Source of the DNA: an uncultured virus (IMG/VR IMGVR_UViG_3300007735_000782) | Taxonomy: Duplodnaviria > Heunggongvirae > Uroviricota > Caudoviricetes | IMG/VR virus record: IMGVR_UViG_3300007735_000782 | Length of the DNA: 64,000 nt | Reading direction: 5' to 3' (one strand) | Shown here: positions 1-64,000 of the stretch, one piece after another | Numbering within the stretch: position 1 is the first letter of the stretch | Layout of the letters: each line of letters begins with the position of its first letter | The notes under the pieces: generated by a model | What the model saw: the letters and a program-made list of their open reading frames with translations, nothing else | The model's database searches: none | What the model was told of the DNA's origin: nothing | Program-made: the position numbers and the translations under genes

Positions 1-66
1 CGCGCTGACGGACGTTGCTTTTTTGCTGCGTGTAAGCCTTGCGGAATGGGTCTTTAGTTGCCATCT

Positions 67-1992
67 CTACGCTACCGATAAATAAATGTAAGAACCGCCA
101 TTAGCGTTGATGGCGGCAGGGGCGGTGGAGCTGATCTGGAATCCAGAACTCAGTGGGTCGATGTAGTCGGTGTTGGTAACTTCTGCAGCCGCGGAATTTA
201 ATAACAAATATGGATCGTTAGCGGAAATGATTCCGCGTGCAGAATCCCAAATATACCAGTCACCAGTGCTGTCGGTGCGCTTGATCAGGACGAACCGTGC
301 GCCGGCTGTGAAGCCGCAGTTGATCTGTTGTGTGGTGCCGGTGCCGGTGTAGCTGCCGACTTTGGAGACGCCGGGGCAGGTGGCGAAGAGGTAGGCGATG
401 TAGTTATCGCCATTCCTATTGCCTTGATTGTATATTCCCAGGGAAAAGACTGAGGCAGTTGGGGAGGTGTTGTTCCAGAGAGAGTAGCCACTAGAAGGCT
501 GTGTTGTGTCTAATAGAAGAGCATTAGAAGGCCCAGTTGGGGCGGTGTAAACGTACCAGGAATCAATAGTGGTTCTACTTTTGATTATCATCAACTCTGG
601 TACGACACCAAGACTATGTGACACTGTTCGGTTTGTGGCATTTCCCGTATAACCCACCACGTCAAAGAAGCCGGGGGCGCGGCGGAAAACCCAGTTAGCG
701 TAGGTACTACTCGATCCATTTAGGCCGTCAGAAGCACCCAAACTGAATCCAGTCATGCTATCCAGTGCAGAAACTACTGTTGTATTTGAGCCTTCTGCAG
801 TTGCAACTGGCGTTCTTAAGTAGGCTGCTGCTCCTCGTAAACGATCCACAGCGATACCGCCATTCAGGCCAATAGCAGTACGTTCTTGACCGAGAATAAA
901 ATCAACGGGAAAAGCAGGTGTTGTGATTGTTGCCGCAGCGCCAGTACCAGATCGCGCAAAAGTGCTAAACACCTTCGTCGCATCGGTGGGCGTCTTCATC
1001 GGCCCGCGTCGGATGGCGATGTAGATGGAAGTATCGAAGCCGTCTGCGTAGAAGCCAGTGGCTAAGGGATGCCCGTATTGTGCGCTTGATTCGGCAGAAG
1101 AAGAATTAGCTTGGAGTTGAGCATCGTTTGAACCATTTGCCCAGCCACGCATGTTGTCGATGATGTACCAGCCGCTTGCTGTGGTGCTTGACTTAATCAA
1201 AACCCACTGCGGCTCCCATCCAAGATCAACAGTGGCTTGGTAGCTCCCGTTTGGCGTAAATGTCCCACACTTGATCACACTGTCATTCCCGCTAGCGCCA
1301 AACCCGCCGGCGTCGTGCGCGAATAGGTAGGCGACGTAGGTGTTCCCGTTAACGTTCGGAGCGTTTCCACCGGAATCCCCCTTAACAGGGAACGTAGTGC
1401 TGGTAACAGTTGCTCCGGAAGAACTGAAATGCTGATCTTCACCAGAGGCAAATGTGTAATTCAGATAGGCGTTCCAATTCGTAGACGGAAACGACCTATG
1501 CCACACAAGCCAATCCGTAGAAGCAGCGGATGTATTTTTAACAATAATGCACCCTGGGACTGAGCCAAGATTGTGTGCAATTGACCGTGATGATGCACCG
1601 TTGCCAACCCAAGTAACCACATCAAAGAACTTCGCGGCCTTGCGGAAGGTCCAGGAGCAATAAGTGGCGGCGTTGGTGTTGTAGTCAGCATCAGCGCCTA
1701 GCGCAAAACCAGTTGAGCTAAAGCTGGTGACGCCGGTTGATTCAGTTGCTTCTGCTGCTGTGCTGTTAGATTCCAGTGACTTCGTGGCGCCACGTGCTGT
1801 ATCCGTAAAGCGGTGTGCAGTCGCGCCACTCCGCCCTTTAATCCAAACCAACCCACCCTTACCGCTCAGATCAATCCCATTCGTGATCGTCTGTGTGCTG
1901 CCGTTGCCGGTATATAAATAGGTAGACATCACGTCTTCAATATATAATTTATCTGCTGCTGCAGTTGCACCCTGTAATGCTTTAGCCAGCAT
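67..1992 (-). CDS. Tail fibre / receptor-binding protein with repeated beta-rich domains
   Basis: Repeated 'YTGNG..I..G..P..V.IK.R' / 'FFDVV.Y.GN' modules typical of aquatic phage fibres; distal end of tail module. Confidence 0.75.
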   Translation of the reverse strand: MLAKALQGATAAADKLYIEDVMSTYLYTGNGSTQTITNGIDLSGKGGLVWIKGRSGATAHRFTDTARGATKSLESNSTAAEATESTGVTSFSSTGFALGADADYNTNAATYCSWTFRKAAKFFDVVTWVGNGASSRSIAHNLGSVPGCIIVKNTSAASTDWLVWHRSFPSTNWNAYLNYTFASGEDQHFSSSGATVTSTTFPVKGDSGGNAPNVNGNTYVAYLFAHDAGGFGASGNDSVIKCGTFTPNGSYQATVDLGWEPQWVLIKSSTTASGWYIIDNMRGWANGSNDAQLQANSSSAESSAQYGHPLATGFYADGFDTSIYIAIRRGPMKTPTDATKVFSTFARSGTGAAATITTPAFPVDFILGQERTAIGLNGGIAVDRLRGAAAYLRTPVATAEGSNTTVVSALDSMTGFSLGASDGLNGSSSTYANWVFRRAPGFFDVVGYTGNATNRTVSHSLGVVPELMIIKSRTTIDSWYVYTAPTGPSNALLLDTTQPSSGYSLWNNTSPTASVFSLGIYNQGNRNGDNYIAYLFATCPGVSKVGSYTGTGTTQQINCGFTAGARFVLIKRTDSTGDWYIWDSARGIISANDPYLLLNSAAAEVTNTDYIDPLSSGFQISSTAPAAINANGGSYIYLSVA

Positions 1993-2608
1993 GACGCACC
2001 TCCTCGGTCAGAGCACGGTCAACGGACCAGCCTCGATTGAGGCGTGCCCAGACTGTTTGAATTTTTAGTCCCATCTCGTCGCTCCACTGCTGCATTGTTT
2101 GCTTCCGCCCCTGAAACTCCAGCACGACATTGCACCGCCGGTTGTTGGCTTGATCCTTGTAAGAAGCCCAGCGCACGTTGTCCGGCGTGTAGGAGCCGTC
2201 GTTGTCCACTCGTTCCAGTGTCATGCCTTTTGGTTTGTCGCCCATGTCAGCGTAGAAGTTTTCAAAGTCGTGCCAACGCTTGCAAACGGCAATCCCACGA
2301 CCGCCATAGTTCTTAAAAGCGCTACTGGTTCGTAGATAGCACCGATCCATCATTGAGCGGTGTATGGACCAAATTTGTGATTTTGACTTGCCATGCTTTT
2401 TGTTGACGTTTCCAATAGCCTCTCTTTGCAAGCAACCACAGGATTGAGTTTGTTCTTGACGCAGCAAGAAACCCAGCACCTCTGTAGTTTCGCCGCAATC
2501 GCAGACGCAGCGCCAGAGCCGTTGGCGGTGCTTGTTGTGGCCCGCCATTTCAATGACAGAGAGTCTGCCGTACCGCTGTCCAGTCATATCAATCGGCTTA
2601 CCCATCAC
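1982..2608 (-). CDS. Free-standing HNH homing endonuclease
   Basis: 'G.RYGRL.V...WRCVCDCG', 'SCGC', 'YGGRGI.VC.RW', 'TLERVDNDG.Y.PDNVRWA...Q.NN' motifs; overlaps both neighbouring fibre genes. Confidence 0.85.
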   Translation of the reverse strand: MMGKPIDMTGQRYGRLSVIEMAGHNKHRQRLWRCVCDCGETTEVLGFLLRQEQTQSCGCLQREAIGNVNKKHGKSKSQIWSIHRSMMDRCYLRTSSAFKNYGGRGIAVCKRWHDFENFYADMGDKPKGMTLERVDNDGSYTPDNVRWASYKDQANNRRCNVVLEFQGRKQTMQQWSDEMGLKIQTVWARLNRGWSVDRALTEEVRHAG

Positions 2609-3900
2609 GCATCACCCACACGAGCGCCATACACCTGAGTGCTGACTTTCCACAGCACGATTACGGTGTAACCAGTGGTGTTAAGCGTCGGCGCACTGCC
2701 GCCGCCTGTTTTCCACACTACACCGCCACTACCCCATGTCGCATCAGTCCATGTAATTGTATAAGCGGTGCCATCGTCAACCATCAACGTGACAGCTTCA
2801 CCAGCAACCATATTGGTGCATTTTGGTGTGCGGTTAGCACCTAGCGTTATTAGTTGAATACTGCCATTACCGGGATCAACTTCAAATGCAGCAGCATCAG
2901 TAATAGTAAATATATCCTCAAGTATCGTGCCGATGATCGCAGGGTCGGTAAGGGTTTTATTGGTTAGTGTGCTGGTTGATGAGATGCTTGGTATAACAAC
3001 GCCTTCAACTGCTAACACACCAGCAGCACTTCTTGAAAGCGTGGTATCACTAGCATCGCCTAGCTCAATGGAGCCAGTAGTGACAATGGTTTGAGAGCCA
3101 AAGTTTGGTGCAATTTTTGTGCCTGCAATGGCTGCAGAGGCATTAATATCGGCGTTAACAATTACAGCAGAGCCAATCGCAGCAGTACCATTGCTAGCAA
3201 TTGTTATATCACCACTTACTTTATTGAAAGCATAATCAGTGATACGTGTTGCAGCAGCTTTTCTGTTAGTACCAGCACCACCATCATCAACAATAAACAA
3301 GTCTGCATCAACTAATGCTGCACCAATATCAGTGCCACCATCAATATCAAGGGCTGCAATTCCTACTTTATTAGCAGTGCTAATAGTGGCTAGTTTTGTG
3401 TCAACAATAGCAGCAGCGGAATTTATATCCTCATTAACAATGGAATCATTAGCAATGGCATTACTAGTAATAACCCCACTGGGCAGGGTAAAAGTGCCGC
3501 TAATTGTTGCATTGATAATTGTGCTGCCACTAATTGTGCCATTATTGATAGTGCCGCTTGTCACTAATGGTTGAATTAAAGTGGTGCCGCTAGTAAAAGT
3601 GTAGTTGCTAACAAAAACACTACCATTCCAAACTTTAGGCGTTGGAGGTGAAGAAGCAGTATCTAACCATTGCTCTCCTTTACTGTTACCAGCAGATCCC
3701 CCTGATGCTGGTGTTGCATTAGGCGCCCCTGTCCCTACAAACACAGGGCTAATTTTAATTAGCGCGTTTGCATCTCCCCTTAAATAAACAGCAGGATCTG
3801 CTTCATTGTAATTAACTGCTACTTGCCCAAAAGCAAGTCCTGAAACAACTGGACGTTTAGTGGCAGTGCCACTACGTAAATTTTGAATGGGAACAGCCAT
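2605..3900 (-). CDS. Tail fibre protein
   Basis: N-terminal 'RSGTATKRP..L..G.VAVN' fibre anchor; Thr/Gly/Ala-rich repeats ('IVNEDINSAAAI..TK' twice). Confidence 0.75.
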   Translation of the reverse strand: MAVPIQNLRSGTATKRPVVSGLAFGQVAVNYNEADPAVYLRGDANALIKISPVFVGTGAPNATPASGGSAGNSKGEQWLDTASSPPTPKVWNGSVFVSNYTFTSGTTLIQPLVTSGTINNGTISGSTIINATISGTFTLPSGVITSNAIANDSIVNEDINSAAAIVDTKLATISTANKVGIAALDIDGGTDIGAALVDADLFIVDDGGAGTNRKAAATRITDYAFNKVSGDITIASNGTAAIGSAVIVNADINASAAIAGTKIAPNFGSQTIVTTGSIELGDASDTTLSRSAAGVLAVEGVVIPSISSTSTLTNKTLTDPAIIGTILEDIFTITDAAAFEVDPGNGSIQLITLGANRTPKCTNMVAGEAVTLMVDDGTAYTITWTDATWGSGGVVWKTGGGSAPTLNTTGYTVIVLWKVSTQVYGARVGDA

Positions 3901-3947
3901 TGGTTAATCCAGATAAAAGCTAAAAAGCTATAAGAAAATAAAAACGC

Positions 3948-5837
3948 TTAGTAAGTGCCAGCGTCAATGGCAGTAGAACCAGTATTTACTATAGCAATAA
4001 GTTGGTCCGCTGTTAAGTCCTCAACGTTACCAGTGCCACCAGCCGCTTGCCTGCCTTTAACGGTAGCTTGCGCAACTTGTGCTAAGCGGTCATTAGTAAC
4101 GCTATTGACGGGAATAGATGCAGCAGAAAATACTGTCCAAGTAAGTGGATCAACGTCTAAAATTGCATTGCTTTCAATTTGTACAAAAGCAATATCAGTA
4201 TTTACGTTGCCTCCAAAAATAAAAGTAAACGCACCAGCCTCTAGCTCTCCTTGAGCATTAGCGTCCAAGGCCCTCGTAACTACTGCAGGAGTGCTTACAC
4301 TGCCAATATCAGTAACTACGTAAATGCCATTTTGGAAAGTAGTAGTTTGATTTTTAAGCAGAATACGATCACCTGCGACCACATTGGTGCTATCTACACT
4401 TAATAGTCCATTACCAGAAGCTTCAATATATTTTGTATGTTCAACAACAATTGTGCCACTACCAGTAGTAGTCAGGTCAATGGCAGTGCCTGCAATAGCA
4501 TTTGCCTTTGTTGTGGCAAGTTTAATTGTATTAACGTCAGTATCAATAATAAAATATTCAGTTAGCGCAGAAAGTCCGCCAGGCAATGTTGCAGTGGTAG
4601 TAATATAAACTCGTTCGCCTACATTGAATGGGTGGTTATTAATGGTGAGAGAATCAGCGCCAGTGGTGACGGCTGATACTGTGCCGGAAGAATTATAATA
4701 AGTGCCAGAAAAATTAGCCGTAGAAGCAAGTCGAGATGCTTCTTTTACGCTTAAACCTTGAGCAACAGCATCTGCATATTCTTTTGTTGCGGCATCAGAA
4801 GCCGCAATGGGAGCAGCAAGATTAGTAAGCCGATAACCATTGAAATTAGGATTAGCTGATGCTCCACTAAGAATATTATTTGCATTTGCTTCTATTGTTA
4901 AATCATTACCAACAGTTGCCACCGCAATTTTAGATGATGCCGCTCTGATGCTTTTTAATTCAACCCTATATTCACCAGCAACAGCGCTTTTACCATTGGA
5001 AATTAAAGATTGACCAGCAGCACCCACATTAACTGCAGTTGATAGACCAGCAAGGTTAAACAAGCTAGTTGCAGCCGTGGAGCCACCACCACCACCTTGC
5101 GCAACGCTCAAGGGAGTTGTAAGGCCAGTGATTTCGGTTATATCAGCATTGGTGCCAAGTTGTGCTGCGCCAAGGCTTGCTCGCGCTCCACTAGCGGTTG
5201 TAGCGTTAGTACCACCTAAGCCCACGCCTAAAGGTGAAGCAACATTCAAAGAGTTGATGTCAATGCCACTAGGCACCACATCGACGGAAATAGTATTTCC
5301 ACCATCGCCTGTAACAACACTAATCTTTCCGCTACCAGCCTTTACTGCCCGGAAATTAAGCTGCTTTGTGCCATCGCCAAGCGTACTAATGCTGGACAAT
5401 GGGCTGATGGGACTACCAGTGCCGGAAAGCGTAACACCAGTGGCAACAGTGGTGGTATTAACCGTTAAGTCAACGCGATTGCTTCCAGGGTTATCAGCGC
5501 CCGTAAGTGTTACGCCTGCACCAGGAATAAAATTAAGTTGTTGACGAGTGCCAATGGCGGTACCAGTATTACTATAAATTGATTTCTGTATAGTCGTATC
5601 ACCACTTACACTTAATGTAATTGTATTGCCAGCATCATTGTAAGAAGCAATAATGCCAGTGCCTTCTACAATGAAAAGATCAATAATATCCTGCAAATCC
5701 TCTTTTAGATTTGCATAAGTAATCTTTTTTGTAGTCGAAAGAGTGGGATCAGTGGTATTGTCAACAATTACCAGCAGATCATTGTTGTTGGGCTGAACAA
5801 GCGCAACTAAATCCGTAATAAGCCTACTTTGAGCCAT
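3948..5837 (-). CDS. Tail fibre / virion structural protein
   Basis: 'GGTNATTASGARASLG', 'ITNL..P..SDAATK.Y.D', 'GDRILLKNQT...NGIYVV' fibre motifs. Confidence 0.75.
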   Translation of the reverse strand: MAQSRLITDLVALVQPNNNDLLVIVDNTTDPTLSTTKKITYANLKEDLQDIIDLFIVEGTGIIASYNDAGNTITLSVSGDTTIQKSIYSNTGTAIGTRQQLNFIPGAGVTLTGADNPGSNRVDLTVNTTTVATGVTLSGTGSPISPLSSISTLGDGTKQLNFRAVKAGSGKISVVTGDGGNTISVDVVPSGIDINSLNVASPLGVGLGGTNATTASGARASLGAAQLGTNADITEITGLTTPLSVAQGGGGGSTAATSLFNLAGLSTAVNVGAAGQSLISNGKSAVAGEYRVELKSIRAASSKIAVATVGNDLTIEANANNILSGASANPNFNGYRLTNLAAPIAASDAATKEYADAVAQGLSVKEASRLASTANFSGTYYNSSGTVSAVTTGADSLTINNHPFNVGERVYITTTATLPGGLSALTEYFIIDTDVNTIKLATTKANAIAGTAIDLTTTGSGTIVVEHTKYIEASGNGLLSVDSTNVVAGDRILLKNQTTTFQNGIYVVTDIGSVSTPAVVTRALDANAQGELEAGAFTFIFGGNVNTDIAFVQIESNAILDVDPLTWTVFSAASIPVNSVTNDRLAQVAQATVKGRQAAGGTGNVEDLTADQLIAIVNTGSTAIDAGTY

Positions 5838-5840
5838 TGC

Positions 5841-6653
5841 TTAGGAAGCCCCGCTAACTTTGATTTCCTTGAATACTGGTATCGTAGCACTAACTGTGCG
5901 CTCCCTAGACCAAAAGAACGGTCTTAATGATGCAAGTGTAGTGGTACTAAAGCTATGAATCACATTGTCATTGCGTGAAATTTGCACTTGCCCTGTTGAT
6001 CCATTGCGAGCAATTTTCCATTTATCATCACTTCTTAAATATACAGGGCCACCACTCACGGTGATGTCAATGCCACTTCCAGCAATTGCAGCAGCATAAC
6101 TTGATGCAAGCAAGAAAGCATTTGCTCCTGATGGAATTACAAAATATTTAGTATTCAATTGCAATGGTGTAGGAGCATTACCACTGTAAATAATTACAGC
6201 ATCACCAGCTCCATAGCCGTGACTGGTGCTTTGGAAAGTATCAAAAGCAATACTCACTCCACTGCCAATGCGCTCTTTAGCTACACTTCCAATGGATACG
6301 CCAGCAGTGGTAATATTTACCAAGCTTCCATTGTTGATATTTTCAGCAAACCCTATAGCGTAAACACCATAAGCACTTCCATTATCTGCAATTTGCTGGG
6401 CAGAAGTCCAAGCAGCAAGCTGCGAAATATTAGCGCTAGTGGCTAAGCCAACAGCAGTAGTGGCAAAAGTATTGCCTGACAATGGAGCCCTAAAAGCATT
6501 AGGCCGCACCTTAAATTCGATTAAACCATTGCGTGGATCAAACGATGGCGTTTGAAGAAGCTGAGTGCCAATGCAAAAAGCATAAGCCCTGTCGGAGGTG
6601 TCATCCGGCAAGCCTTCACTTGCCAAATTCACGATGTCGCTGCCAATAGCCAT
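5841..6653 (-). CDS. Putative virion structural protein
   Basis: Co-oriented in tail module; shares 'H....G..V....P..L..T.YFVI....F.LA.S...AIAG..ID.T' domain with 3948..5837. Confidence 0.55.
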   Translation of the reverse strand: MAIGSDIVNLASEGLPDDTSDRAYAFCIGTQLLQTPSFDPRNGLIEFKVRPNAFRAPLSGNTFATTAVGLATSANISQLAAWTSAQQIADNGSAYGVYAIGFAENINNGSLVNITTAGVSIGSVAKERIGSGVSIAFDTFQSTSHGYGAGDAVIIYSGNAPTPLQLNTKYFVIPSGANAFLLASSYAAAIAGSGIDITVSGGPVYLRSDDKWKIARNGSTGQVQISRNDNVIHSFSTTTLASLRPFFWSRERTVSATIPVFKEIKVSGAS

Positions 6654-6658
6654 TCTTT

Positions 6659-8743
6659 TTACCGCAGGCCGTAGTTGAGGAACGCCCGCACTTCAGGCGC
6701 TGGGGTTATTACATTATAGGAATTAGTCGTGGAACAATTAGATGCCTTCATCCATTCCGCGTTGCTTTCCTCAAGATTAATTATAAGCATAGAATCCACC
6801 ACTCGTCGTGCAGCAAATACCACCACACCTTGTTCGATAGGACGAGCGCGAGAAGCGACTGCGCTATCAATAATCACATCATAAAACCCTCGACCATAAT
6901 TAGAAGCCACAATGCCAGCTCCGGCATAGCCGTTATATAAAGAACCGCCACGAGAAGTTGCAAGAGTGATAGTTGTAACGCCTGGAACTGTTCTAATGTA
7001 AAATGTTGTGTTATTAATTACAAAACGAAAACCAACTTCAAGCGAATGTTTTCTGTCAAGGGTAAGAACGCCATTACCATCAATATTTGTAATTTCATAA
7101 TCTTCGTTAGCTGTAGGAAAGTCAAATTTACTATCGTATTCAGTGGTGATTGATTCTCTAACTAAATCGTAAATTGACGTTAAGTTCACAATTTCTGCTT
7201 TATCTGGCGCAATATAAAAACGCACAAGTTCTTTTCCGCTTACTCTCTGTTTTCCAACAAAATTTCCTTCTAAAGTACCCATATCAGTTGCATCGTAAAG
7301 CCCTTGGAAAGCAAGAGGAAGCCCTTCCGGCTGTTGCGTAAGTAGAAATGTAGCTTCATTGGCCCCGTCGGGAGCAAGTAATAGTGATTCAGCTAAACCG
7401 AAATCACCAGCACTGCTTTCAGGTAATGTCCCATTAAAATGGCCAACTTCATCTAGCGAAGAAAACACAGCATCCCGTAACACTGCTATTTCTGCACCAT
7501 AGTTTCCAAATAAGCTTAAAGTTTTAGGGAGGCCCTGTAAAGTATTAAGAATTTTATTAGGTGCAAAATCTTTGGCGCGGATAGCAAACAATGGGAAAAA
7601 ATGAGAAGCTTCAGTACCACCTATAAGTGGACCAATTTCTCTACCATTTGAAACATCAGCTCCATATACATCAGCTTTTTCTGATTCACCACCATCCACT
7701 TGTACACTCAAGCCATATTTCATTGCAAATTGTGGCTCTACTAAGTAACCAGAATTGCTAATTTCAATGGTAAAAGGAAGTACGGGTGTACCAAGACTTG
7801 GGGCATTAAGGCTATCAGGGATAAGGATTTCATGCATCAACACCCAACGACCACGAGGCACTTTTTTAACACTTGCTGGCAGTGCTGTTTGATCATCTAC
7901 CACAAATGCATAGAATCTGGCGGAGCTAGCGCCATACCAGCCCCATTCCACTAAATACATGCAATTTTTAGTGAAATCAATAGTGGCATTACTAAGACCA
8001 TCGCCATCCATCGTGTCATGATTAAACTGACTCCGAGGAATAATTACTTCCTTGACAAGACCATCACCTGAAGAACGACGATAAACCAAGCGGAAATCAT
8101 CGCCATCGCCACCAGCTCTTATTTGAAAGAAGAAGCCATCTTGACTATCGCCAATCCCCCATAATTTTTCGCAAGCTGGTAGTTCAGCCCTGCTCATTTG
8201 CACACATACGGACATGCGCATAACACGGCCAGTCTGGTAACGAAAACGCTTGCGAGTGCTTAAACGTGCCCTCTGGAAACCGCCAGAAGCTTTAGCTAGT
8301 TCAATGTTAATGCCACGCCTTGCTGCATCATGAGTGAAACTACCAATAGGTAATGGAAAATAATCAACACCTACATTTTCCAATTGACTCCATTTGGCAC
8401 TTTCTAAATTATCCGCTCCTGTTTCATTGATTCCTTGAATTTCGGTGATGTAAATATCATCACGAAGATCATAATCATCCGTGTAATTAAATAAACTTAA
8501 TGCTTCTTCGGCTCTTGAATTGCCAAGTAAATCCTTTTTTATTTCAGTAGGTTTTTCTAAATATTTAGAAATTACAAGAGGTGTTCCTGTTAGTGGCACC
8601 ACAGATGGAATGCCACTTGCCATTACTGTTTGGCCAGCAGGAAAATCACCAGCCTCCTGCAAAACAGTGCCTGCATTAGCACCACTTGCTACAACATAAC
8701 GTTTTTGCCCTACTTCAGGCGGAAGCTGATAAATAGTTGTCAT
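6659..8743 (-). CDS. Putative virion structural protein (paralog of 8753..10303)
   Basis: Shares 'DLLGN.R', 'F.YQTGR', 'GWYG', 'PSLG.P.LP' with neighbour. Confidence 0.6.
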   Translation of the reverse strand: MTTIYQLPPEVGQKRYVVASGANAGTVLQEAGDFPAGQTVMASGIPSVVPLTGTPLVISKYLEKPTEIKKDLLGNSRAEEALSLFNYTDDYDLRDDIYITEIQGINETGADNLESAKWSQLENVGVDYFPLPIGSFTHDAARRGINIELAKASGGFQRARLSTRKRFRYQTGRVMRMSVCVQMSRAELPACEKLWGIGDSQDGFFFQIRAGGDGDDFRLVYRRSSGDGLVKEVIIPRSQFNHDTMDGDGLSNATIDFTKNCMYLVEWGWYGASSARFYAFVVDDQTALPASVKKVPRGRWVLMHEILIPDSLNAPSLGTPVLPFTIEISNSGYLVEPQFAMKYGLSVQVDGGESEKADVYGADVSNGREIGPLIGGTEASHFFPLFAIRAKDFAPNKILNTLQGLPKTLSLFGNYGAEIAVLRDAVFSSLDEVGHFNGTLPESSAGDFGLAESLLLAPDGANEATFLLTQQPEGLPLAFQGLYDATDMGTLEGNFVGKQRVSGKELVRFYIAPDKAEIVNLTSIYDLVRESITTEYDSKFDFPTANEDYEITNIDGNGVLTLDRKHSLEVGFRFVINNTTFYIRTVPGVTTITLATSRGGSLYNGYAGAGIVASNYGRGFYDVIIDSAVASRARPIEQGVVVFAARRVVDSMLIINLEESNAEWMKASNCSTTNSYNVITPAPEVRAFLNYGLR

Positions 8744-8752
8744 AGTTAATAA

Positions 8753-10303
8753 TTAACGTTCACCCCAAGTGAGGGAGCCTGCAACTGTATTACCACTTGC
8801 AGCAAGACTTTCAACCACTACTGATAACACATCACCAGATTCACCTGCCTCATTAGAAATGGGACGAGTTAGAAATTCACGATTGTAACGGAAAATTTCT
8901 TGTAGTTCTAAATTTTGACCATCGTTACTTCCTGTGAAGAAGGTGCCAATAATTTCACCACCAGTAATGCCTGATGCTGTAGTGTTATATTCAATAGCTG
9001 ACAGTTGTGAAGTTGAAGTCCAAGATGAACCAGATATAGTTGGATCTACAACCGCTCCGCTAATTGTCAAGCCACTTGCATTTTTAATTAAAGAAAACTT
9101 TGCAGCACTAACGGAAGAAAGATTGAGCATCAATGGCACCACTCGTAAAATATTTTTTGTTACTGCACCATCAGCATTAACAATATTTTCTTTGCAGCGT
9201 ATAGAAACCAATGGACGAGTGTTGCCAGGATTTACGCTTACAGCAGGAGATGCTTTTGAAAAAATATCATATTTATTTGCATCACCACCATCTATTTCTG
9301 CTTTTGTTCCATAGATTTTCAGGAACACAGCATTAGCTAAATTTCCTGTTTTTGTAATCTTAAACGTAAGAGGAAGATTAGGGTTGCCTAAACTTGGGAA
9401 CGGAATGCGATCACAAGTGTTGATTTGATGAATGGTAACCCATCTAGCATTTTTAGGTTCAGCGCCGCCAGGTAAATTTTCATCAATCGGCACATAAGCC
9501 ATAAGCTTACAAGCTGAACCACCATACCAACCCATCTGAATGCGGAACATTGTCACATTTGACAAGCTCAGCGTGTGATTGCTAGGAGAAACTCCATCAA
9601 GTTTGTCGCCAGTAAACGCACTGCGCGGAACAATTTCTTCCATTACAGAAGCATCTTCGGGCAGCAAACGATAACGATGGTCAAAATAAATAGATCCAGC
9701 ATCCGTCACTGTAAAATCAGTGGAGCCAGCTCCGGCGCCATGATTTTGAGGGCTTTCGCCTGAATTTGTACGGCGAACAAAAAACACATTATCGCCAATT
9801 ATGCGAAGAATATAACCATTTTTGCCATCGAAAATACCAAGTTCATGAGTAGCATTGGTATTACGCAACATGCTCACGCCAAAACTGACATCAGTAATGC
9901 GTCCTGTTTGATAAGGAAATACCAAACGGCTTTGCAATTGCACTAATGTTGCATTAGGAGCATTGGTATTAATTAATAACTGTGCGCCACTTTCTTGAGG
10001 AAGATGTGTAACCGTTGAATAGTCAGGTGTACCAGTTGCATTGGCTGAAATTTGCCATAACTTAGGGTCAATGGCAATGATATTCGTGGAATCCCATAAT
10101 TGCAAACTACTTTGAATGCGTGGATTGCCCAATAAATCATCATGCACCTCTGATGGCGCACTTAAATTATCAAGAATGGGAATTGGCGTTTGATCGCTAG
10201 CAATTGCCACTGGCAGCGAGTTGGCCATAGTGGCCTGCCCAGCAGCGATTGGTTGACTGCGACCAACGGTTACAATCTGTTGACCTTCTTCAATGTCGGG
10301 CAT
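8753..10303 (-). CDS. Putative virion structural protein (paralog of 6659..8743)
   Basis: Same shared motifs; beta-rich; tail module context. Confidence 0.6.
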   Translation of the reverse strand: MPDIEEGQQIVTVGRSQPIAAGQATMANSLPVAIASDQTPIPILDNLSAPSEVHDDLLGNPRIQSSLQLWDSTNIIAIDPKLWQISANATGTPDYSTVTHLPQESGAQLLINTNAPNATLVQLQSRLVFPYQTGRITDVSFGVSMLRNTNATHELGIFDGKNGYILRIIGDNVFFVRRTNSGESPQNHGAGAGSTDFTVTDAGSIYFDHRYRLLPEDASVMEEIVPRSAFTGDKLDGVSPSNHTLSLSNVTMFRIQMGWYGGSACKLMAYVPIDENLPGGAEPKNARWVTIHQINTCDRIPFPSLGNPNLPLTFKITKTGNLANAVFLKIYGTKAEIDGGDANKYDIFSKASPAVSVNPGNTRPLVSIRCKENIVNADGAVTKNILRVVPLMLNLSSVSAAKFSLIKNASGLTISGAVVDPTISGSSWTSTSQLSAIEYNTTASGITGGEIIGTFFTGSNDGQNLELQEIFRYNREFLTRPISNEAGESGDVLSVVVESLAASGNTVAGSLTWGER

Positions 10304-10309
10304 TAGTCG

Positions 10310-10987
10310 TTAGAGCGATGTAATACGGGGCTTCACTTGTAATGTGCCTAGCACAATTGTATCCTCTTTTAACACCTGCAAGGTGCCCCCGGTAGCATTA
10401 CTACTATAAACGGGAAGATTAGCAAAGGGGATGATTTCAAAAACCGTGCTAGATATAATACTAAGTGAATTACTTGCGTAAGTGGCGTTATAGCCACCTA
10501 CTGTTGTGCCATTAATTCTTACTACGTCAGAAGCAGCAAGACCATGAGCTGCGGCAGTAGTAATGCGCAGACGATAAGTGGATAATTCTGCGCTAATTAA
10601 AGTGCCTTGAGTGACAGAAACAATAGCAGGACCATCAACATAAAACAATTCTTTTAAATCCCAAAGAAATACTGCTCCAGCATCACCAGGATCAACGGCT
10701 TGTCTGCTAACGTCATAAGTAAGATTGCGATCAGAATAACCAAGACTAATATTACGAGCTAATGCTTCGGTTTGGTTGGAAGTGAGGCCAAGTTTTAAAT
10801 GTCCTGTTGTGCTTAATTTAACTATGTTCCAAGTATCTAGCACTGTATTAGTGCCAAATGTCTCTTTGATTTGAGCAAGAAGTGTTGAATTAGTGAAGTT
10901 ACGAGCTGTTCCTAGTGGTTTTTCAAATGCGAGAAATAGCTCATCAAAGCTATCCCCTTCACGAACCACTACATTAATGCTTTCCAT
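10310..10987 (-). CDS. Putative baseplate/upper-fibre adaptor protein
   Basis: 'VVREGDSF...QIK...G.LKLGLT..QT..L' resembles BppU-like N-terminal domains; context. Confidence 0.45.
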   Translation of the reverse strand: MESINVVVREGDSFDELFLAFEKPLGTARNFTNSTLLAQIKETFGTNTVLDTWNIVKLSTTGHLKLGLTSNQTEALARNISLGYSDRNLTYDVSRQAVDPGDAGAVFLWDLKELFYVDGPAIVSVTQGTLISAELSTYRLRITTAAAHGLAASDVVRINGTTVGGYNATYASNSLSIISSTVFEIIPFANLPVYSSNATGGTLQVLKEDTIVLGTLQVKPRITSL

Positions 10988-11802
10988 CAGTTTCCTCCAG
11001 CAAGGCGATCTAATTCGGCAATAGCCTCAGTGCGAAATACAGAAGAAGAACGCACTGGATTTTTCAAACCATCAATGCGGGAGTGCAATTGTTGGTTTTC
11101 AACCTTCAGTCTATCAATTTCATTATGAAGAGAGCCAAAGTGTAAAACCAATGACAAGCGATCATCTAGCTGTTCTTTTAATGAAGATGCTGTTTCTTCA
11201 GCTAAAATCCGTTGCTGCCGCTCTTCAGCAAGCCTGATCTTCCATTCATCACCATTGACTTCCACTAAACGCTCCACCACTTGAGTGATGGGAGGCAATG
11301 GAGCAGCAGGTCGTTTAACGTTTTGCAGCTCCCCTTTGATGCTAGCTAGTTGCCCTGTTAAGGCTGCTGTTTGAGCCTCCATGGTAGAAAGTCGGCGCAT
11401 TAATGACTGGCGGCTTTCCTCGGCCTCAGACAGCGCAATGCGCAATTGTTCGCCTTCGTTTTTTAATGTTTCAATTTCTACTAAATTTGCTTTTCCGCCA
11501 TCGCTTCTAATCTGCACTTGTTTTCTATGTGAACGCAATTCATCCAGGCTCACTTCTTCTGCTTGTGGTACTTTCCATCTTTCCGGGAATGACAATTTAC
11601 GCATATCTCCCGTATCTCGCCAATCCACTTCGTAAATAACGCTCCCAGGTGTTGGCGGCAATTCAATATCTACCTCGCCTTCTTTTACGCGAAAAGTGAG
11701 TTCCTTGTCTGGCCCACCAATAAATGGACTGCTAGTGCGAATATAAAGCCTTCCATTCAGCAATCCATTGATGCCTTCTAACTTACCAATAATACGTGTC
11801 AT
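10987..11802 (-). CDS. Hypothetical protein with long C-terminal coiled coil
   Basis: 271-aa ORF coupled to neighbours; heptad-rich charged C-terminal half. Confidence 0.6.
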   Translation of the reverse strand: MTRIIGKLEGINGLLNGRLYIRTSSPFIGGPDKELTFRVKEGEVDIELPPTPGSVIYEVDWRDTGDMRKLSFPERWKVPQAEEVSLDELRSHRKQVQIRSDGGKANLVEIETLKNEGEQLRIALSEAEESRQSLMRRLSTMEAQTAALTGQLASIKGELQNVKRPAAPLPPITQVVERLVEVNGDEWKIRLAEERQQRILAEETASSLKEQLDDRLSLVLHFGSLHNEIDRLKVENQQLHSRIDGLKNPVRSSSVFRTEAIAELDRLAGGN

Positions 11803-12209
11803 ACAGCCACCTCTCGATAAGTGACAAGCACTTGATAACTAATGCCGCTACTAACTACAGTCTGCAAGCCCTCTCCAGCCGCAGTTTCAAAAACCCCTAA
11901 AGTGTTCCCAAAGATTAATTCTCCCGAAGCTGCAATAGCAAATGGGGGTGTAAGTGTAGTACCTGATGCCCCGCTTCTGAATTGAACTGTTCCACCACTA
12001 GCTGCTCTTACAACAGTGTTTAACACTCGAATTTTATTAGAAGCAACACCAGATACCACCACCACTCCACTGGTCGTGGCCACCCAAGCGCTTTTAATTG
12101 TTTTTGGCACTAAATCATTTTGCAGTATATAAGGATTGGAAAGTGTTCCATCTCCAAATGCCTGCACATAAGCAGAATTACCACCAGCATCAAGACCGAA
12201 GAGAGCCAT
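11799..12209 (-). CDS. Putative virion structural protein
   Basis: Beta-rich small ORF within tail operon. Confidence 0.5.
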   Translation of the reverse strand: MALFGLDAGGNSAYVQAFGDGTLSNPYILQNDLVPKTIKSAWVATTSGVVVVSGVASNKIRVLNTVVRAASGGTVQFRSGASGTTLTPPFAIAASGELIFGNTLGVFETAAGEGLQTVVSSGISYQVLVTYREVAV

Positions 12210-12211
12210 AA

Positions 12212-12607
12212 TTAAAACAGCAAAAATAAAAGACGTTGGTTTTGCACTGAACGTCCATCAGGCAGTGTAACCATGTTACTGGTGGTAAAGTCAAAACGCA
12301 ATGGGGAGGCAATTACTCTAGTGCTATACGCCCAAACGGAACGCTCCCTATTAATTCCAATTGTAGCAATACGAACTTGATATGACGAAAATATATCAAA
12401 TTCATCGGTACTAATACCAATATAATTTTTAGTCGTTTCACCTACATTTACCCACCTGTCCTCTTCTTCTCGATACAATTCAACGTCAAATGAGCGAAAG
12501 AAAGGATGTACATAAGGCGCATTCCAGCAGACTGCTGGGTGAACAGCATTCAAAACAGAATAACCACTATATAACGGTTGCTTCCAAGTGATGTCAACAA
12601 AAGCCAT
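12212..12607 (-). CDS. Fibronectin type III-like tail tip protein
   Basis: 'W..P...VE......W......YQVRIATIG.....S.W' FN3 pattern directly after gpJ-like gene. Confidence 0.5.
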   Translation of the reverse strand: MAFVDITWKQPLYSGYSVLNAVHPAVCWNAPYVHPFFRSFDVELYREEEDRWVNVGETTKNYIGISTDEFDIFSSYQVRIATIGINRERSVWAYSTRVIASPLRFDFTTSNMVTLPDGRSVQNQRLLFLLF

Positions 12608-12609
12608 GA

Positions 12610-14574
12610 TTAACGCACTTGTAATTGAATGGAACCAGCAGACACCACTGGTACAATATTAGATCTTGGCACAGAAGTGCGTTGCTCATCAATACGAGCA
12701 GCAGAATCTGCAATTGCAAATTTACTTGCATCATAAGAAATGGCAATAACCGAAACTATGCCATCGTCTTCAGCCAAACCGACCACTCGGTAAGAACGTG
12801 GATTGGCAACACTTTCCCTTAATATCCAAGGCGCTGGTGCGGCAAGGGAGCCGGGAAGCGATGGGGAAACAGATATAACAGTATGTTCGCCTGCGGCAGT
12901 AGTAACACTTCTTTCGATGCTATTACCATTGCCATCATTCAAAATAATTTGATAACTTATACCAGGAGAAAGGACAACAGCGCGATCTAATGTTACCGTG
13001 TCAACAGTTAAAGCTGGTGCAATACCAGCGGAAAGACCAGCATTGCGATTAGGGTCTGCAATATGAATAATTTCTCCTGGCAACAAAAAGAAACCCTCGG
13101 CACCAATTTTAAAAGTTACAGTTTCGGTTTCGTATAAATCACTTAATAATGTCCATTTACCAAGACGCTGAGCTTGCCCTTGAGAAGTGCAGCCAAACCC
13201 ACGTATATCAACTTCCCTGTAACCATAACGTTCAATTCCAGCCCTATCTTCTACGTATTCAATTTTCACTTTGTAACGATCACCAGGATCATTCCATGAC
13301 ACTAATGCTACTGTTTTCCTTGCTTTTCGAGCGGTGCCTTCGTAAACAAACGGCGGGCTAGTAACATTGCCACTATCATCTACTTCATTAATTACATTGC
13401 TAGAAGAAAATAATTGTGTCACTTGTTTTTCTTTATCTTGCGTAACTACAATCTGCCCTTGAGCGTAATACAACATGCCGCGAAAAACAGCAGCTAATGA
13501 ATTTAATACTTCAAATGCTTCAGCTCTATTGTTTATATAGCCATTAAATGTAAATCGTTTTTCTGTGCCACCGCGCCCATCTGGCACCATCTCATCGCAA
13601 TATTTAGCAATGGGAAGCAAACCGTAAATATCAATATCTTGCGTCTCAACAAATAAGCCAGCACCATACCTTGTGTTAGTCAATAAATCATAAAATACCC
13701 ATACTGGATTGTTGTTATATTCCGTCTTAAAGGTGCCATTCCACACCCCTGAGTAAAGGTTGGAGGCACTATTGTAAATAGTTGGCACACGAATCTTAAG
13801 CCCCTTTAATAGGGCTGATACAGTAGGAATGGTTTGAAAATTTTCCGCTGATACCCTTAACCCAACCATCGCTGTATTTGGGTAGCGCAATGTTTGACTT
13901 ACAATGCCTACAATGGCACGAAAATAAAAATCATTATTTAATCTTACACTAGTTGAATCGGGAGAAAGTTTTGTTACAGAAATTGTCCATGGTCCAGTAC
14001 CACCCAAGCCAAAAGCATGTTCTTGATCATAAGCACTACGAGTTTTGCCAACAATTGCCAATGCTGCGTTTTGAATTTGGCTTCCCAGGCTATCCGTAAT
14101 GGTTACCAAAAAGAAAACAAAACTTCCTCTGGTGTCACCTCTATCGGATATTTGAAATAACGAAGAGACCCCAACCCTTACTATCACTTGATTTAATAGT
14201 GAACTGGTGGTTGTGGCTACAATTGGTCCGTTGGTATTCTTAACCTGCAGCCCTACAGATTGCTCTATTCTTATATCATCGAATCCTGGTAGTGATTGTT
14301 GATTTTGAGTGCCACCATTGAAAACAGTGCTGACACTCGGAAAGCGATTCAATGGGGTGTCATCTAAAAAAATAGAACTTCCGGCATCACGAGCAAAACC
14401 TTCAATTTCGCCTTCTGCAAATACAGCTAAAATACTGGCCGAAGATTTGCTTCTTAATGTATCTGGATCCTCAACAGGCACATAAGGTTTTTTGCCGCCA
14501 CCTCCGCCACCTCCAGCGCCAATAATCTCCACCTGGTCTAATATTTTTTTAAACGAAGAAGAGTCTAATGTCAT
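12610..14574 (-). CDS. Central tail tip protein, lambda gpJ-like (short form)
   Basis: 'EGEIEG', 'YPNTA..GL', 'W.GTFK..Y.NNP.W..YDLLTN.RYG', 'YCDEMVPDGRGG.E.RFT', 'GCTSQGQA.R.GKW'. Confidence 0.92.
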   Translation of the reverse strand: MTLDSSSFKKILDQVEIIGAGGGGGGGKKPYVPVEDPDTLRSKSSASILAVFAEGEIEGFARDAGSSIFLDDTPLNRFPSVSTVFNGGTQNQQSLPGFDDIRIEQSVGLQVKNTNGPIVATTTSSLLNQVIVRVGVSSLFQISDRGDTRGSFVFFLVTITDSLGSQIQNAALAIVGKTRSAYDQEHAFGLGGTGPWTISVTKLSPDSTSVRLNNDFYFRAIVGIVSQTLRYPNTAMVGLRVSAENFQTIPTVSALLKGLKIRVPTIYNSASNLYSGVWNGTFKTEYNNNPVWVFYDLLTNTRYGAGLFVETQDIDIYGLLPIAKYCDEMVPDGRGGTEKRFTFNGYINNRAEAFEVLNSLAAVFRGMLYYAQGQIVVTQDKEKQVTQLFSSSNVINEVDDSGNVTSPPFVYEGTARKARKTVALVSWNDPGDRYKVKIEYVEDRAGIERYGYREVDIRGFGCTSQGQAQRLGKWTLLSDLYETETVTFKIGAEGFFLLPGEIIHIADPNRNAGLSAGIAPALTVDTVTLDRAVVLSPGISYQIILNDGNGNSIERSVTTAAGEHTVISVSPSLPGSLAAPAPWILRESVANPRSYRVVGLAEDDGIVSVIAISYDASKFAIADSAARIDEQRTSVPRSNIVPVVSAGSIQLQVR

Positions 14575-15218
14575 TAGAAGAATGCTGCTTCTGTGCTAAT
14601 AGCGGAACTTACAACTAAAGGAGAAGTGGCTAAAAATTCTCCATATAACAATGGAATTGGCATTCCTTGAGTGGTAAGTTCTGCCGCTCGATCAAACAAA
14701 TAGCTACTTCGAGTTTCATTATCTTTTGGCTTCTTAGGTGTAGGAGTGAGTAAATCTGCAATACCTCCGAGCACTAAAGAAGCACCAAGGCTAAACAAAA
14801 TACTGCCTACACTTATCCCTGCTGCAGCACCCATTTTTAGACCAAATGTACCAATCATTGCTGTTCCTATGCCTGGCACAAAAGCCAAGCCAATTAAAGC
14901 CACTCCTATCAAGATTTTACCTAATGTTGAGCCTCCTGAACCACCGGCTCCAGTGATCACTGGCGCAATAACTAAATTATCACAAGGCATCATGCATTCA
15001 TTGTAATCAATGCCGTCAGGTGCTGCAGTAATTAGCTTGAAAAAAATGCCATTGGAATGTGCATTGCTTAAATATTCTTTAAAACCTTCTAATTGATTTG
15101 AAAGGGCTGAAATAACCTCCTTGGGGTTTAAGGCCATAAATTCATAAGATCGCCCAAATTTACGCCCAAGTTCTCCCAGCAACTTCACTCGCACACAACG
15201 TCGTTCGATTTTGATCAT
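14574..15218 (-). CDS. Tail assembly protein, lambda gpI-like
   Basis: 'L.GELG.KFG', 'PVI.GAG', 'QG.PIPLLYGE'. Confidence 0.9.
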   Translation of the reverse strand: MIKIERRCVRVKLLGELGRKFGRSYEFMALNPKEVISALSNQLEGFKEYLSNAHSNGIFFKLITAAPDGIDYNECMMPCDNLVIAPVITGAGGSGGSTLGKILIGVALIGLAFVPGIGTAMIGTFGLKMGAAAGISVGSILFSLGASLVLGGIADLLTPTPKKPKDNETRSSYLFDRAAELTTQGMPIPLLYGEFLATSPLVVSSAISTEAAFF

Positions 15219-15925
15219 AATAATTCCTTGTGCCTCAATATTTTTGTTGTAATTTTAGCCCAATAGCCACCATAAACTGTACGCTCTGAGCGCCTTCCCA
15301 ATAAATGATGGTAAAACGACCATCCATCTTCCGCTAATACACCAGCATGATTTGGGGATGGTGCTCCAACTTGCATTAATAAAAAATCGCCTTTTTGGCT
15401 TGGCTTCTCAATTTCAATAAAACCTTGATTTGCATAATTACGCTCAAACATACGCCATTCATCATGCTCCCATTCAAGTTCATCACCTCGCGTGAAGTCG
15501 TCAAGCTTAATATTAAATTCACGATCATAAAAATCACGCAAAATAGCATAGCAATCATGAATACCATAAATCCATTGACGGCCTTCATATGGCGCATCAC
15601 CACGCGGATTTGCATAAAAGAAATTATTTGTTTTGCTATTAAAAAGAATCCAAGGTATATTAATTTGCTTGCATGCTTCTACGTCGCAAGGAGAAAAACC
15701 ATCTGGACCATCGGGGTGTGAATGATAAACAGCTTCTATATTCCCCATGGCTTCTGCTTTTGTATAATCAAAAGCTGAAATAGAAAAATTTGACGATGGT
15801 AAAGAATGATTGTTTTCACATTTAATAACAACTCCATTTACAACAAAACCACAAGCTTCATTTGGCCAGACTTCTTTTGCGTGATTTACAATAGCTTGCT
15901 TTATGTTTAGTGAAATGTCGGTCAT
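15215..15925 (-). CDS. Tail assembly protein, lambda gpK-like (JAB/MPN + NlpC/P60)
   Basis: 'PNEACG', 'YHSHP...S..D', 'DCY....D', 'PNHAG'. Confidence 0.92.
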   Translation of the reverse strand: MTDISLNIKQAIVNHAKEVWPNEACGFVVNGVVIKCENNHSLPSSNFSISAFDYTKAEAMGNIEAVYHSHPDGPDGFSPCDVEACKQINIPWILFNSKTNNFFYANPRGDAPYEGRQWIYGIHDCYAILRDFYDREFNIKLDDFTRGDELEWEHDEWRMFERNYANQGFIEIEKPSQKGDFLLMQVGAPSPNHAGVLAEDGWSFYHHLLGRRSERTVYGGYWAKITTKILRHKELL

Positions 15926-17343
15926 CGTGATAAATTAGCCCCAGGGAAAGCTCCGTAAGGAAGTTGAGTGCCGAAACGTAAGCGACAACTATTTAAGCGT
16001 TTACCGCATACGTCTTGATTGAATATTGTACTGCCCGAAGGTAAAGCGGCAAGTGCAGCATTATATGTGGCTTGGGCACTTTGCAATTGACTGTTGGCGG
16101 AATTAAGGGTTGCTTCGCCTGCTGTCACAGCAGCTTGAGCATCAGCGCAAGATGTGCCAGTGGTATCTATTAAGCCAATAGCATATAGCCCCTTCAAAGA
16201 AGCATTGCGCTGCGGCCCCCTTTGATAGCCAACTCCTGAACTCACCAAAGCAACAGTTTGACCGCTAACTACCGCAAGAAGTGGTAAATTACTAAAACTA
16301 CCAGGGGCACTTGGATCTACCGTAGGGAACGCAAAAGAAACTGGATAGTTTTCTGAATAAAACGATTCAACAACTACTAATGGCGTTTGACCACTAGCTA
16401 CTGGTGTTCCCGATGCAACTAAATCTATTTGATACAGAGGTCCAATTGCATTGTCATCAGGGGGAGAAAACATTTGATCAGTGGATACAGAGATGCCTTC
16501 CCTATAACTAGCTGTAGTGCCTTGTAGATCAACAACATTACTTTCTACAATGCCAAATAATGGCTGCCCACTAACAACTAGTGCAAAACTGTAATCTGGC
16601 CCTATTAAATTTGCATAGCTTGTAAGAAGTGGTAAGTTTGCATTATTACAATTAGAAACCACCTGACCTCTAGCTAGATTCAATGAATATTGAGCATTTC
16701 TTTGATACGAGCGAGCAGCTTGAAGAGCATTACTTGCATTGACAAAAGCTTGAGTTGATCCATCAACGCCCGTCAGTGGTTGATCGCGTTCATTCGCAAT
16801 GGGAGGTCCGGTATAACCACATTCGCTACCTCTGTATTTCCATAAACAATAATTTTGAGTGATAACGCGACGCGGCAATTGCAATCCCTCCAAATCAATT
16901 TTATTGGATAATTGCCATGTAATAGATAAGCTTGTCTCGCTAGTCTTACGTTCAATGTAAAAAATATCTACAGGAAATTCTTCTGCCGCATTAGGAGATG
17001 TGCCGTTATCTAGGTATTTGCCTAATGTCCTTCTTCTAATAATTTTGGCTCCTATTAAGTCATCAAAAGCAGTGGTAACTGGCGCTAATGTGCCCAGTAT
17101 ATTTGCAACTGTTAATTCTGGCTGCGGAATTGTTCCCTTGGTCGTTGTTTCAAATCCTGTAGCTGAAATTGGAAATGGTTCGTAAGTTTGTCCTTGCCAA
17201 ATAATTTTTGTACCATCAGGAAAAATATCACTAGTAAAGTAAAATTTATCAGCGTTATTATTGGTTATATCAGAAAGATCAAGTTCAAATAGTTGCACAA
17301 TAGCATCATGCCAACTACTGCGAACATCTTGTTCAATTGTCAT
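15922..17343 (-). CDS. Minor tail protein, lambda gpL-like, with large insertion
   Basis: 'WQGQ.Y.PFPI...GFE', 'C.WKYR..ECGY.G', C-terminal 'DVCGKRL.SC.LRFG...YGAFPG'. Confidence 0.9.
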   Translation of the reverse strand: MTIEQDVRSSWHDAIVQLFELDLSDITNNNADKFYFTSDIFPDGTKIIWQGQTYEPFPISATGFETTTKGTIPQPELTVANILGTLAPVTTAFDDLIGAKIIRRRTLGKYLDNGTSPNAAEEFPVDIFYIERKTSETSLSITWQLSNKIDLEGLQLPRRVITQNYCLWKYRGSECGYTGPPIANERDQPLTGVDGSTQAFVNASNALQAARSYQRNAQYSLNLARGQVVSNCNNANLPLLTSYANLIGPDYSFALVVSGQPLFGIVESNVVDLQGTTASYREGISVSTDQMFSPPDDNAIGPLYQIDLVASGTPVASGQTPLVVVESFYSENYPVSFAFPTVDPSAPGSFSNLPLLAVVSGQTVALVSSGVGYQRGPQRNASLKGLYAIGLIDTTGTSCADAQAAVTAGEATLNSANSQLQSAQATYNAALAALPSGSTIFNQDVCGKRLNSCRLRFGTQLPYGAFPGANLSR

Positions 17344-17345
17344 TG

Positions 17346-17699
17346 CTAACTCCTGAAATCATAATGACGTTTAACTGCAAAAGAAATAACATTTGAATTG
17401 GGACCCAGGCATTGCCAGCTCCATTCATTAGGGTCAAGGCGATACTTATATGCTTGATCATCTTGCTTGAATTGAGAATAAAAGAAATCCCCTTGAAGAT
17501 CGGCTAGGTCTTCGTCTAAGGCAGCAGCTTGTGCATCGGTGATTGGTATGGTCTGTATATCATACTTGCGAATATCACTATTCAGCCCATCCGGTACCAC
17601 CTGTTCATAACCATCACCAAAACTAACTCGTCGCAATCTAGTGCCACGTCGTGCTGTTAAGCCGTATGCAACATTAATGGTAAAAGTGGGTTGGGCCAT
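17346..17699 (-). CDS. Distal tail protein, lambda gpM-like
   Basis: 'V.FGDGYEQ...DGLN'. Confidence 0.88.
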   Translation of the reverse strand: MAQPTFTINVAYGLTARRGTRLRRVSFGDGYEQVVPDGLNSDIRKYDIQTIPITDAQAAALDEDLADLQGDFFYSQFKQDDQAYKYRLDPNEWSWQCLGPNSNVISFAVKRHYDFRS

Positions 17700-17710
17700 G
17701 GTAAAAAAAA

Positions 17711-20700
17711 TTAACGAGAGCTGTAAATAATACCGCCTGGACGGATTTCTTTTAAGATCACCTGCCGAACGGCTCCTTCAATCTCACGACCAAGTTGATT
17801 GCCTTGATTGCCAGTGACTTGACTATCGGACTGTCCATTTTTAACGTTAACAACAATGTTAGTGTTGATGGGGGCTGATGTGCCTTCTGAGCCTCCAGCG
17901 AGCTGCACTGGAACGCTTTTACCGTCAGGCAATGGAATGATGGCTTCGTTATAGCGGCCCTCGCCTACGAGGCCCAGCGTAGGGCCTTGTACGATGCCAC
18001 CGGAAGCAAAGGCAGCGAAACCACCTTGCCATACAGCACCATTGGCTGCGGTTGCCATTCCTGTACTGATCACGCCAGGAAGGCTAAAGTCGGCACCGGG
18101 CTGCAAATTAGATGGCGCGGGCGCAACTCCAGAAACCCCACCAGCGGAAACACCAGGAGTAAACATCTTGAATATATTCATAAGCCCTTGTATTGCTTGC
18201 ATTTCAATATATTTAGTAATTATTCGACTAGCCATATCCAGGAAATAATCCCCAACACTTTGAAACAAAGAAGCAAAAGATTGCTGAACAGTTGCGCTGC
18301 CGCTGATCATGGATTTAAATGAATTGCCAAATGCTTCTCCAATAGATTTAGCACTGCCAATTGCGATTGAAGATGCACTGCCTATTTCTATTAATTCTTT
18401 TTTGGTTTCATTTAATTGTTTTGCTAATTTAACCATTGGCGATTCAACAGCTAGCGCAGCGGTTCTTTCTAGCTGTTCATTAAATAATCTTTGCTGCTCT
18501 GGAATGCCAGCAATAGCAATATTATACTCTGCGGTTTGTTTTGTTAAGAATTTTATTTGCTCTTTTTCTTCTTCCGTCGTAATTTTTTTGTCTTTTAATT
18601 TTGTTAATTCCTCGTTATTTTTAGCTATTTTTTCGTTTAACATTTGCAAGTTATGTGCATTTTCTTTAACTGCTTTGTATTTTTGTACTTCCATATCAAT
18701 AATTTCTTTGGAGGCGCCTTTTAGCTCCAGATTATTGCGCATTTCAAGCAGATCGTTTTCTAGTTGTTGCTCTTTTACTGGGAAGATAGAATCTATATTT
18801 TGCTTTACTAAGGTGATGGTTTGCTCAAGTGCAAGATTGTTTGCTCTTCTGATTGTTTCTAATTTTTCTAAGGCTTTATTTTGCGCATCCTGTTGCTCTA
18901 CTGCTAGTTGACCTTCAAGCTTGTCTTCACGACGCCCCATCGCAAAAGCGCCTGACTTGGTAGTAAGGCCGACCGAGCTAGATTTTGAGCCAGGATCCAA
19001 ATGCATAAGCTGGCTACCTCCCGGCATTGTGCCAGTAACACCAGCAGCACCGCCTAAATTGCCAACATTTGACAATGGCACGGGGACAGAAGTACCTTTA
19101 GGGACAAAAATATCTATAGCACCAGCGCCGCTAGCATATTGCTTATGAGCAGCAATGCCTCGTCCTACTAAATCAGCAATTTGAGCATCTGACATGGAAC
19201 GGCTAAATTGCGCCCCATAGCCCAACTCTGGCGTCACTCCTTGCTGTAACAATGATTTAACAAGAGAAGTTGCATCACCCTTAAGTGCTCCTCGATCCAT
19301 GTTCTGAACATGACCATGCACGAAGCCTGGGGCATTAAATGTTCGTCCAGTATCCCCAAACTTGGCAGCTCCTGGGGTGCCTCCAGTTACGGCTGCTGCT
19401 TTTATACTTGCTGACCTTAAATCTTGAACAGCTTTAACTGCATCTAATTCTGCTTTTCTAATGCTATCAATACGACGGTTTTCAATGGCTTGTAAATCTT
19501 GTTGGAACTTCTTTTGACGAGCTTCAATGGAGTCAAGCCCTGACATTTCACGCTCGAAATAGCTATCTTGCAGTGCTCTCTTGTAATCATATTCAGCATC
19601 ACTCATTCTTAAGCGACTATCAAAAGTGCTTTGATCAAGAGCTACTTGACGGTTCGCTGCTTCTAGTGCTAATTGATCCTGCCTGTTCGCAAGTTTATCT
19701 TGTAGTTTTGCTTGTTTCTCTGCCTCCCTCTCAGCAGTTTTACCATCCTCACCGCCTTCAGGCTTGATTTTTTCAAGCTTCTTTTCTTCTTCTGCTTGTT
19801 TAGTTTTTGCTACATTTAATGCTTCTTGACTTTGTATGATTTTTGTTTGTCCTTCAAGGTAACCTTGTTGAGCGGCTTGAATATTTGCATCAAGTACACC
19901 AAACATTGAAACTTGCACTGTCAAATTTTTAGATAAATTCTTGGGCCCACCTTCTTGAAAGAAGGCCATGTTTGAGGTAAGCCCAAGAGCTTTTAGTTCT
20001 TGTGCTTGTTGCTCGCTAATACTTTTCTTTCCTTCTTTTATTTTTTCTAATAACGCTTTTGCATTTTGCATTCTTTTTGCCATCCCTTTCTCTTCTGCCA
20101 ACGTGGTTACCAGCCCTGCCACGTCACCAGCTTTACCTGCTTGCTTAACAGAATCAGCAAATTGCAACATTTTTTGCTTTGCTTCATCCGCTTTGAATCC
20201 AGCCATCATTAATTTTTCAATCAACATTCCAATCCCCAACAAAGCCACTCCTATAACAGTGGTAGCAAATGCAGTTTTAATAATTCCAGAAAGAAGTCTG
20301 ATTTTCACTCCCGTCGCAGCAGCCGTTAAACCCAACCCATACGTTGCGGCTTTAAATGATCCCAGCGTACTCATTCCTCGGAGTTGCGATGCTGTGAATG
20401 CTACAAAAGCAGGAACTGCCGCAAGTAAATTTCTTACTAGTGGGATAAGTGCGCTGAGATTAAGTGCTTGAATAGCAATGGTAAGGGGAAGTACGGCTAA
20501 ATACACACGAGCCAAGTATCCAACAAATGGATTGCCTGCAATTTGTAATAAAATCGAACCCAACGACAATGCAGTCTTTCCAAAACTTTGCAACAATGGT
20601 AAGATTTGTGCAATATTATTTCGTATTCCATCAAAAGCCGGACGTAATTGTTCCAACTGTTGAGCCAAGGCGTTGCCGCCTGCTGTCTGAGCTGCTTGCC

Positions 20701-22969
20701 CCGTAAAGAAAGCATTAAAACCATCAGTAAGAGTTTTGATGCCGCTTGTCATAGGCATAACAACAGCGTTCAAGAAACCAACAGCTACAGGTTCAAAAGT
20801 TTCATAAAACAGTTTTAAAGAATTTTGCATTCTATTAATTGAACCTTGGAAGGTTTTTGCAGCACCTTCAGCTCCAGGTCCAAATTCTTTTCTCATAACT
20901 ATGCCCACATTTGTGAGCAAGGTTTTCATTGCGCCGCCTTTATAGACTCCATCTTCTAGCGCTTTGGAAAACTTAGTAATTGCTTGTGGTCCTTTGAAAC
21001 CAGCGGCTTCAGCAAAAAGCGCCATAGAGCCAGGTAAAACATCACCTAATTGCCCTTTAAGCTCTTCGCTCATTACCTGGCCTTTACTGGCCATTTGAGC
21101 AAATGCATAATTAACGCGATCAACCTTGTCAGCACTCATGCCAAAAGTGGCTGCTGCTTGGCTAATACCTAAAAACAAATCACGAATTTCATTGCCGCCA
21201 AAACCAGCGGGTTGCATTGAAGCATAAAGCTTAGTAAAACCATCACGAGCCGATTGCAAAGGAACATTATATTTATCTACAACATCAAGAATAAACTGAG
21301 AAGACTGTGCTGCTTCTTGTGCAGATGGTGAAACAGCATTTAAAGTATTTCTAAAACTTTGCAGTTGTCCTACTGCTGACCCCACTTGAGAAGGGAAATC
21401 TGTAAGAAAGGCTAATGCTTTATAAGCAGTTCCAAATAATAAAACTTGTTTCGCAGCAAACGCAAACTCAGTGCCTAGACCTTGAACTATTCCAGCACCA
21501 GGCAGTTTAGGCATATTGAATTGCATACCACCAAAAAAACCGCCGCCTCTACCGCCGCCAGAAGGAGGTGCAGGAGGATTGCCTCCACCACCACCACCAG
21601 GAAGCGGTCCACCGCCGCTCTTTGGAGGTATGCGACCACCGCCATATCCGCCGTCGTATCTGCCTTCACCAGATATAAAATCGCCCACATCCCGTAAAGC
21701 TCTGCTAGCTTTGCTTTTGATTTGACTTGCCGCACCAGCAGCTTTTCCCCCTAGGTCATTAATAGCAGACATTAAAGATTTAATATTGCCAACTGTTGCA
21801 GACGTGTCAATACTTGCAGGAAGAGCACTGCCGCCACCTCCTACTCCTTGCTGAATTTGGGCAGCTCTTTGAGAAAATCCCAAGAAACTACTAGGAGTCC
21901 TACTTGGAGCCTGACTAGTTGCTTGAGCATAGCCTCCTGTACCTCTTGAAAAACCAAGAAAACTATTTGGCGCAGCAGGATAAGCTCGCCCTGCTGGGCT
22001 GGAAACCATCCTTGGCTCATATCCTGAAGATCCAAATTGACCTCTATCTCCCCGCGCATATGGAGCTTCAGAACCTACAGGTAGCGGACCGATAGGAGAA
22101 GTATAGGCTCGTCGGCCAACAAGTTGTCTACGCAATGAGCCCATTGAAGGGCCACCAGGTCCACTAATATCCGAAACTTTTGCTAGTTCAAAGCGCAATA
22201 ATGCAACAATCTTTTTAACTTCAGCAACTGACTTGCGTTTGAAATCTTTTAAACCATTCAAAAAACCAAGTTCAAGACCATCAACACTAAATTCACCAAT
22301 TTGCTTAAATACTTTTGAAGGAGATGCAATGCCAAGAGCATTTTTAATGCCACGTACTCCTTCTTCTCCTACTTTCGCGGCTATTGCTCCAATCTTAGAT
22401 GAAGCATCTTTTAATCCAGCCGCAAAACCATTAATTGCTTCTTGTCCGCTATTAGTAAAACCTTGAACAATAGATTTTCTGTATTCCTCGCTTGTTGCTT
22501 TTGCAAGATTGCCCATTTGACCAACAGCCATTCCGGCTGTGACCATCATCTTGCGAGTGTTTTGTAATTGTTGCTTACTAAAACCTTCTATTGCCTGTGA
22601 TCCTCTAACACCTCCCGAAACAGCACGTCCTATTTCTGCTGTTCCTCCTGCTGGGGGCTTCCCTACTTCTACATATTTAACTTTAATTTCAATGGGAGTA
22701 GCAGTAGCTCTCCTCAATGTTGCCAAGCTTTTATTTAAGGTGCCTATTCGTGTTCTCGCTGCAATTAGCTGATTATCATTAATATCTATAACAGGCTTAA
22801 TTCTTCCTAATGCTTTTAATTGAGCCTCAAAGTTTTTTTTATCAATAATTAAATTGACGGGATAATAATATGCTGCTGCTGTCTGAGCAAGCTTCCCTAG
22901 CTGACTGCGAAAGCTAGCTAGGTCCAGCGTTACATTAAGTCTTAACTCAGGAGCAGCCATATCCGACAA
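17711..22969 (-). CDS. Tape measure protein
   Basis: 1752 aa; 'LGIASPSKVF', 'QMASKGQVMSEELKGQLGD.LPG', C-terminal 'FASGG.V.GPT...GE...EAIIPL'. Confidence 0.95.
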   Translation of the reverse strand: MSDMAAPELRLNVTLDLASFRSQLGKLAQTAAAYYYPVNLIIDKKNFEAQLKALGRIKPVIDINDNQLIAARTRIGTLNKSLATLRRATATPIEIKVKYVEVGKPPAGGTAEIGRAVSGGVRGSQAIEGFSKQQLQNTRKMMVTAGMAVGQMGNLAKATSEEYRKSIVQGFTNSGQEAINGFAAGLKDASSKIGAIAAKVGEEGVRGIKNALGIASPSKVFKQIGEFSVDGLELGFLNGLKDFKRKSVAEVKKIVALLRFELAKVSDISGPGGPSMGSLRRQLVGRRAYTSPIGPLPVGSEAPYARGDRGQFGSSGYEPRMVSSPAGRAYPAAPNSFLGFSRGTGGYAQATSQAPSRTPSSFLGFSQRAAQIQQGVGGGGSALPASIDTSATVGNIKSLMSAINDLGGKAAGAASQIKSKASRALRDVGDFISGEGRYDGGYGGGRIPPKSGGGPLPGGGGGGNPPAPPSGGGRGGGFFGGMQFNMPKLPGAGIVQGLGTEFAFAAKQVLLFGTAYKALAFLTDFPSQVGSAVGQLQSFRNTLNAVSPSAQEAAQSSQFILDVVDKYNVPLQSARDGFTKLYASMQPAGFGGNEIRDLFLGISQAAATFGMSADKVDRVNYAFAQMASKGQVMSEELKGQLGDVLPGSMALFAEAAGFKGPQAITKFSKALEDGVYKGGAMKTLLTNVGIVMRKEFGPGAEGAAKTFQGSINRMQNSLKLFYETFEPVAVGFLNAVVMPMTSGIKTLTDGFNAFFTGQAAQTAGGNALAQQLEQLRPAFDGIRNNIAQILPLLQSFGKTALSLGSILLQIAGNPFVGYLARVYLAVLPLTIAIQALNLSALIPLVRNLLAAVPAFVAFTASQLRGMSTLGSFKAATYGLGLTAAATGVKIRLLSGIIKTAFATTVIGVALLGIGMLIEKLMMAGFKADEAKQKMLQFADSVKQAGKAGDVAGLVTTLAEEKGMAKRMQNAKALLEKIKEGKKSISEQQAQELKALGLTSNMAFFQEGGPKNLSKNLTVQVSMFGVLDANIQAAQQGYLEGQTKIIQSQEALNVAKTKQAEEEKKLEKIKPEGGEDGKTAEREAEKQAKLQDKLANRQDQLALEAANRQVALDQSTFDSRLRMSDAEYDYKRALQDSYFEREMSGLDSIEARQKKFQQDLQAIENRRIDSIRKAELDAVKAVQDLRSASIKAAAVTGGTPGAAKFGDTGRTFNAPGFVHGHVQNMDRGALKGDATSLVKSLLQQGVTPELGYGAQFSRSMSDAQIADLVGRGIAAHKQYASGAGAIDIFVPKGTSVPVPLSNVGNLGGAAGVTGTMPGGSQLMHLDPGSKSSSVGLTTKSGAFAMGRREDKLEGQLAVEQQDAQNKALEKLETIRRANNLALEQTITLVKQNIDSIFPVKEQQLENDLLEMRNNLELKGASKEIIDMEVQKYKAVKENAHNLQMLNEKIAKNNEELTKLKDKKITTEEEKEQIKFLTKQTAEYNIAIAGIPEQQRLFNEQLERTAALAVESPMVKLAKQLNETKKELIEIGSASSIAIGSAKSIGEAFGNSFKSMISGSATVQQSFASLFQSVGDYFLDMASRIITKYIEMQAIQGLMNIFKMFTPGVSAGGVSGVAPAPSNLQPGADFSLPGVISTGMATAANGAVWQGGFAAFASGGIVQGPTLGLVGEGRYNEAIIPLPDGKSVPVQLAGGSEGTSAPINTNIVVNVKNGQSDSQVTGNQGNQLGREIEGAVRQVILKEIRPGGIIYSSR

Positions 22970-22992
22970 TAAGCCTATTGTTAATAGTGTAG

Positions 22993-23469
22993 CTAATCAC
23001 TGCCTTGTTCACGGGTGGAGGCAATTTTTAAGTCTTCAGATAACAAAGCAATTACCCGTCCATCCATTTTTCTTGTTCTCATTAGTTTTTGTAACACACC
23101 AATGGTTTCATCTGAAATTCCGCTATCTTGTTTGATTCGTTTGGTACTAAATGGAAGGAAATCATCCACTGATACTTTTGCCTTCTTCCCGCCTAATGCT
23201 CCTACCACTACGGTGCCAAGTTTGGCCGTAGCAACGCTATTAATATTATATTGTGTAACATCATATTGTTCTAACCATTTCAATGCTTTTATTACATCTT
23301 TCATTTTTTGCTTACCAAAACTATCTGCATCCCATCGGCAATCATTAAAATCTGACGCATTAAGGCGAAAATAAATATCATCCCATTTGGTTAAGTTTTT
23401 TAAAAATTGCCGGGCTTGTTTTTCTAAACGTTCGGCAATGCTTCCTTTGTCCGGCGTGGTGCTTTTTTT
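22993..23469 (-). CDS. Tail assembly chaperone, frameshift extension (gpT-like)
   Basis: -1 frame is open from A AAA AAA (23469-23463) through the ORF listed as 22993..23304. Confidence 0.8.
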   Translation of the reverse strand, partial: KKSTTPDKGSIAERLEKQARQFLKNLTKWDDIYFRLNASDFNDCRWDADSFGKQKMKDVIKALKWLEQYDVTQYNINSVATAKLGTVVVGALGGKKAKVSVDDFLPFSTKRIKQDSGISDETIGVLQKLMRTRKMDGRVIALLSEDLKIASTREQGSD

Positions 23470-23969
23470 GCTTGTCCTGCTTCTTGCGCCTCAGCTTCTT
23501 GCTCGCTAGCAATAAATTCCATACCTTTTACAATCACGCGCCGTCCCATGGCTTTAGTGTCTTCAATGGACCAATCATCAAGGGGCAACCATTCCTCTTT
23601 AATTAGACCTTCGCCTCTGCAACGGATGAATGCAGTTACCATGCGAGCATTACCAGTTTCAACACTACCGCTGCTATTGATCATACCAAGTGTTTCTTCA
23701 GTGAAATCACTTAGTAGTTCCATCTCTGTCATATCAGCACCACCTTGCAACAAGGCAAATGCTTCATCCAATGGAATGTCTTTTGTAGTGGCAATACGTT
23801 TTGCTAATTGCACAGCACGAATAGTTGCCTGGCTTTGAACTTTGCTTAGTTCTTCCTGCTCAATGCCTTCAGCTACCAACCATCCACCATGCTTACGCAA
23901 GCGGATCTTAGGCGTGAGCTCAAAAAACTCAGGCTCTTCGCTTTGGAGAAGAAAACTATACTTGCTCAT
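23424..23969 (-). CDS. Tail assembly chaperone (gpG-like)
   Basis: Position upstream of tape measure; slippery heptamer near 3' end. Confidence 0.8.
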   Translation of the reverse strand: MSKYSFLLQSEEPEFFELTPKIRLRKHGGWLVAEGIEQEELSKVQSQATIRAVQLAKRIATTKDIPLDEAFALLQGGADMTEMELLSDFTEETLGMINSSGSVETGNARMVTAFIRCRGEGLIKEEWLPLDDWSIEDTKAMGRRVIVKGMEFIASEQEAEAQEAGQAKKAPRRTKEALPNV

Positions 23970-24213
23970 GATTTAGCACTGTCAGTACGATGTTGAATCC
24001 CTTCACTCTTTCGCCACCAGAGCGAAATTCTTCAGGGATGTCCACCAAAAAAGAATGATGTTCGTTAGTAATTCTAAGGGTAGTTTCACGAAGCGCAATG
24101 CTGCATAGCACTCCCACTTCAATCTCGTCTCCTTTAATTTTGCAATTGATAGCATGGACTTTTTGGCATTCGCTCCATAAATAATCAATAACCATATAAA
24201 CGCGCAAATTCAA
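23956..24213 (-). CDS. Hypothetical protein
   Basis: Fills gap in tail operon with overlaps; exact start uncertain. Confidence 0.55.
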   Translation of the reverse strand: MNLRVYMVIDYLWSECQKVHAINCKIKGDEIEVGVLCSIALRETTLRITNEHHSFLVDIPEEFRSGGERVKGFNIVLTVLNHEQV

Positions 24214-24640
24214 TGCTTATTCTGGCACTTAAATCAAGCTTTGCTTCGGATTGCTCAAAAAGCAATGGTATCACTAAATCATCTGTCCACTTGCGTGGCA
24301 CACGAGAATGTGGACCTTTGCCTTCGTGAACATAAAAAGCATATTCTTCTCCGCTTGAATTTCTTGCATTCCAATGCCATTTTGCCGATGCGCCAGCAAC
24401 ACTATTTGTTAAAGTAAAGCTATTTTGACCACTTTTAAAAAGAGCCCCAGTGTCGTAAATATCACGAGGATTTCCTGCTGGTGACCTTGCTTTCCTGATA
24501 GTAATAGGTCCTGGATATGGCCATTGCCTATCAATAAATTGCTCACTAAAAAACTTATCATTTAAATCTTCTTCCGCCCAATTATTAAACGCTCTAACAA
24601 GAGCCGCTTCTATAAGTGCTTGGTTTATTAATCTTGCCAT
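24185..24640 (-). CDS. Putative tail completion / neck protein
   Basis: 'RDIYDTG.L..S', 'YA.YVHEG' (HK97 gp10-like pattern). Confidence 0.65.
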   Translation of the reverse strand: MARLINQALIEAALVRAFNNWAEEDLNDKFFSEQFIDRQWPYPGPITIRKARSPAGNPRDIYDTGALFKSGQNSFTLTNSVAGASAKWHWNARNSSGEEYAFYVHEGKGPHSRVPRKWTDDLVIPLLFEQSEAKLDLSARISIEFARLYGY

Positions 24641-24642
24641 TG

Positions 24643-25047
24643 CTATACAGCGTGTTGATACTGAAATACAATGTCAACATCTGGAATTACAATTCGAGCA
24701 TATTGATATTCTCTGTCGCTAGATGGAAAATTACGAACAGTAGCATCAGGGAAATGCCTAATAATGCGATCAATAGCTTCTTCAAGATTTTCGCTAGCTG
24801 GAGCATATTGCGATAACATCACTTCCCATAATTTTGCTTTCCGTACAGTGCCAACCATTGGCCGAGAAGAAATCTCAGGGAACTGGCGTATTACTACTTC
24901 TAATCCTGTTACCTTCCAATCTTTTGGCACACCATATTTACCTTCAACATAAAAAGCTGGCTGTTGCGTATTATTTGGCAGTATGTATGCCCCAATTAAA
25001 TTGTTGACGAGGGCATTAATGGTTTGTCTGAGTTGTAAAATGTTCAT
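24643..25047 (-). CDS. Putative tail terminator
   Basis: Size and position next to tail tube and neck genes. Confidence 0.45.
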   Translation of the reverse strand: MNILQLRQTINALVNNLIGAYILPNNTQQPAFYVEGKYGVPKDWKVTGLEVVIRQFPEISSRPMVGTVRKAKLWEVMLSQYAPASENLEEAIDRIIRHFPDATVRNFPSSDREYQYARIVIPDVDIVFQYQHAV

Positions 25048-25066
25048 GCTCTTATCTTAGCGGAAT

Positions 25067-25091
25067 AAAAAAGCCCCCCTTCCGGGAGGCT
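25067..25091 (-). terminator. Rho-independent terminator after tail tube gene
   Basis: GCCTCCCGGAAGGGGGCTTTTTT on minus strand. Confidence 0.75.
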
Positions 25092-25110
25092 AGAAAATAT
25101 AAAGAAGGGC

Positions 25111-25683
25111 TTAGTTGGGGCCAGTAGGCAGTTTGCTGCTGCCGCTGATTGTGATTTGACCGGCAGCCACAGGGCCACGGCTCATTAAATCAAACGTAAC
25201 TTGTACGAGATTATCAGCAGGATAAGCCTCGCTGTAATTCATTACACAAGCGGCAAACATTGTAGTGTCATAAGTGAAACTACCACCAATAGCCTTGAAC
25301 ACTTGAACAAATACTTCGTAGTTTTTGTCATAACGACTGCGCAGGATAACATCCATGGCTTCATCAAAACCAGTGGATTGAATGGCAGTACCATCCAAGT
25401 CACGTTGGAAGTAAGAAGTAATAGAAGCTTGTGCGCGAGTGGTAACGATCACGCTATCTGCAAAACCGCCACCACCAAGCAGATAGTATTCCTGCTCGGC
25501 GTCATTAATAGCCACAGTAGCGTCAGTAACACCTGCCAGGTAGAACATGGTGGGCGCACCAGAAGCGACAACGGCGCCGCCAACGCTAGATACTGTGGGA
25601 CGTGCGGCTCCTGAAACGGAACCAACGTAGATAATGGTATCTTGGCTCTTGATGAGCTGAGTGGGATGCTGAATGTAGGACAT
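25111..25683 (-). CDS. Major tail tube protein
   Basis: 190 aa, beta-rich, followed by terminator, between neck and chaperone genes. Confidence 0.7.
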   Translation of the reverse strand: MSYIQHPTQLIKSQDTIIYVGSVSGAARPTVSSVGGAVVASGAPTMFYLAGVTDATVAINDAEQEYYLLGGGGFADSVIVTTRAQASITSYFQRDLDGTAIQSTGFDEAMDVILRSRYDKNYEVFVQVFKAIGGSFTYDTTMFAACVMNYSEAYPADNLVQVTFDLMSRGPVAAGQITISGSSKLPTGPN

Positions 25684-25707
25684 TGAAACAAAAGCGAGGG
25701 GAGCGTA

Positions 25708-26097
25708 TTAAGTGTTTAGAACGCTTCCGGCACCAATGGCACGGAAGTAACCATGGATGGGAGCGCCTAAAAGTTGTCTGTAATGAACAGCCATTTCAGT
25801 TGTAGGGAGCAGCTCAAAACGCCCCTCCTGGTTTTCAATGGTGGCTTGCGCCACTTCTCCAGGGGGCACTCCCGAAAACGCTAATGGACCAACTAATCTG
25901 CCCTTCATGTAAATGGCAGTTTCATCAGCACCAAGGCGTTGCTCATAACGCGGATTACGGCTTTGTTTCAATGTGGCGTAGTAAACTCCACTTGTTGTGA
26001 GAGCTACGAGATTGCCAGTATTTGCATCTACGGCGTACCCGCTAGTCACGGCAAAAACCAAAGTGGCATTTGCTAGTGGTGGTGCGGGATTAGTCAT
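25708..26097 (-). CDS. Putative head closure protein
   Basis: Position after adaptor; size. Confidence 0.45.
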   Translation of the reverse strand: MTNPAPPLANATLVFAVTSGYAVDANTGNLVALTTSGVYYATLKQSRNPRYEQRLGADETAIYMKGRLVGPLAFSGVPPGEVAQATIENQEGRFELLPTTEMAVHYRQLLGAPIHGYFRAIGAGSVLNT

Positions 26098-26414
26098 TAG
26101 ACCACAAAGCCGATTAAAGATCCATTGTTAGAAGCTGTTTCGGAGAGTCGCTTGAATTCCTGTCCGTAAAGTGTGGCATCTAAACCATTTCCGTAAACTT
26201 TCCCATCGGTGGCTCCAATTTGAACCCCCATCTGAGCAAGTTGAATAGAAATAATGTGAGCAGCAAGGAAACGAACAGCACGATCTGTTTGATCTCCAAA
26301 AATGTCTGCTCCAACATCAGCACTAGCACTTTCAATGGCTCCATTCACAATCCCCGATGGATGAGGCGTGAATTCAGGAAACCGTTGAATAAAATCAACA
26401 GTAGTAACAGCCAT
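26097..26414 (-). CDS. Head-tail adaptor (DUF4054-like)
   Basis: 'F..RFPEF', 'LAAH', 'T.YGQEF..L'. Confidence 0.8.
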   Translation of the reverse strand: MAVTTVDFIQRFPEFTPHPSGIVNGAIESASADVGADIFGDQTDRAVRFLAAHIISIQLAQMGVQIGATDGKVYGNGLDATLYGQEFKRLSETASNNGSLIGFVV

Positions 26415-26416
26415 GA

Positions 26417-26803
26417 TTAGGCAGCTCCTCTTTTGAGTAAATCCAAGCGTTTGCTGATGGCATTACGAATTCGTATCCGACCTTCCACTTTTTTCCAATC
26501 AGCAAGCTGAGTTTCATCGTGAATAAGTTCAGTGATACGAAGAGCCTCAAGTAGAGGTACGTTTGTAAGAGTTTCAACATCTTGTGGAATTTTTTCCACA
26601 GTCACCTGTTCTCTCACTTCCTCGATAGCGCCAATAGACATAAGCCGTTTAACCACGCGGTTTTCACAAGCTTGTTTCCATTGATTATCAGGAACATCCT
26701 GATTGAGGCCAGGGGTAAGTTGAATCATGCCCCCTTCTGTAATGATGCCGAAGCCACCTTCACGGGGTGGGTTTTCAAGCTCAGGGCGATAAGCAATTAG
26801 CAT
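26417..26803 (-). CDS. Hypothetical head-associated protein
   Basis: Follows capsid gene; 'L.PG.N.....W' and C-terminal 'E.R..IR.AI..RL' helix. Confidence 0.55.
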   Translation of the reverse strand: MLIAYRPELENPPREGGFGIITEGGMIQLTPGLNQDVPDNQWKQACENRVVKRLMSIGAIEEVREQVTVEKIPQDVETLTNVPLLEALRITELIHDETQLADWKKVEGRIRIRNAISKRLDLLKRGAA

Positions 26804-26857
26804 TTTGAAATGTTCGGTAGAACTGCTGATAGCATAACGCCCCTCCCTTGTTTATGA

Positions 26858-27772
26858 TCAAGCAGAAGCTTGAACGTAAATGGCACTCTTGGGGAAGTAC
26901 AAAGCCACACCACCCACGCGAGCATGAGCAGGAACAATGAACTCAAGTCCACGCTGTTGAGGTGGGAACAACTCAAGAGGTTGTGGAATGTGCAGTTGCA
27001 CTTTCTCAGGATCGCGCTTATAAACAACCATGCGATTGGTGGTTAATACGCTATTGCCTTCATCCAACTGGTTGATAGGTTCAACATTGCGGATGTAAGG
27101 ATTGGTGCGAAGGAAATACTCAAGCACAGTAACGTCCGAAGAGTCGGAATTACGAGTGGTGCTTACTACGTTGTAGTCTTCGTAAGCCATCAAGATGGTA
27201 TCGGGCTGCTCCTTCATCTTGGAAGCGTTGATGATGGCAGTAACGCCATAGTTCAACAATTCCAGCATGTCTTGAGCAGTACCACTAGCAGTAGTGCCAG
27301 TAAACCACTTGTTCGCAGTAACAACATCAACAGTTGCATTATTAAAGAAGCCAGCGAGACCAACAGAAGGTTCGCCGAACATGGCAACAGCTTCTACTTT
27401 CTCTTCATAAGCACGACGCACTGCTTGGGCGCGGCGTTGCTCAAGAGCAATATTAGCCATTTGAGCAGCACGGAGTTCCTGCACGGTATAACCGAAGCTA
27501 CCACCGAAAGAACGAATGTTGATGCTCTTTTCCACTTGGCTAACGTCTGCACGGGGCAAATCATCAGCAGCATCTGCAATCAGTTTGAACTCACCAGTGG
27601 AGTCCATGATGCGGAAAGTGAAAGTTTGTGCGCCAGGACCAGCTTCGCTAGTTACAGGAAGAATGGTTGAATATTTGATGTCGGCATAAACCGTTTCAAA
27701 TACTTGGGGGCGGATAAATTCAAGTTGGCGCTCAAGAAAGAGGCCAGCTTCGTCCATACGAAATTCAGACAT
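26858..27772 (-). CDS. Major capsid protein (DUF2184-like, HK97 fold)
   Basis: 'FLERQLE.I', 'ADDLP', 'Y...EL.AA', 'G.FNN', 'GGV..Y.P'; start taken at MSEF after GGAGG. Confidence 0.9.
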   Translation of the reverse strand: MSEFRMDEAGLFLERQLEFIRPQVFETVYADIKYSTILPVTSEAGPGAQTFTFRIMDSTGEFKLIADAADDLPRADVSQVEKSINIRSFGGSFGYTVQELRAAQMANIALEQRRAQAVRRAYEEKVEAVAMFGEPSVGLAGFFNNATVDVVTANKWFTGTTASGTAQDMLELLNYGVTAIINASKMKEQPDTILMAYEDYNVVSTTRNSDSSDVTVLEYFLRTNPYIRNVEPINQLDEGNSVLTTNRMVVYKRDPEKVQLHIPQPLELFPPQQRGLEFIVPAHARVGGVALYFPKSAIYVQASA

Positions 27773-27786
27773 TGGAGGGCCTCCTA

Positions 27787-28344
27787 TCAAGAGTCAGCGG
27801 TAAGGGTGAACGAAGGACCGTTCAATTCAACAATCGCCAGGCCGGAGCCGGTAACAGAAGAAAGGTAACGAGCATTCGCCAGTAAAGCAGTTTTGCCACT
27901 AAGGGCAGCAGAGCGGAATTGACCAGCGTATTGAACACCAGTTGCAGTATGGATAACGCGCACAGCAGTGGCAGGAGTCACTGAACCATGAACATAAACA
28001 GCAACGGCGCCTGCGTTGGCAACATTCATCACTTGCTCGTCTTTCACGCCAGGACGACTGTTGGTATCAAGAGCAGTTTCGTCCACATAAGTGAGAACGT
28101 TTACGCCTTGAACAATATCAGTTGCAGCGGAAATAATTTTAGCGGAATTAGCAACAGTACCACCAGAGTTGTATACAACAACTTTACCGAAAGCCAAAAC
28201 GGCATTGGTTTCATTGATATAAGTGCCAATGGTGTTGTCGCGGATGTCGGACAGTTGGCCTTCCAGCAATGCGGTGTGCTGCAGAGCATAAGTCTGTTGC
28301 ACTCCACCTGCGGAACCACTAGCCCCGGAAAAAGTAACGGCCAT
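27787..28344 (-). CDS. Head decoration / cement protein
   Basis: Between scaffold/protease and capsid; 'FG..V', 'V...G.V.V' pattern. Confidence 0.75.
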   Translation of the reverse strand: MAVTFSGASGSAGGVQQTYALQHTALLEGQLSDIRDNTIGTYINETNAVLAFGKVVVYNSGGTVANSAKIISAATDIVQGVNVLTYVDETALDTNSRPGVKDEQVMNVANAGAVAVYVHGSVTPATAVRVIHTATGVQYAGQFRSAALSGKTALLANARYLSSVTGSGLAIVELNGPSFTLTADS

Positions 28345-28347
28345 GGA

Positions 28348-29544
28348 TCAGCGCTCCTTAGAGACAGAGAGAGGGGATTTCCAAGCATTCTGCAATCTGT
28401 CCATATAGGAAGAAGGTGCAGACATTGGAGACGCAATAGAAGCAACAGCTTTACGCAGTTCTTCTGTAGCAGCAGAATCACCACGAGGGGATTCTGTCAA
28501 AGTGTCGAACATAGCAGTGATATAATCATCAGAACGAGCTGATAAATCAACATCACCACGAACGGCTTTGATGGAGGTTTCCATTATTTCACGAGCTGAA
28601 AGGCCAGTAAAATCAAAAGCACTATCAAGGGAAGGACGTGCTTTGTCGATGAGCGCAACACGCTCTTCAACAAGACCATCGACGTTCACTTTTTGTGCTT
28701 CGGAAAGCTCAGCCTTAAGACTTTCTACTTCCTCTGCAAGTGCATCGGCCCGCCCTTCAGCAGAGTCGGTTTTACCTTTCATCTCCTTTTGCATGGCATC
28801 CATTTCTTCCTTCATTTTGGAAGCTTCAGCCATCATGCCATCGTATTTTTTCTTCATGTCCTCGTAGGACATCTTGGCGTCTTCCCGTTCTTTAGTGATT
28901 GCTAGAGCTACGCTCTCGGTCACCTCAAACTCGGCGCCATCAAAATTGACTTTTGCAGTCATTGATGAATCCTCAGTAAAAGTAAATAAAGAAGGATCGG
29001 CAGCATCTAGACGATCTAGATGAAGCTTCACTTGCGGGCCAGCGCGGCCCCGACGAACAACAGCAATGTGATTTCCGCTGATTTCCTTTTGGATGCCATC
29101 GTAATTTTCACCGCTATCAGTTACACCAGGAATCGCCTCATAATTGACGCGATAGCCAGCGCTGACTTCTTTTGCATCACCACGCATAATACGTTCAATG
29201 GCATCTTTATCAGTGATTGTCATAACGGCACGAACGAAACCGTTGTCATAAACCACTTCAGTGCCACTAAATCCAATTTGATAATCCTTTGTATTAGAAC
29301 TATCTAAGAGGACAGATGGATGTTCAAGAGTGATCGCTTTGCCCGCAAACGAGGCCAAGCTAACAGGAGATGCCACTTCTGATTCCGGGCGATATTCGCG
29401 ACGAATAGAACCATCCGCATCGGTGTACTGTTGCACACCAGTGCGAGCGATGGTTGCCCAAGCACGAAGATAACCTTCAGGGGTCAGTTCATACTTGTCA
29501 ATCGGCGCTACATCGTAACGGAAGCAAGTGTCACTCATACCCAT
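28348..29544 (-). CDS. Prohead protease/scaffold (DUF2213 family)
   Basis: 'TPEGYL....IARTG.Q.Y', 'ITLEHP', 'EVSAGY', 'NHIAVV..GRAG'; coiled-coil C-terminal scaffold. Confidence 0.9.
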   Translation of the reverse strand: MGMSDTCFRYDVAPIDKYELTPEGYLRAWATIARTGVQQYTDADGSIRREYRPESEVASPVSLASFAGKAITLEHPSVLLDSSNTKDYQIGFSGTEVVYDNGFVRAVMTITDKDAIERIMRGDAKEVSAGYRVNYEAIPGVTDSGENYDGIQKEISGNHIAVVRRGRAGPQVKLHLDRLDAADPSLFTFTEDSSMTAKVNFDGAEFEVTESVALAITKEREDAKMSYEDMKKKYDGMMAEASKMKEEMDAMQKEMKGKTDSAEGRADALAEEVESLKAELSEAQKVNVDGLVEERVALIDKARPSLDSAFDFTGLSAREIMETSIKAVRGDVDLSARSDDYITAMFDTLTESPRGDSAATEELRKAVASIASPMSAPSSYMDRLQNAWKSPLSVSKER

Positions 29545-29599
29545 ACTCTATCAAATAATTTAACGCAAGATAGACTAACTTAGGATATATTGCCTAAGA

Positions 29600-29896
29600 A
29601 TGCAGCACATTCAACTTCATCGCCTCACCACTCGCTTTAAGGCTCCAAACGTCACTATTCAAGAAAGCAGGCAAGTTATTGGTCAACGCATGAAAGAAGC
29701 AAGATTGAATTGCGGTTTGTCGCAACAGGATATAGCGCAGATTTTGCACTGCGATCAAACTACTGTTTCACGAATGGAACGCGGAGCAATATCTCCTGAT
29801 TGCGCTCAAATTCGCACACTTAGCTCAGTGTTTCAACTTTCTATTTTGTATCTACTTGGCTATCCCACTTTCGTGGTATCTGCTGTTAGCAATTAA
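29600..29896 (+). CDS. XRE-family helix-turn-helix regulator
   Basis: 'IGQRMKEARL..GLSQ.DIA..L......VSRMERG...P'. Confidence 0.85.
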   Translation: MQHIQLHRLTTRFKAPNVTIQESRQVIGQRMKEARLNCGLSQQDIAQILHCDQTTVSRMERGAISPDCAQIRTLSSVFQLSILYLLGYPTFVVSAVSN

Positions 29897-30201
29897 TCAT
29901 CATCTTCGTCGTCACGCAAATCCGCTAGTTGATTCTCAATGCCTTCCATTACATATGCCTTGGCTATTGCTTCAGCTTCAAAAACCAAAAACTTAGTTTC
30001 TTCAAACTGCTCATCAGGCTTGTCGTAAGAATTCTTAACGAAAATATGCGTTTCATCAAAACGACCATTTCTGAAATGCTGTTCCTCGACCAACCGCCAA
30101 TGAGAGGTATTGCGGTGTTCATTGCATGAAAGAATAGCCAGCGCCTTCATGGTGCCAATGCCTTCATCTTCTTCCTCGATGACGCGGACAAATTCGCTCA
30201 T
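29893..30201 (-). CDS. Hypothetical acidic protein
   Basis: ATGA-coupled to upstream ORF. Confidence 0.65.
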   Translation of the reverse strand: MSEFVRVIEEEDEGIGTMKALAILSCNEHRNTSHWRLVEEQHFRNGRFDETHIFVKNSYDKPDEQFEETKFLVFEAEAIAKAYVMEGIENQLADLRDDEDDD

Positions 30202-30557
30202 GATTTTGGTTGACGACTTTCCACCATTTTAATCACACGATTTGCCCATGACCTGCCAGCATCGCCGCCCCATAATTGCCAGGCTATGTAACCAGCATCA
30301 TCTTCACCACCACTTTTATTTTTTTCATGACGCGAAAAAAATGCTGCCATTCGTTTGATAGTAGCAAAACTTATGCCACCACCACCAGCTAGATCACCAG
30401 CCCTCGCCACTCCACTGCCAATGCCTTCTTTCCCGGCCTCCTGCGTGGTTAATCCGCCTTTGCCATACTTCTTGCGTAGTTCTAAGCCACGACGCGCTGC
30501 GGCCCTTACGGACGATGGTGGGGAGAAGCTTTCGGCATCTCCCCTTAATCCTTTCCC
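30198..30557 (-). CDS. Frameshift-accessed C-terminal domain of the 30545..30775 product
   Basis: -1 frame open from G GGA AAG: GLRGDAESFSPPSSVRAAARRGLELRKKYGKGG...VARAGDLA...RMAAFFSRH...WQLWGGDAG. Confidence 0.75.
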   Translation of the reverse strand, partial: GKGLRGDAESFSPPSSVRAAARRGLELRKKYGKGGLTTQEAGKEGIGSGVARAGDLAGGGGISFATIKRMAAFFSRHEKNKSGGEDDAGYIAWQLWGGDAGRSWANRVIKMVESRQPKS

Positions 30558-30775
30558 TCTTCTTCTTCCTCTCCTGCTATTTCTTTAAAAAAGCCCATGT
30601 AATATTCATCACTCATATCTTTCTTGGGCTTGCGAGTCATGCCAGCTTCAGAGAGAGCAATGGCAAGCGCTTGCTGAGGACTCTTAACTGGCTCACCAGT
30701 ACTGCTTTTTAATTTGCCACTCTTAAATTCACGCATCACCAGGGCGACTTTAGCTTGCTTTTCTTTTTTAGTCAT
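30545..30775 (-). CDS. Small basic protein (DUF6496-like)
   Basis: 'KV..VM.EFK.GKL.SS.G..VK...QA.AIALSEAG'. Confidence 0.8.
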   Translation of the reverse strand: MTKKEKQAKVALVMREFKSGKLKSSTGEPVKSPQQALAIALSEAGMTRKPKKDMSDEYYMGFFKEIAGEEEEEGKD

Positions 30776-31428
30776 TACTGTAGATTTCTTTCTATAACTA
30801 ACATTAAATCATCCCACCGCCCGTTGACGTGTCTTCGGTCAATTCTCTCAGAAGTGTACCCTGGAGGAAGCGCATCTTCCAACACTTTAAACCAGCTTAA
30901 CTCTTGAATATCTTCAATAACTGCAACGCCTGTTTTGGAAAGCAATGGTAAATACAGATTAAGAAAACTACATTGGCTTTCCAGGGAGTGAGGGCCATCG
31001 TCAATTATCAAATCAATACCATCAAGGACAAGGGTTTTTATTTTATTTATTGTTTGCGCGGAATAGGCATCCTGTATAAGAAATGCATGACGATCTTGTT
31101 TCAAATTGTTCTTAATTTTATCATGCACACAATCCATTACATCTATACCGATAACAAAAGCATTGGGACAAAAATCATGCCACAACAACATTGATCCACC
31201 ATGCTGCACTCCAATTTCCAATATGCAACTTTTTTGTTTTGTTTTTATTCTCGAAAGCAAAAATTCGTAAATAGGGCCATATGAATGGCTGTCACTAGGG
31301 GAGCCAATATTTTCACATTTTTGCTTATCAGTGCCACCTGGATTTTGCCAATAACCAATTTGGTGTTTTTTAAAAATTTGCTCAACATTAGGACACAGCG
31401 AAAGATCTTCTAAAATAGTTTGTTGCAT
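30775..31428 (-). CDS. Class I SAM-dependent methyltransferase (Methyltransf_24-like)
   Basis: 'TDK', 'HSY...YE', 'LEIGV..GGS', 'DLIIDDG.H', 'IEDI'. Confidence 0.85.
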   Translation of the reverse strand: MQQTILEDLSLCPNVEQIFKKHQIGYWQNPGGTDKQKCENIGSPSDSHSYGPIYEFLLSRIKTKQKSCILEIGVQHGGSMLLWHDFCPNAFVIGIDVMDCVHDKIKNNLKQDRHAFLIQDAYSAQTINKIKTLVLDGIDLIIDDGPHSLESQCSFLNLYLPLLSKTGVAVIEDIQELSWFKVLEDALPPGYTSERIDRRHVNGRWDDLMLVIERNLQ

Positions 31429-31455
31429 GATTTTAGGAATAAAAATAAGATGAAA

Positions 31456-32103
31456 TTAATGACGCAATTGATTTACTTGCGCCTCCAGTAAGTGCAAATA
31501 AGATGGCCCCTTGGAACTTTGGAAAAGATGAAATACTCTACCATTGCCGTATGTTGTGCCAATTCCAAAAGTTCCTAGATCAGCCAGCGGCCAAGAAGGT
31601 CCATCTGTTGAATGTCTTTCAGGAAATAATAGTCCAACATCCAACCCTTCGTTCAAGCATGCCATGGTAATGCTTTGAGCTGTATCCATCTCACCATTAG
31701 CTATTAAACTTGGCCTGCCAATTTCATTCCATAACGAACGATTAGCCACCATAAATGCAGGAGCTGCATAGGGAATATTACGCAATGGCAAATGATTAGC
31801 GCATTGCGCCACCCCTAAAACAGTGCCGTTTTTCTTGACTGCTGCTTGTGCAAAATCAATAATAGACAAACACAAAACAATGCAATCAATATCAATAAAG
31901 CCAATTAAATCTTCTTTACGATCATCAAATAATTGCTCCATCCATCGCCCATGAGCAGCATGAGGACTAATCCCTTCGCTATTTAATCCTGCAATAGAAA
32001 CGGAATGATAGCAGACATTTAAACCAACTAAGTTACATGCTTCTTGATGAAGATCGATGATGCGAGAATCAATATTGTCGCAGTAAAAAGAATGGAAAAG
32101 CAT
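31456..32103 (-). CDS. Putative GT-A fold glycosyltransferase
   Basis: 'FIDIDC' DxD motif; glycosylation cluster. Confidence 0.6.
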   Translation of the reverse strand: MLFHSFYCDNIDSRIIDLHQEACNLVGLNVCYHSVSIAGLNSEGISPHAAHGRWMEQLFDDRKEDLIGFIDIDCIVLCLSIIDFAQAAVKKNGTVLGVAQCANHLPLRNIPYAAPAFMVANRSLWNEIGRPSLIANGEMDTAQSITMACLNEGLDVGLLFPERHSTDGPSWPLADLGTFGIGTTYGNGRVFHLFQSSKGPSYLHLLEAQVNQLRH

Positions 32104-32711
32104 TAGCGAATTCGAGAGAAAAAATTACCATGAAAAGTCAAAGGTGGCGCTGTGTAACTACGTAACATAGGCTTATCCTTTTGAAACCATTCAATTAGAT
32201 GATGTTGACATTGATGCATGCTTTCCATTTGCACTAACATTTGCAGATCAAGAGGCATGAAAATAGTTTCAAAGATATCCAGCAACTTTTCCATGCCTTC
32301 TTTGGTCACCAAATAACCGTCTGTGCCGCATACACCTCCCCATGTAAGCCCATTGTGATTACGAAAACTTCTATTGTTAAAAAATACTAAATCAGCGTCA
32401 TCCGGTACTGGCATAGCAATAGTTGATCTCAAAGTGGTGTCATCTTCAAGAACAGCAATTTGTTTAAACCCTTGAGCTAAAGCATGTTTCCATAGTTCAA
32501 TGGAGGAAAGCGTAAGTGCTAATTCACCAGTCAACTTCAATGCATCACTACCACCACGCTCGTCCCAAATCACACGGCGTTCTGTTTTAGCTTCCATGTC
32601 TTCTCTGCTCACCTTTCTTCCGTCAATGGCATTCCACCATACAAATTGTTGACCTATTTCCATTAAGCGTCTCTTGAAGGTTTCTCTTCTTTCGTCTCCT
32701 TCTATGCTCAT
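32103..32711 (-). CDS. Glycosyltransferase family 25 domain (probably reached by -1 frameshift from upstream GT4)
   Basis: 'RR..F', 'AIDG', 'GE.AL.LS...LW', 'VLEDD', 'T.GY.V...G..KLL', 'P.D'. Confidence 0.8.
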   Translation of the reverse strand: MSIEGDERRETFKRRLMEIGQQFVWWNAIDGRKVSREDMEAKTERRVIWDERGGSDALKLTGELALTLSSIELWKHALAQGFKQIAVLEDDTTLRSTIAMPVPDDADLVFFNNRSFRNHNGLTWGGVCGTDGYLVTKEGMEKLLDIFETIFMPLDLQMLVQMESMHQCQHHLIEWFQKDKPMLRSYTAPPLTFHGNFFSRIR

Positions 32712-32788
32712 GCAATAAACAGGCCCTTCAGATAAATCAATAACAGTTGATGAAACGCGAGGGAATAGTGCATTTACACTATCCCCTT

Positions 32789-33994
32789 CTACTTTTTTCC
32801 AAAACCTTCTCCAGCCTTTGGCTTTTCAGTCAGAGTGCGACTAATGATGCTTTCAAGTTGCTCAACAATGGTGGTCCATTTGTATTTATCTTGAACTAAT
32901 TGATCTCGGCACCATTGTCCAGCCTTGATTAGTTCGCCTCGATTGTGGTAGTAATGATCAAGATGTTTTGCTAAATCGTGAGGAGATATTTGACCTCGCT
33001 CTAGCCCGTAATTCCTATCAGTTTCCCAGCTTTCAACATTAATGCGTGGTAAATCATAAAAAATTTCACGCAAGCTTGTGTGATCAGGAACTAATTGTGC
33101 AACGCCAGCAGCAGCATGCTCAAAACTTACCAATCCCCAGCCCTCTCCTGAACAAGTGTTAATGCCAATATCACAAGCATTCATCACTTCATTAAGTTTT
33201 TCAATGGGCAAGCAACGCATTGTATCAAAATCTTTACTGGTAAGAATTAACTTGCCAGTGGCATCATATCCATAGTCACGAGCCACACGTTTAAACAATG
33301 GAACAAGATCCCATCCTTGATCTTTGGTTCCCATGTTGAGCCATAAACGAGCATCAGGTTTGTCTAATGCAAATTCAATAAAACCTTTAATAGTTAAATC
33401 AATACGTTTACGCGGTTGATTTCTATTGCCATTAAATACTACAAATAAATTATCTTCAATCCCTAAAGATTTACGGCACTCAGCTTTATCCATGGGAAAG
33501 AAATGCGAGTGGTTGATGCCATGGGGAATAATGTCACAAGGCAACTCGCATCCAGCCTTACGAATTTCTTCTAAGCCAAATTCCGTATAAGTACCCATTC
33601 CATCCCACTCGTGGCATTGATCAAATACTTCAGGGTAAAAACCATAGCTATCCACAGGGAAATAACCATACCATTTAAAACCAAATTGTTCTTTGTAGGG
33701 GCCAGCTTTCGCCCACAAAGTTTTCAACACCCAAATATCATTGATAGCAAAAACAAGATCAGGCTTAATAGTGGCAATTAGTTCAGGAAGGCGATGGCTT
33801 CCAAATGGATCATGACCTCCTGCCATTGCTGGATACATTTTGCAATATTGTTGCATTTCCGTGGGATCACCAAACCAATTGGTGGCCATCACATGAATCT
33901 CATGCTTTTTAGCTAGCTCAGGAAGCAGACTTTCAGCCACTCGGCCAAATCCAGTTTGAACGGATGCATCACCACAGTAGAGAATACGAGCCAC
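32789..33994 (-). CDS. Glycosyltransferase family 4 (GT-B)
   Basis: 'TGFGRV', 'IPHG', 'NRNQPRKRID', 'GEGWGL..FE.AA.G'. Confidence 0.9.
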   Translation of the reverse strand: MARILYCGDASVQTGFGRVAESLLPELAKKHEIHVMATNWFGDPTEMQQYCKMYPAMAGGHDPFGSHRLPELIATIKPDLVFAINDIWVLKTLWAKAGPYKEQFGFKWYGYFPVDSYGFYPEVFDQCHEWDGMGTYTEFGLEEIRKAGCELPCDIIPHGINHSHFFPMDKAECRKSLGIEDNLFVVFNGNRNQPRKRIDLTIKGFIEFALDKPDARLWLNMGTKDQGWDLVPLFKRVARDYGYDATGKLILTSKDFDTMRCLPIEKLNEVMNACDIGINTCSGEGWGLVSFEHAAAGVAQLVPDHTSLREIFYDLPRINVESWETDRNYGLERGQISPHDLAKHLDHYYHNRGELIKAGQWCRDQLVQDKYKWTTIVEQLESIISRTLTEKPKAGEGFGKK

Positions 33995-34030
33995 GGAAAA
34001 AACAAATCTTGCTTGATGATAATGGCAAAA

Positions 34031-34708
34031 TCAAACTGGGACAACTGGAGCCTGCCGCCTGAAATACTCAACACTACACCTGCATCTAGCTCCACATTCG
34101 CAACGCACACCAGGCATAGGAACGCTGCCAATAGAAACCATGCCACGCGCTGCATAACGAAGGCAATCTTGACAATGCACGGCTTGATCATCAAGGATGC
34201 GACGCATCATAGAAAAACCTCGCTGCTGTTCCCGCATTTCAGCGCCTTGCCAGTATGAGCCACGAATGCTTTGTGCATACAAACCAATACGTGCCATTGC
34301 CATGGGAACTGAAATACGACCATCAATCAAATCACGAACAAAACCTTGTAAATATGTATATTCGGCGCGAAGGCGTTGGCCAATGCGGCCATATTCAGCA
34401 CTTCCCATTTCACTGCGTCCGCCATAACCAATAGTGGCAGCTTGAATGTGACCAGCTTTTATTGCTTCACGAACACTGCCTTGCCATTGATCAAGCGTGA
34501 TGGAGCCGTCAGCTAGCATCTTGGTAAAACGTTTTAATTGCTCTTCAAGCTTGTCGATGCGACCGTCAATAATATTACCAACTGCTTTTTTACTTAAGAA
34601 TCGACCCTTAGCATCACGATAACGTCCAGTAGTACGGTCATAAGACCACTCAGCGTCCATCCTGCTGGACATTATGGTATTACTAAAAGCAGCTAAATCA
34701 TTCAACAT
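34031..34708 (-). CDS. Head morphogenesis protein (Mu gpF / SPP1 gp7-like)
   Basis: Follows portal; 'HCQDC', 'PMPG..CEC..RCRC'; start taken at MLNDL. Confidence 0.75.
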   Translation of the reverse strand: MLNDLAAFSNTIMSSRMDAEWSYDRTTGRYRDAKGRFLSKKAVGNIIDGRIDKLEEQLKRFTKMLADGSITLDQWQGSVREAIKAGHIQAATIGYGGRSEMGSAEYGRIGQRLRAEYTYLQGFVRDLIDGRISVPMAMARIGLYAQSIRGSYWQGAEMREQQRGFSMMRRILDDQAVHCQDCLRYAARGMVSIGSVPMPGVRCECGARCRCSVEYFRRQAPVVPV

Positions 34709-36773
34709 TATCAGCTTCCAATAGTTCTTTAAATTTAGTTGGTGCTTCTTCTTTCCATTGCTGCATTGCCTTTTCAATGTCTTCATCGGAAATAAAAGCA
34801 GCCTCATCAATATCAGCCAACATCACCCCTTCAATTGTCATTGGCACAATTGCATCTACCTTACTGCTAACGAGCTTGGCTGGTCCCCGTCGATCAGGAT
34901 CAGGATCCGCTTTACGCTTGCGGGCAACAATTGTTTGACGCTCTTCCTTGGATAGGGCTTGTGCTTTTGCTTTAGGTAGGCATTTTGGCTTACCTTCTTT
35001 TTCTCCACGTCCTCCGCACGGTCCCATTATTTCGCCATTAGCACCAATCCTTACCCAACCTTCTTTAAACCATTGCCCAAGATCATCCTCGGTGATTTCA
35101 CCATCATCACCTTTGAATGCACCACTGGTGGAGCCATGCTTTTCTTTATACATGCGCTTGTACTGTTGCACTACATAACCACTGGCGTAAGCTGATGGCC
35201 ACACCTTGAACTTGCTTTTAGCTGCTGCTACAGCACGGCTATGAAGAGCTGCGTCAGTGAATTTCACATCACCACGCACTTCTTCTAAATCACCAGGAAG
35301 AAATAAACCAGCAGCAGTATCTTCCACTTCACGGCTACCATCCATCGGCAAAGTGCCATTTTCTTCATCCAGGGGATCACGGCCACCAACAGGAACGGCA
35401 GGTTTGCCACCCCCTTCTTGAGTGGCGCTACCCCCTAACTGGGGCAACTCACGAGGAAGCGATGGGTCAAGAGTAAGTTCCATTGACCATTCGGAACCGC
35501 CATAACGCGCATCTGCCACTTCTTTCGGGTGGAGCACTCCTAGCTGTATGTAACGACCATCAACAGCAGCCACACGCGCCCGCACGTCTGCTTTTTCTCT
35601 TTCATTTAGTTCAAATAAATCATTGAATTTAATCCGCCACGATTCAGGCAGTCTTCCTTTTGTAGGACCATCTTTACTAAGCATGATAATTTTCATTAAA
35701 TGCTGTAGTGATCGCTTGTAATGCGTGGATTGATAATCGCCAAGATGCTTGGCAAAATCACGCTCTTCGCTTCGGCCAGTGGAACCTAAGCCACCAGGGC
35801 TTTCACCGAATAAAATCGTATGAGGAATTTGCGAAGCACCAATAATATCAATGCGAAGTTTCTCTAAGATTTCACCAATGCCACCAAAGTTTCTGCTAAT
35901 AAATTCAAGTTCTTCTTTTTCTGCATCAATTGCATAACCACGATAAATGCTTTTACTCATATCATTTAACACCAAACGATCCCTTACATCTTTCTCTTTA
36001 CCAGCGGCCAACATAGAGGAAAGGCCACGTAGTTTATGCACAAAAATATCAAATTCCGTTAATAATGTTGCAGCAGAACTAATGCCAGTGGAGTAAAAAC
36101 GAAAGCTGTCATACACACTCTGCAAAGTGCTCATTCCCCAGCCATAATTTCTTTGCCTGATACGATAAGGCAACCACTCGCCATCAAAACGCAAAACTCT
36201 ATCTTTATGAATTTTTACTAATTGTGGTTGTCTAATAAGATCACCAGAAATGATTTGATAATAAGTGGCTTTGGAATAATCATACAAACTATCTTCGTTG
36301 ATCATTGGTGCAATTTGCCAACGATCCAACACTTCCATGCCTTCTACTGAACGAATATTGCGGAAATCAACGGGCTGATCTGCTGAACGACCATCGTCGA
36401 TATAAAGCAAAATGACGGAGCCGCCAAACAACCTTGCATTCTTGGAGGCTAAGCCCAGATTTTCGAGGATGTATAAATCTTCCACCACTTGCTCAATGCC
36501 CGCCACTTCTTCTGCTGCCGCCCCTTCACCACCAAACAAAACCTTAAAACCTTTCCTCGTGGATTGTTCCGCCACAATATCTACAATACGCTTAGGAATC
36601 CATTCGCTATAAAGATTCTCCAGTTCCTCTTGAGTTAAGAAAACGATGGGATTGGAATTAGTGTATTGGCTTTTATCGCGGCTTGTTCCCATGCCAGTAA
36701 GAGCATTGACCAATCCATCGGCTCGCATAATGCCATCACCATTGTGGCCCAAATCAACAAAATCTTCTGCCAT
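34698..36773 (-). CDS. Portal protein (DUF1073-like) with C-terminal extra domains
   Basis: 'DGL.N..TG.G', 'ARL.GG', 'IH.DR...F.G', 'IP.T.LFG.SP.GL..TG'. Confidence 0.9.
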   Translation of the reverse strand: MAEDFVDLGHNGDGIMRADGLVNALTGMGTSRDKSQYTNSNPIVFLTQEELENLYSEWIPKRIVDIVAEQSTRKGFKVLFGGEGAAAEEVAGIEQVVEDLYILENLGLASKNARLFGGSVILLYIDDGRSADQPVDFRNIRSVEGMEVLDRWQIAPMINEDSLYDYSKATYYQIISGDLIRQPQLVKIHKDRVLRFDGEWLPYRIRQRNYGWGMSTLQSVYDSFRFYSTGISSAATLLTEFDIFVHKLRGLSSMLAAGKEKDVRDRLVLNDMSKSIYRGYAIDAEKEELEFISRNFGGIGEILEKLRIDIIGASQIPHTILFGESPGGLGSTGRSEERDFAKHLGDYQSTHYKRSLQHLMKIIMLSKDGPTKGRLPESWRIKFNDLFELNEREKADVRARVAAVDGRYIQLGVLHPKEVADARYGGSEWSMELTLDPSLPRELPQLGGSATQEGGGKPAVPVGGRDPLDEENGTLPMDGSREVEDTAAGLFLPGDLEEVRGDVKFTDAALHSRAVAAAKSKFKVWPSAYASGYVVQQYKRMYKEKHGSTSGAFKGDDGEITEDDLGQWFKEGWVRIGANGEIMGPCGGRGEKEGKPKCLPKAKAQALSKEERQTIVARKRKADPDPDRRGPAKLVSSKVDAIVPMTIEGVMLADIDEAAFISDEDIEKAMQQWKEEAPTKFKELLEADNVE

Positions 36774-36838
36774 TGGTACGTTTAATGTGTTGCATTCATC
36801 CTAACAATGGCTAAGATAATTGTGATCTTGTTTTCTTT

Positions 36839-37321
36839 ATGCCCACTCCTGTTCAATTTATTTTTTCTGACGAAGAAAGAAGGCTTGCAATGGCAGAAGG
36901 CATGAGGCGACAGGGCACTAATGAAAACCAAGGGCTTCGCGGTCGTAATGGTGGTGCATGGCGAGGCACCAAAGCGTTAGATATTCATTTGCTTGGTGCT
37001 GCAGGAGAAATGGCAGTTGCTTCGCATTTAGGTTTAAAATCATTTTTGTATCAAGAAACACAAGCAAAGCGTGGTAGTGACGACCTTCCCGGTATAGACG
37101 TCAAAACACGCTCCAAACATAAATATGATTTAATTGTTCAAAAAAACGAAGATCCTCGGAAAAAATTCGTTTTAGTCACCATTGAAGATCAAACGACGCT
37201 TCTTCATGGCTGGTGCTATGGGGAAGAAGCAATGAAAGACGAGTATTGGGCTGACCCTGCTCGCGGGCGACCTGCTTATTTTGTTCCTAAAGATGTACTA
37301 AGATCTATGAACACGCTATAG
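36839..37321 (+). CDS. Hypothetical protein, possible PD-(D/E)XK nuclease fold
   Basis: 'G..GE.AV', 'D...IDVKT' pattern. Confidence 0.5.
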   Translation: MPTPVQFIFSDEERRLAMAEGMRRQGTNENQGLRGRNGGAWRGTKALDIHLLGAAGEMAVASHLGLKSFLYQETQAKRGSDDLPGIDVKTRSKHKYDLIVQKNEDPRKKFVLVTIEDQTTLLHGWCYGEEAMKDEYWADPARGRPAYFVPKDVLRSMNTL

Positions 37322-37326
37322 CAATA

Positions 37327-38016
37327 ATGATCAAAGATCCAAATCGCTTTTATGTCTACGCTTATTTGAGAAGTAAAGACTCGGAAAACGGCAAGAAAAA
37401 TACGCCCTATTACATAGGCAAAGGATGTGGAGATCGTGCCACTTCTAAATTGCGAACGATTCCAAAGCCTTCAGACCCTGCTCTTATTATTTACGTTGAA
37501 GAAGGATTAACAGAAGAAGAAGCGTTTTCTTTGGAAAAATACTACATTGCTCTCTACGGACGCATTGACAATGGCACTGGCAGCTTGCGCAATTTAAGTG
37601 ACGGGGGTGACGGGCCATCTGGGGCTATTCACTCAGAAGAGACCAAGAGAAAAAGAGCAGAAGCTGGGCGGGGGCGAAGACACAGCAAGGAATCCGCTCT
37701 AAAAATTTCCGAGGCTCAGTTGGCTGAGAAAAATCACATGTGGGGTAAAGTTGTGTCCGAGGAAACTCGGCTTAAATTATCTAAGGCGAATAAGGGTCTT
37801 AAAAGGTCCAAGGAAACCCGTCAAAGAATTGCAGCAGGAAAATGCCGCTATTTGTGCGAATTAATTGACCCTGCCGGTCTAGTGCATGTAGTTCAAAATT
37901 TATATCAATTTTGTTTGAAAAATGGATTGCATCGCAAATTAATGAGTAACTTGGTTAACGGCAAAAGAAGTTCCTATAAAGGATGGACTGTTCGAAAAAT
38001 TGAGTTTTTGCGCTGA
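37327..38016 (+). CDS. GIY-YIG-like homing endonuclease with NUMOD3 repeats
   Basis: 'YVYAY...YYIGKG...R', 'LRN..DGG.G', repeats 'HSEETKRK', 'SEETRLKLS'; coupled to terminase. Confidence 0.85.
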   Translation: MIKDPNRFYVYAYLRSKDSENGKKNTPYYIGKGCGDRATSKLRTIPKPSDPALIIYVEEGLTEEEAFSLEKYYIALYGRIDNGTGSLRNLSDGGDGPSGAIHSEETKRKRAEAGRGRRHSKESALKISEAQLAEKNHMWGKVVSEETRLKLSKANKGLKRSKETRQRIAAGKCRYLCELIDPAGLVHVVQNLYQFCLKNGLHRKLMSNLVNGKRSSYKGWTVRKIEFLR

Positions 38017-39395
38017 TGGCACGACTGTCTTGCGGCGATTTTGCCAAGCACGTATTAAATACTCCGCTGTGGCCTAAACAACAAGAAATATTAAATGAAT
38101 ATTTTGGTGGTGGTAAAAGCCATGCAGTATGGGCGCTTGGCCGAAGAGCAGGAAAAACACTCATGGCTTCTATTGCAGCAGCATATGCTTGCTTTATCCT
38201 AGAAAGCTATTACAAGAATAAAGTACGGAAAAATGAAAAGTGGTATATTGTTACTATTGCAAATGATCAGCAGCAATCAAAGATTTCTTTAAATAACATT
38301 CGTCAATTAATACTAGATAGCCCTCTTGGTGATGAAATCACAAGAGAAACTGCAACAGAAATTCAAATCAGTAATGGTTGTGTATTCCAAGCAATTCCAG
38401 CTTCTGCTCGTGCTTCTCGCGGTAAAGCTGTAGTAATGTGTATATTCGATGAGCTAGCCTTCCAGTTGGAAGGAGATGCCAATAGAGGCGCAAAAGCAAT
38501 ATACGACGCGCTGTCACCTTCTATCGCTCAATTTGGCAGCCATGGCCGAATACTAGAGCTATCTTCACCTTGGCTCACCGATGGATTATTTTATTCCCAT
38601 TTTAGAGAAGCTGAAAGTGGTGAATTTCCATTCATGCAAGCTAAAAATATTCCCACCTGGGAAATAAATCCTAATTTACCATGGGGATGTCCTTTTTTAG
38701 TTGCAGAGCAAAAAAGAGATGAAGATAAATTTTGGACAGAATATGGCGCTAAATTCAGAGGAAATAAATCAGCACTATTAGCTTCTGAAATTGTAGATGC
38801 TGCAATTAATAAAAATAGAAACGTATTGTTGCCAATAAGGGAAGTGATGGGCAAATACGTGCTAGCACTTGACCCTGCTCGTGGTGGTGTGGGACGAGAT
38901 GAATACATTGCTTGTATTGTGCATTTTGAACGTGCCACGTTAGTGGTGGATAAGTTCCATACGTTTATGGCTGATTTTGAAATCAATGGTAAAAAAGAAG
39001 TTAGTATTCAAGCAGTTGAAGATTGGATACGGGAACATCATAAGATTTATCAATTTGAAAGTATTGTACTTGACCAATTTAATAGTTCAGCTACCATTCA
39101 AAGCTTGTCGGGTGATTTCCCTATTAGAGAACTTACTTGGTCTGTTAGCACCAAAATGAAAGCATTTAGTAAAATGAAAGAATTGTTTAATGCTGGTTTA
39201 GTAGACATCTATCCGCATGAGCAAGCTATTAGACAGCTTAAAAATTTAAATGTTGTTTACAGACAAAGTGGTCAATGGTCAGTAACTGGTGGTAAAGAAG
39301 TAGGAGTGGATGACTTTTGTTTTGCTTTAGCTGCTGCAATCCTAGAAGCATCAAAAGAAGACGATTTAAATTGGATGGAAGGTTTACTTCGCTGA
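38016..39395 (+). CDS. terL: Terminase large subunit
   Basis: Walker A 'GRRAGKT', Walker B 'CIFDE', 'LSSP', RNase H-like 'ALDPA', 'DD...ALA'. Confidence 0.92.
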   Translation: MARLSCGDFAKHVLNTPLWPKQQEILNEYFGGGKSHAVWALGRRAGKTLMASIAAAYACFILESYYKNKVRKNEKWYIVTIANDQQQSKISLNNIRQLILDSPLGDEITRETATEIQISNGCVFQAIPASARASRGKAVVMCIFDELAFQLEGDANRGAKAIYDALSPSIAQFGSHGRILELSSPWLTDGLFYSHFREAESGEFPFMQAKNIPTWEINPNLPWGCPFLVAEQKRDEDKFWTEYGAKFRGNKSALLASEIVDAAINKNRNVLLPIREVMGKYVLALDPARGGVGRDEYIACIVHFERATLVVDKFHTFMADFEINGKKEVSIQAVEDWIREHHKIYQFESIVLDQFNSSATIQSLSGDFPIRELTWSVSTKMKAFSKMKELFNAGLVDIYPHEQAIRQLKNLNVVYRQSGQWSVTGGKEVGVDDFCFALAAAILEASKEDDLNWMEGLLR

Positions 39396-39443
39396 TTGCC
39401 ATTAGAATTTTCAAGAATTTACTTTTATGCCATTTCATGAAAA

Positions 39444-39626
39444 ATGACAAATTTTGAACTTTCCCTTAAAGAAGCATCATATTTGGTTGCTGTTCTTGAA
39501 GCAAATAGACAAACTGCTCTCCAACTTCTTGCTGCTGATCATTTCTATCAGCCTTCTTTATTGCCTCGCCTCAAAAAATTTCAACAAATGCTGAAAAACG
39601 AACATCTAATGAAACAGACGGAATAG
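39444..39626 (+). CDS. Hypothetical protein
   Basis: Short ORF co-oriented with terL. Confidence 0.5.
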   Translation: MTNFELSLKEASYLVAVLEANRQTALQLLAADHFYQPSLLPRLKKFQQMLKNEHLMKQTE

Positions 39627-39650
39627 AATACCTATTCATGCAAACTTACG

Positions 39651-39836
39651 ATGGCCCTTTCACAGGCGATGGAAGAAGCGTTTGATGCTGCAATAGAAGC
39701 TGCCTATGCAGTGGAAGAAGCAGGAAAGCGATGGGCAAGAAATAGCGAGGAAGTGTCGTTAGTTAGTAAGCTTTATAATTGGCGCATTGAAGAATATGAT
39801 TTGCTGAGCAAAAAACAATGTTTGCACCATGCCTGA
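39651..39836 (+). CDS. Hypothetical protein
   Basis: Short ORF co-oriented with terL. Confidence 0.5.
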   Translation: MALSQAMEEAFDAAIEAAYAVEEAGKRWARNSEEVSLVSKLYNWRIEEYDLLSKKQCLHHA

Positions 39837-39838
39837 CT

Positions 39839-39967
39839 ATGATCCGCTTGTTGTATTCATTAAATGGCAAGTGTTATGAGGAAATTGTGCCATTTCATTT
39901 AGCTCGCTTAAGAAATAAGCAATTGTTCCTACAAGGTGCAGCCGTATATTGGAGTGGACGCTGCTAA
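39839..39967 (+). CDS. Small hypothetical protein (42 aa, not in ORF track)
   Basis: MIRLLYSLNGKCYEEIVPFHLARLRNKQLFLQGAAVYWSGRC; starts 2 nt after previous stop. Confidence 0.45.
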   Translation: MIRLLYSLNGKCYEEIVPFHLARLRNKQLFLQGAAVYWSGRC

Positions 39968-40241
39968 GCTTTATTTGCTTCTGCAGAGCCCGTTGGCCAA
40001 CGGTTTATTAAGAATGATAGGGAATTGAAGGCCCCTATCTATTCTTGCAAGTGGGATGCCCGCCGCACGGGCTAAAGAGCTATTGCGTTCTAATCCTGCT
40101 TCACAATTTTGTATAATTTTCTTGCAGCAACTCTCCTATGGTGAGAATAATGGCATTTTTTTGTATGGGGAATAACGAAAACTGCCTTCGTCTCTTCTAA
40201 GCTATCTGCCTAGCGCTGCTCAGCTTCCCCTGAATACCATA

Positions 40242-40982
40242 TCATGCCGCACCATAGCTTGGAAGATTTACGTTAGAACTTTCAAAAAAACTAATCATCC
40301 TGGAACGACGAGAATCCGCCATATCAGGAGCCTTGCCTTCCCAAAACAAACGCCTTGAACGTTCCATCCATGCATCCTTATCTAACCATTTGTCTTCACT
40401 AGCGCCTAAATCATCAAATAACCATGCCACTGTTGCTTTACGTAATTTATCAAGGCTTGCAGAATCTTTTTCGTTTAATTCTTTAGCAATAAGGCCATGC
40501 ACTCCACAATGCACTTGCTCATCTCTTGATATATCGGCTGATACTGTTCTCATGCCAATATTACCATTAAAACGAAAAAATGGTAATGCAACAAAGAAAA
40601 TAGAACGTTCAACAATTGCCACTTTATGGATGGGGTGGGCAGGATGCTCCATCCACACTTTAAGAATGTTCTTCACTTCACTTTCAGCTTTTGCATTAGT
40701 GCCATAAGCATCAGCTACATAATTTAAAGCCTCATCATGACGTTCTTCGTCTTTTTGATTAGAACGTAAAGCTTCGATGATGCCAGGCGTAGAGGGCAGA
40801 TCACGCTGTAAGCCTTGCTCCAGCAAATCCTTTACAGGCAGTTCAATATGCCTTAAAGCAAGTGCTTTGAATAAAGTGGCTTCTGCTCCTTCTTTAACTG
40901 GTGAATTATCAACGGGCGTAGCTTGCCATGCACGTTTCTTTGAAAGCATTTGCAGATAGGGACTGCGAACAGTGGTAGTCAT
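40242..40982 (-). CDS. nrdB: Ribonucleotide reductase small (ferritin-like) subunit, cyanophage type
   Basis: Two E-x-x-H motifs ('DEERH', 'DEQVH'); adjacent to RNR large subunit. Confidence 0.8.
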   Translation of the reverse strand: MTTTVRSPYLQMLSKKRAWQATPVDNSPVKEGAEATLFKALALRHIELPVKDLLEQGLQRDLPSTPGIIEALRSNQKDEERHDEALNYVADAYGTNAKAESEVKNILKVWMEHPAHPIHKVAIVERSIFFVALPFFRFNGNIGMRTVSADISRDEQVHCGVHGLIAKELNEKDSASLDKLRKATVAWLFDDLGASEDKWLDKDAWMERSRRLFWEGKAPDMADSRRSRMISFFESSNVNLPSYGAA

Positions 40983-41025
40983 TTGTTTCTTGCGAAAGAA
41001 TAGTAATTAACAATGGAAAAGAAAA

Positions 41026-42483
41026 TTATTCGGCGCAACTACTACAAACATTAGTAGTCAATTCGCAAACAACAGTTTCCTCATTATCTTCATCGTTGGC
41101 TTCATCATTTAAACCAAACATATCTTTAAACGACTCATCTAGCGCAGCATAAGCATCATCTTTCCGCTGTGTGTCCGAAAGGACTTGCAGGGAATAATAG
41201 AGGCTTGTCTGAGATGATTCTAGCCAATCATTCAAGAAGGCACGATCATAAACAACCATATCACTCCAACTATTAAAGCTATAACCATGAAATAATCCTG
41301 ATGATTGGTACAAACTAACAATGCCATTCATTGCTTTGCAATACGCTTCCCAGCCCACTGTTTCTGCAATTTCTACATCACCATAATCAAAACTTTCCAC
41401 GCCAAATGTACCACTATCTCTATCAACAAGACGAGCGATGGGAGGAGCAATTTCAGGCGTAGCAGTAAAACCTTTCTTATCTAAATAACGATAAGAGCAA
41501 GAAGCAGTAGGAGCAATGGCAAAAGCACGTTCCATGCCATGCTTAAATGCAACATCAGCAGCTTGAATAATTGCACTGGATAAAGTGATTACAATTGCTC
41601 CCGCTTTGGTTTCTTTCCATTGATCACACCATGGCAATGAATCTTTATCTAGCCATGCTTCAAGGGCATCACCAAAATCTTTATACGATACTTCTTCTGC
41701 AGCTAAGAAATTAGCAAGGCCAAGCATACCTAGACCCACCTGCCTATCAACAATAGGAGGAAGGTACTCGCCAGTAGCACCAACTTTAGTAATTCCATGT
41801 AATTGACATAATTGTTCCATGCCATCGACAAATGCTTTTTCAATATCATTAATACCACAAGCCCCCATATTTACATGCTGTAGCAAACAAGTGCCACGAT
41901 GGGGCAAATATACTTCTAGGCAAACATTAGCATAAATGCGTTCACCATTTTCGTTATAACGAATTTTATTTAACCAAATATCTCCAGAGCTAATGCCTTT
42001 AAGCGTGGCATCAATTAGTTCAGGCGATGCAAGGTCCAAAAACAAAGGATCTACATTTAAACAACGTTTAACCCATGGCAATTCTTTTCTGGATGCAGTA
42101 ACAAAATCAATGGCATCAGGGTGAGTGTAATCAAGATGAAGAACAACAGCACCATTTTTATAAATACCACCACGACGTAATATTTCATTAAGTGTGGAAT
42201 AAATTTTACCAAAGCTAAGAGGACCACTAGCTACCAAGCCTTTGCCATTTTCATGACCTTTAGCTCGTAAATTAGAAAGATGAATGGCAACACCAGCACC
42301 ATTTCGCAGCCCATGGGATACAAACCTCCAAGACTGCTCAATGCCCTCAGGGCCTTCCATAGCATCTTCCACTACAAATACTGTGCAGCTAACTGCGAGG
42401 CGCCCCTCGGGGTCATCCAGCCAGCTTTGCACCCTGCCAGTGCGGGCAACTTTGGTGCATTGAGCGTTTTCTTTGAAATTCAT
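41026..42483 (-). CDS. nrdA: Ribonucleotide reductase large subunit, minimal cyano-sipho/podovirus type
   Basis: 'VSCTV', 'NVCLE', 'GTCLL', 'IAPTASCS', C-terminal 'CSSCAE'. Confidence 0.9.
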   Translation of the reverse strand: MNFKENAQCTKVARTGRVQSWLDDPEGRLAVSCTVFVVEDAMEGPEGIEQSWRFVSHGLRNGAGVAIHLSNLRAKGHENGKGLVASGPLSFGKIYSTLNEILRRGGIYKNGAVVLHLDYTHPDAIDFVTASRKELPWVKRCLNVDPLFLDLASPELIDATLKGISSGDIWLNKIRYNENGERIYANVCLEVYLPHRGTCLLQHVNMGACGINDIEKAFVDGMEQLCQLHGITKVGATGEYLPPIVDRQVGLGMLGLANFLAAEEVSYKDFGDALEAWLDKDSLPWCDQWKETKAGAIVITLSSAIIQAADVAFKHGMERAFAIAPTASCSYRYLDKKGFTATPEIAPPIARLVDRDSGTFGVESFDYGDVEIAETVGWEAYCKAMNGIVSLYQSSGLFHGYSFNSWSDMVVYDRAFLNDWLESSQTSLYYSLQVLSDTQRKDDAYAALDESFKDMFGLNDEANDEDNEETVVCELTTNVCSSCAE

Positions 42484-43037
42484 TTGAAACTCTTAGGGTA
42501 AAGATGGTGACCGTGGTCTTGTAAATAATCGGCCCGACTTGACTGAGCTTTGGCTAAAGCCTCTTCGGGAGTGGCAAATCCGCCTAGCGAGACATCTTTG
42601 CCGTTGATACTTATGCGAGCATAGTATCTGTTGCCGACTTTCTTAACACCTCTGCCATAAAGGGATTCACGGTTTTTCGTGTTAAGTAGTTGACCTGAGT
42701 AAGTAGCCAGTCGCAGGTTTTCGGGGTCATTATTTGACGGATTCCTGTCGATGTGATCAATGGTGTAACAACCAGGATCTTGCTGGTGATGAAGTGCCCA
42801 AACAATGCGGTGAGCGTGAAAGCGTTTCCCGTAAAAGTTCACAATGCAATGCCCCGTGTCTTTCAAGGAGCCCGCTACATCGCCTGCTTTCATTTTCCAG
42901 TGATCTACTTTCCACCTGAGTCCAGTGGGGCTGGATGGGTCAATAGATAATCTGCCGCTTAACTTGTCTAGGTCTAGTGGTAGGTACATGAGAATAGAAA
43001 GACAAACTCCGTGACGACTCACTGGAAAATCTAGCAC
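42480..43037 (-). CDS. HNH homing endonuclease with AP2-like domain
   Basis: 'HRIVW', 'IDHIDRNPSNN..ENLR', 'YYARI......LG.F.T.EEA'; ATGA-coupled to RNR. Confidence 0.88.
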   Translation of the reverse strand: MLDFPVSRHGVCLSILMYLPLDLDKLSGRLSIDPSSPTGLRWKVDHWKMKAGDVAGSLKDTGHCIVNFYGKRFHAHRIVWALHHQQDPGCYTIDHIDRNPSNNDPENLRLATYSGQLLNTKNRESLYGRGVKKVGNRYYARISINGKDVSLGGFATPEEALAKAQSSRADYLQDHGHHLYPKSFK

Positions 43038-43062
43038 TGCTTTGGGGCGGATTCATAAGACC

Positions 43063-43086
43063 AAAAAAGCCCGCGCTGGGCGGGCT
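43063..43086 (-). terminator. Rho-independent terminator
   Basis: GCCCGCCAGCGCGGGCTTTTTT on minus strand. Confidence 0.75.
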
Positions 43087-43115
43087 GCAACAACACTGCT
43101 TATCTTAGCCTGTTT

Positions 43116-43298
43116 TCAAAGCCCTTCAGGATCATTTCCGCTTTGAACGTCTTTTGCAAACAAAACCGCCTGTTCTTTACTACGAAAATAATACGGTTTT
43201 CCATTATGAGCAATAAACCACGGGAAACCAGGACGGCTATGGGCAGGCCATAACTTTATGGCGCCAATCATAAAAGGCGATGGTAAATCATCAAACAT
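43116..43298 (-). CDS. Hypothetical protein
   Basis: MFDDLPSPF... start preferred; followed by terminator. Confidence 0.55.
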   Translation of the reverse strand: MFDDLPSPFMIGAIKLWPAHSRPGFPWFIAHNGKPYYFRSKEQAVLFAKDVQSGNDPEGL

Positions 43299-43379
43299 AA
43301 GAAAACCCCTAGTGTTATTAATACTAGGGGCGATGGTGGTAAAAAATAGTAGCAAAAATTACAAAACTATTGAACCCAG

Positions 43380-43796
43380 TTACAAGTCTGTCAGAAAAAT
43401 ACTTTCAGGCAACCATTGCGCAAATAAATTATATAAAGTGCCACGAGTGCGAGAATCATCGTCAAAACCAGCTTCTTCAAACGAATTGTCCAACCACTTG
43501 TACATTGCTTGGATTATTGCATCAGTGGTGTTCGTTGAATCAGCAGTGTAAACAGAACCTTCCGTATTGCTTTCTACTAAATTAAAAATGGTTTCCCAAA
43601 TATCTTTATTAAGCCGTGCTTCGTCTTTACCAATTAAATAACCAATGGCTGCAGCTCCTGCTTTGCTTTTGGCATGTTCACAAGCAATAAAACGTTCCTT
43701 CAATTCATTGAATTTTTTAGGATCGTCCATCACATATTTTGTTGCCAGCCTCAAGAAATCATCAATTGAATTCATGGTCAAAGGAAGAACTACCAA
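43380..43796 (-). CDS. Hypothetical protein
   Basis: 138-aa ORF. Confidence 0.6.
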   Translation of the reverse strand: MVVLPLTMNSIDDFLRLATKYVMDDPKKFNELKERFIACEHAKSKAGAAAIGYLIGKDEARLNKDIWETIFNLVESNTEGSVYTADSTNTTDAIIQAMYKWLDNSFEEAGFDDDSRTRGTLYNLFAQWLPESIFLTDL

Positions 43797-44032
43797 TCAG
43801 GATAGACCACACCTGGCACAAAGTCAAGAACAGGCTCAATGGTGAAATCAATTAAATCTGCTTGGTAACCATTGTATTTATCCCTAGAAGCTTTCCATAA
43901 GCATTTATTTTGCGGGATTAAACGTTCCTTCAGTTCAATAATAACTTTACTGAAATACCGCCTTGCTGCAACACGCAAATGCCAACGTTGCGTAACGATA
44001 ATGACTGTTTCTTGTGGTTCGTAATAAACCAT
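43790..44032 (-). CDS. Hypothetical protein
   Basis: 80-aa ORF overlapping next gene. Confidence 0.5.
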   Translation of the reverse strand: MVYYEPQETVIIVTQRWHLRVAARRYFSKVIIELKERLIPQNKCLWKASRDKYNGYQADLIDFTIEPVLDFVPGVVYPDW

Positions 44033-44595
44033 TTACTTTTCTCTGACCATGGCAAAACTATAGGGCATTGCCGGAAATAACGCAAAACCTAAGAGAAATC
44101 TTAAAAAAATATAAGAGTTTTTAGCCTATTCATTGCTATCACTGGAGTCTCATTTGAGTCTCATTCGCGTCTCATGAGATTTCAATATACGATAGGTAAA
44201 GGAGATGCACATGCTTACGAGCAGTTCATTCACCTTCGCGAGCCGCTACGCGCAGGAGCCCCCAAGGCGTCCTTTCCAAGCGGCTCTGCTCCACCATCAT
44301 CCTTTCAATTACTTTTAATTAAGTAACCTCTGCTAAGGAGCCCTTACGAGCAGAGCCCCAAGCGCCTATTTTCCTAGGGCTCCTTTTTAATTATCTTTTC
44401 AATACTTTCGCGAGAGCATCAGAAGCCGCTAAAGTTGTGATCGCACAGCACTAAACTATAAAAAGATAAAAAAATCAATAAAAAGAAGAAGAAAGGACGC
44501 AATGATTGACGCTCTTTGGGAGCTACCTTCGCGATGCGTCCTAAGAGGCAAAAGGAATTCCATTGGAATTCCGCCGGAACACTTAGAGCAATGCC

Positions 44596-44609
44596 AGTAC
44601 AAGTGTTCC
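44596..44609. promoter_or_regulatory. Cyanobacterial LexA box
   Basis: AGTAC-AAGT-GTTCC matches RGTACNNNDGTWCB. Confidence 0.5.
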
Positions 44610-45085
44610 TTTGGTAAAGAAAGTGCAATTATCGAACTTTGGTGACCTCACAATGCTCGTATGGGCGCGATTGTTCGGTCAGTCGCCATTGATTTTACGC
44701 TGATGCGAGTATTTTACGAAGGTGCGAGTAAATAGTCGTAAAATTAATAAATACTTGCATTACTAATAAATGACCGTTATTAAAATTCCTGATAATTGGA
44801 ATTTTCGATGGAAAAATTGGTCGCATTTGGAAGGGGTAACCCCGACACAGACAAATTAATACAGGCGTACTACTGCTCTGTGTTAAGCTTTGCGACTGAT
44901 AAGAATTCCTAATAGATTAAAGTTATTAATATAACAGAAGGGTTGTTGTTACTTAGTGGCGTAGGGTTAGTGTTATTTTAGGGCCCTAAAATAGTGGATT
45001 TTCTCATTACCTAACCAAACTAAAGCTCTAGACGGTTAAGCCTAGAGCTGATATATATACAACCTAGGGCTCTTGGCCTAGGCTC

Positions 45086-45982
45086 CTAGGCTCCCATGCG
45101 ATCCGCTGAAAGGCAGAATGCATCCCGTTCTGCTGGCGTCCACTTGATGCCATGGGGGAGCTTAAACCTTAAGCCAATGATTTTGTAGCCGTTAGGATCG
45201 GCTGGCCGATAATCCGTTAGGTCTCCATCTTCTACGCTGAGGCTACGGTTCCCAAAATAGGCTTTACCGGGAAGCGATTTGCCTTTCTTGATGTTAAATG
45301 CTGCGGCAATGTTAACACCAGCGCTTAAGGCTTCGGTGGCAAGCTTGAAATTAGACCTATTGTTGTATCCATCAAAGCTAAAAGTTAAGTGATAACCTAA
45401 GCGCTTACATTCGGCCCAATTATGCTTTACTTTCGTATAATCATAGAAAATTACATCTTCTCCCGTATTGTCACGCATAAAGTTAAATATTTCAAAAATG
45501 TTACGCTTGCCGAGTGGTAATATGGCGCCGAACTTAATTCGGCAGAATTGAGCAAAATCAGCAGTTATTTCAAAATCTATATCTTCCCAAACTATATCAC
45601 TAGTGCCATTAAGCCTAAAGGCTAAGGGTTCGCTTGATTTTGTAAGCTTGCCTAGGATTGCCATAATTACTAGGCGGACAAACAGCTTGGGATTGGCGGC
45701 GTAGGCAAGGGTTCGCCTAACTCGGGCCTTCGCTTTGCCATTCATATAAACAGGATTACCGGCAAAGTGTAAACAGATCTTTTTACAATTACCGGCGCCA
45801 TGGCAAACATTAACCCCCGATGTATCAGCGGGAGCGAGATGTAAAATGTAGGTTTGAACTAGGCTCTTTTCAGTTTTAGGGTTGGTACTGAGTAGGGTCC
45901 GGTAAGATAGGTCGAATTCAGAGCAAAGGGCCGCCATATCAGCGGGAAGGGTTGCGCGGGAGTTAAGAACTGAGAAGGTCAT
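45086..45982 (-). CDS. Gp88-like Cys-motif (radical-SAM-like) phage protein
   Basis: 'N.KT.K', 'L.LAPA..SG.NVC....C...CL', 'RLNGTSD..W', 'FYDYTK', 'Y.LTFS', 'DGD..D.R'; start taken at MTFSV. Confidence 0.75.
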   Translation of the reverse strand: MTFSVLNSRATLPADMAALCSEFDLSYRTLLSTNPKTEKSLVQTYILHLAPADTSGVNVCHGAGNCKKICLHFAGNPVYMNGKAKARVRRTLAYAANPKLFVRLVIMAILGKLTKSSEPLAFRLNGTSDIVWEDIDFEITADFAQFCRIKFGAILPLGKRNIFEIFNFMRDNTGEDVIFYDYTKVKHNWAECKRLGYHLTFSFDGYNNRSNFKLATEALSAGVNIAAAFNIKKGKSLPGKAYFGNRSLSVEDGDLTDYRPADPNGYKIIGLRFKLPHGIKWTPAERDAFCLSADRMGA

Positions 45983-46035
45983 GATTAAGAGGGGAGGGGG
46001 GGGAAGGGGAAGGGAAGGGAGGGGAGGGGAGAGAG

Positions 46036-46191
46036 TCAGCGCCCCCAATGGACCACGCGGCAATAGTCAACCGCATGGGAAGCTTGGCAACGCTTAAACC
46101 GGGCGGCGGCGTCGCGATCGCTCCAAACCAAAGCCACAACAAAGGCGAAGCAATAAACGGGAATAGCTATGCGATGCATTAATGGGTGCAT
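46036..46191 (-). CDS. Small membrane protein with CQxxHxxxYCR motif (51 aa, not in ORF track)
   Basis: MHPLMHRIAIPVYCFAFVVALVWSDRDAAARFKRCQASHAVDYCRVVHWGR. Confidence 0.6.
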   Translation of the reverse strand: MHPLMHRIAIPVYCFAFVVALVWSDRDAAARFKRCQASHAVDYCRVVHWGR

Positions 46192-46408
46192 GATTAAACA
46201 AGCAAAGGTCGGCAGCGGATCGATTCACTGCTTGCGCCTATTGTTGCGCCTATTCTGCCAACGTCTAAAGAAAGTGGCCAGTTGCGCAACTGTCCACCGT
46301 AACGCTGCTTTGCATTGACAAAATAGCCAATGCATCATAGGGGAGCCCACAGGGGGCGAATTGTAGCTAACTATAACGGCGGAAAGTATCACCTAACGTA
46401 ATGCTAAG

Positions 46409-46546
46409 TAACATTATTAAGAAATGTTAAATAACATTATTAAGAAATATTAAGTAACATTATGAAAAAATATTAAGTAACATTATTAAGAAATGTTAAA
46501 TAACATTATTAAGAAATGTTAAATAACATTATTAAGAAATGTTAAA
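46409..46546. repeat. Six tandem 23-bp repeats TAACATTATTAAGAAATGTTAAA
   Basis: Copies at 46409, 46432, 46455, 46478, 46501, 46524; four exact, two variants. Confidence 0.95.
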
Positions 46547-46568
46547 TAATAACAACGGAAGCGTTATA

Positions 46569-46789
46569 TTAAGAAAAGGTTAAGAAAAGGTTAAGAAAAG
46601 GTTAAGTTAAGGCAAGGTTAAGAAGAGGTTAAGGTTAGGTTAAGTTAAGAAAAGGTTAAGGGAAGGTTAAGATTAGGTTAAGTTAAGGTTTGGTTAAGAA
46701 AAGGTTAAGATTAGGTTAAGAATAGTACATTTGTACTAGGTTAAGAAAAAGTTAAGGGAAGGTTAAGAAAAGGTTAAGAGAAGGTTAAG
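46569..46789 (-). repeat. Array of CTTAACCT-N3 repeats (cyanobacterial Pho-box half-sites)
   Basis: 15 exact AGGTTAAG on + strand plus variants, 11-bp period with variable 3-nt spacers. Confidence 0.85.
46723..46738. promoter_or_regulatory. Cyanobacterial LexA box inside the array
   Basis: TAGTAC-ATTT-GTACTA, symmetric match to RGTACNNNDGTWCB. Confidence 0.7.
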
Positions 46790-46805
46790 GAAAAACCAGG
46801 GCCTT

Positions 46806-46890
46806 TATACAACCCTAGCCGGACCCTATACAACCCTAGCCGGATCCAATTTATTTTCCAGCCGGACCCTATACATTCCCAGCCGGACCT
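46806..46890. repeat. Four ~21-bp repeats TATACAACCCTAGCCGGACCC
   Basis: Units at 46806, 46827, 46848, 46870 with invariant AGCCGGA core. Confidence 0.85.
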
Positions 46891-47045
46891 CACCAACCAT
46901 TTTCTGCTTGAGCCGCTTCAATGGCGGCTTCTTCATTGTCATATGGCCCGCCAATGTTTTCACCATCATCTTCATGCCAATACCAGCCTTCTATTAATTC
47001 AGTGCCCCTGCAGCATTCTGCAGTGAAATAATCAATAAGAATCAT
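46890..47045 (-). CDS. Small acidic protein (51 aa, not in ORF track)
   Basis: MILIDYFTAECCRGTELIEGWYWHEDDGENIGGPYDNEEAAIEAAQAENGW. Confidence 0.6.
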   Translation of the reverse strand: MILIDYFTAECCRGTELIEGWYWHEDDGENIGGPYDNEEAAIEAAQAENGW

Positions 47046-47175
47046 TAGTTCCTCTCAGCGGCGGACAGGGCAGAAGACGATGGGTCGAAATCATCGTCAT
47101 TATCATTTTCAAAATCATCGTCATTATCATCATAATCATCGGGATTAATGCCCCAATGGTCTAGGAAATAATCGT

Positions 47176-47484
47176 TCATGCTGCCCCTTGTAGTTTTGCT
47201 ACGGCCAGTGCAAAGGCTTTGGGAGAACGCCCACCAGGGCGCTTTAGCTCATAACCATCACTGTCAACAATGGTGGTGCCAGCACTATCTACGTGCCCTT
47301 CCAGCTCTCGCTCCCACATGCCAACGCAGCGATCATCATGAAACACTGCGATAGTGTCATCGCCATCTTCCATTGCAATGCGAGTGTGAAAGAGAATGTC
47401 TTTTAGGCGAGCAGCTTGATAACTCATTACTGTGGCCCCAAAATAAGGGCCATTATCTTGATAAGTGCGAATGGTGCAGGTCAT
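47176..47484 (-). CDS. Hypothetical early protein
   Basis: MTCTIRTYQDNGP... start preferred. Confidence 0.6.
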   Translation of the reverse strand: MTCTIRTYQDNGPYFGATVMSYQAARLKDILFHTRIAMEDGDDTIAVFHDDRCVGMWERELEGHVDSAGTTIVDSDGYELKRPGGRSPKAFALAVAKLQGAA

Positions 47485-47512
47485 GGTTTTAAAGCGATGG
47501 TAGTAAAAAAAA

Positions 47513-47710
47513 TTAATCTTGATCAATAATACGAAAATCAGGATCATTATCCTTTTTAATCCAGCGGCATTGGTTGACTTCACCATTGTCGCCTCTGATC
47601 ACAACAAATAGTTTATCGTGATGATTTTGCTCCACTATTACAGTGGTAAGCTTTTTGCCGATGCGGCTTTTGCCTTTAGGGCTAATTGCGATGATGTTGA
47701 TGGTGTCCAT
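47513..47710 (-). CDS. Hypothetical early protein
   Basis: 65-aa ORF in early-gene run. Confidence 0.6.
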   Translation of the reverse strand: MDTINIIAISPKGKSRIGKKLTTVIVEQNHHDKLFVVIRGDNGEVNQCRWIKKDNDPDFRIIDQD

Positions 47711-47821
47711 GATTAAGAGAACGAAGGAGTGCTGATCGACGGGCCTTGGCGGCCCTTAATGCTTGGGGCTTGAGCCTCCGTTTAGGAGGCTTGCCGCTGT
47801 TGTGCTGGTGGTTGGGAACAT

Positions 47822-48103
47822 TCATGCTGCTGGAGCCTCCCATTGTGCTTCCATCCAACGCTGGCGATCATCGCCATTTTCAAATAGTGCTAGGGGCTCT
47901 TCGCTGTTGGGCTTAGTGCAGAAAACCTTGCTGGTGATGATCTGGCCAGACTGTGCATTGCGGAAGCTTGCGGTCCAGAGGAAGAAGCCCATGCAGGAAG
48001 CCTCAAGGCTTACGCGACGCTCAATGCAAGCGTTGCGGTGGTCAGACCACCATTGCCCTTGCGTGGGGGTGAAGCTGGTCATGTCGAAGATAAGGCTGTT
48101 CAT
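47822..48103 (-). CDS. Hypothetical early protein
   Basis: Start MNSLIF follows the promoter-hairpin cassette at 48122. Confidence 0.6.
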   Translation of the reverse strand: MNSLIFDMTSFTPTQGQWWSDHRNACIERRVSLEASCMGFFLWTASFRNAQSGQIITSKVFCTKPNSEEPLALFENGDDRQRWMEAQWEAPAA

Positions 48104-48214
48104 GGTTTTGAAGCAATGGTGGAGAGCCTCTCGGCTCGTTGAACTAACAATAAGCTGAAAAGGCCCGGAACGGAAGCCTTTGATCAATCATTGTTGCTTA
48201 TGTTTACAAAAGGC

Positions 48215-48475
48215 TCAGCGCTGCTGGTCGCAAATGCCTGCGAGCATCTCACCAACGTATTGGTGGGCATCACGAAGCGCGTCAAGTGCTGCCTGACGCT
48301 CGGCACGAGCTTGGTGATAGGCACCGTCGGCTTGTGGGTAATAGTCGCGGCCATTCAGCGTGGCGGCAGCCAGAGCGTCGATGGCTTTATCAATGGCATC
48401 GTACGCATTGGCGTACTCATCACGCAGGGTGATAAAGCCGGTGCCGTTGAGGTGGATGGTGGGGATGGTTGCCAT
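48215..48475 (-). CDS. Hypothetical early protein
   Basis: 'PTIHLNGT', 'NGRDYYPQ'; follows promoter-hairpin cassette. Confidence 0.7.
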   Translation of the reverse strand: MATIPTIHLNGTGFITLRDEYANAYDAIDKAIDALAAATLNGRDYYPQADGAYHQARAERQAALDALRDAHQYVGEMLAGICDQQR

Positions 48476-48550
48476 GGTGAGAAAAGAAGGAGAAGCTCGC
48501 GCTTCGTTGAAACCAATATATGCGCAAAAGGTGCTTTGATACCCTTTTGT

Positions 48551-48829
48551 TTATTTTTCTTTACAAACGGCTTCCATCAGTTGCTTTTGGCTAATTCGCT
48601 TGCCATTAACGTTCCATGATGTATTTCGGCTTAATTTACCATTTATGCAACGATTGGAAATAGTGCAATTAATTTCTTTACCATTGAATTTTCCTATAGC
48701 CTGGCCATAGCCTTCATTGCGGTGGGCAACATAAGCTTGATCATAAAGTTTACCAGTAAAAACATAAGCTTCAGCGTGAAGTTGAGAGGCTCCCACTGCT
48801 AACAATTGATCTTTAGAAAGGTAATGCAT
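48551..48829 (-). CDS. Hypothetical early protein
   Basis: 92-aa ORF. Confidence 0.6.
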   Translation of the reverse strand: MHYLSKDQLLAVGASQLHAEAYVFTGKLYDQAYVAHRNEGYGQAIGKFNGKEINCTISNRCINGKLSRNTSWNVNGKRISQKQLMEAVCKEK

Positions 48830-48831
48830 GA

Positions 48832-49011
48832 TTAACGAGCGTTGATGATGTTGTAGAAATACTGTTCAGCTTCCCACTTGTTATTAAAGATGCCGCAGGA
48901 AGTATATTTACGGTGAGGGATTTGCCCTTGCCAGTAATATGCTTCCCATTTGTAGCAACCATTGGCAAGCATGATGCTTCTAACGTCGTAACCCAATTCT
49001 GATGTTTTCAT
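48832..49011 (-). CDS. Hypothetical early protein (59 aa, not in ORF track)
   Basis: MKTSELGYDVRSIMLANGCYKWEAYYW...; tiles between neighbours with 2-nt gaps. Confidence 0.55.
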   Translation of the reverse strand: MKTSELGYDVRSIMLANGCYKWEAYYWQGQIPHRKYTSCGIFNNKWEAEQYFYNIINAR

Positions 49012-49013
49012 GA

Positions 49014-49220
49014 TCAGTTAATAACGATGTGGTGGCTGGTGTTGTTGATGCGTAAATGGTTCAAATAATCGTCGTATTTTTGTTGCCATTCGGCAGCAGT
49101 GTTAAAGAGCTTGATGAAATAGTCGGGATCAGGGCAGCCAGCAGCTAAATACTTGTTGACTGTTTCCAGCCAGAACTGCTGCTGCCTGGCTACTTCGTCG
49201 CCATAAGAAGAGAATGGCAT
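49014..49220 (-). CDS. Hypothetical early protein
   Basis: Start MPFSSY follows promoter-hairpin cassette. Confidence 0.6.
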   Translation of the reverse strand: MPFSSYGDEVARQQQFWLETVNKYLAAGCPDPDYFIKLFNTAAEWQQKYDDYLNHLRINNTSHHIVIN

Positions 49221-49304
49221 GGGAGAAACTAAAGGTGAGAGCTCTCGCTCGTTGAAAGAACAATAGAACGAAAAGGGGGCTTTTGGCCCCCTCTGTAACA
49301 AAAC

Positions 49305-49685
49305 TTAACAAAAATCAGTGCGGCCATTGGAATAGGCAAACCATTCCCTTTTGCCTGTGCTGGCTGCTTTTTGCCATGCAGCCCATTGCTCAGGTAATTC
49401 TGCGCTCTCGATGCGAGTGCCAGCAGGCACATTTATCGCGCCTGCCAGTGTGGAGATCGTCCACTGATCATTGACAGGGCCATTGATGTACCACGTTTTG
49501 CAAACATGCAGCAGGCCAACCATTTCGAGCTGGCGAGGGTTAGCAGCACCCATCCGCACGTTAATCGGGAACGGTTCGTGCCAATCGGGCACTGTTACCA
49601 CAATGCTGATGCGCTCTAAACCATCAAATTTGGTGTAGTGGCCAGCAGTGGTGAGCTGGTCAACTGTGTGATTAAGGCTAATCAT
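49305..49685 (-). CDS. Hypothetical early protein
   Basis: 126-aa ORF after promoter-hairpin cassette. Confidence 0.65.
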   Translation of the reverse strand: MISLNHTVDQLTTAGHYTKFDGLERISIVVTVPDWHEPFPINVRMGAANPRQLEMVGLLHVCKTWYINGPVNDQWTISTLAGAINVPAGTRIESAELPEQWAAWQKAASTGKREWFAYSNGRTDFC

Positions 49686-49792
49686 GATTGTGAATGCAAT
49701 GGTGGTGGAAGCTCTCGCCTCCGTCCCTAAATTATTGCACTAAAAAAGCCAGAAGGCACCCCCTGGCTGATTAGCTTTACTTATTGAAACAA

Positions 49793-49984
49793 TTAATGCT
49801 TGGGAGGGCTAATGCCTTCCACCACTTTAAATTTACGGTTAGTGAACAGGAAACGCAGGCCCTGCGCTTTTAGCTCCAGGGCATCACGATCGGGGCTGCT
49901 GCCGAAATGGTGCCATATTCCTGCAGGATCACGAGCCCATAACGAAAAGCCGGGCTCGCGCCGATTAGCAACTGCTGCGGTCAT
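49793..49984 (-). CDS. Hypothetical early protein
   Basis: MTAAVAN start is ATGA-coupled to upstream gene. Confidence 0.55.
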   Translation of the reverse strand: MTAAVANRREPGFSLWARDPAGIWHHFGSSPDRDALELKAQGLRFLFTNRKFKVVEGISPPKH

Positions 49985-50265
49985 GGCTGTAGCTCCAAAA
50001 TTTTGCCTTTGGCCTTGATGCTGATCACGCGATTGCAATCGAACGAACGCCAGGCCCCACCACCATGGGTGCGGGCGATGGTGAAATCACGGCAGCGGAT
50101 GATTGCAGGATTAGTCAATTTGTAGCCAGTGCCCTTAATTTCTTGCGTGTCGCGAGGATTAAATTGCAGCGAGCGCTTTTCGCCATTGGTTTTAATAAAA
50201 TTAACGGAGATGATGCTGCTGCCAGCATCGCGAATAAAGCTTTTGATGAGAGTGGTTTTGTCCAT
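49981..50265 (-). CDS. SH3-like beta-barrel protein (DUF2693-like)
   Basis: 'V.F.K.NGE.R', 'D.....WRSF'; start MDKTT after cassette. Confidence 0.6.
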   Translation of the reverse strand: MDKTTLIKSFIRDAGSSIISVNFIKTNGEKRSLQFNPRDTQEIKGTGYKLTNPAIIRCRDFTIARTHGGGAWRSFDCNRVISIKAKGKILELQP

Positions 50266-50357
50266 GGATTGGGAGGGATGGGGAGCCTCTCGGCTCGTTG
50301 ACAGAATAGTAAACGATGGAGGAGCCATTAGGCCCCTTTGTTGCTTTTCTTAATAAT

Positions 50358-50534
50358 TCATTCCGCGATGGTGGAGGGAGCGTAGGTTAGGCGGCAGTAG
50401 CGTTCGGGGTGGAGCAATTGACACGCAGCCAGACCCTTGAGATCATCCTGAGGCTGGGGCGACAGGCTGATGGCTAGTCCCAGAATGGTGGCGCTAGCCG
50501 CTAGGAGAGCAGCGCTATGGACGGAGGTGATCAT
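50358..50534 (-). CDS. Small membrane protein with CQxxHxxxYCR motif
   Basis: Hydrophobic N-terminus then 'CQLLHPERYCR'. Confidence 0.6.
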   Translation of the reverse strand: MITSVHSAALLAASATILGLAISLSPQPQDDLKGLAACQLLHPERYCRLTYAPSTIAE

Positions 50535-50623
50535 GGCTAACGGAAGGAACATGCGCATATTACAAAGCTGGCTGGATCTTCCGAGGGGATTGTAATTTCT
50601 CTTTACAAAGCTGGCCGGAGCAT

Positions 50624-50646
50624 AAAAAAAGCGGGCCTAAGCCCGC
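50624..50646 (-). terminator. Rho-independent terminator after rlpA-like gene
   Basis: GCGGGCTTAGGCCCGCTTTTTTT on minus strand. Confidence 0.8.
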
Positions 50647-50669
50647 CATTTCCTCACAACCCTCAGCCA

Positions 50670-51032
50670 TTATGCCCTAGACCAGCACACCTTTGCAACC
50701 CCCTGCTCAGGGCTGGCAATTCTGCTGAATGCGCCATAACTCAGATCTAGATCACGGCCTGCAATAAAAGGGCCTCGGTCGGTAACTGTTACGGCCACGG
50801 CCCTGCCATTATTTGGATTGCTAACTAGGAGCCTGGTGCCAAATGGCAGGTAACGATGGGCAGTAGTCAAGCCATGAGCATTGAAGCGGCTACCATCAGC
50901 GGCCTGGCGGCCATGAAAACCATCACCGAGGCCATAGAAACTAGCGTGGGAGCATGCGGATGAGGCCCCCATTGCAGCAGGCGCAAAAGCACCAATGGCA
51001 ATGGAAGCAGAAAGGAAAAATGATTTAAGCAC
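50670..51032 (-). CDS. rlpA: RlpA-family lytic transglycosylase (DPBB) with signal peptide
   Basis: 'ASFYG..FHGR..A.G..FN....T.AHR.LPFGT', 'V.DRGPF..GR.LDLS'. Confidence 0.92.
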   Translation of the reverse strand: MLKSFFLSASIAIGAFAPAAMGASSACSHASFYGLGDGFHGRQAADGSRFNAHGLTTAHRYLPFGTRLLVSNPNNGRAVAVTVTDRGPFIAGRDLDLSYGAFSRIASPEQGVAKVCWSRA

Positions 51033-51140
51033 TGTTTTAGGAAGAAAGTTAGCAAGAACCCGCCAGGTCTCCCTGCGGTAACGCTCAGTTTATCACAAAT
51101 CAAAAGCTTGTGGTTTGACGGTCTTGGTGTTATGATTCTT

Positions 51141-51277
51141 TTGTTGGTCGGTCCTCCCCGCAAGGCTGGACGGTTTTGATAGGAAGGGCTATCCCGTAAG
51201 GGACGCCGGGCGCTCATGGTTAGCCTGCAAGGCTTCCTATCCCTGTGTTCAGGAGCGAAGCTATCGGAGGCCAACAA
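51141..51277 (+). ncRNA. Candidate structured ncRNA
   Basis: Extended -10 TGTTATGAT upstream, closing helix TTGTTGGTC/GGCCAACAA, internal helix GATAGGAAG/CTTCCTATC, GNRA-type hairpins, terminator downstream. Confidence 0.7.
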
Positions 51278-51282
51278 ACAAT

Positions 51283-51314
51283 AAAAAAGGGGGCCTTTTG
51301 GCCCCTTTTCTTTT
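51283..51314. terminator. Bidirectional terminator
   Basis: AAAAAAGGGGGCC-TTTT-GGCCCCTTTTCTTTT. Confidence 0.8.
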
Positions 51315-51492
51315 AGCTTTGTTCGTCTTCAAAGCTGAAAAACTTATCAATCTCCAGCCATATACGATCTTCAATGGCCTCGAAGATTAGTTCGTCATGA
51401 GGTTTATCTACGTGCTTAAAGGCACGTTTATAACCGTCTCGAATGCCAGTGATGATAGCTTCTTCGAGCACTGGTCTAAATAGTGCCTTCAT
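51313..51492 (-). CDS. Hypothetical protein (59 aa, not in ORF track)
   Basis: MKALFRPVLEEAIITGIRDGYKRAFKHVDKP...; ATGA-coupled. Confidence 0.65.
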   Translation of the reverse strand: MKALFRPVLEEAIITGIRDGYKRAFKHVDKPHDELIFEAIEDRIWLEIDKFFSFEDEQS

Positions 51493-51815
51493 GCCACTTC
51501 TCCAATGGCAGCAGCATAAGCCACTAAATAAGCCATTTGATCATCAGCAGTGGGTGCTGCAGTGACAATTTCATTGTGCTCCTCGATGTGACGAGCATGA
51601 ACAACTTTTAAAGTGATTAGCAGTTCCACTAATGATGATTGATGGCAATTATCTACGCCTGGCAGTAATTGCTCCAGTGTGGTAATGCTGTTTTCAAGTT
51701 GCTTCACTCGTAACCAACAAGCCACCACTGGGTTATCAAAATTCATCACCAGCCTTGAGCCTAAAAAGGCGCTGGTAGAACCGTTGTATTCTGTTTGGAC
51801 AATGGCAACAGTCAT
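51489..51815 (-). CDS. Hypothetical protein
   Basis: 108-aa ORF. Confidence 0.6.
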   Translation of the reverse strand: MTVAIVQTEYNGSTSAFLGSRLVMNFDNPVVACWLRVKQLENSITTLEQLLPGVDNCHQSSLVELLITLKVVHARHIEEHNEIVTAAPTADDQMAYLVAYAAAIGEVA

Positions 51816-51879
51816 GGGCTTTGTTTGAAGGCTCCACCATCATGATCACCATTGTTTTTTTTGTCAATACATTTCGCTA

Positions 51880-52230
51880 TTAGCTTTGCTTATCGTTTAT
51901 TGGTTTCCAGCCTTCTGCAAGAAGGCGATGTTTACCAATGGTATTAAAATATACATGCCTATTTGTACGTTCAATTACTGTTTGGAATGCTTGTCTCATC
52001 CTTCTATTTAATGGTTCTTCAGGTTCTGATAACCAGCTTTTAGCCCAGTCAGCCACTTCTTCAATGTCTTTTAAATCATTAGTATGAACAATAAAAAATT
52101 TACCACATTGCTTAAACTTACGCCACACTGGATGCACTAAAGGCTCTTGCGCTGCTATTTCTCTAACATGTGCTGTTAATGTTGGCGGCATATAAAGAGC
52201 CACTGTTGGTAAAAATGGAGAGCTAGACAT
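51880..52230 (-). CDS. Hypothetical protein
   Basis: MSSSPF start preceded by GGGAGGA. Confidence 0.6.
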   Translation of the reverse strand: MSSSPFLPTVALYMPPTLTAHVREIAAQEPLVHPVWRKFKQCGKFFIVHTNDLKDIEEVADWAKSWLSEPEEPLNRRMRQAFQTVIERTNRHVYFNTIGKHRLLAEGWKPINDKQS

Positions 52231-52383
52231 ATTCCTCCCGCAATTGAAAAGCATCAACAATTGCTTGGCCTGCACTAAGTTCCTGCGCTAACAAAAAGGC
52301 CATTTGCTCATCTCTAGCAATTAAAGCAAAGCTGTCGCCATTATCAAGAACAATGGTAAAAACGTCCATCATATTACCGCGAA

Positions 52384-52839
52384 TCATTGCTCCCCTCCAA
52401 AAAATGTTTCGGGAGCTATATCTCGCTCTTCCATATCTTTAAGGATGGCTTTGCTGATTGTACTTTTTAACATTTTTTTCCATTGTTCATCACCGCCAAA
52501 GCTACCAGTTTGTTCTATTAATTGAAGGATTGTACAAATACGACTTAAATCGCTCATTGTAGCCAACCCTTCGTTTGTATTATTTTGTTCTATATGCTGT
52601 TGTAAAACACTACTATGAAGAGCATGCCATTTACCAATGCAAAATAAACTAATTTGTCTAAATGCTTCATCACCAAAAGCTTCAAATAAATTTTCAAATG
52701 GTGCTACTAAATCAGGCGGAATACCAACCATAGACGGATCTTCCAGGATTGGTTCTAAATTGTCATCAATTACATCACGGCTATTTTGTTTGGCGGCTTG
52801 GGCTTGACGAAGGAAATCGTCCACTGAAGAAAAATCCAT
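52384..52839 (-). CDS. Hypothetical protein
   Basis: 151-aa ORF. Confidence 0.65.
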   Translation of the reverse strand: MDFSSVDDFLRQAQAAKQNSRDVIDDNLEPILEDPSMVGIPPDLVAPFENLFEAFGDEAFRQISLFCIGKWHALHSSVLQQHIEQNNTNEGLATMSDLSRICTILQLIEQTGSFGGDEQWKKMLKSTISKAILKDMEERDIAPETFFGGEQ

Positions 52840-52907
52840 GGAGCAGCAAGAAACGCAATACCAGCATGATGGAGATTAGCGCAAATGTCAATGGCATTGT
52901 AATTTCT

Positions 52908-53606
52908 TTAGACATCTACTGCCTGCAGGGCTAATGGTGGTTCAATGGGAGTGTCATCATCTGCTACTACGAAATCAGCATCAATGGCAAGTGATTGCTG
53001 TTCTTTTTCTTTTACATCACCAATTGTTTTAGCTAGATCATCTAGGAAATTCTTATAGCTTTTCTTTTCTTCTGCTTGTGGTTTAATTTCATATAATCCC
53101 AACACTTTAGCTTGTTGTTCTAAACAACTTCTAGCAACAGTAAGGAATGAACTTTCACCTGCTCCTTCAGTAACAGTAACTGTTTCACCACGATCAGTAG
53201 ATGTGGTAACAGTGCGTCGTTTACTTGCTTCAAACTGAGAAAGGGCTTGTTCTTTTAATTGCATTGCTTCGTTTAATATACGAGCGCGATGACAATCTTG
53301 ACTTTTAAGAATGCTTTCTGTCCATAAGCTTCTATTTTGTTGCCGGTCTTGGTTAACAGTTTCTTTGCTTAATTTTAACACCCTTGATATTTGTGAATTA
53401 CTAAGGTTTGATGCTAATAATTCTTGCACCATAAAACGCCTTAAACCAATGCTTTCTTTGGTATATGGAATCTTGCCAGGCCCATTGCCTACTTTATCGC
53501 GTATCTTATCCACTTGCTCTGGTGTTAAACCAGCTTCCACTAATACACGCAAGCCATAACGTAGCTCGGCTTGTTCATCAGGAAAGTTAACAATGGGGAG
53601 AGGCAT
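52908..53606 (-). CDS. HTH protein, possible terminase small subunit
   Basis: HTH 'LSNSQISRVLKLSKETVNQD', then helices ending 'KVLGLY'. Confidence 0.5.
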   Translation of the reverse strand: MPLPIVNFPDEQAELRYGLRVLVEAGLTPEQVDKIRDKVGNGPGKIPYTKESIGLRRFMVQELLASNLSNSQISRVLKLSKETVNQDRQQNRSLWTESILKSQDCHRARILNEAMQLKEQALSQFEASKRRTVTTSTDRGETVTVTEGAGESSFLTVARSCLEQQAKVLGLYEIKPQAEEKKSYKNFLDDLAKTIGDVKEKEQQSLAIDADFVVADDDTPIEPPLALQAVDV

Positions 53607-53687
53607 TGCAAAAGCTTGGTTTTTCTTACAGCCTATTGTACTGCAGGAAAGCGGCCCAATGGCCGCTGTTGATTTTAATTTCTATGG

Positions 53688-54038
53688 TTAAAACAATTCT
53701 TCTTCTTTTGCGAATAAATAAACCAAACTTTCTTTATAACCAATAATTTCAAAATCTCCTAAATCATCAGCTAACTTCTTGGCTTCCTTTAGGGAAGCTT
53801 CTAATTCTTTTATGTCACTATTATATTTTTTATCTGCACGTTTTTGTAATCTTACAGTGCCGTGTTTTGTTGATTCTTTTTCTAAACCAATACTTTGCAT
53901 TAATTCTTGAATTTCAGCTTTACATAAAGTTTCCTTTTCAACTAATGCCTTTTGTCTAGTTTTGATGCTTTCTAATTCTTGAATCAAACCATCCAAGTCT
54001 TTAAGATCATTATCAATTGTGGATGTGTTATCAATCAT
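53688..54038 (-). CDS. Hypothetical coiled-coil protein
   Basis: MIDNTST start; heptad pattern. Confidence 0.55.
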   Translation of the reverse strand: MIDNTSTIDNDLKDLDGLIQELESIKTRQKALVEKETLCKAEIQELMQSIGLEKESTKHGTVRLQKRADKKYNSDIKELEASLKEAKKLADDLGDFEIIGYKESLVYLFAKEEELF

Positions 54039-54273
54039 GATTGGAGGATAATGGTGAAGGAGCAAAATTACGATCAATGAGAAGAATAATTTCTTCTAAA
54101 CTAGAGCGCCAATGGCGCTCATTTCTTTTATCACGAGCACCATAAAGCATGCGATCTTTAGGCAATGCACCACGATCTGGCCTTGAATAACCATGATGAT
54201 TGATCACAGTAATTTCTAAACCATTGTGTTCCAGGGATGGAAGCACATCAGGAGCGATAGGACGAAAAGGCAT
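54031..54273 (-). CDS. Hypothetical protein
   Basis: 80-aa ORF. Confidence 0.55.
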   Translation of the reverse strand: MPFRPIAPDVLPSLEHNGLEITVINHHGYSRPDRGALPKDRMLYGARDKRNERHWRSSLEEIILLIDRNFAPSPLSSNHD

Positions 54274-54559
54274 AAGTGGCCTGAAGACTTCACTATCGTA
54301 CCACTAAGAAAATTAAAAGCAAGAAGCGATAGAGAATTAAAGCACCTTATGAAGGACGACCTTGGGGGTCTACCTGCTCGTACGGTGCAGAGCGAAGGGA
54401 ACTTATGGCTTTACCATCGTTTCCTTCTAAGCGGAAGCGCTGCAGGGTAGGAATGTTCAGGAAACCCTAGGCGCGTAGATAAGAAGGAAAACCTTCGGGA
54501 CGATTCTACGCACCCCCTCCAAATCAAAATGTGCCAGTTAGCTAATTGGCATAAAACAA

Positions 54560-54760
54560 TTAGCCAAATCCTTTCGGTGAGTGGCGAGCAATATTTATTT
54601 CTTCAACAATCAATTCGGCTTCATCGTCTCCTTCGACAATATCCTCCAATGCTTCAAACAAAACTTCCTCGAAAGCAGCTTGCGAATTTATGATTTCCGC
54701 GCTGGTATCACTAATTATTGAATGCAATGCATGGAAATTGGCATTAGTTGGAATTGTCAT
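54560..54760 (-). CDS. Hypothetical acidic protein
   Basis: MTIPTNAN start; E/D-rich. Confidence 0.5.
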   Translation of the reverse strand: MTIPTNANFHALHSIISDTSAEIINSQAAFEEVLFEALEDIVEGDDEAELIVEEINIARHSPKGFG

Positions 54761-54841
54761 AATTAGAGATAAGCTAACTGTAATTATAAAGCCATTCATT
54801 AAAAAAGGCCCCAAGGGCCTTTGTAATTCTATTTTTTTGTT

Positions 54842-56767
54842 TCAAAAGAAATCTTCCGTCTCCTCCTCTTCTGGCTTGTAATCCCACGAATGGTAAAGCC
54901 TAGTTTTTTCTCCGTTAGGGCCATTCTGGAAGCTGCTAGTAATCAAGCCCTGCCGCCGTGCCACTTCCAGCATCTTGGCTGTAGATGAAATTTCCAGTGA
55001 TCCACTTAAAGCCGTCACTTGTTGTTTCGTGAGTCGTTCCTTCTTACGCATTTGCACTACATTCACGCATTGATCTAATTCAGCCAGTGAACCACCCAGA
55101 GGCCCTGCATAATGCCAGCCATAATTCAATGGATCACGCTGCAACATGTGTTTACCAGTAAGGCCACTCCTGCTCTTCATCCATTCAAAATGGAATTGGC
55201 TAGGGTCACCATTGTTTTCTGGTTTGGTAAGTTTCACCACTTCACTAACATTATCTACAAAGCTAGTGGAATCCCTTAAGCCACCACTTTTATTTAAATG
55301 GTGAAGAATAATAAAACTAACATTATATTTATTGGCAATATCACGTAGATCATAAATTACATCACCAGCATTACTTCTAACCAAATCAACATCCATGCCA
55401 GCAAGGCATGCAGTGAGAGAATCAATGGCAATAAACACAGGGCGATGTTTTCTCACGTAATCTTCTAATTGCTTGATATGACCAAAACGCCAATTCTCCC
55501 AAAATGTAATATCACCTTCTTCAAGCCCTGCATCCTTATAACCAATAACACCAAGCTTTTCACTGGTATCAACTAATGGTTCATCACTTTGAATGATCAA
55601 GCATTTGCCTTTGAGGCATCGCCTGCCGCTCCATGATTGACCAAGGGCAATATTAAGAGCCCAGTTATAGATAAGTGTTGATTTACCGGTGCCGCCTGAT
55701 GCAGCTAAAAGCATGACGGTTCCTAGTGGCATGATTCCTGCAATCAACCATTCTCTACATTGTTCAGACCTAGCAATGGTAAGGGCATCAATGTTTTCAA
55801 TTTCGTCTTTGCCATAAATACGAGCTTTGGCATCTTCAATAGTTTTATCAATGTTTTGCTGCGTCATCTTCACAGAATGCTGTTCTAACCATGAACTGGT
55901 TTCATATAGAACACGAGAATCACTGGTATAAAGACCAACAAAATTTTCAATGGTAGACATAATTTCATCATATGAAGGCTTACCATCTTTTCCTTTATGA
56001 AGATTTGCAGTAATAGAAGCTAATAAGTCATCCTTTGTAACGCCTTCTTCTATGTAATCAGCTAAATCCAAACCATTGCCATGAGGTAGATTTTTCCATT
56101 CCCATGATTTGGGATCGGCATAAAGCCACTGTGCCCCTGGATTATCGGCTTCAATTTCACGCATAAATGCAACGCCTTGTTCATCACGATCAGGCGCCAA
56201 CACAATATTATGCTGTTTAAACAATTGCGAATAATCGCCATTAGTTCGATATTGTTTACTGCCGCCCAAGAAAGTAACAGCAGGTAGGCCAAGAGACCAT
56301 ACTGCTTCACAAGTTAATTCACCTTCAACAATGATAATAGGCAAGCCAGTTTTCTTGCTTTCTTCAACTGCTTCTTTATATTTATATGGAAGAATATTTG
56401 CTTTAATATCTTTTAATTGAAGTTGATGATTAGACAATGAACGATCAATGGTAGGAAATTCTTGCCATATACGCTTACTGCCATTTGCATCATTGCGATG
56501 CACTATTACTACTTCACTGCCAGAGGTATCGGCATACGGGAACACATGAGAGCCAGTGGGACGGGCAGGCTTCTCCCATCTCTCCTTCGGGGCCAACGCC
56601 TCTCTGATTTCAGCTCGATGAGCGGGGTCTGTATTTGCCCAACAGTTATATGCACCTGTCTGTTTATTGACTGTAAAATCATTGCCGTTGCAAGCAGGAC
56701 AGAAGAATTTGCCTTTATCTGGCGCGGGCTTTAGCTGATCAATAAATTCCAGGATCGAAAAAGTCAT
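54842..56767 (-). CDS. DNA primase-helicase (Zn finger + TOPRIM + RecA-like AAA_25)
   Basis: 'CPAC', 'IVEGE', 'PDRD..G', 'GGTGKST', 'IAIDSL', 'LHHLNK'. Confidence 0.9.
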   Translation of the reverse strand: MTFSILEFIDQLKPAPDKGKFFCPACNGNDFTVNKQTGAYNCWANTDPAHRAEIREALAPKERWEKPARPTGSHVFPYADTSGSEVVIVHRNDANGSKRIWQEFPTIDRSLSNHQLQLKDIKANILPYKYKEAVEESKKTGLPIIIVEGELTCEAVWSLGLPAVTFLGGSKQYRTNGDYSQLFKQHNIVLAPDRDEQGVAFMREIEADNPGAQWLYADPKSWEWKNLPHGNGLDLADYIEEGVTKDDLLASITANLHKGKDGKPSYDEIMSTIENFVGLYTSDSRVLYETSSWLEQHSVKMTQQNIDKTIEDAKARIYGKDEIENIDALTIARSEQCREWLIAGIMPLGTVMLLAASGGTGKSTLIYNWALNIALGQSWSGRRCLKGKCLIIQSDEPLVDTSEKLGVIGYKDAGLEEGDITFWENWRFGHIKQLEDYVRKHRPVFIAIDSLTACLAGMDVDLVRSNAGDVIYDLRDIANKYNVSFIILHHLNKSGGLRDSTSFVDNVSEVVKLTKPENNGDPSQFHFEWMKSRSGLTGKHMLQRDPLNYGWHYAGPLGGSLAELDQCVNVVQMRKKERLTKQQVTALSGSLEISSTAKMLEVARRQGLITSSFQNGPNGEKTRLYHSWDYKPEEEETEDFF

Positions 56768-56906
56768 GCTGCAAGGAATAGCACTCACCATCATGCCAGC
56801 CATGGCTGCATTGCGCAAGGTAAATGGGCATAAGCAATTCTTATGGAAACAATGCTTGCCATTACAAGCTTCTAGGCTATTGTGGGCATGAACTTTGCGG
56901 CCTTCT

Positions 56907-57143
56907 ATGCCAAAAAGAATTTATGAAGGTGGCAAACGCCGTCATCATTTCACCATTTCTGATCAAGCATTTGCCCATTTGTCAGCAATTGCTGCAGATG
57001 GCACATTGTCTCGTTCGGAAGCGTTAGAGCGTCTCATACGTTCCACGCCATTATTTGAAGGCAGTGCCACGCTTGCTGATGGTGCCTGGCCTTTTGTTAT
57101 TGATCACTCATCCCCTTTGCCATTATCCCATGAACCTAGCTGA
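56907..57143 (+). CDS. Ribbon-helix-helix DNA-binding protein
   Basis: 'RHHFTISD.A...L..IA....LSRSEALERLIR'; divergent from primase. Confidence 0.7.
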   Translation: MPKRIYEGGKRRHHFTISDQAFAHLSAIAADGTLSRSEALERLIRSTPLFEGSATLADGAWPFVIDHSSPLPLSHEPS

Positions 57144-57381
57144 ATTAATTCAAGCCTTACAGCAAGCCGTTGCATTAGTGCCTGCTGATTCGGAGGTGGT
57201 CACTAGCTTTGAACAGGCCACGCTGGAAGAGGGCTTTTCGTGGGAACACACGGAAGGAATTTCCGATGTTCGCATTTGTAATGATTGGCCCCTGCCAGGT
57301 GACAGCATGCTGGTAGCTGAACATGAAAAGCCATTTAAGGTGATAATTTTCTATGACATCCATAGCAATTTAAATCCATGA
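57130..57381 (+). CDS. Hypothetical protein
   Basis: MNLAELIQAL start; coupled to next gene. Confidence 0.55.
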   Translation: MNLAELIQALQQAVALVPADSEVVTSFEQATLEEGFSWEHTEGISDVRICNDWPLPGDSMLVAEHEKPFKVIIFYDIHSNLNP

Positions 57382-58346
57382 CCTCTTCTTATTTTCTTTA
57401 CGATCCTAAATTTATGCAATCCCCCGCTGCTTTTGCTATGGCCGAACGTATGAATGGCATCTTCTCTCCCTTAGAGATTTTGCCTGAAGCTTTCACTAAA
57501 GCTTATGAACTTCCCATTGGTGAACATGTAGAGAAAAACTACAAAGGGCTTTCTTATCTTTCATGGCCTTTTGCTTTTCGCTACCTCAAAGAACAATTCC
57601 CTACATTATTTGTAGCTTTTGAAGAAAGCACTGTGGGGTGGCCAGTATTTGGTCAAACTGGATGTTGGCTATTGCGTCCATACTTAACTGATGGATGTCG
57701 TCGCACACCAGCTTTAGTGTTTCCCATTATGGACAACAAACATAATGCAGTGAAAGAACTTGATGCTCGTCAAGTAAGCGACAACATTCAAAGGGCTAGC
57801 GTTAAATGTATTGCTACTTTCACTGGTTTAGGGCTCAAGCTGTATTCCGGTGAAGATATTCCTATTAATGATGAAAAAGAACCATCCAAACATGAAAAAG
57901 AACCATCTAAACTCCCGCTCCAACAGGAAGCAACGAAGCCTGCTGCGAGGGCAGGCACGAAAGCAGCGCCAGTTGCGGAGCATGTTACTGCTCCTGGAGC
58001 AACAGGGCTTTCTGCGGCCAGTAGCACCAGTGAGTTCAATGGCAAAGAAGCGCTTCTTAGCTTCTGTCGAGCCAATCCCCTCGGCTATGGGGAGGAGCGC
58101 AGGAGCATGATTGCTGGTAAAACAGCGCTGGAAGCCCTTGGCCTTTCTAAAGGCGATGATATTAAAGATGCGGCAATGTTTGCCAATGTAGTAACCACCA
58201 TGGTCACTGCATGGATCAAGGAAGAAGGGCTAAAGCTTACCAAAGCTCAAATGACTAGTGAATTGGACATTTTAAGAAAAGCTTGTGAAGTGTCAACGGA
58301 ACAAGCAATCAAGGAGGTGGAGGTTTTTGTGCAGGGAAAGAAATAA
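57378..58346 (+). CDS. Single-strand annealing protein (DUF1071/Sak3-like)
   Basis: 'LSYLSW..A', 'PIMD...NA', 'IQR..VK.IA...GLGL.LY.GEDIP'. Confidence 0.85.
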   Translation: MTSSYFLYDPKFMQSPAAFAMAERMNGIFSPLEILPEAFTKAYELPIGEHVEKNYKGLSYLSWPFAFRYLKEQFPTLFVAFEESTVGWPVFGQTGCWLLRPYLTDGCRRTPALVFPIMDNKHNAVKELDARQVSDNIQRASVKCIATFTGLGLKLYSGEDIPINDEKEPSKHEKEPSKLPLQQEATKPAARAGTKAAPVAEHVTAPGATGLSAASSTSEFNGKEALLSFCRANPLGYGEERRSMIAGKTALEALGLSKGDDIKDAAMFANVVTTMVTAWIKEEGLKLTKAQMTSELDILRKACEVSTEQAIKEVEVFVQGKK

Positions 58347-58428
58347 ATCTAGTGGTGGCTCGCTTTGCGCGAGCCTTTGCTGGCACTTATTCTCTTAATG
58401 AAAATGGTTCTTTATTTAATGAGGCATT

Positions 58429-58686
58429 ATGACAAGGGCTGAAATTCAACGACTAATTAAAGTGCTGCGGAATGCTTATGTTTGTTGTCACCAATGTGGC
58501 GATAAGTATGGTGTTTACAGTGTTGGTTGTTCGTCAATGTGGGAAGGAAAATGTGATGTTTGTGGTCAAACTAAAACCATCACTGAAACTAGGGACTGGG
58601 CTTATTTTATCACTGGCTTGCGTAAGCTTGATTTACAATTAGCGGACATTCCTAAAGGTAAACAAAAGAAAATATATAGCGAATGA
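58429..58686 (+). CDS. Small Zn-finger protein
   Basis: CxxC...CxxC ('CHQC', 'CDVC'). Confidence 0.65.
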   Translation: MTRAEIQRLIKVLRNAYVCCHQCGDKYGVYSVGCSSMWEGKCDVCGQTKTITETRDWAYFITGLRKLDLQLADIPKGKQKKIYSE

Positions 58687-59453
58687 AAAATCATCAACTT
58701 GTTCGCTATGAACCAAACCGAGTATCGCTAAATAATCGTCGCCACTACCAGTGTAGCCAGTTCCCAAATGTTCCAGAAGGTATGCTGCTGCCTTCTGTTA
58801 CCACTGTGTTGTCTTCTATGGCACCAGTTGGCAAGATCATGGCTTTGATCAATTGGCGGAAGCGAGTAGGAAACGATGAAGCAAATCGCCGCACAAGGCT
58901 TGCTGCTGATCGTGGCACTTGGATGCATGGCGTAATAGAAGATTTATTCAATGGTGAAGACATAGAAAATCATCTTGAACAAAATAAACAATGGCTGCCA
59001 TATTACACTGCTGTTGAACCCTTCCTTGAATTAATTGATAAGCCATTATTAGCTGAAAGCGCAGTGGCATGGTGGGGAGGAGACAGTGGCATTGGTTATT
59101 CAGGGACGTTAGATCAATTAGCACTTATGGCTGATGGCGCCATTGCGCTAATGGATTGGAAAACCAGCTATAAGGTGAAGCCTGATTATCAACTGGCTGA
59201 CTACAAGAAACAACTTGGTGCTTATTCAATGGCAGCAGAGCAAATGTATGGCATTGATATTGAAGCTGCATATTGCGTGATCAGCGTATATGACCCTGAA
59301 GAACCAGATCGTGAAGCAGAGCTACAAATATTACAAATGGATGGCTTTGAGCTGGTGCAACAGCAAACCATCATGCAGGACACTATTAAGAGATATTTCA
59401 ACCAGTTCTACCCAGGCGCAAAAGCATTTGCATTAACCATGGATAAGGGGTAA
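58683..59453 (+). CDS. PD-(D/E)XK exonuclease (Cas4-like phage type)
   Basis: 'PSVTTVL', 'RGT..H', 'G..D', 'DWKTS', 'QL.AY'. Confidence 0.88.
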   Translation: MKNHQLVRYEPNRVSLNNRRHYQCSQFPNVPEGMLLPSVTTVLSSMAPVGKIMALINWRKRVGNDEANRRTRLAADRGTWMHGVIEDLFNGEDIENHLEQNKQWLPYYTAVEPFLELIDKPLLAESAVAWWGGDSGIGYSGTLDQLALMADGAIALMDWKTSYKVKPDYQLADYKKQLGAYSMAAEQMYGIDIEAAYCVISVYDPEEPDREAELQILQMDGFELVQQQTIMQDTIKRYFNQFYPGAKAFALTMDKG

Positions 59454-59502
59454 TATATGGGAGCCCAACCGGGCACCACCAACACTCCCAAGGAGAAACA
59501 CC

Positions 59503-59751
59503 ATGGCCAACAGGCCCCCAATCACCGCTGCAATCGACCTCACCCCTGATGTGCTTAATGCATTGAAGAAGGCTGGTCCTAATGAACGCGGTAACTATTC
59601 GCTTGATATGGCCGTATGGGTGAATGAAAAGCGCACTTCCGACAAGGCGCCCAATATGACGGGCTCTGTCAAGGTGAAAGGCGATAAGGATGGCCCTAAG
59701 GGCTATGCTTCCGTTTGGCAGAATGACGTTGAAACTAACGACGTTTTTTAA
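59503..59751 (+). CDS. Putative single-stranded DNA-binding protein
   Basis: 'KAP..TG.V' motif and acidic-aromatic tail 'NDVF'; AAGGAG RBS. Confidence 0.6.
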   Translation: MANRPPITAAIDLTPDVLNALKKAGPNERGNYSLDMAVWVNEKRTSDKAPNMTGSVKVKGDKDGPKGYASVWQNDVETNDVF

Positions 59752-59930
59752 GCCATGAAAACTACTGCCATTGTCTTGCTTGTTGTTGTTGCTGCTGGCT
59801 TGAGTTTGGCAGTAGCTTGTTTGGCCGCTTGGGCATTGACTGCCATATGGCCGTCTTTGCCCTTTTGGCCTGTTGCTTTTTTAAGCTGGATCGTAATTAG
59901 TGTTTTTAGTCGTTCCTCTGCACCATCGTC

Positions 59931-60530
59931 ATGACCTTGCTTAATGACAAACAAATCAGCAAATTAGCTGAAAATGACATTTTCTTGCCTTTCGTTGGCG
60001 AAAAACGAAGAGAGCTTGATAATGGCACAAAGGCTATTTCTTATGGCCTTTCACAATCAGGCTATGACATTCGATTGTCGTCTGTTGAATTTTTAATTTA
60101 CGACTCTAATTTAACTTTAGAGAATTTCTTCGATGGGCCAGTAATTGACCCGAAAGCTTATAATGGCAATCTTGAGGCAGCCCCATTAGTAGAAGAACCA
60201 AATGGTTCTTGTTATTTTGTTCTTCCTGCCAATACATTTGCGCTTGGAACTAGCCTTGAGCTAATATCAATGCCAAATGATGTATTTGCAATTTGTCAAG
60301 GAAAATCTACTTATGGCAGGTGTGGGCTTATTGCTAACATCCTTCCCATTGAACCCGGATGGACAGGCCATTTAACAATGTGCTTGGTAAATCCAACGGA
60401 AACTGCCATGCGCATTTATGCAAATGAAGGCATTGCACAATTAGTGCTATTTGGCATCGATGAAACCAGTAAGCCTTATGAAGGCATCTATCAAAATCAA
60501 TCGGCTAGAGTTCACCTAGCTGCAGTTTAA
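59931..60530 (+). CDS. dcd: dCTP deaminase
   Basis: 'ISYGLS..GYDIRL', 'GKSTYGRCG', 'EPGW.G.LT', 'YANEGIAQ', 'YQNQ'. Confidence 0.92.
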   Translation: MTLLNDKQISKLAENDIFLPFVGEKRRELDNGTKAISYGLSQSGYDIRLSSVEFLIYDSNLTLENFFDGPVIDPKAYNGNLEAAPLVEEPNGSCYFVLPANTFALGTSLELISMPNDVFAICQGKSTYGRCGLIANILPIEPGWTGHLTMCLVNPTETAMRIYANEGIAQLVLFGIDETSKPYEGIYQNQSARVHLAAV

Positions 60531-60533
60531 CCA

Positions 60534-60899
60534 TTGAGCGCTCTTGAAGATCAATTCCTTAAGCTTTGGCAAGCACGATTTCCTAAGTTAATTCTTGAAA
60601 GAGAATTTTCTGATATTCCTGCATGGGAACAAGATTATCAAGAGCGCTATACCAAAAGTAAACGTTCAAAAAGGTATCGTCTTGACTTTGCTCACACCAA
60701 CAGTTGCACTGGCATCGAAATCCAGGGTGGCGTTTACATTCGTGGCCGTCATGTCACTGGCAGCGGTTATGAGCGTGATTGCCGCAAATACAATCTTGCG
60801 TATACGAGCAAATGGACAATCTTCCTTTTAACTAGCCAAATGGCCAAGGACGCCGCTTGGCTTTCAATAATTGCCGCTCACATTGCATCTGCTCAATAG
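60534..60899 (+). CDS. Vsr/DUF559-like endonuclease
   Basis: 'LE..F', 'YRLDFA', 'IEIQGG', 'D..KYN.A...W'. Confidence 0.75.
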   Translation: MSALEDQFLKLWQARFPKLILEREFSDIPAWEQDYQERYTKSKRSKRYRLDFAHTNSCTGIEIQGGVYIRGRHVTGSGYERDCRKYNLAYTSKWTIFLLTSQMAKDAAWLSIIAAHIASAQ

Positions 60900-61203
60900 T
60901 ATCGCTTGCTTGAGTCATTATTTCTTCTGCTGCTTTTAAATCAGCAGCTTGTATTGATAAAGCTTGACGCAATTGTAAATTTTCTAACACTAATTTCTGC
61001 AATGCAGTTTGTAATGCGGACCAGCCTTGTAATAAGTTTAATGTTACTGGCTTAAGTTGAGACAGGTCTGAACATTCATTAATTGCCCTGGTATTAACCG
61101 TAAGGGCAAATTCACGTTCTGCTGAATGCTCAAATGGTCCCATAGCAACAATTCGTTTCCGACCATTGTAGATCATTTCCACCGGTAGGCAATACTCAGC
61201 CAT
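60832..61203 (-). CDS. Hypothetical coiled-coil protein
   Basis: MAEYCL start; coiled-coil C-terminus. Confidence 0.55.
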   Translation of the reverse strand: MAEYCLPVEMIYNGRKRIVAMGPFEHSAEREFALTVNTRAINECSDLSQLKPVTLNLLQGWSALQTALQKLVLENLQLRQALSIQAADLKAAEEIMTQASDTIEQMQCERQLLKAKRRPWPFG

Positions 61204-61555
61204 GCCAAAAAGATTTTTATTTGTTACTAGGCTACAACTAACCGATGGTCGCAAGCGGTTTGTACAGCCAGTGGACAATGGTGAAAATGCCGAAATTGCA
61301 CGTCCGGTTTCCCGCCGCTACTCCATTGAAAAGCTTCCAAAAGGCTATGAATGGACTATGGGAGAGCCTGTGGTATTGATGGCTTGCACTAGCTTTGGCT
61401 ATGTTCCCACGTCAATTTACGGTTTATTCATGGGCTTCACGCAAGGATGCAATGGAAGAAAAGCTGCAATCGTCCAATGGGAAAAGAAAAATGCTTTGAT
61501 TTCTGATATAGTCGCCATACAACGCATTCGCCCAACAGCGTTTCTCCCCAAATGA
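61202..61555 (+). CDS. Hypothetical protein
   Basis: Coupled to downstream ORF; start uncertain. Confidence 0.5.
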   Translation: MPKRFLFVTRLQLTDGRKRFVQPVDNGENAEIARPVSRRYSIEKLPKGYEWTMGEPVVLMACTSFGYVPTSIYGLFMGFTQGCNGRKAAIVQWEKKNALISDIVAIQRIRPTAFLPK

Positions 61556-61803
61556 CAAGCTCTCCTGCTGAACAGGTGCCTTACACTCTTTCTCAGTTGT
61601 TAGATGAATGTGCTTTGAGCAGCATGATGGCATTGGTAAATGCTTATGCTCCTGAAGAATGGCCAATAGAGCGAGAAAAAGCAGATCAATGGTGTGATTT
61701 TATAGCGAAAACGTCATATCACATGGCTGCATCAATGATGGATGCACGATCCACTTTTTATGATGCACTGGCTGCAGTAGCAGAGAAAACAAATGATTGC
61801 TGA
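61552..61803 (+). CDS. Hypothetical protein
   Basis: 83-aa ORF overlapping thyX. Confidence 0.55.
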   Translation: MTSSPAEQVPYTLSQLLDECALSSMMALVNAYAPEEWPIEREKADQWCDFIAKTSYHMAASMMDARSTFYDALAAVAEKTNDC

Positions 61804-62494
61804 TCCATTGGGCGATGGTAAAAGCTCTTTGCAATTGATTGATTCAATGGGAAATAGTCTCTCAGTAGTAAATGATGCTCGTCAATCTTTTGATTCTGAA
61901 AGTGCTGAATGGTCAGATCGCGATGGCAAGCTTCTTCGTTACCTAGCAAAACACCACCACACTTCCCCTTTTCGAGGGGTGGTATTTAAATGGGCAGTGA
62001 AGGCTCCTTTGTTTGTGGCAAGGCAATGGTGGAAACATACAATTGCTTCCACTTATGTTGATGATCAATTGGGCTGGAACGAAAAAAGTTTTCGTTATTG
62101 TGCTGCTGATGAATCTGAATTTTACATTCCCATGGAATTCATGCAGCAAAGCACAAATAACAGGCAGGCGTCAGCAGGGCCTCTTGATACCACTAACCAG
62201 CTTCTGGCTCTTATTCAGTATTCACAGGCGGTGGAGGCTTGCAGGCAGGCTTATGAGGGCCTTTTACTGACAGGCGTAAGCAAAGAGCAGGCCAGGGCTA
62301 TCCTGCCCTCAGCTCTTTATACAAGCTTTGTTTGGACCTGTTCCTTACAAGCTTTATTTCATTTCATTTCCTTGCGCATCGGCCATGGTGCTCAAGGAGA
62401 AATCACGGCTTATGCTAAATCATTGCTTGAACTAGGCCATTCAGTAGCTCCTGAAGCATTTGATGCCTTTGCTGAAAACAACTATCAATTTTAA
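61793..62494 (+). CDS. thyX: FAD-dependent thymidylate synthase
   Basis: 'VNDARQSF', 'H.SPF', 'PLFVARQW..H', 'NEKS.RY', 'EQAR.ILP', 'AQ.EI'. Confidence 0.93.
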   Translation: MIADPLGDGKSSLQLIDSMGNSLSVVNDARQSFDSESAEWSDRDGKLLRYLAKHHHTSPFRGVVFKWAVKAPLFVARQWWKHTIASTYVDDQLGWNEKSFRYCAADESEFYIPMEFMQQSTNNRQASAGPLDTTNQLLALIQYSQAVEACRQAYEGLLLTGVSKEQARAILPSALYTSFVWTCSLQALFHFISLRIGHGAQGEITAYAKSLLELGHSVAPEAFDAFAENNYQF

Positions 62495-62496
62495 TC

Positions 62497-62820
62497 ATGA
62501 ACGATCCCGTTAATTCACCATTGCATTACACTGCTGGTCGAATCGAATGTATAGATACAATTGAAGCTTCTATGACTCCACAAGGATTCAAAGGATTCCT
62601 TAAAGGTAATTGCATTAAATATTTACATCGTTATGAAAATAAAAATGGTAAAGAAGATTTATTAAAATGCCAATGGTACTTAGCGCAATTATTGGCTTAT
62701 CTTGATCGTGAAGATAGTTTTAGAAAATCAATTGAAGAAGCCGCTAGTAGTGTTTTAAATACTGCCGCTAATCCTGATGATTACATGGTACGCCATGGCC
62801 CTTCAGAACGCTTGCGATAA
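62497..62820 (+). CDS. DUF3310 family protein
   Basis: 'VNSP.HY..G.IECID', 'GN.IKYL.RY..KNG.EDL.K..WYL'. Confidence 0.9.
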   Translation: MNDPVNSPLHYTAGRIECIDTIEASMTPQGFKGFLKGNCIKYLHRYENKNGKEDLLKCQWYLAQLLAYLDREDSFRKSIEEAASSVLNTAANPDDYMVRHGPSERLR

Positions 62821-63300
62821 TTAAACAACACACCATTGAGTTGAAGGAAAAGGAGTAATTACTATTCCTTGTTCATGCAATGGTAATGCACGTTGAGTGG
62901 CTTCACACCAAGCTTCCCAATCAGATAAATCAGTGTGAGCCGAAACATAACTATTGTTATATATCCAACTCATTAATACTTTCTCGCGAGAAAGTGACCA
63001 AAATCTTTGAGGACGCCACCATTCAAATAATGGTAAATTACCTTTGCTTGCATTGCAATCCAAACAAGACGGTGCATTATTCCATTTTGCAAAGTGTGGC
63101 CCTCCTTTGCTCTTAGGAATGATATGATCAATTGTTAATTTTTCAGTCCACTTGCCGCAATAAGCGCAAGCGCAATGGCCTAATGGTCCTTTCGTTGGGA
63201 AGTCTTCAAAAATACTTTTTCTATATCGACGCTTAGCATCACCGGGGCGTAATTCAGTAAGCGAATGGAGAAGTTCTTCAGGCCCATTGCTTATCCCCAT
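62821..63300 (-). CDS. HNH endonuclease
   Basis: 'CAYCG....LTIDHIIPKSKGG.....N....C..CN..K'. Confidence 0.9.
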   Translation of the reverse strand: MGISNGPEELLHSLTELRPGDAKRRYRKSIFEDFPTKGPLGHCACAYCGKWTEKLTIDHIIPKSKGGPHFAKWNNAPSCLDCNASKGNLPLFEWWRPQRFWSLSREKVLMSWIYNNSYVSAHTDLSDWEAWCEATQRALPLHEQGIVITPFPSTQWCVV

Positions 63301-63384
63301 GGTGATATTTGATTGGCTTGTTTTAAGCTTAAAGCCAAATTTTCATGATGGTGAGAGTGATAGAATAGATAAAAGAATTGATTT

Positions 63385-63600
63385 ATGATCATGAACCCTT
63401 GGCAAGCAAAGCTCGCAGATTTTGCAGTGGTGCTAACTGCAGGCATGCTTCTAGCCACTGGAGGCATGATGATGAGCGTTGGTCATCAGCAAGTAAAGAT
63501 CACCACGCAAATTGAAATGATAATTGAAAAGCTAGACATGCTAACGGAAAACATGAAAGTAATGGAAGAGCGTGTTCGCTCTTTGGAAATTAAACGCTAA
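63385..63600 (+). CDS. Membrane-anchored coiled-coil protein (lysis accessory candidate)
   Basis: One TM segment then coiled coil 'EERVRSLE'; precedes holin/endolysin. Confidence 0.55.
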   Translation: MIMNPWQAKLADFAVVLTAGMLLATGGMMMSVGHQQVKITTQIEMIIEKLDMLTENMKVMEERVRSLEIKR

Positions 63601-63625
63601 GCTAGATCTAAACGCTTTACTTCCC

Positions 63626-63769
63626 ATGGAACCTCTTCAGTGGTTTGTTATTGGTGGCATCATCGTTGCTGCTGCAGATCAAATTCTTGATAATTCCCCT
63701 TGGAAAAGCAACAACATTTTGCAATTGATCATGGACACCCTTAAGACTTTCTTCCGCGCTAGCAAGTGA
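63626..63769 (+). CDS. Putative holin
   Basis: 47 aa, hydrophobic, 'SPWKSN.ILQL'; GTGA overlap with endolysin. Confidence 0.55.
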   Translation: MEPLQWFVIGGIIVAAADQILDNSPWKSNNILQLIMDTLKTFFRASK

Positions 63770-64000
63770 CCATTGTTGCTAATACTTGGCAAGGCGTTAG
63801 CCTCTATGCTCGTAGCGTAGGGGCTAAATTTCCTGAACTTGTTGCGGCTCAATGGGCCGTAGAAAGTGGTTTTGGTAAGCATTTTTCTGGCAAATGGAAT
63901 GCTTTTGGCCTTAAAGGCGTTGGTAGTCAACGTACCACTCAAGAATGGTACGATGGTCAATGGGTGACAATTAATGATGGTTTCATTGATTTTCCTAATC
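63766..64000 (+). CDS. Endolysin, glucosaminidase (GH73/FlgJ-like) domain, truncated by window end (not in ORF track)
   Basis: GTG start; ...PELVAAQWAVESGFGKHFSGKWNAFGLKG...TQEWYDGQWVTINDGFIDF. Confidence 0.85.
   Translation, partial: MTIVANTWQGVSLYARSVGAKFPELVAAQWAVESGFGKHFSGKWNAFGLKGVGSQRTTQEWYDGQWVTINDGFIDFPN

Follow-up and report, generated by a model that had tools for sequence, protein, structure and literature searches.

Four probable programmed −1 ribosomal frameshift cassettes at gene ends in a freshwater relative of cyanophage S-CBS4

Slippery heptamers at the ends of four genes

We analysed a stretch of 64,000 nucleotides (the window) from an uncultured phage, a freshwater relative of cyanophage S-CBS4. 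An earlier note on this sequence had pointed to in-frame slippery heptamers near the ends of four genes, encoding a tail assembly chaperone (site 1), a DUF6496 protein (site 2), a GT4-type glycosyltransferase (site 3) and a Sak-type single-strand annealing protein, SSAP (site 4). All four heptamers were found where it had placed them, and each reads as X_XXY_YYZ in its own ORF (offset modulo 3 of 2). The −1 frames likewise behave as described there, staying open to a downstream ORF or ending in an ATGA overlap, over 157, 118, 230 and 31 codons at sites 1 to 4 respectively. The note had also claimed a 3′ hairpin at three of the sites, and we located these at site 2 (−22.3 kcal/mol, z −3.9), site 3 (−17.7 kcal/mol, z −3.8) and site 4 (−20.6 kcal/mol, z −3.7), with stems starting 6, 4 and 8 nt after the heptamer; no structure was detected after site 1 (−6.1 kcal/mol, z 0.2). 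Tail chaperone frameshift sites often lack RNA structure.

The chaperone ORFs lie on the minus strand directly upstream of a 1752-aa tape measure gene (17711-22969, PF20155). The zero-frame ORF, taken from the ORF list, encodes a G-like short form of 181 aa (23424..23969) and contains the heptamer A_AAA_AAA (23463..23469), from which a T-like −1 extension (22993..23469, 157 codons, to 22993) would give a trans-frame product of 325 aa. Neither ORF matched a Pfam or PHROG family, even with E values of up to 10 allowed. At site 2, also on the minus strand, the 76-aa DUF6496 protein (30545..30775; PF20106, E 7e-8, 33.2 bits against a cut-off of 24) carries G_GGA_AAG (30551..30557) one codon before its stop, followed 6 nt later by a hairpin with a 7-bp stem and an 11-nt loop that shows covariation (30520..30544). 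The −1 ORF (30198..30557, 118 codons, to 30198) encodes a helical domain X (phrog_2859) and would complete a trans-frame product of 192 aa; its frame has no ATG, GTG or TTG before a GTG at 30410.

Site 3 lies on the same strand, where the 401-aa GT4-type protein (32789..33994; phrog_2170, E 1.3e-53; Pfam GT-B families match the ORF only below their cut-offs) ends with A_AAA_AAG (32792..32798) directly before the stop. A hairpin with a 12-bp stem follows after 4 nt (32760..32787). The 77-nt apparent intergenic gap between GT4 and GT25 is coding in the −1 frame, which comprises a 29-codon linker and the GT25 domain (32103..32798, 230 codons) and would extend GT4 to a GT4–GT25 protein of 630 aa. 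The GT25 domain scores 56.8 bits with PF01755 (cut-off 24), and once the linker is added the start of the match lies at profile position 4, three residues upstream of the ATG. Site 4 lies on the plus strand. The 322-aa SSAP (57378..58346; phrog_8492) matches PF06378, a Sak-type, Rad52-like family, over residues 43-180 with 62.2 bits against a cut-off of 22.3, and its heptamer G_GGA_AAG (58334..58340) is positioned one codon before the stop. The stem-loop 8 nt further on (58349..58383) has a 5-bp lower stem, a 3x3 internal loop and a 7-bp upper stem. The −1 frame (58334..58432) adds a tail of 31 aa after the slip, with its stop within the ATGA of the next gene, and would give a long form of 351 aa. 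A PD-(D/E)XK exonuclease is encoded two genes downstream of SSAP.

The chance background was taken from a greedy ORF set of the window (95 ORFs, 19,905 codons). Of the 90 in-frame X_XXY_YYZ heptamers in this set, 12 fall within the final 60 nt of their ORF, so that a gene-end heptamer is weak evidence by itself. The efficient X_XXA_AAG class occurs just five times, and the three occurrences within two codons of a stop are sites 2 to 4. As a control we followed T_TTA_AAT at 57369, located two codons ahead of the stop in the ORF that lies upstream of SSAP; of 37 related loci only 3 retain it, all three at least 93% identical, and hence it is not conserved. Two other gene-end heptamers, T_TTT_TTC at 32124 and T_TTA_AAT at 39365, have long −1 frames, which we attribute to ATGA-type gene overlaps. 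Scans of the window returned no Rfam family at the gathering score and no tRNA gene, and no RNA run was listed among the 24 runs with matching sequence.

Conservation of the signals and of the −1 frames

The earlier note had proposed that the heptamers be followed in homologous loci. They are kept at all four sites, in 75/75, 62/78, 17/17 and 43/43 loci at sites 1 to 4, a nucleotide-level conservation that exceeds the demands of the protein sequence, and at every site the relatives combine a slippery heptamer, a nearby zero-frame stop and a −1 frame conserved at the amino-acid level. The chaperone shift, which the note had singled out as the textbook case, is indeed, by gene order and by the −1 frame of the second ORF, that of a G/GT tail assembly chaperone. 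Among 79 loci fetched, 75 were usable, and in all of these A_AAA_AAA is identical and the T-like frame open, as it is in S-CBS4; the T-like peptide is 52-98% identical across the 79 loci.

For site 2 we kept 80 of 275 relatives, 78 of them usable. The 62 loci with a slippery heptamer have AAAAAAG (40), GGGAAAG (21) or CCCAAAG (1), and the zero-frame stop follows after 0 codons in six loci, one codon in 55 and five codons in one. No ATG lies upstream in the domain X frame in any of the 62, and 42 have no ATG, GTG or TTG of any kind; amino-acid conservation begins at the heptamer itself (RGDAE.F.PP). Pairing of the hairpin cells is 98.9%, compared with 68-84% when the partner is slid, and one pair alternates between AU (23 loci) and CG (11 loci). 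The remaining 16 loci lack a heptamer and have a degraded hairpin; each consists of one ORF of 182-186 aa unless truncated at a contig end. Mean hairpin energy is −11.3 kcal/mol in the slippery loci versus −3.2 in the in-frame fusions. The single DUF6496–X ORF matches 764 database proteins at E<1e-5. The best 120 relatives measure 138-207 aa, and 118 of them cover 92-100% of the ORF, the two shorter ones 71-76%. Structure prediction for a natural in-frame version (one relative's ORF, L005, with 67 relatives) gave an all-helical model with a pLDDT of 84.4. Foldseek found nothing in the PDB at E<=0.001 for this predicted fold, and the best VIA-align wide match, Z 5.5 over 66 residues, supports no functional inference. 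A kinship of domain X with the portal's C-terminal DUF5872 region was considered and rejected, the two having no similarity (BLASTP E 16).

The site 3 heptamer is kept in 10/10 contigs of the frameshift type, which form five lineages at 49-99% identity, and in 7/7 contigs of the fused type with a readable junction. Site 3 evidence comes from few lineages (these 10 contigs in five). The linker is conserved at the amino-acid level and aligns with the linkers of single-ORF fusions, K1, K2, F12, P13, D21 and C29 being invariant. Synonymous changes account for 7/15, 11/19 and 6/16 of the linker codon changes in the −1 frame, and for at most 4/16 in the other frames. In six protein clusters (629-632 aa) GT4 and GT25 are fused in frame, and these fusions cover the linker and GT25 to 100%. 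Hairpins comparable to that of the window (−15 to −25.6 kcal/mol) are present in the four other frameshift-type and three fused-type sequences that were folded, and are weaker in two (L243 and L245). The GT25 ATG of the window (32711) is replaced by ATC or ATT in three of the five lineages; where it is present, in the window and one other lineage, it could permit some independent initiation.

At site 4, X_XXA_AAG occurs in 38/38 loci from viral contigs, in 4/4 from a genome collection and in S-CBS4. In all 43 it is G_GGA_AAG or A_AAA_AAG and lies 0-1 codons before the SSAP stop. The base preceding the GGA or AAA codon is always slippery, though the encoded residue may be Q, A, E, V, K or S. 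A conserved −1 tail of 23-44 aa follows in all relatives except one, which is cut by a contig end. Codon-position entropy of the tail in the −1 frame is 0.55, 0.44 and 1.06, and 43% of codon differences are synonymous in this frame, compared with 15% and 6% in the others. The stem cells are paired in 81.4% of cases versus 32-49% when slid, and 6 of 12 pairs have changed on both sides; in some lineages the main hairpin is lost and the tail peptide retained. Among the best 120 SSAP clusters none has an in-frame tail or exceeds 324 aa. A profile of the tail, searched against 1.84 billion proteins, gave 26 matches, consisting only of repetitive giant proteins and ORFs of 30-63 aa; the latter are probably the SSAP tail itself as called by gene finders.

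Probable programmed frameshifting and its alternatives

Comparison among relatives establishes the signals, shows that the −1 frames are coding and reveals in-frame versions for sites 2 and 3. The earlier note's proposal that recoding at four gene ends makes short and long isoforms is supported by the conserved heptamers, stops, −1 frames and natural fusions, and very probably −1 slippage near the gene ends yields both forms of the four proteins. On these sequence data we consider it likely that each of the four sites is a true programmed −1 ribosomal frameshift cassette maintained in evolution. Some of the ribosomes on X_XXA_AAG (A_AAA_AAA in the chaperone gene) would slip back by one base, at sites 2 to 4 while paused at the heptamer by the RNA stem-loop 4-8 nt downstream, and the slipped ribosomes would read past the nearby zero-frame stop into the long product. 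Each gene would thus give rise to two products, the long one in smaller amount than the short one: a G-like protein of 181 aa and a GT-like one of 325 aa; DUF6496 alone (76 aa) and DUF6496–domain X (192 aa); GT4 alone (401 aa) and a two-domain GT4–GT25 enzyme (630 aa); and SSAP forms of 322 aa and, with the 31-aa tail, 351 aa. We infer that it is the ribosome rather than RNA polymerase that slips, and the ratios of the products and the roles of the long forms are inferred in the same way.

It is unlikely, though this alternative survives best, that the downstream frames at sites 2 to 4 are separate genes, with their own and perhaps non-canonical initiation or with termination–reinitiation, and that the heptamers just happen to encode Gly-Lys or Lys-Lys. 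The ATG at 32711 in the GT25 frame, an upstream TTG or GTG in the frame of domain X at 20/62 site 2 loci, the 30-63-aa ORFs that gene callers place over the SSAP tail and the abundance of gene-end heptamers (12 in the window) would fit this view. Against it, no start is conserved: site 2 has an ATG in 0/62 loci and lacks any start codon in 42/62, and three lineages have ATC or ATT at the GT25 start. Peptide conservation begins at the heptamer, the wobble base preceding it does not change while the residue varies, and the same position carries, in different loci, one of three heptamers that belong to a single mechanistic class. Moreover, in-frame fused homologues of the predicted length exist.

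Slightly less probable again is that programming is confined to sites 1 and 2, with low-level or non-functional slips at sites 3 and 4 and hairpins there that serve as terminators or mRNA-stabilising elements. Consistent with this, the site 4 stem lies between genes and is followed by U-rich sequence, site 3 is represented by few lineages, and a fused SSAP was not seen. Yet the SSAP tail peptide is conserved even where the hairpin has changed, the site 4 heptamer is present in 43/43 relatives, and the site 3 linker, with its six invariant residues, aligns with those of single-ORF fusions.

RNA polymerase slippage on A-runs is known for long A or T runs (reviewed in PMC5009743); by adding one base to the mRNA it would produce the long forms with no slip by the ribosome. 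Sites 1 and 3 contain runs of 7 and 6 A, in keeping with this explanation, which we regard as very unlikely overall. G_GGA_AAG and C_CCA_AAG, with three A's only, replace A_AAA_AAG at homologous positions at sites 2 and 4, and hairpins conserved at a spacing of 4-8 nt are among the features of ribosomal frameshifting. RNA polymerase slippage usually needs runs of about 9, and the runs here are shorter.

The earlier note had held that its proposal would fall if homologues were simple in-frame fusions and reads carried indels here. The fusions were found, at sites 2 and 3; the indels are absent, as contigs of four runs from four studies bridge sites 1 to 3 with 0 gaps and no letter inserted or deleted, which indicates no assembly error there. 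The fusions are therefore not a refutation, because indels in the reads were needed as well. That sites 2 to 4 are frameshift mutations or assembly errors splitting fused genes, with decaying downstream fragments, is very improbable despite the fused versions at sites 2 and 3, since the identical frame structure in four independent assemblies without indels recurs in lineages down to 47-49% identity, the downstream frames are under purifying selection, the stop varies in position and kind while the heptamer stays, and neither mixed run lengths at the heptamers nor stop accumulation in the relatives' downstream frames is seen.

Relation to known systems and wider readings

Among the four sites only that of the tail chaperone was previously known, and the mechanism is canonical, of the dnaX and G/GT kind. 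No account of sites 2 to 4 turned up in literature searches on frameshifting in S-CBS4, cyanophages and annealing proteins, and no mention of DUF6496 was found; the excerpted text of a cyanophage frameshift paper (PMC12846349) describes a chaperone site only. Phage frameshifts outside chaperones include T7 and A2 capsid, Cro, lysins, methyltransferases, polymerases, RusA/RuvC and MuF/VIP2 fusions (PMC10885494). Each of these, in the portion of that source available, is, like the cases here, a single-gene recoding that adds a C-terminal domain, but that portion contains no annealing protein, glycosyltransferase or DUF6496 protein and describes no four-site phage. The lambda G/GT −1 frameshift uses G_GGA_AAG (Levin, Hendrix and Casjens 1993; Xu, Hendrix and Duda 2004; cited in PMC5009743). 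Site 1 is the same G/GT case, and sites 2 and 4 share lambda's heptamer; sites 2 to 4 differ in having downstream stem-loops and in belonging to head-module, glycosyltransferase and recombination genes rather than tail assembly. In E. coli dnaX (tau/gamma), A_AAA_AAG is accompanied by a downstream stem-loop and an upstream SD-like element. The heptamer class and the hairpin a few nt downstream are alike, whereas the shift in the window would give the longer product at all four sites; in fused-type GT4–GT25 relatives it would give a shorter one, like gamma.

Textbook recoding in tailed phages concerns essentially one chaperone site, and four conserved cassettes in a single phage would span tail assembly, the head module, glycosylation and recombination. 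The annealing protein of site 4 would be the first with a frameshift-made tail, and the glycosyltransferase of site 3 the first two-domain one assembled by frameshifting, no report of either having been found.

A joint reading, which we regard as doubtful, takes the four cassettes as one translational control circuit, with the SSAP tail mimicking the C-terminal peptide of host pol III tau and the polarity of GT4–GT25 flipped. In its circuit part, slippage at sites 2 to 4 involves the same AAG codon, dependent on lysine tRNA, and at site 1 it takes place on AAA codons for lysine; the translational state of the host would thereby control the long/short ratios of chaperone, head-module protein, glycosyltransferase and recombinase at once. 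Through this mimicry, if real, the tail would link the replicative polymerase to annealed recombination intermediates. An hhalign comparison of the SSAP tail with tau C-termini aligned 12 columns in the expected register (P 0.0097, probability 4%; control set P 0.4), none of the 26 tail-profile matches was DnaX-like, and a scan of genome contigs with the tail alignment found no cellular look-alike. A polarity flip would mean that frameshifting makes the long GT4–GT25 form in some lineages and the short form in others.

Current annotation misses sites 2 to 4: the annotation of S-CBS4 gives the products as separate hypothetical proteins and has no entry for the SSAP tail. Since S-CBS4 is cultured, on Synechococcus CB0101, and carries sites 1, 2 and 4, the prediction is directly testable, and the natural frameshifted and fused alleles offer a ready experiment on the origin, persistence and loss of frameshift signals. 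The SSAP alignment matches contigs in four bins, assigned to Gammaproteobacteria, Methylacidiphilales (twice) and Verrucomicrobia; because binning of phage contigs is unreliable, these labels were rejected as a guide to the host. The lineage is widespread in fresh water, with 20 runs from 15 studies holding at least 59% of the words sampled from a 9.7-kb stretch.

Heptamers in the window

The earlier note had proposed that −1 ribosomal frameshift signals lie at the ends of four genes and give short and long isoforms. All four heptamers are in the X_XXY_YYZ register of their ORFs, with −1 frames as it described: A_AAA_AAA in the tail chaperone gene (23469–23463 (−)), G_GGA_AAG in the DUF6496 gene (30557–30551 (−)), A_AAA_AAG in the GT4 glycosyltransferase gene (32798–32792 (−)) and G_GGA_AAG in the gene for a Sak-type single-strand annealing protein (SSAP; 58334–58340 (+)). 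The predicted trans-frame products are 325, 192, 630 and 351 aa, respectively. The three 3′ hairpins that had been noticed were recovered as stable stem-loops after the DUF6496, GT4 and SSAP sites (z −3.9, −3.8 and −3.7), and folding gave no stable stem-loop downstream of the chaperone site (z 0.2). No indel errors were found: contigs from four runs of four studies, compared over the stretch 23300–33000, bridge the chaperone, DUF6496 and GT4 sites with 0 gaps and zero letters missing or inserted. The SSAP site lies outside this stretch, and its cassette is common to 43 independent sequences.

Since in-frame heptamers are common in the window (90 in a greedy set of 95 ORFs, 12 of them within the last 60 nt of the ORF), comparison with relatives is the real test. 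The X_XXA_AAG class accounts for five of the 90, three of which are at most two codons from a stop. As a negative control for heptamer conservation we used T_TTA_AAT at 57369–57375 (+), two codons before the stop of a 108-aa ORF, where an ATGA overlaps the SSAP start and the −1 frame enters the SSAP; this heptamer is kept in 3/37 relatives. At two more gene ends, T_TTT_TTC (close to the GT25 stop; 32118–32124 (−)) and T_TTA_AAT (39365–39371 (+)) have −1 frames that run past the zero-frame stop. The former enters the next ORF through an ATGA overlap and is apparently not conserved, the FFS that the window encodes there being FSS in a relative. The only other in-frame A_AAA_AAG heptamers, at 5730 and 8540 (−), lie ~35–70 codons into genes of 629 and 694 aa, and their −1 frames stop after 15–16 codons.

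The chaperone site is the textbook G/GT case. We collected 79 loci from viral contigs, of which 75 were readable; the other four begin within the gene or at the edge of a contig. In every readable locus A_AAA_AAA precedes the zero-frame stop by 10 or 14 codons, and Synechococcus phage S-CBS4 has the same arrangement as the window.

The DUF6496 and glycosyltransferase genes

For the DUF6496 gene, a set of 80 loci was drawn from 275 relatives found for the −1 frame ORF, which encodes a helical domain (domain X). Among the 78 readable loci, 62 have a slippery heptamer at the homologous position (A_AAA_AAG in 40, G_GGA_AAG in 21 and C_CCA_AAG in one), with the zero-frame stop 0 codons later in six, one in 55 and five in one. 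None of these 62 has an upstream ATG in the domain frame; 42 lack any ATG, GTG or TTG before the conserved domain, and in the other 20 TTG or GTG occurs at scattered positions. The conserved peptide begins at the heptamer itself, as seen on comparing the −1 frames of S-CBS4 (KKGLRGDAEGFAPP) and the window (KGLRGDAESFSPP). A 7-bp stem 6 nt downstream is likewise conserved, with 98.9% of cells paired compared with 68–84% when the partner is slid, and one pair is A-U in 23 sequences and C-G in 11.

The remaining 16 loci are non-slippery at the site (TTTATGG, TTCATGG, TTCCAAG, TTTCAAG or GAAAAAG) and are single ORFs of 182–186 aa, one cut by a contig end, with an N-terminal DUF6496 and a C-terminal domain X. 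In these in-frame fusions the hairpin is degraded (mean −3.2 kcal/mol, compared with −11.3 kcal/mol in the slippery loci). A database search with one natural DUF6496-X ORF returned 764 proteins (E<1e-5), of which the top 120 range from 138 to 207 aa; 118 of these cover 92–100% of the query, and two shorter ones 71–76%. Judged from these in-frame fusions and full-length relatives, the long DUF6496-X protein appears to be a normal, widespread product, which most of the clade would reach only by a shift of frame. In more distant phages domain X forms the N-terminus of a ~260-aa protein with its own Met, encoded with the minor head protein on one side and the scaffold or protease genes on the other. 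An AlphaFold model of the DUF6496-X protein is helical (pLDDT 84.4), and no convincing structural neighbour of the model was found. At 30506–30538 (−) the 5′ arm of the hairpin (AAGGGGAG) resembles a ribosome-binding site; the ATG that follows opens a zero-frame ORF of a mere 10 codons and is probably incidental, since most relatives have GAC or GAT there.

The GT4 site is confined to fewer relatives. When the GT4 3′ end was compared in 41 loci, 37 had no in-frame heptamer near the stop and two had a different one (GGGTTTT); these 39 carry a different downstream gene (~228–240 aa) with its own ATG at most ~13 nt from the GT4 stop. Comparison with relatives sharing the GT25 gene shows the 77-nt ‘intergenic’ stretch to be coding in the −1 frame. 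Scans of viral and metagenome sequences yielded 10 frameshift-type GT4–GT25 contigs in five lineages (49–99% identity), all with A_AAA_AAG followed at 0, 1 or 3 codons by a zero-frame stop; a downstream stem-loop was found in the one representative folded from each lineage. Three lineages have ATC or ATT at the position of the window's GT25 ATG, which is therefore an internal Met. Linker codon differences are synonymous in the −1 frame in 7/15, 11/19 and 6/16 cases, compared with at most 4/16 in the other frames, and with the linker included the GT25 Pfam match begins three residues upstream of the ATG.

A search of longer proteins identified six clusters that contain GT1 and GT25 domains and align over the full length (100%) of linker plus GT25. 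Their length, 629–632 aa, compares with 630 aa predicted for the window's trans-frame product, and their junction (..GEGFGKKHEGVGAEVLFPG..IDLSDG..VYCIS..) can be aligned with the −1 frame linker. A_AAA_AAG persists in the reading frame, at GFGKK, in all seven fused-type contigs with readable DNA, three of which have strong hairpins of 9–10 bp (−20 to −25.6 kcal/mol) after a 6-nt spacer (L203 ~1500–1560; L239 and L240 ~1000–1060), with a −1 stop after one codon. A slip at this junction would truncate the protein to GT4 alone, a polarity opposite to that in the window, and we infer that fused and frameshift-type arrangements may each yield two isoforms with opposite defaults.

The annealing protein and the probable mode of slippage

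At the SSAP site the heptamer is present in all 38 viral-contig loci (47–98% identity), as G_GGA_AAG in 33 and A_AAA_AAG in five, in frame and 0–1 codons before the stop. The cassette also occurs in 4/4 genome-collection loci and in S-CBS4. Whichever residue precedes Gly or Lys (Q, A, E, V, K or S), its codon always ends in the slippery base. The −1 frame encodes a tail of 23–44 aa (consensus KAxDLAAARLARAFAGxIxxNxDGSPLxEL), the end of which often coincides with the next gene's start codon. Entropy at codon positions 1, 2 and 3 is 0.55, 0.44 and 1.06 in the tail and 0.62, 0.54 and 1.33 in the SSAP body; moreover, 43% of codon differences in the tail are synonymous in the −1 frame, compared with 15% and 6% in the other frames.

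A two-part stem 8 nt downstream is conserved (81% of cells paired, compared with 32–49% when slid), and six of its 12 pairs have changed on both sides, with some of these changes replacing the amino acid (Arg to Ser together with Arg to Leu) but leaving the pair intact. Two lineages without the stem retain the peptide pattern. Among the best 120 SSAP clusters, ~113 end in C-terminal G-K-X, and none has an in-frame tail or exceeds 324 aa. At 58300–58333 (+) the purine-rich, SD-like GGAGGTGGAGG, which codes for K-E/G-V-E, lies upstream with its end 10 nt from the heptamer, a distance matching that of the upstream stimulator in dnaX; in relatives, AAGGAG- or GGGAG-like sequence occurs only further upstream.

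Taken together, G_GGA_AAG, A_AAA_AAG and C_CCA_AAG interchange at one position, spacers are 4–8 nt and the stems covary. Such features characterize −1 slippage by ribosomes at an AAG lysine codon, dnaX and lambda G/GT being examples, which is the probable mechanism here. The lack of a conserved start codon makes independent initiation of the downstream frames unlikely. Slippage by RNA polymerase, which requires long homopolymers, is argued against as a source of the long forms by the heptamer interchange, the spacers and the covarying stems.

Mimicry of the C-terminus of the host DnaX tau by the SSAP tail is a lead of low probability; alternatively, the tail may bind the neighbouring exonuclease. 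Twenty-one of 29 tau C-termini, all from one phylum, were treated as the long form and used for an alignment (consensus DPxVxxxLxxFxGxxxD); they share with the tail a register of D, F at +10, G/A at +12 and two hydrophobic positions, +14 and +15. In hhalign, tail and tau matched over 12 columns in this register with P 0.0097 and a probability of only 4% (P 0.4 for the control set), and a profile search of 1.84 billion proteins gave no DnaX-like match to the tail.

Gene content, relatives and annotation

Frameshifting itself and the chaperone case are already known. A literature search that took in PMC10885494, PMC5009743 and PMC12846349, with most subscription journals outside its reach, found frameshifting reported for no annealing protein, glycosyltransferase or DUF6496 gene.

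The window (G+C 43%, no N) is a segment of a tailed-phage genome. Profile matches place structural genes on the minus strand at 17.7–36.8 kb (tape measure protein, chaperone pair, major capsid protein (PF09950), cement protein, DUF2213 protease, the DUF6496 gene, methyltransferase, GT25 and GT4 glycosyltransferases, and portal protein), and a replication/recombination module at 54.8–62.8 kb contains an AAA_25 ATPase, the SSAP, a PD-(D/E)XK exonuclease, dCTP deaminase and ThyX. The portal protein (PF06381; 34698–36773 (−)) has a C-terminal extension of ~190 aa with a DUF5872 match, which shows no similarity to domain X. Ribonucleotide reductase ORFs and NUMOD3/HNH homing-endonuclease genes occupy 40242–42483 (−), 37327–38016 (+) and 62821–63300 (−). 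Each reductase ORF covers only a minor share of its Pfam profile (the large subunit matches profile positions 1–99 of 523), and these genes could be split or divergent.

At least 59% of the words sampled from the 9.7-kb stretch 23300–33000 are contained in each of 20 public runs from 15 studies, of lake, river, drinking-water and other freshwater samples. SSAP cassette relatives from the genome collection (L251–L254) are on contigs assigned to bins of Gammaproteobacteria, Methylacidiphilales and Verrucomicrobia; the freshwater members may have non-cyanobacterial hosts, or phage contigs may have strayed into these bins. The sole nucleotide-level relative in 50,697 phage records is S-CBS4, which matches 8% of an 11-kb query at 74% identity and has a common gene order. 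This phage, which infects Synechococcus sp. CB0101, has the chaperone, DUF6496 and SSAP sites. In its public record the gp019 start is a GTG within the conserved −1 frame region (locus L001, 5218–5526) and the SSAP tail is unannotated (locus L290, 2434–2530); frameshifted joins would probably be the fitting annotation for gp018/gp019 and for gp079.

Follow-up and report, generated by a model that had tools for sequence, protein, structure and literature searches.

A conserved non-coding module combining Pho-box-type repeats, a LexA-type palindrome and iterons in a clade of freshwater cyanosiphoviruses

We analyzed a 64-kb stretch of viral DNA, hereafter the window, that represents a tailed phage with genes for portal, terminase, major capsid and tape measure proteins, as found in Pfam and PHROGs scans of its open reading frames (ORFs). 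The window also encodes a primase/helicase, a Sak-type annealing protein, an exonuclease, ribonucleotide reductase (RNR), ThyX and dCTP deaminase. The closest isolate was Synechococcus phage S-CBS4, with amino-acid identities of 63% for the portal protein and 54% for the primase/helicase, and metagenomes of lakes, rivers and other fresh waters, spanning 13 studies, contained near-identical DNA; no RNA run was listed among the matching datasets. Given this closest isolate and these freshwater sources, the host is probably a cyanobacterium.

At the end of a long leftward early operon, whose last gene encodes a 51-aa acidic protein (46890..47045, minus strand; pI 4.1), the coding sequence gives way to a dense group of repeats. 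The initial annotation had described 46409..46890 as gene-free DNA made of four repeat or motif blocks, and all four were located there by sequence inspection and Tandem Repeats Finder (TRF). Block 1 (46400..46549, plus strand) has a period of 23 with 6.5 copies and 92% matches. It is followed by a Pho-box-type array (46569..46793, minus strand), in which about 18–20 units, each consisting of CTTAACCT plus three variable bases, are read on the minus strand; TRF reported a period of 11 with 19.8 copies and, additionally, a period of 38 with 4.0 copies and 84% matches. The palindrome TAGTACATTTGTACTA (46723..46738, unstranded) is embedded in this array, and block 3 (46806..46889, plus strand; period 21, 4.0 copies, 76% matches) abuts the stop codon of the 51-aa gene. 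No ORF of at least 60 aa lies within 46392–46890, and two short frames of 40 and 49 aa overlap the right edge only, in agreement with a gene-free region. The left limit did not hold, as comparison of the left flanks revealed a further element at 46388..46397 (plus strand), here block 0, a single ATCACCTAAC unit of an ATCAC-type, ~24-bp iteron family and the sole exact match of this unit in the window.

The 51-aa acidic protein is conserved beside the module, with 59–97% identity in related loci, and its gene contains a hairpin at 46910–46930 that is kept via compensatory changes in relatives. On the other side, reading along the CTTAACCT strand, the module is followed first by a gene of the GP88 family (PF17338; 45086..45982, minus strand; 298 aa; Pfam E 1.9e-19). 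What had been annotated as a two-gene unit at 45086–46191 is probably one gene: alignment with relatives places the start of the GP88 homolog at the ATG at 45982, and the 51-aa frame at 46036–46191 has no counterpart in any related locus. The structural model of the GP88 protein (pLDDT 80.6, pTM 0.83, from an alignment of 12 sequences) had no Foldseek match at E ≤ 0.001, and no sequence match was found among solved structures or in NCBIfam. Its best VIA matches were radical SAM enzymes (18 of the top 23, at middling Z scores of 5.2–7.0), including NifB and PFL-activating enzyme (Z 7.0) as well as QueE and spore photoproduct lyase, and the alignment contains three invariant cysteines in a CX5CX3C arrangement. 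The predicted GP88 protein thus resembles a radical-SAM-like alpha/beta barrel. We had also considered GP88 as a replication initiator, a candidate ruled out by this predicted fold of a radical-SAM-like enzyme.

An assembly error, raised as a possibility in the initial annotation, does not account for the module. A lake-water contig from a separate study covers 46520–47035 with 0 differences, and contigs from other populations differ from the window by whole repeat units, with 38 bp more in the array of one population, 43 bp (two units) fewer in block 3 of a lake population, and an additional 25-nt ATCAC-type copy inserted behind 46386 in a river population. Given that an independent contig is identical and that other runs differ by whole units, the module is not an artefact of one assembly. 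A related explanation is that the repeats are a functionless, self-expanding satellite, as tandem repeats expand by slippage and the unit-number polymorphism that we observed would follow. Simple GGTTAAG-type satellites do occur in metagenome and viral contigs that lack homologs of window proteins, and we set these aside. However, their linkers are identical, whereas the phage arrays combine invariant cores with free linkers, and both the position and the composite order of the module are conserved in dozens of diverged relatives. With the same sequence recovered independently, a satellite or an artefact is barely credible.

In the published cyanobacterial Pho box bound by SphR/PhoB, the 8-bp repeat CTTAACCT occurs at least three times in tandem, separated by 3-bp linkers (PMC1906773), and the box of marine Synechococcus is written PyTTAAPyPyT/A (PMC10976474). 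The likeness to this box proposed in the initial annotation was borne out, as the array is identical to the box, in the form in which these two sources define it, in its unit sequence, in the length of its linkers and in the minimum number of copies. We counted 16 copies of AGGTTAAG, which reads CTTAACCT on the minus strand, in the 64-kb window, compared to 1.86 expected from shuffles; 15 of the 16 fall within 46577–46789, and the degenerate pair YTTAAYYW-N3-YTTAAYYW has 15 matches, all within the array, where 0.02 were expected. Units are spaced at 11 bp with periodic 16-bp steps, which yields a 38-bp superperiod of three units. In 10 phage arrays we called 152 units; 110 were exactly CTTAACCT, and 145 fitted the degenerate Pho-box consensus, with positions 2–5 fixed by construction because the unit caller required a TTAA core. 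Variants occurred at positions 1, 6, 7 and 8 and mostly kept the Py/Py/W pattern, with the three linker positions nearly free.

Equivalent arrays, which the initial annotation had named as a point of comparison, were found in related phages, in viral and metagenome contigs alike. Exact three-unit patterns were present in 10 viral contigs, nine of which are syntenic relatives of the window phage, and in 92 metagenome stretches, 29 with flanks homologous to window proteins at E ≤ 1e-4. A common order, running from the end of the early operon with its 51-aa gene through the module to the GP88 gene and RNR, was shared by 35 of 38 flank-matched loci, and in 35 of 38 the CTTAACCT strand was the coding strand of the downstream GP88/RNR genes. 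Two loci of a single lineage (L032 and L059) have the array polarity flipped inside the same layout, and the remaining one (L069) is an unrelated three-unit site. Related arrays hold 4–31 exact heptamers each, some of them ending with their contigs. Throughout the clade the Pho-type array is constant, iterons lie to its right in most members, and lineage-specific repeats lie to its left. Scanning 2.9 million viral contigs for a degenerate four-unit pattern gave 30 matches, of which 18 were satellites and 12 belonged to this clade, and a blastn search of 44000–48000 against 50,697 phage records, with the low-complexity filter on, returned zero matches. In S-CBS4 itself we detected no tandem arrays in 23.4 kb around the syntenic site and neither GGTTAAG pairs nor block-3 pairs throughout its 69,420 bases. 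The S-CBS4 genes homologous to window positions 47176–47586 and 43116–43355 abut each other, indicating that the window carries a ~3.8-kb insertion there.

The array cores are near-invariant across relatives whose proteins are 44–90% identical, and the neighboring repeat blocks have been swapped wholesale. On these comparative grounds, the cores are evidently under purifying selection. Constant cores next to blocks exchanged between lineages are what one would expect if the factor binding the cores evolves independently of the phage. The module is best explained as a conserved non-coding control region of a freshwater cyanosiphovirus clade related to S-CBS4. A few further metagenome loci were recognizable via their architecture only.

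The cyanobacterial LexA box is a 14-bp element written AGTACWNWTGTACT or RGTACNNNDGTWCB (PMC3091678). Measured against the consensus as that source gives it, the proposed LexA-box likeness was confirmed by a pattern scan, in which AGTACATTTGTACT at 46724–46737, within the palindrome, matched at 14 of 14 positions on both strands. The same scan of the window gave four matches compared to 0.25 expected, the palindrome site counting on both strands. Among distinct related arrays, 15 of 33 have an embedded GTAC-N4-GTAC palindrome, most commonly as the identical 18-mer ATAGTACATTTGTACTAG; the GTAC half-sites are fixed across relatives and the central four nucleotides vary (ATTT, GTTT, AAAC, ACTT, AAAT). 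Strings resembling a −10 element that overlap the palindrome are weak ones only. Two independent, pre-specified host motifs, the Pho box and the LexA box, thus co-occur in one module.

The initial annotation had read the whole region as an array of host transcription-factor-like sites. This stands for the Pho-box and LexA-type elements, but not for the outer blocks; the module is more composite than first described, with iterons specific to phage lineages on either side of the host-type sites. The 23-bp unit of block 1 (6 matches in the window, 0 expected) is AT-rich and holds a 7-bp inverted repeat, TAACATT-N7-AATGTTA. It is confined to the subclade of the window; in other subclades, unrelated repeats take its place and the AT-richness is absent. 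It had been likened to HLR1, the site of RpaB, which we take to be two imperfect octamers (G/T)TTACA(T/A)(T/A) set 2 nt apart. Block 1 matched this form only when three mismatches were allowed, a level at which the window contains 49 matches compared to 36.6 expected. The HLR1/RpaB identity of block 1, judged by the paired octamers that HLR1 has as its general form (10.1101/443713), was rejected as lying at noise level, and relatives carry unrelated repeats instead. Block 3, for which we found no link to any host factor, is composed of 21–22-bp iterons with the core ATAC-N6-RGCCGGRYC, present in 2–5 copies in 27 of 33 distinct arrays; in the window, its 21-bp unit has 3 matches at up to three mismatches and 0 expected. 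The ATCAC-type iterons of block 0 occur in 1–5 copies in relatives, to the left of the lineage-specific repeats.

The array also exceeds what cyanobacteria themselves carry, in line with the claim that it holds far more sites than one promoter needs. A search for the three-unit pattern in one genome each of 185,579 species returned 17 loci, four of them cyanobacterial, where the perfect runs end at 3–4 units each; one of these runs lies directly upstream of a gene for an OmpR-family response regulator. Perfect unit pairs had nine matches in 8 of 401 cyanobacterial genomes, with 2 in a reversed control, and the genes downstream were mixed; except for a single response regulator, none could be recognized as belonging to the Pho regulon. 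For 30 PstS-family genes drawn from 16 cyanobacterial genomes, we scored the upstream DNA for triplets phased at 11 bp. The best triplet averaged 16.0 of 24 on the gene strand, compared to 12.9 both for the opposite strand and for shuffles. Scores of at least 17 were reached by 13 of 30 on the gene strand and 0 of 30 on the opposite strand; none exceeded 20, and the triplets mostly lay 38–103 nt before the start codon. This excess on the gene strand ties the motif to pstS promoters and indicates that host sites are degenerate, whereas runs in the phage array reach the full 24 of 24. The comparison rests on other cyanobacteria than the likely host group, given that small-genome picocyanobacteria contributed zero perfect pairs and zero PstS-family matches.

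We favor, at roughly even probability, a reading in which the module would serve as a docking platform: host SphR/PhoB would bind it, joined by LexA in about half of the lineages, and a phage control region would thereby be tied to the phosphate and DNA-damage state of the cell. The core of such a platform would be 10–30 consensus units for the phosphate-starvation response regulator SphR/PhoB, laid head to tail at 11 bp as the PhoB-type family requires and grouped in threes in the window; roughly half of the lineages would add a single consensus operator of the SOS repressor LexA among them. In a phosphate-starved host, phosphorylated SphR/PhoB would coat the array, and upon DNA damage LexA would leave its operator. 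As a result, adjacent phage functions would be coupled to both conditions, namely transcription toward the radical-SAM-like GP88 and RNR genes and possibly replication via the phage-specific iterons. The number and quality of the sites would also entail titration of the regulator as a side effect, and the phage should win the competition for this regulator because each unit is nearer the consensus than host pstS sites. Host PhoB is described as binding and shifting promoters of DNA-metabolism genes of the cyanophage S-PM2d (PMC10976474). For the module, we infer the binding of host proteins, and all effects downstream of it, from motif likeness and conservation.

A simple activated promoter may not be the form that this coupling would take. 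The arrays end 300–700 bp from the GP88 start, and a −10-like TAnnnT lies 8–12 nt after the last unit, the distance typical of PhoB-type activation, in 7 of 25 distinct lineages. The distance to GP88, the restriction of the −10-like element to these lineages and the flipped polarity in one lineage all argue against it. As for the binding protein, no OmpR/PhoB-type or LexA-type DNA-binding domain was detected by Pfam among the 103 ORFs of the window. Many ORFs of the window phage are without known fold, and the phage itself could therefore encode a binder of CTTAACCT.

If a phage protein were the ligand, all repeats, including CTTAACCT, could be iterons forming an origin or copy-control region, a partition site or a packaging site, with the likeness to host motifs due to coincidence or mimicry. 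We regard this main rival reading as possible, though on the unlikely side. Four or five direct-repeat families lie within ~500 bp, as in the iteron origins of P1, RK2 and lambda, and direct repeats of 17–24 bp, typical of such origins, are present as blocks 0, 1 and 3. The 11-bp direct repeats of the array resemble R1 parC. Lineages have exchanged their flank blocks, populations differ in repeat copy number, and a flipped orientation is tolerated in the lineage of L032 and L059. Further points in its favor are the AT-rich block 1 of the window and, as a weak hint, the minimum of cumulative GC skew at 44.0–44.5 kb, ~2 kb from the module and within co-oriented genes. Several public contigs end inside the arrays, but assemblers produce contig ends inside repeats anyway. 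Against iterons for phage proteins, two host consensus motifs published independently of each other are unlikely to be matched exactly by chance, and the cores remain the same where the lineage-specific blocks change with the phage. The adjoining gene encodes a radical-SAM-like enzyme rather than an initiator, the other neighbor is the 51-aa acidic protein, and no Rep, ParA/ParB or ParM gene was detected in the window with Pfam and PHROGs. Scanning with a DnaA-box consensus revealed no box within 1.4 kb of the module, the nearest lying at 42193 and 48333, and fewer in the window than expected by chance. Additionally, S-CBS4 shares the 54%-identical primase/helicase, which is encoded 8 kb away from the module in the window, yet has no such units. 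The terminase genes, beside whose small-subunit gene a packaging site would be expected, lie 7 kb away (36839–39395).

Rather than acting on its own genome, the array could be a pure DNA sponge, in which, once the phage genome replicates, hundreds to thousands of super-consensus sites would titrate SphR/PhoB (and LexA) off host promoters and reprogram the phosphate-stress or SOS response of the host with no effect in cis. Site number and quality far above those of any host promoter examined are consistent with this, and the three-unit grouping, seen in the 38-bp superperiod and in the variant with 38 additional bp, multiplies what PMC1906773 gives as the minimal functional site. The array is also retained where its polarity is flipped. 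However, in 35 of 38 loci it lies between the same pair of transcription units, and such a constant place together with conserved flanking iterons indicates a role in cis. Cyanophages described so far, to the extent covered by PMC10976474, exploit the Pho response and do not silence it, and we found no precedent for such a sponge in the literature searched. Taken alone, titration is quite improbable. An unlikely but somewhat better-placed variant would join it to the docking platform as a phosphate sensor and sponge in DNA: under phosphate starvation, phosphorylated SphR/PhoB would polymerize over 10–30 super-consensus sites on every phage genome copy, gate replication or middle genes and drain the host Pho regulon, with LexA as a damage override. 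Phosphate-dependent delay or pseudolysogeny has long been reported for Synechococcus phages, and a combined sensor and sponge, if real, would provide a molecular basis for it.

The repeats might instead act as RNA, with the module transcribed into a repeat-rich non-coding RNA that, for example, sequesters an RNA-binding factor. A TTGACA hexamer on the plus strand points into the module in several lineages, the conserved hairpin at 46910–46930 could end such a transcript, and the module RNA has a folding z-score of −3.5. Yet the opposite strand scores −3.4 and the array itself stays unpaired; equal folding of both strands is expected from DNA palindromes. No acceptable −10 element was found behind the TTGACA and nothing relevant was returned by Rfam in 43000–49000, and an action at the RNA level is highly improbable.

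Returning to the docking platform, its parts have counterparts in known systems. Cyanomyoviruses are known to have Pho boxes before genes, and temperate phages to have LexA operators. As far as PMC1906773 describes them, cyanobacterial Pho boxes and the PhoB-controlled cyanophage promoters (P-SSM2 pstS, S-PM2d) share with the module the 8-bp unit, the 3-bp linkers and at least three tandem units, and the use of host PhoB by a cyanophage, as described for S-PM2d (PMC10976474), is what we propose here. In contrast to known Pho sites, with 2–3 degenerate units directly upstream of a −10 element, the module has 10–31 mostly perfect units 300–700 bp from the next gene, and it belongs to a siphovirus without pstS, has a LexA-type operator inside and is flanked by other iterons. 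CTXphi, coliphage 186 and Bacillus phage GIL01 have LexA operators in their control regions and resemble the module in placing a host SOS repressor site in phage regulatory DNA. These phages are temperate or live in a carrier state and have a defined LexA-controlled promoter, whereas for the window phage we found neither an integrase nor a partition gene among its 103 ORFs (Pfam) and no defined promoter, and the LexA-type site is optional (15 of 33 arrays).

Response regulators also act at replication origins; examples are CtrA in Caulobacter, where it acts at the origin, Spo0A and ArcA, which act at oriC, and MtrA in mycobacteria. Much as proposed for the module, multiple response-regulator sites lie beside iteron-like repeats there, which would make initiation dependent on stress; however, these are proven origins with about five sites or fewer, while the module is a candidate origin at most. 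Titration loci and iteron arrays, including E. coli datA, P1 incA and R1 parC (ten 11-bp repeats), similarly cluster high-affinity sites whose number matters, and parC has the same 11-bp period. Those loci bind the initiator or adaptor of their own replicon, whereas the motif of the module is that of a host transcription factor, with no cognate phage gene found.

Phosphate limits freshwater and marine cyanobacteria and alters the burst size and timing of cyanophages. To our knowledge, phage phosphate sensing is known only for single Pho boxes before auxiliary genes of cyanomyoviruses. Here, a siphovirus clade keeps an array of perfect sites that outclasses the pstS promoters of the sampled cyanobacteria, and half of its lineages add an SOS-type operator, which suggests that the phage may read or capture host stress regulators on a scale not previously described. 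In the literature outside subscription journals (the latter including the S-CBS4 genome paper), we found neither a cyanosiphovirus described as having an oversized array of consensus sites for host regulators that is conserved across its clade nor, in the literature searched, a natural transcription-factor sink in a phage genome. If host regulators bind, the module would be a compact, easily cloned handle on how phage development responds to nutrient and damage status, as well as a candidate for such a sink. If a phage protein binds instead, this phage group would gain its first candidate for an origin or control region.

Two minor features of the surroundings deserve mention. A basic 115-aa protein of the clade was tried as the array binder and rejected, as locus L012 has an array and no homolog within 5 kb; according to the Atlas, as a lead only, it is a WYL_2-like small phage protein, whose family occurs on 29% of cluster members. 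Directly upstream of the GP88 start lies a (GGGGA)n purine tract (45989..46031, plus strand; TRF period 5, 8.6 copies) that reads as a CU-rich leader on the GP88 mRNA strand. The close relative L096 has a similar (GGGAA)n tract, and public contigs break around the tract of the window, at 45988–46037.

Two small acidic proteins are encoded immediately to the right of the non-coding module that holds the Pho-type array and the LexA-type palindrome. The gene adjoining the module encodes a 51-aa acidic protein (46890–47045, minus strand), and beside it lies the gene of a 44-aa hyper-acidic protein (47045–47179, minus strand) with D and N runs and a pI of 4.1. Both are kept next to the module in relatives, and both are missing from Synechococcus phage S-CBS4, the closest isolate, which has no such module. 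The 3′ coding part of the 51-aa gene contains a hairpin (46910–46930) that is preserved among relatives via compensatory, synonymous changes, as exemplified by GAGCCGC...GCGGCTT versus GAGCGGCC...GGCCGCTT.

On the left side of the module, the GP88-family gene (45086–45982, minus strand; PF17338, labelled 'function unknown') encodes a protein that models as a radical-SAM-like barrel and has three invariant cysteines spaced CX5CX3C. Homologs are present in phages of Pelagibacter, Mycobacterium, Caulobacter and Xanthomonas, among other phages. In L012, a related locus, the GP88 position is occupied by a DUF7227 protein. Directly 5′ of the GP88 start codon lies a (GGGGA)n tract (45989–46031), whose mRNA strand is rich in C and U and whose opposite strand is prone to form G-quadruplexes, and the close relative L096 carries (GGGAA)n at the equivalent position. 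Contigs broke at the (GGGGA)n tract in all four public runs compared with the window.

In one lineage, represented by the related loci L032 and L059, the polarity of the Pho-type array (46569–46793 in the window) is flipped, and the place of block 3, the 21-bp iterons at 46806–46889 in the window, is taken by another family of left repeats, of the form GGGACTCGCG...GGTAATATT. The LexA-type palindrome of this lineage sits at the array edge, adjoining TATAAT. Within the window, a second LexA-pattern match, AGTACAAGTGTTCC, occurs at 44596–44609, between the GP88 and ribonucleotide reductase (RNR) genes, and a third, at 7779–7792, occurs within a structural gene. The sole recognisable DNA-binding regulator in the window is encoded by a lone Xre-type helix-turn-helix gene (29600–29896, plus strand), located within the structural-gene block on the strand opposite to it.

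Cumulative GC skew had two near-equal minima in the window. The one at about 57000–57500 coincides with the divergent early promoter region, and the other (44001–44500) is situated 2 kb to the left of the module, where the surrounding genes are co-oriented. Between 44 and 52 kb, skew was positive and G+C was above that of other minus-strand gene blocks.

The RNR large-subunit gene is directly adjoined at its 5′ end by an HNH endonuclease gene (42480–43037), and a NUMOD3 homing-endonuclease gene (37327–38016) separates the putative small terminase (160 aa) from the large terminase; neither insertion was present at the corresponding places in S-CBS4. Finally, runs X18 and X19, labelled as single organism rather than metagenome, contained a relative of the window phage at low depth in a comparison over 43000–49000, with most pieces 90–99% alike, and this relative could be a carrier-state or contaminating phage of a culture.

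What the first reader, a model, noticed from the sequence alone, without database searches (positions are those of the whole stretch)
46569..46789. Pho-box superarray with conserved half-sites and free spacers
Four 38-bp units [TTAAG-N3-(AGGTTAAG-N3)2-AGGTTAAG], then the LexA box, then five more half-sites; 15 exact AGGTTAAG. The 3-nt spacers vary (AAA, GCA, AAG, GTT, GGA, ATT, AGA) while the 8-mer and 11-bp phase are kept, which points to selection for protein binding rather than slippage. The cyanobacterial Pho box is PyTTAAPyPy(T/A) repeated with 3-nt spacers. No phosphate-acquisition gene (pstS, phoA, phoH) is adjacent or visible in the window.
Basis: partly seen in the sequence, partly recalled or inferred. 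Interest (0 to 1): 0.8.

Follow-up and report, generated by a model that had tools for sequence, protein, structure and literature searches.

The report
Phage array of host Pho boxes
A freshwater cyanobacterial virus carries, in its main non-coding control region, about twenty near-perfect copies of the DNA word recognised by the host's phosphate-starvation regulator, which suggests that the virus reads or manipulates its host's phosphorus status.

Summary
15 exact AGGTTAAG (21 boxes with up to 2 mismatches) lie on one strand at 46566-46789, mostly 11 bp apart. They form five runs of 4-5 in-phase boxes, and a perfect palindrome sits before the last run.

Read on the minus strand, the 8-mer is CTTAACCT. 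That is the published consensus Pho box of the cyanobacterial phosphate regulator SphR/PhoB, with the same 3-bp linker. The palindrome equals the cyanobacterial LexA-box consensus.

The window is an S-CBS4-like freshwater cyanosiphovirus. The array recurs at the same place in 12 IMG/VR contigs whose flanking proteins are only 40-90% identical. Boxes are kept while linkers and copy number vary.

It sits in a ~900-bp non-coding "slot". The slot also holds conserved 21-bp iterons, the most AT-rich stretch of the window, and, in relatives, other swapped-in repeat arrays.

I found no PhoB-like phage protein and no phage gene that tracks the array. The array has no conserved promoter geometry and no phosphate gene beside it, and most relatives lack it.

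Best reading (about 0.5): host SphR/PhoB docks here and couples the phage control region, probably its origin or early-middle boundary, to phosphorus status. Binding is untested. The closest fit is a new variant of a known kind.

The parts
46566..46789 (-). Array B: 21 Pho-box-like 8-mers, reading CTTAACCT on the minus strand (15 exact). They form five runs of 4, 4, 4, 4 and 5 boxes at 11-bp phase, starting at 46566, 46604, 46642, 46680 and 46738. Adjacent runs overlap at a 5-bp offset.
   Evidence: consensus from PMC1906773
46723..46738 (.). Perfect 16-bp palindrome TAGTACATTTGTACTA, which equals the cyanobacterial LexA-box consensus. Its last base is the first base of the next Pho-like box.
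   Evidence: PMC3091678, PMC2921402. It is conserved at the same junction in related arrays.
46806..46889 (-). Array C: four ~21-bp direct repeats (TATACAACCCTAGCCGGACCC on the + strand; ..CCGGCTAG..GTAT.. on the - strand). This is the most widely conserved element of the slot and is iteron-like.
   Evidence: Clusters of the CCGG core occur in 43 of 80 family loci (consensus units).
46400..46549 (.). Array A: 23-bp unit x6.5 (AATGTTAAATAACATTATTAAGA) with an internal palindrome AATGTTA..TAACATT. At 13% GC it is the most AT-rich 150 bp of the window.
   Evidence: Related KTAACATT arrays occur in 6 of 80 family loci.
46303..46345 (-). Short block conserved with L010 and L013. On the minus strand it reads ..TAT(A/T)TTGTCAAnGCAAAGC.. 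and contains a -10-like hexamer. It is a possible promoter of the GP88-like/RNR gene block.
   Evidence: by eye; not tested
45989..46031 (-). (CCCTC)n polypyrimidine tract on the minus strand, ending 7 nt upstream of the likely ATG (45982) of the GP88-like gene.
45086..45982 (-). First gene downstream of the slot: a Pfam GP88-family protein of unknown function. The ORF finder's TTG start at 46063 is probably too far upstream.
   Evidence: Its subtype does not track the array.
46890..47045 (-). Last gene of the early block (51 aa). It is conserved in array-bearing and array-lacking relatives alike.
   Evidence: 11 of 13 array loci, 70 of 78 array-lacking loci
47176..47586 (-). Small conserved protein (family A1, ~100 aa core). 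I used it to collect the phage family.
40242..42483 (-). Ribonucleotide reductase subunits, at the far end of the co-directional gene block downstream of the slot.

Best explanation
The array is a cis-acting DNA element made of consensus binding sites for the host's phosphate-starvation response regulator, SphR/PhoB. SphR/PhoB is an OmpR-family winged-helix protein that binds head-to-tail on 8-bp direct repeats spaced 11 bp apart.

The array lies inside the phage's largest non-coding region (about 45983-46889), between the end of the early/replication gene block and the GP88-like to RNR block. Next to it are conserved 21-bp iterons, a consensus LexA operator and the most AT-rich DNA of the window.

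**Proposed mechanism.** In a phosphorus-starved host, phosphorylated SphR/PhoB coats the five 4-5-box runs. Each run has the size of a full natural Pho box. Occupancy then changes the activity of the neighbouring elements: firing of a probable origin, and/or transcription reading from the early block into the nucleotide-metabolism block. LexA, whose operator abuts a box, adds a DNA-damage input.

**Shown**
- The motif, phase and orientation are identical with the published Pho box.
- Purifying selection acts on the boxes but not on the linkers, across diverged phages.
- No phage-encoded PhoB-like domain was found.
- No phage gene co-distributes with the array.

**Inferred**
- The host protein binds.
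- Binding depends on phosphate status.
- The region is an origin or switch, and binding has a given direction of effect.
For: 1. **Motif identity.** The reverse complement of AGGTTAAG is CTTAACCT, the SphR consensus, with a 3-bp linker and at least 3 tandem repeats (PMC1906773 passages). By my own rough estimate (inference, no call), about 15 array types in the slot times about 20 known 8-mer motifs times 2 strands, divided by 65,536, gives roughly 1% for such a match by chance, before requiring the right spacing.
2. **Tolerated substitutions.** These are C>T at box positions 1, 6 and 7 and T>A at position 8. They are the degeneracies of PyTTAAPyPy(T/A) (PMC10976474).
3. **Conservation.** 12 of 13 IMG/VR pattern hits are syntenic relatives whose flank proteins are 40-90% identical. 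The 13 arrays hold 256 boxes, 167 of them exact. 187 of 243 gaps are 11 bp. Linkers carry 0.1-0.6 bit and box positions 1.2-2.0 bits.
4. **A second host site.** The LexA consensus is embedded at a fixed junction. AGTAC-N4-GTACT occurs in 36 of 80 family loci (53 boxes, against 0.35 in shuffles). In the whole contigs it occurs only in this slot.
5. **No PhoB-like phage protein.** No Trans_reg_C domain was found in 99 window ORFs. None was found in six-frame searches of 10 related contigs, 5 of which are at least 94% complete.
6. **No co-distributed phage gene.** No ORF within +-3 kb is specific to array loci. No window ORF is present in the array-bearing contigs and absent from the 5 array-lacking genomes. 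No domain of the primase/helicase tracks the array.
7. **Orientation.** CTTAACCT reads in the direction of the flanking genes in all loci where the flanking genes could be placed.
8. **Precedent.** Host PhoB binds cyanophage promoters, shown by EMSA on S-PM2d, and regulates P-SSM2 pstS as cited there (PMC10976474).
9. **Origin-like surroundings.** There are 21-bp iterons x4 and a 13%-GC stretch.
Against: - Nothing shows binding.
- PMC10976474 states that bioinformatic Pho-box prediction in phage genomes is unreliable.
- No -10 element sits at a fixed distance downstream of the array: 6 of 14 loci, counting the four-box site of L056, have none nearby. The first gene lies about 580 bp away, with another array in between.
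- There is no phosphate-acquisition gene in the window.
- Only 5 of 80 family loci carry the array. Close relatives such as G008, with up to about 90% protein identity, have other arrays in the slot, so it is dispensable.
- The other slot arrays look like ordinary iterons, so by analogy this one could be an iteron too.
- The host is unknown. Some picocyanobacteria lack sphR, and their natural Pho boxes are far more degenerate (PMC1906773).
- About 6-10 kb of the genome lies outside the window and was not scanned in this phage.
- No DnaA-box-like motif lies in the region, and GC skew does not mark it. The origin assignment rests on resemblance only.
Confidence: 0.5

Rival explanations
1. The 8-mers are iterons for a phage-encoded protein, such as an origin-binding initiator of the P4-alpha kind or a centromere-binding protein of the R1 ParR/parC kind. 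The likeness to the Pho box would then be coincidence, or descent of the phage protein from a PhoB-type winged helix.
For: The slot is full of tandem arrays that differ between phages in the manner of iterons. Beside the array are conserved 21-23-bp CCGG iterons and an AT-rich stretch. The phage has its own primase/helicase and no DNA polymerase was detected. 8-bp iterons in P4 and 11-bp iterons in R1 parC are precedents, which I recall and did not check.
Against: - The match to the host consensus in word, linker length and tolerated substitutions is exact.
- No Trans_reg_C domain was found.
- No gene tracks the array.
- The helicase C-terminus is 68-74% identical to the window's in three array-lacking genomes, and 50-74% in three array-bearing contigs.
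- No ParM-, ParA- or ParR-like family was hit.
Confidence: 0.23
2. Host PhoB does bind, but the array works in trans as a decoy. Replicating phage genomes, each with 20-37 top-affinity boxes, would soak up phosphorylated PhoB and so reprogram the host Pho regulon, rather than regulating anything on the phage.
For: The boxes are super-consensus. 0 of 400 other sampled cyanobacterial genomes hold even one strict three-box site, and natural sites are degenerate. Copy number is high and variable: 4-19 exact boxes, up to 37 with mismatches. There is no conserved promoter geometry and no adjacent phosphate gene.
Against: The position and orientation in the slot are fixed, and the junction with the LexA box is conserved. 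This suggests a cis role, although common descent could explain it as well. Damping phosphate uptake would seem costly for a phosphorus-hungry phage (inference). Most relatives do without the array.
Confidence: 0.13
3. This is a fast-evolving satellite with no dedicated sequence-specific partner: phased A-tract-like DNA that bends, binds nucleoid proteins or promotes recombination. It would be kept by duplication rather than by selection on the word.
For: Blocks of 33-38 bp are visibly duplicated and copy number differs between near-identical phages. 38 of 92 metagenome hits are uniform-spacer microsatellites of the same 8-mer in unrelated DNA.
Against: Across phages with 40-90% identical flank proteins the 8-mer stays exact, while linkers, block structure and neighbours change. 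Within the phage family the linkers are heterogeneous, unlike the microsatellites.
Confidence: 0.08
4. The element acts as RNA. The repeats would be transcribed, by read-through from the early block, as (CUUAACCU-N3)n, or as antisense (AGGUUAAG-N3)n, and would bind a protein or the ribosome.
For: There is no strong terminator between the early block and the array, so read-through is plausible. The + strand RNA would carry many weak AGG/AAGG Shine-Dalgarno-like words (from the sequence).
Against: There is no Rfam match. The 11-bp helical phase, the direct-repeat architecture and the DNA palindrome are hallmarks of duplex-DNA recognition. No RNA run holding the region is available, so the idea is untested.
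Confidence: 0.05

Closest known systems
Synechocystis PCC 6803 SphR Pho boxes (sphX-pstS1, pstS2 and phoA-nucH promoters; Suzuki et al. 2004 as cited in PMC1906773)
   Same: The same 8-bp word (CTTAACCT), the same 3-bp linker and 11-bp phase, and the same tandem direct-repeat layout. Each run of four boxes here has the size of the four-box phoA-nucH site.
   Different: There are 21 boxes in five runs instead of 3-4 boxes, and 15 are exact consensus where natural sites have at most one or two. There is no phosphate gene downstream and no conserved -10 spacing. The array lies on a virus, embedded among iterons and a LexA box.
Pho boxes of cyanomyoviruses (P-SSM2 pstS; S-PM2d genes bound by host PhoB in EMSA, PMC10976474)
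   Same: A cyanophage using the host PhoBR/SphSR system through Pho-box-like cis elements.
   Different: Those are single, degenerate sites in promoters of individual genes of T4-like phages. Here a super-array sits in the non-coding hub of a siphovirus, and no regulated gene has been identified.
Iteron-type replication origins (lambda ori, P4 ori/crr, R6K, pSC101) and origins gated by response regulators (CtrA at Caulobacter Cori, ArcA, MtrA and Spo0A at oriC).
   Same: Tandem 21-23-bp repeats, an adjacent AT-rich stretch, and sites for host regulators next to them. The idea is that a two-component regulator couples initiation to physiology.
   Different: No initiator gene is adjacent; the helicase is 8 kb away. 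There is no DnaA box and no skew signal, and no origin has been mapped in any S-CBS4-like phage.
parC centromere of plasmid R1 (two sets of five 11-bp iterons bound by ParR). Recalled.
   Same: Arrays of short direct repeats at exactly 11-bp phase, which can build a protein-coated superhelical scaffold.
   Different: No ParM-, ParA- or ParR-like gene was detected. No integrase or plasmid-maintenance gene was seen in the window. The word equals a host regulator's consensus.
Cyanobacterial LexA box (AGTACWNWTGTACT; TAGTACA-N2-TGTACTA)
   Same: The palindrome at 46723-46738 matches both published forms exactly.
   Different: It is not upstream of an SOS gene. It is embedded between Pho-like boxes on a phage. 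In relatives it occurs as tandem pairs or triplets in the same slot.

Membership tests
Cyanobacterial Pho box (SphR/PhoB binding site) | 8-bp unit fitting CTTAACCT / PyTTAAPyPy(T/A) | tested here: met
   15 boxes are exact. 20 of 21 fit the degenerate form on the minus strand; the exception is the two-mismatch box at 46566-46573. The definition comes from PMC1906773 and PMC10976474.
Cyanobacterial Pho box (SphR/PhoB binding site) | [quoted passage not shown] | tested here: met
   Five runs of 4-5 in-phase boxes; 16 of 20 gaps are 11 bp. In the family, 187 of 243 gaps are 11 bp.
Cyanobacterial Pho box (SphR/PhoB binding site) | Placed in a promoter in place of the -35 element, about 10 bp upstream of a -10 element (E. 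coli rule quoted in PMC1906773) | tested here: not met
   No -10-like hexamer sits at a fixed distance in the 14 loci compared. The nearest start codon is about 580 bp away, with array A in between.
Cyanobacterial Pho box (SphR/PhoB binding site) | Controls a phosphate-acquisition or phosphate-stress gene | tested here: not met
   No PstS, PhoA, PhoH or similar family among 99 ORFs. The downstream genes are the GP88-like gene, small ORFs, an HNH gene and RNR.
Cyanobacterial Pho box (SphR/PhoB binding site) | Bound by phosphorylated SphR/PhoB, with phosphate-dependent output | not testable with these tools
   No protein-DNA tool was available and no RNA run holds the region.
Cyanobacterial LexA box | 14-16-bp palindrome AGTACWNWTGTACT | tested here: met
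   46724-46737 is exact and is the only exact site in 64 kb.
Cyanobacterial LexA box | Binding by host LexA and SOS-dependent derepression | not testable with these tools
   -
Iteron-containing replication origin | Three or more direct repeats of 17-23 bp beside an AT-rich unwinding region | tested here: met
   Array C is 21 bp x4. 46405-46554 is 13% GC, the lowest in the window; the next lowest is 24%.
Iteron-containing replication origin | Initiator gene adjacent, a DnaA box, or a compositional switch at the site | tested here: not met
   The primase/helicase is at 54842-56818. There is no TTWTNCACA in the region. Cumulative skew extremes do not coincide with the slot in 5 complete relatives.
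Iteron-containing replication origin | Initiation of replication mapped to the site | not testable with these tools
   -
Type II partition centromere (parC-like) | Adjacent parM/parR-type genes | tested here: not met
   No such family in the Pfam or PHROGs scans.

The most novel reading that the evidence does not exclude
The ~900-bp slot may be a plug-in sensor bay. S-CBS4-like cyanosiphoviruses would swap in arrays of binding sites for different host global regulators: SphR/PhoB boxes here, LexA boxes in about half the family, and 10-bp KTAACATT arrays that fit the RpaB HLR1 word at 7 of 8 positions in others. In this way each lineage would gate origin firing or the early-to-middle switch on a chosen host signal (phosphorus starvation, DNA damage, light/redox), or titrate that regulator away from the host chromosome. 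For the Pho array, that would give a direct molecular route from host phosphorus starvation to stalled infection. Reports of delayed or 'pseudolysogenic' cyanophage infection of phosphorus-starved hosts are recalled here, not checked.
Probability: 0.2. Interest if true: 0.85.

Novelty: new variant of a known kind. Interest (0 to 1): 0.66.

Why it matters
Phosphorus limits freshwater and marine cyanobacteria. It is known that some T4-like cyanophages borrow the host PhoBR system to switch on single genes.

Here a different phage group, widespread in lakes and rivers (20 of 24 listed runs hold part of the region, from 12 studies), carries the regulator's consensus site at a density with no counterpart in the genomes searched. 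The site lies in what looks like the phage's origin or main switch, next to an SOS operator.

If the host regulator binds, this is a compact and testable handle on two questions: how nutrient status sets the pace of infection, and why burst size or latency changes under phosphorus stress. It would also be a natural super-affinity PhoB array usable as a phosphate-responsive part or as a PhoB sponge in cyanobacterial engineering.

The modular slot further suggests that phages tune themselves to host physiology by exchanging cis-element cassettes rather than genes.

Tried and rejected
- **No whole genome is held** for the window.
- **No DNA-level match** of 45000-48500 in the phage collection.
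- **S-CBS4 lacks the arrays.** Its syntenic gap falls across the record ends and holds no such arrays. It cannot inform on function.
- **Canonical Pho promoter.** I looked for a -10 hexamer at a fixed distance downstream of the last box in 14 loci and found none conserved. The consensus promoter scan only picked up repeated TTAACA-N18-TAACAT words inside array A.
- **GC skew as an origin marker.** Extremes do not coincide with the slot in 5 complete relatives, and the window has two near-equal minima. I dropped this.
- **DnaA boxes:** none in the region.
- **Rfam:** two sub-threshold chance hits outside the array.
- **Expression:** no RNA holder was listed for 44000-50000, so there is no evidence either way.
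- **Laying contigs of four runs.**
  - One run reproduced 46520-47035 exactly.
  - The others gave short fragments of related strains. Among the variant places shown inside the array, 9 fell in linkers, 3 in exact boxes and 4 in a degenerate box. Register in a repeat is uncertain and 59 rows were not shown, so I give this no weight.
- **Strict three-box pattern in genomes.**
  - The scan of 185,579 species genomes gave 26 hits, 10 of them in cyanobacteria. A PstS-like protein, a phosphatase and an OmpR-type regulator lay downstream of three hits, and several others were simple repeats.
  - 0 of 400 other sampled cyanobacterial genomes had a hit.
  - This shows rarity. It does not show what the unknown host's PhoB prefers.
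- **Phage-encoded binder:** the Trans_reg_C searches, the flank clustering, the whole-contig presence/absence table and the per-domain helicase identities were all negative.
- **GP88-like protein:** no solved-structure relative. I did not fold it, nor the small flank proteins.
- **Earlier notes of this scan:** nothing relevant.
- **Literature:** four full-text searches listed no paper describing repeat arrays, an origin or Pho/LexA sites in S-CBS4-like phages. The library lacks most subscription journals. I did not see the S-CBS4 genome paper, nor any supplements.
Full report
**What is there**

The stretch 46566-46789 holds 21 copies of an 8-mer with a TTAA core. 15 are exactly AGGTTAAG, 5 have one mismatch and 1 has two, and all lie on the + strand. 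The whole 64-kb window has only one other AGGTTAAG. Shuffles gave a mean of 1.86 and never more than 6.

Sixteen of the 20 start-to-start distances are 11 bp, three are 5 bp and one is 25 bp.

A clearer description is five runs of 4, 4, 4, 4 and 5 in-phase boxes. The last box of one run overlaps the first box of the next at a 5-bp offset. The 25-bp gap holds the palindrome TAGTACATTTGTACTA (46723-46738), the only exact AGTAC-N4-GTACT in the window.

A contig from a lake-water run of a different study is identical over 46520-47035, so the array is real DNA. It cannot code for protein: with an 11-bp period, the TAA in the word falls in every reading frame within 33 bp on both strands (read directly from the sequence).

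**What the words are**

On the minus strand the 8-mer reads CTTAACCT. Su et al. [quoted passage not shown] A 2024 study of phage S-PM2d (PMC10976474; passages) uses PyTTAAPyPyT/A for marine Synechococcus and shows by EMSA that host PhoB binds some phage promoters.

The array therefore matches the published site in word, linker length, direct-repeat layout and minimum repeat number. The degenerate pair pattern matches 16 times in the window. All 16 matches are here and on the minus strand, against 1.05 expected.

The palindrome equals both published cyanobacterial LexA-box forms: AGTACWNWTGTACT (PMC3091678, passages) and TAGTACA-N2-TGTACTA (PMC2921402, passages).

**Whose genome**

The window is a siphovirus. 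It encodes a portal, large terminase, major capsid, tape measure, tail proteins, RNR, ThyX, dCTP deaminase, a Sak annealing protein, an exonuclease and a primase/helicase-like ATPase.

Its nearest isolate is Synechococcus phage S-CBS4: portal 63% identical over 92% of its length, ATPase 54% over 98%. There is no match at the DNA level.

Runs holding the region are lake, river, freshwater and drinking-water metagenomes: 20 of 24 listed rows, from 12 studies, with two possible sources among them.

**The surroundings**

The small ORFs predicted at 46036-46392 have no counterpart in any relative. The GP88-like gene most likely starts at the ATG at 45982. The non-coding region therefore runs from about 45983 to 46889.

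Read in the direction of the flanking minus-strand genes, the region contains, in order:

- the stop codon of a 51-aa gene that ends the early/replication block;
- array C, four 21-bp repeats with a CCGGCTAG core (46889-46806);
- the Pho-like array with its LexA-like box;
- array A, a 23-bp unit x6.5 with an internal palindrome. This is the most AT-rich 150 bp of the window, at 13% GC against 24% for the next lowest;
- a short block conserved in some relatives, with a -10-like hexamer;
- a (CCCTC)n tract;
- the GP88-like gene, small ORFs, an HNH gene and the two RNR subunits.

**Relatives**

An exact search for three boxes in phase found 13 IMG/VR stretches. One (L007) is an unrelated AT-rich simple repeat.

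The other 12 are syntenic with the window. Their flank proteins are 40-90% identical to the window's, and each has the same order: CCGG iterons, Pho-like array, variable array.

Pooled with the window, the 13 arrays hold 256 boxes with up to 2 mismatches, 167 of them exact, and 187 of 243 gaps are 11 bp. Box positions outside the TTAA core, which my pattern required, carry 1.2-1.6 bits. Linker positions carry 0.1-0.6 bit.

The substitutions that do occur are T for C at positions 1, 6 and 7 and A for T at position 8. These are the degeneracies written into PyTTAAPyPy(T/A).

The LexA-like palindrome sits in many of these arrays at the same junction, sharing its last base with the next box.

The metagenome scan added 92 stretches, which break down as follows:

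- 28 carry a homolog of a window flank protein. Several are the same contigs as the IMG/VR ones, so they are not independent.
- 38 are uniform-spacer microsatellites from unrelated DNA.
- The remaining 26 are short or mixed.

Near-identical relatives differ in block number. L237, for example, lacks one 38-bp unit, and others have 12-19 exact boxes. Duplication therefore builds and resizes the array, while selection keeps the word.

**The slot in the wider family**

A profile of the small flank protein (alignment A1) retrieved 200 relatives, of which 80 loci were kept.

- Only 5 of the 80 have three or more CTTAACC boxes. Four of these are contigs already found. The fifth, L056, has a neat four-box site, the size of a natural Pho box.
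- 43 of 80 have the CCGG iteron cluster.
- The place of the Pho-like array is otherwise taken by different tandem arrays:
  - 10-bp ACATTTC(G/T)TA repeats, i.e. KTAACATT (6 of 80). These fit the RpaB HLR1 word (G/T)TTACA(T/A)(T/A)-N2 at 7 of 8 positions and share its 10-bp period (PMC6525291, passage).
  - TATGCGCA runs.
  - 49-bp units with CTTATC..GATAAG palindromes.
  - 23-29-bp units.
- AGTAC-N4-GTACT occurs in 36 of 80 loci, 53 boxes against 0.35 in shuffles. The boxes often come as pairs 16 bp apart or as triplets. In ten whole contigs and the window they occur only in this slot.

G008 shares up to about 90% protein identity with the window in many genes, yet it has a different cassette in the slot. 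The slot is thus a conserved place with a conserved core (CCGG iterons, often LexA-like boxes) and exchangeable arrays.

**Who could bind**

- No Trans_reg_C domain, the DNA-binding domain of PhoB and OmpR, was found in 99 window ORFs. None was found in six-frame searches of ten related contigs: five array-bearing fragments and five array-lacking genomes that are 94-100% complete. The same search hit 10 of 14 control genomes.
- In +-3-kb flanks of 13 array loci against 78 array-lacking loci, no protein family is specific to the array. The best case is a 58-aa ORF found in 4 array loci.
- Across whole contigs, no window ORF of 45 aa or more is present wherever the array-bearing contigs cover it and also absent from the five array-lacking genomes.
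- The primase/helicase is the natural candidate for an origin binder, but it does not track the array in any of its four segments. Its C-terminal segment is 74, 71 and 68% identical to the window's in array-lacking G006-G008, and 74, 53 and 50% in array-bearing G005, G003 and G004.
- The GP88-like subtype does not track the array either.

A dedicated phage-encoded binder is therefore not supported. Three possibilities stay open: a gene in the 6-10 kb outside the window, an ORF shorter than 45 aa, or altered specificity in a conserved protein.

**How it most likely works**

The simplest account of an exact, strongly selected, correctly phased copy of a host regulator's site, with no phage protein to pair with it, is that the host regulator binds it. 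I put this at about 0.6 overall: 0.5 for a cis-acting role and 0.13 for a pure decoy.

What that binding does is inference. Against a textbook Pho promoter stand three points: there is no conserved -10 at a fixed distance, the first start codon is about 580 bp away, and there is no phosphate gene.

The neighbours resemble an iteron-type origin or a main switch at the early-to-middle boundary: 21-bp iterons, an extreme AT-rich stretch and a LexA operator, in the largest non-coding region between the replication genes and the nucleotide-metabolism genes. However, there is no adjacent initiator, no DnaA box and no skew signal.

My committed reading is this. Phosphorylated SphR/PhoB, abundant only in phosphorus-starved cells, coats the runs and modulates the adjacent origin or read-through into the GP88-like/RNR block. 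LexA competes at one junction.

The orientation of the boxes agrees with the polarity needed for activation of downstream genes: CTTAACCT reads towards the downstream genes, which appears to be the orientation of the host-promoter sites tabulated in PMC1906773. Common descent of the arrays could explain this equally well.

**Comparison and novelty**

Pho boxes on cyanophages are known. An array of this size and perfection is not. None of four full-text searches listed a description of it, or of any origin or repeat hub in S-CBS4-like phages. The library is incomplete, and I did not see the S-CBS4 genome paper.

Even one strict three-box site is rare in cellular genomes: 26 stretches in the 185,579-species collection, 10 of them cyanobacterial, and none in 400 other sampled cyanobacterial genomes.

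I file the array as a new variant of a known kind. It passes the sequence-level tests for a Pho box and fails the promoter-context tests, so "works like a PhoB docking site" is better supported than "is a Pho-regulon promoter".

Noticed in passing
window 46806-46889; L056-L135: The 21-23-bp CCGGCTAG..GTAT repeats directly after the early block are the most conserved cis element of the family. Clusters occur in 43 of 80 loci. They are the best candidate for true origin iterons or for the site of a conserved phage protein.
   Followed up: partly
window 46400-46549; L061, L062, L066, L117, L121, L123: Array A contains the word TAACATT in inverted pairs. Six relatives carry 10-bp-period direct arrays of KTAACATT, up to 13.6 copies. 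These differ from the RpaB HLR1 word at one position and share its period. They may be a second host response-regulator array.
   Followed up: partly
L020 21460-21530; L060 4188-4449; G006, G009, G010: Array-lacking relatives carry two to five LexA-consensus palindromes in tandem in the same slot, often exactly 16 bp apart, and none anywhere else in their ~70-kb genomes.
   Followed up: partly
L004, L006, L008 (upstream of their arrays): In these relatives the variable array consists of GATC-rich repeats (GATCACGATTCGTATCAGGATC and runs of GATCAC). This is reminiscent of the clustered Dam sites of bacterial origins.
   Followed up: no
window 45989-46031: A (CCCTC)n polypyrimidine tract ends 7 nt before the likely ATG of the GP88-like gene, and no Shine-Dalgarno word is present. 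CT-rich tandem tracts (CTCCTCCTCG, CTTTCTTTC, AACCCTCTC) recur at the corresponding place in many relatives.
   Followed up: no
window 37327-38016 and 42480-43037: Two homing-endonuclease-type genes sit between a conserved upstream gene and the large terminase (NUMOD3/HNH), and just upstream of the RNR large subunit (HNH_3). Both are absent from nearly all compared relatives, so they look like recent insertions.
   Followed up: no
window 47045-47179: A 44-aa ORF made largely of a 12-bp repeat (ATCATCGTCATT) on the opposite strand encodes a very acidic D/N-rich peptide. Laid contigs show length variation here.
   Followed up: no
window 29600-29896: An Xre-type HTH_3 protein is encoded on the opposite strand in the middle of the structural genes. 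It is 89-90% identical in G002 and G008 but only 44-53% in other relatives.
   Followed up: no
L174, L178, L202, L224 and other metagenome loci: The same 8-mer with a single fixed linker forms pure 11-bp microsatellites (up to 24 copies) in unrelated metagenome contigs. I did not examine their origin.
   Followed up: no
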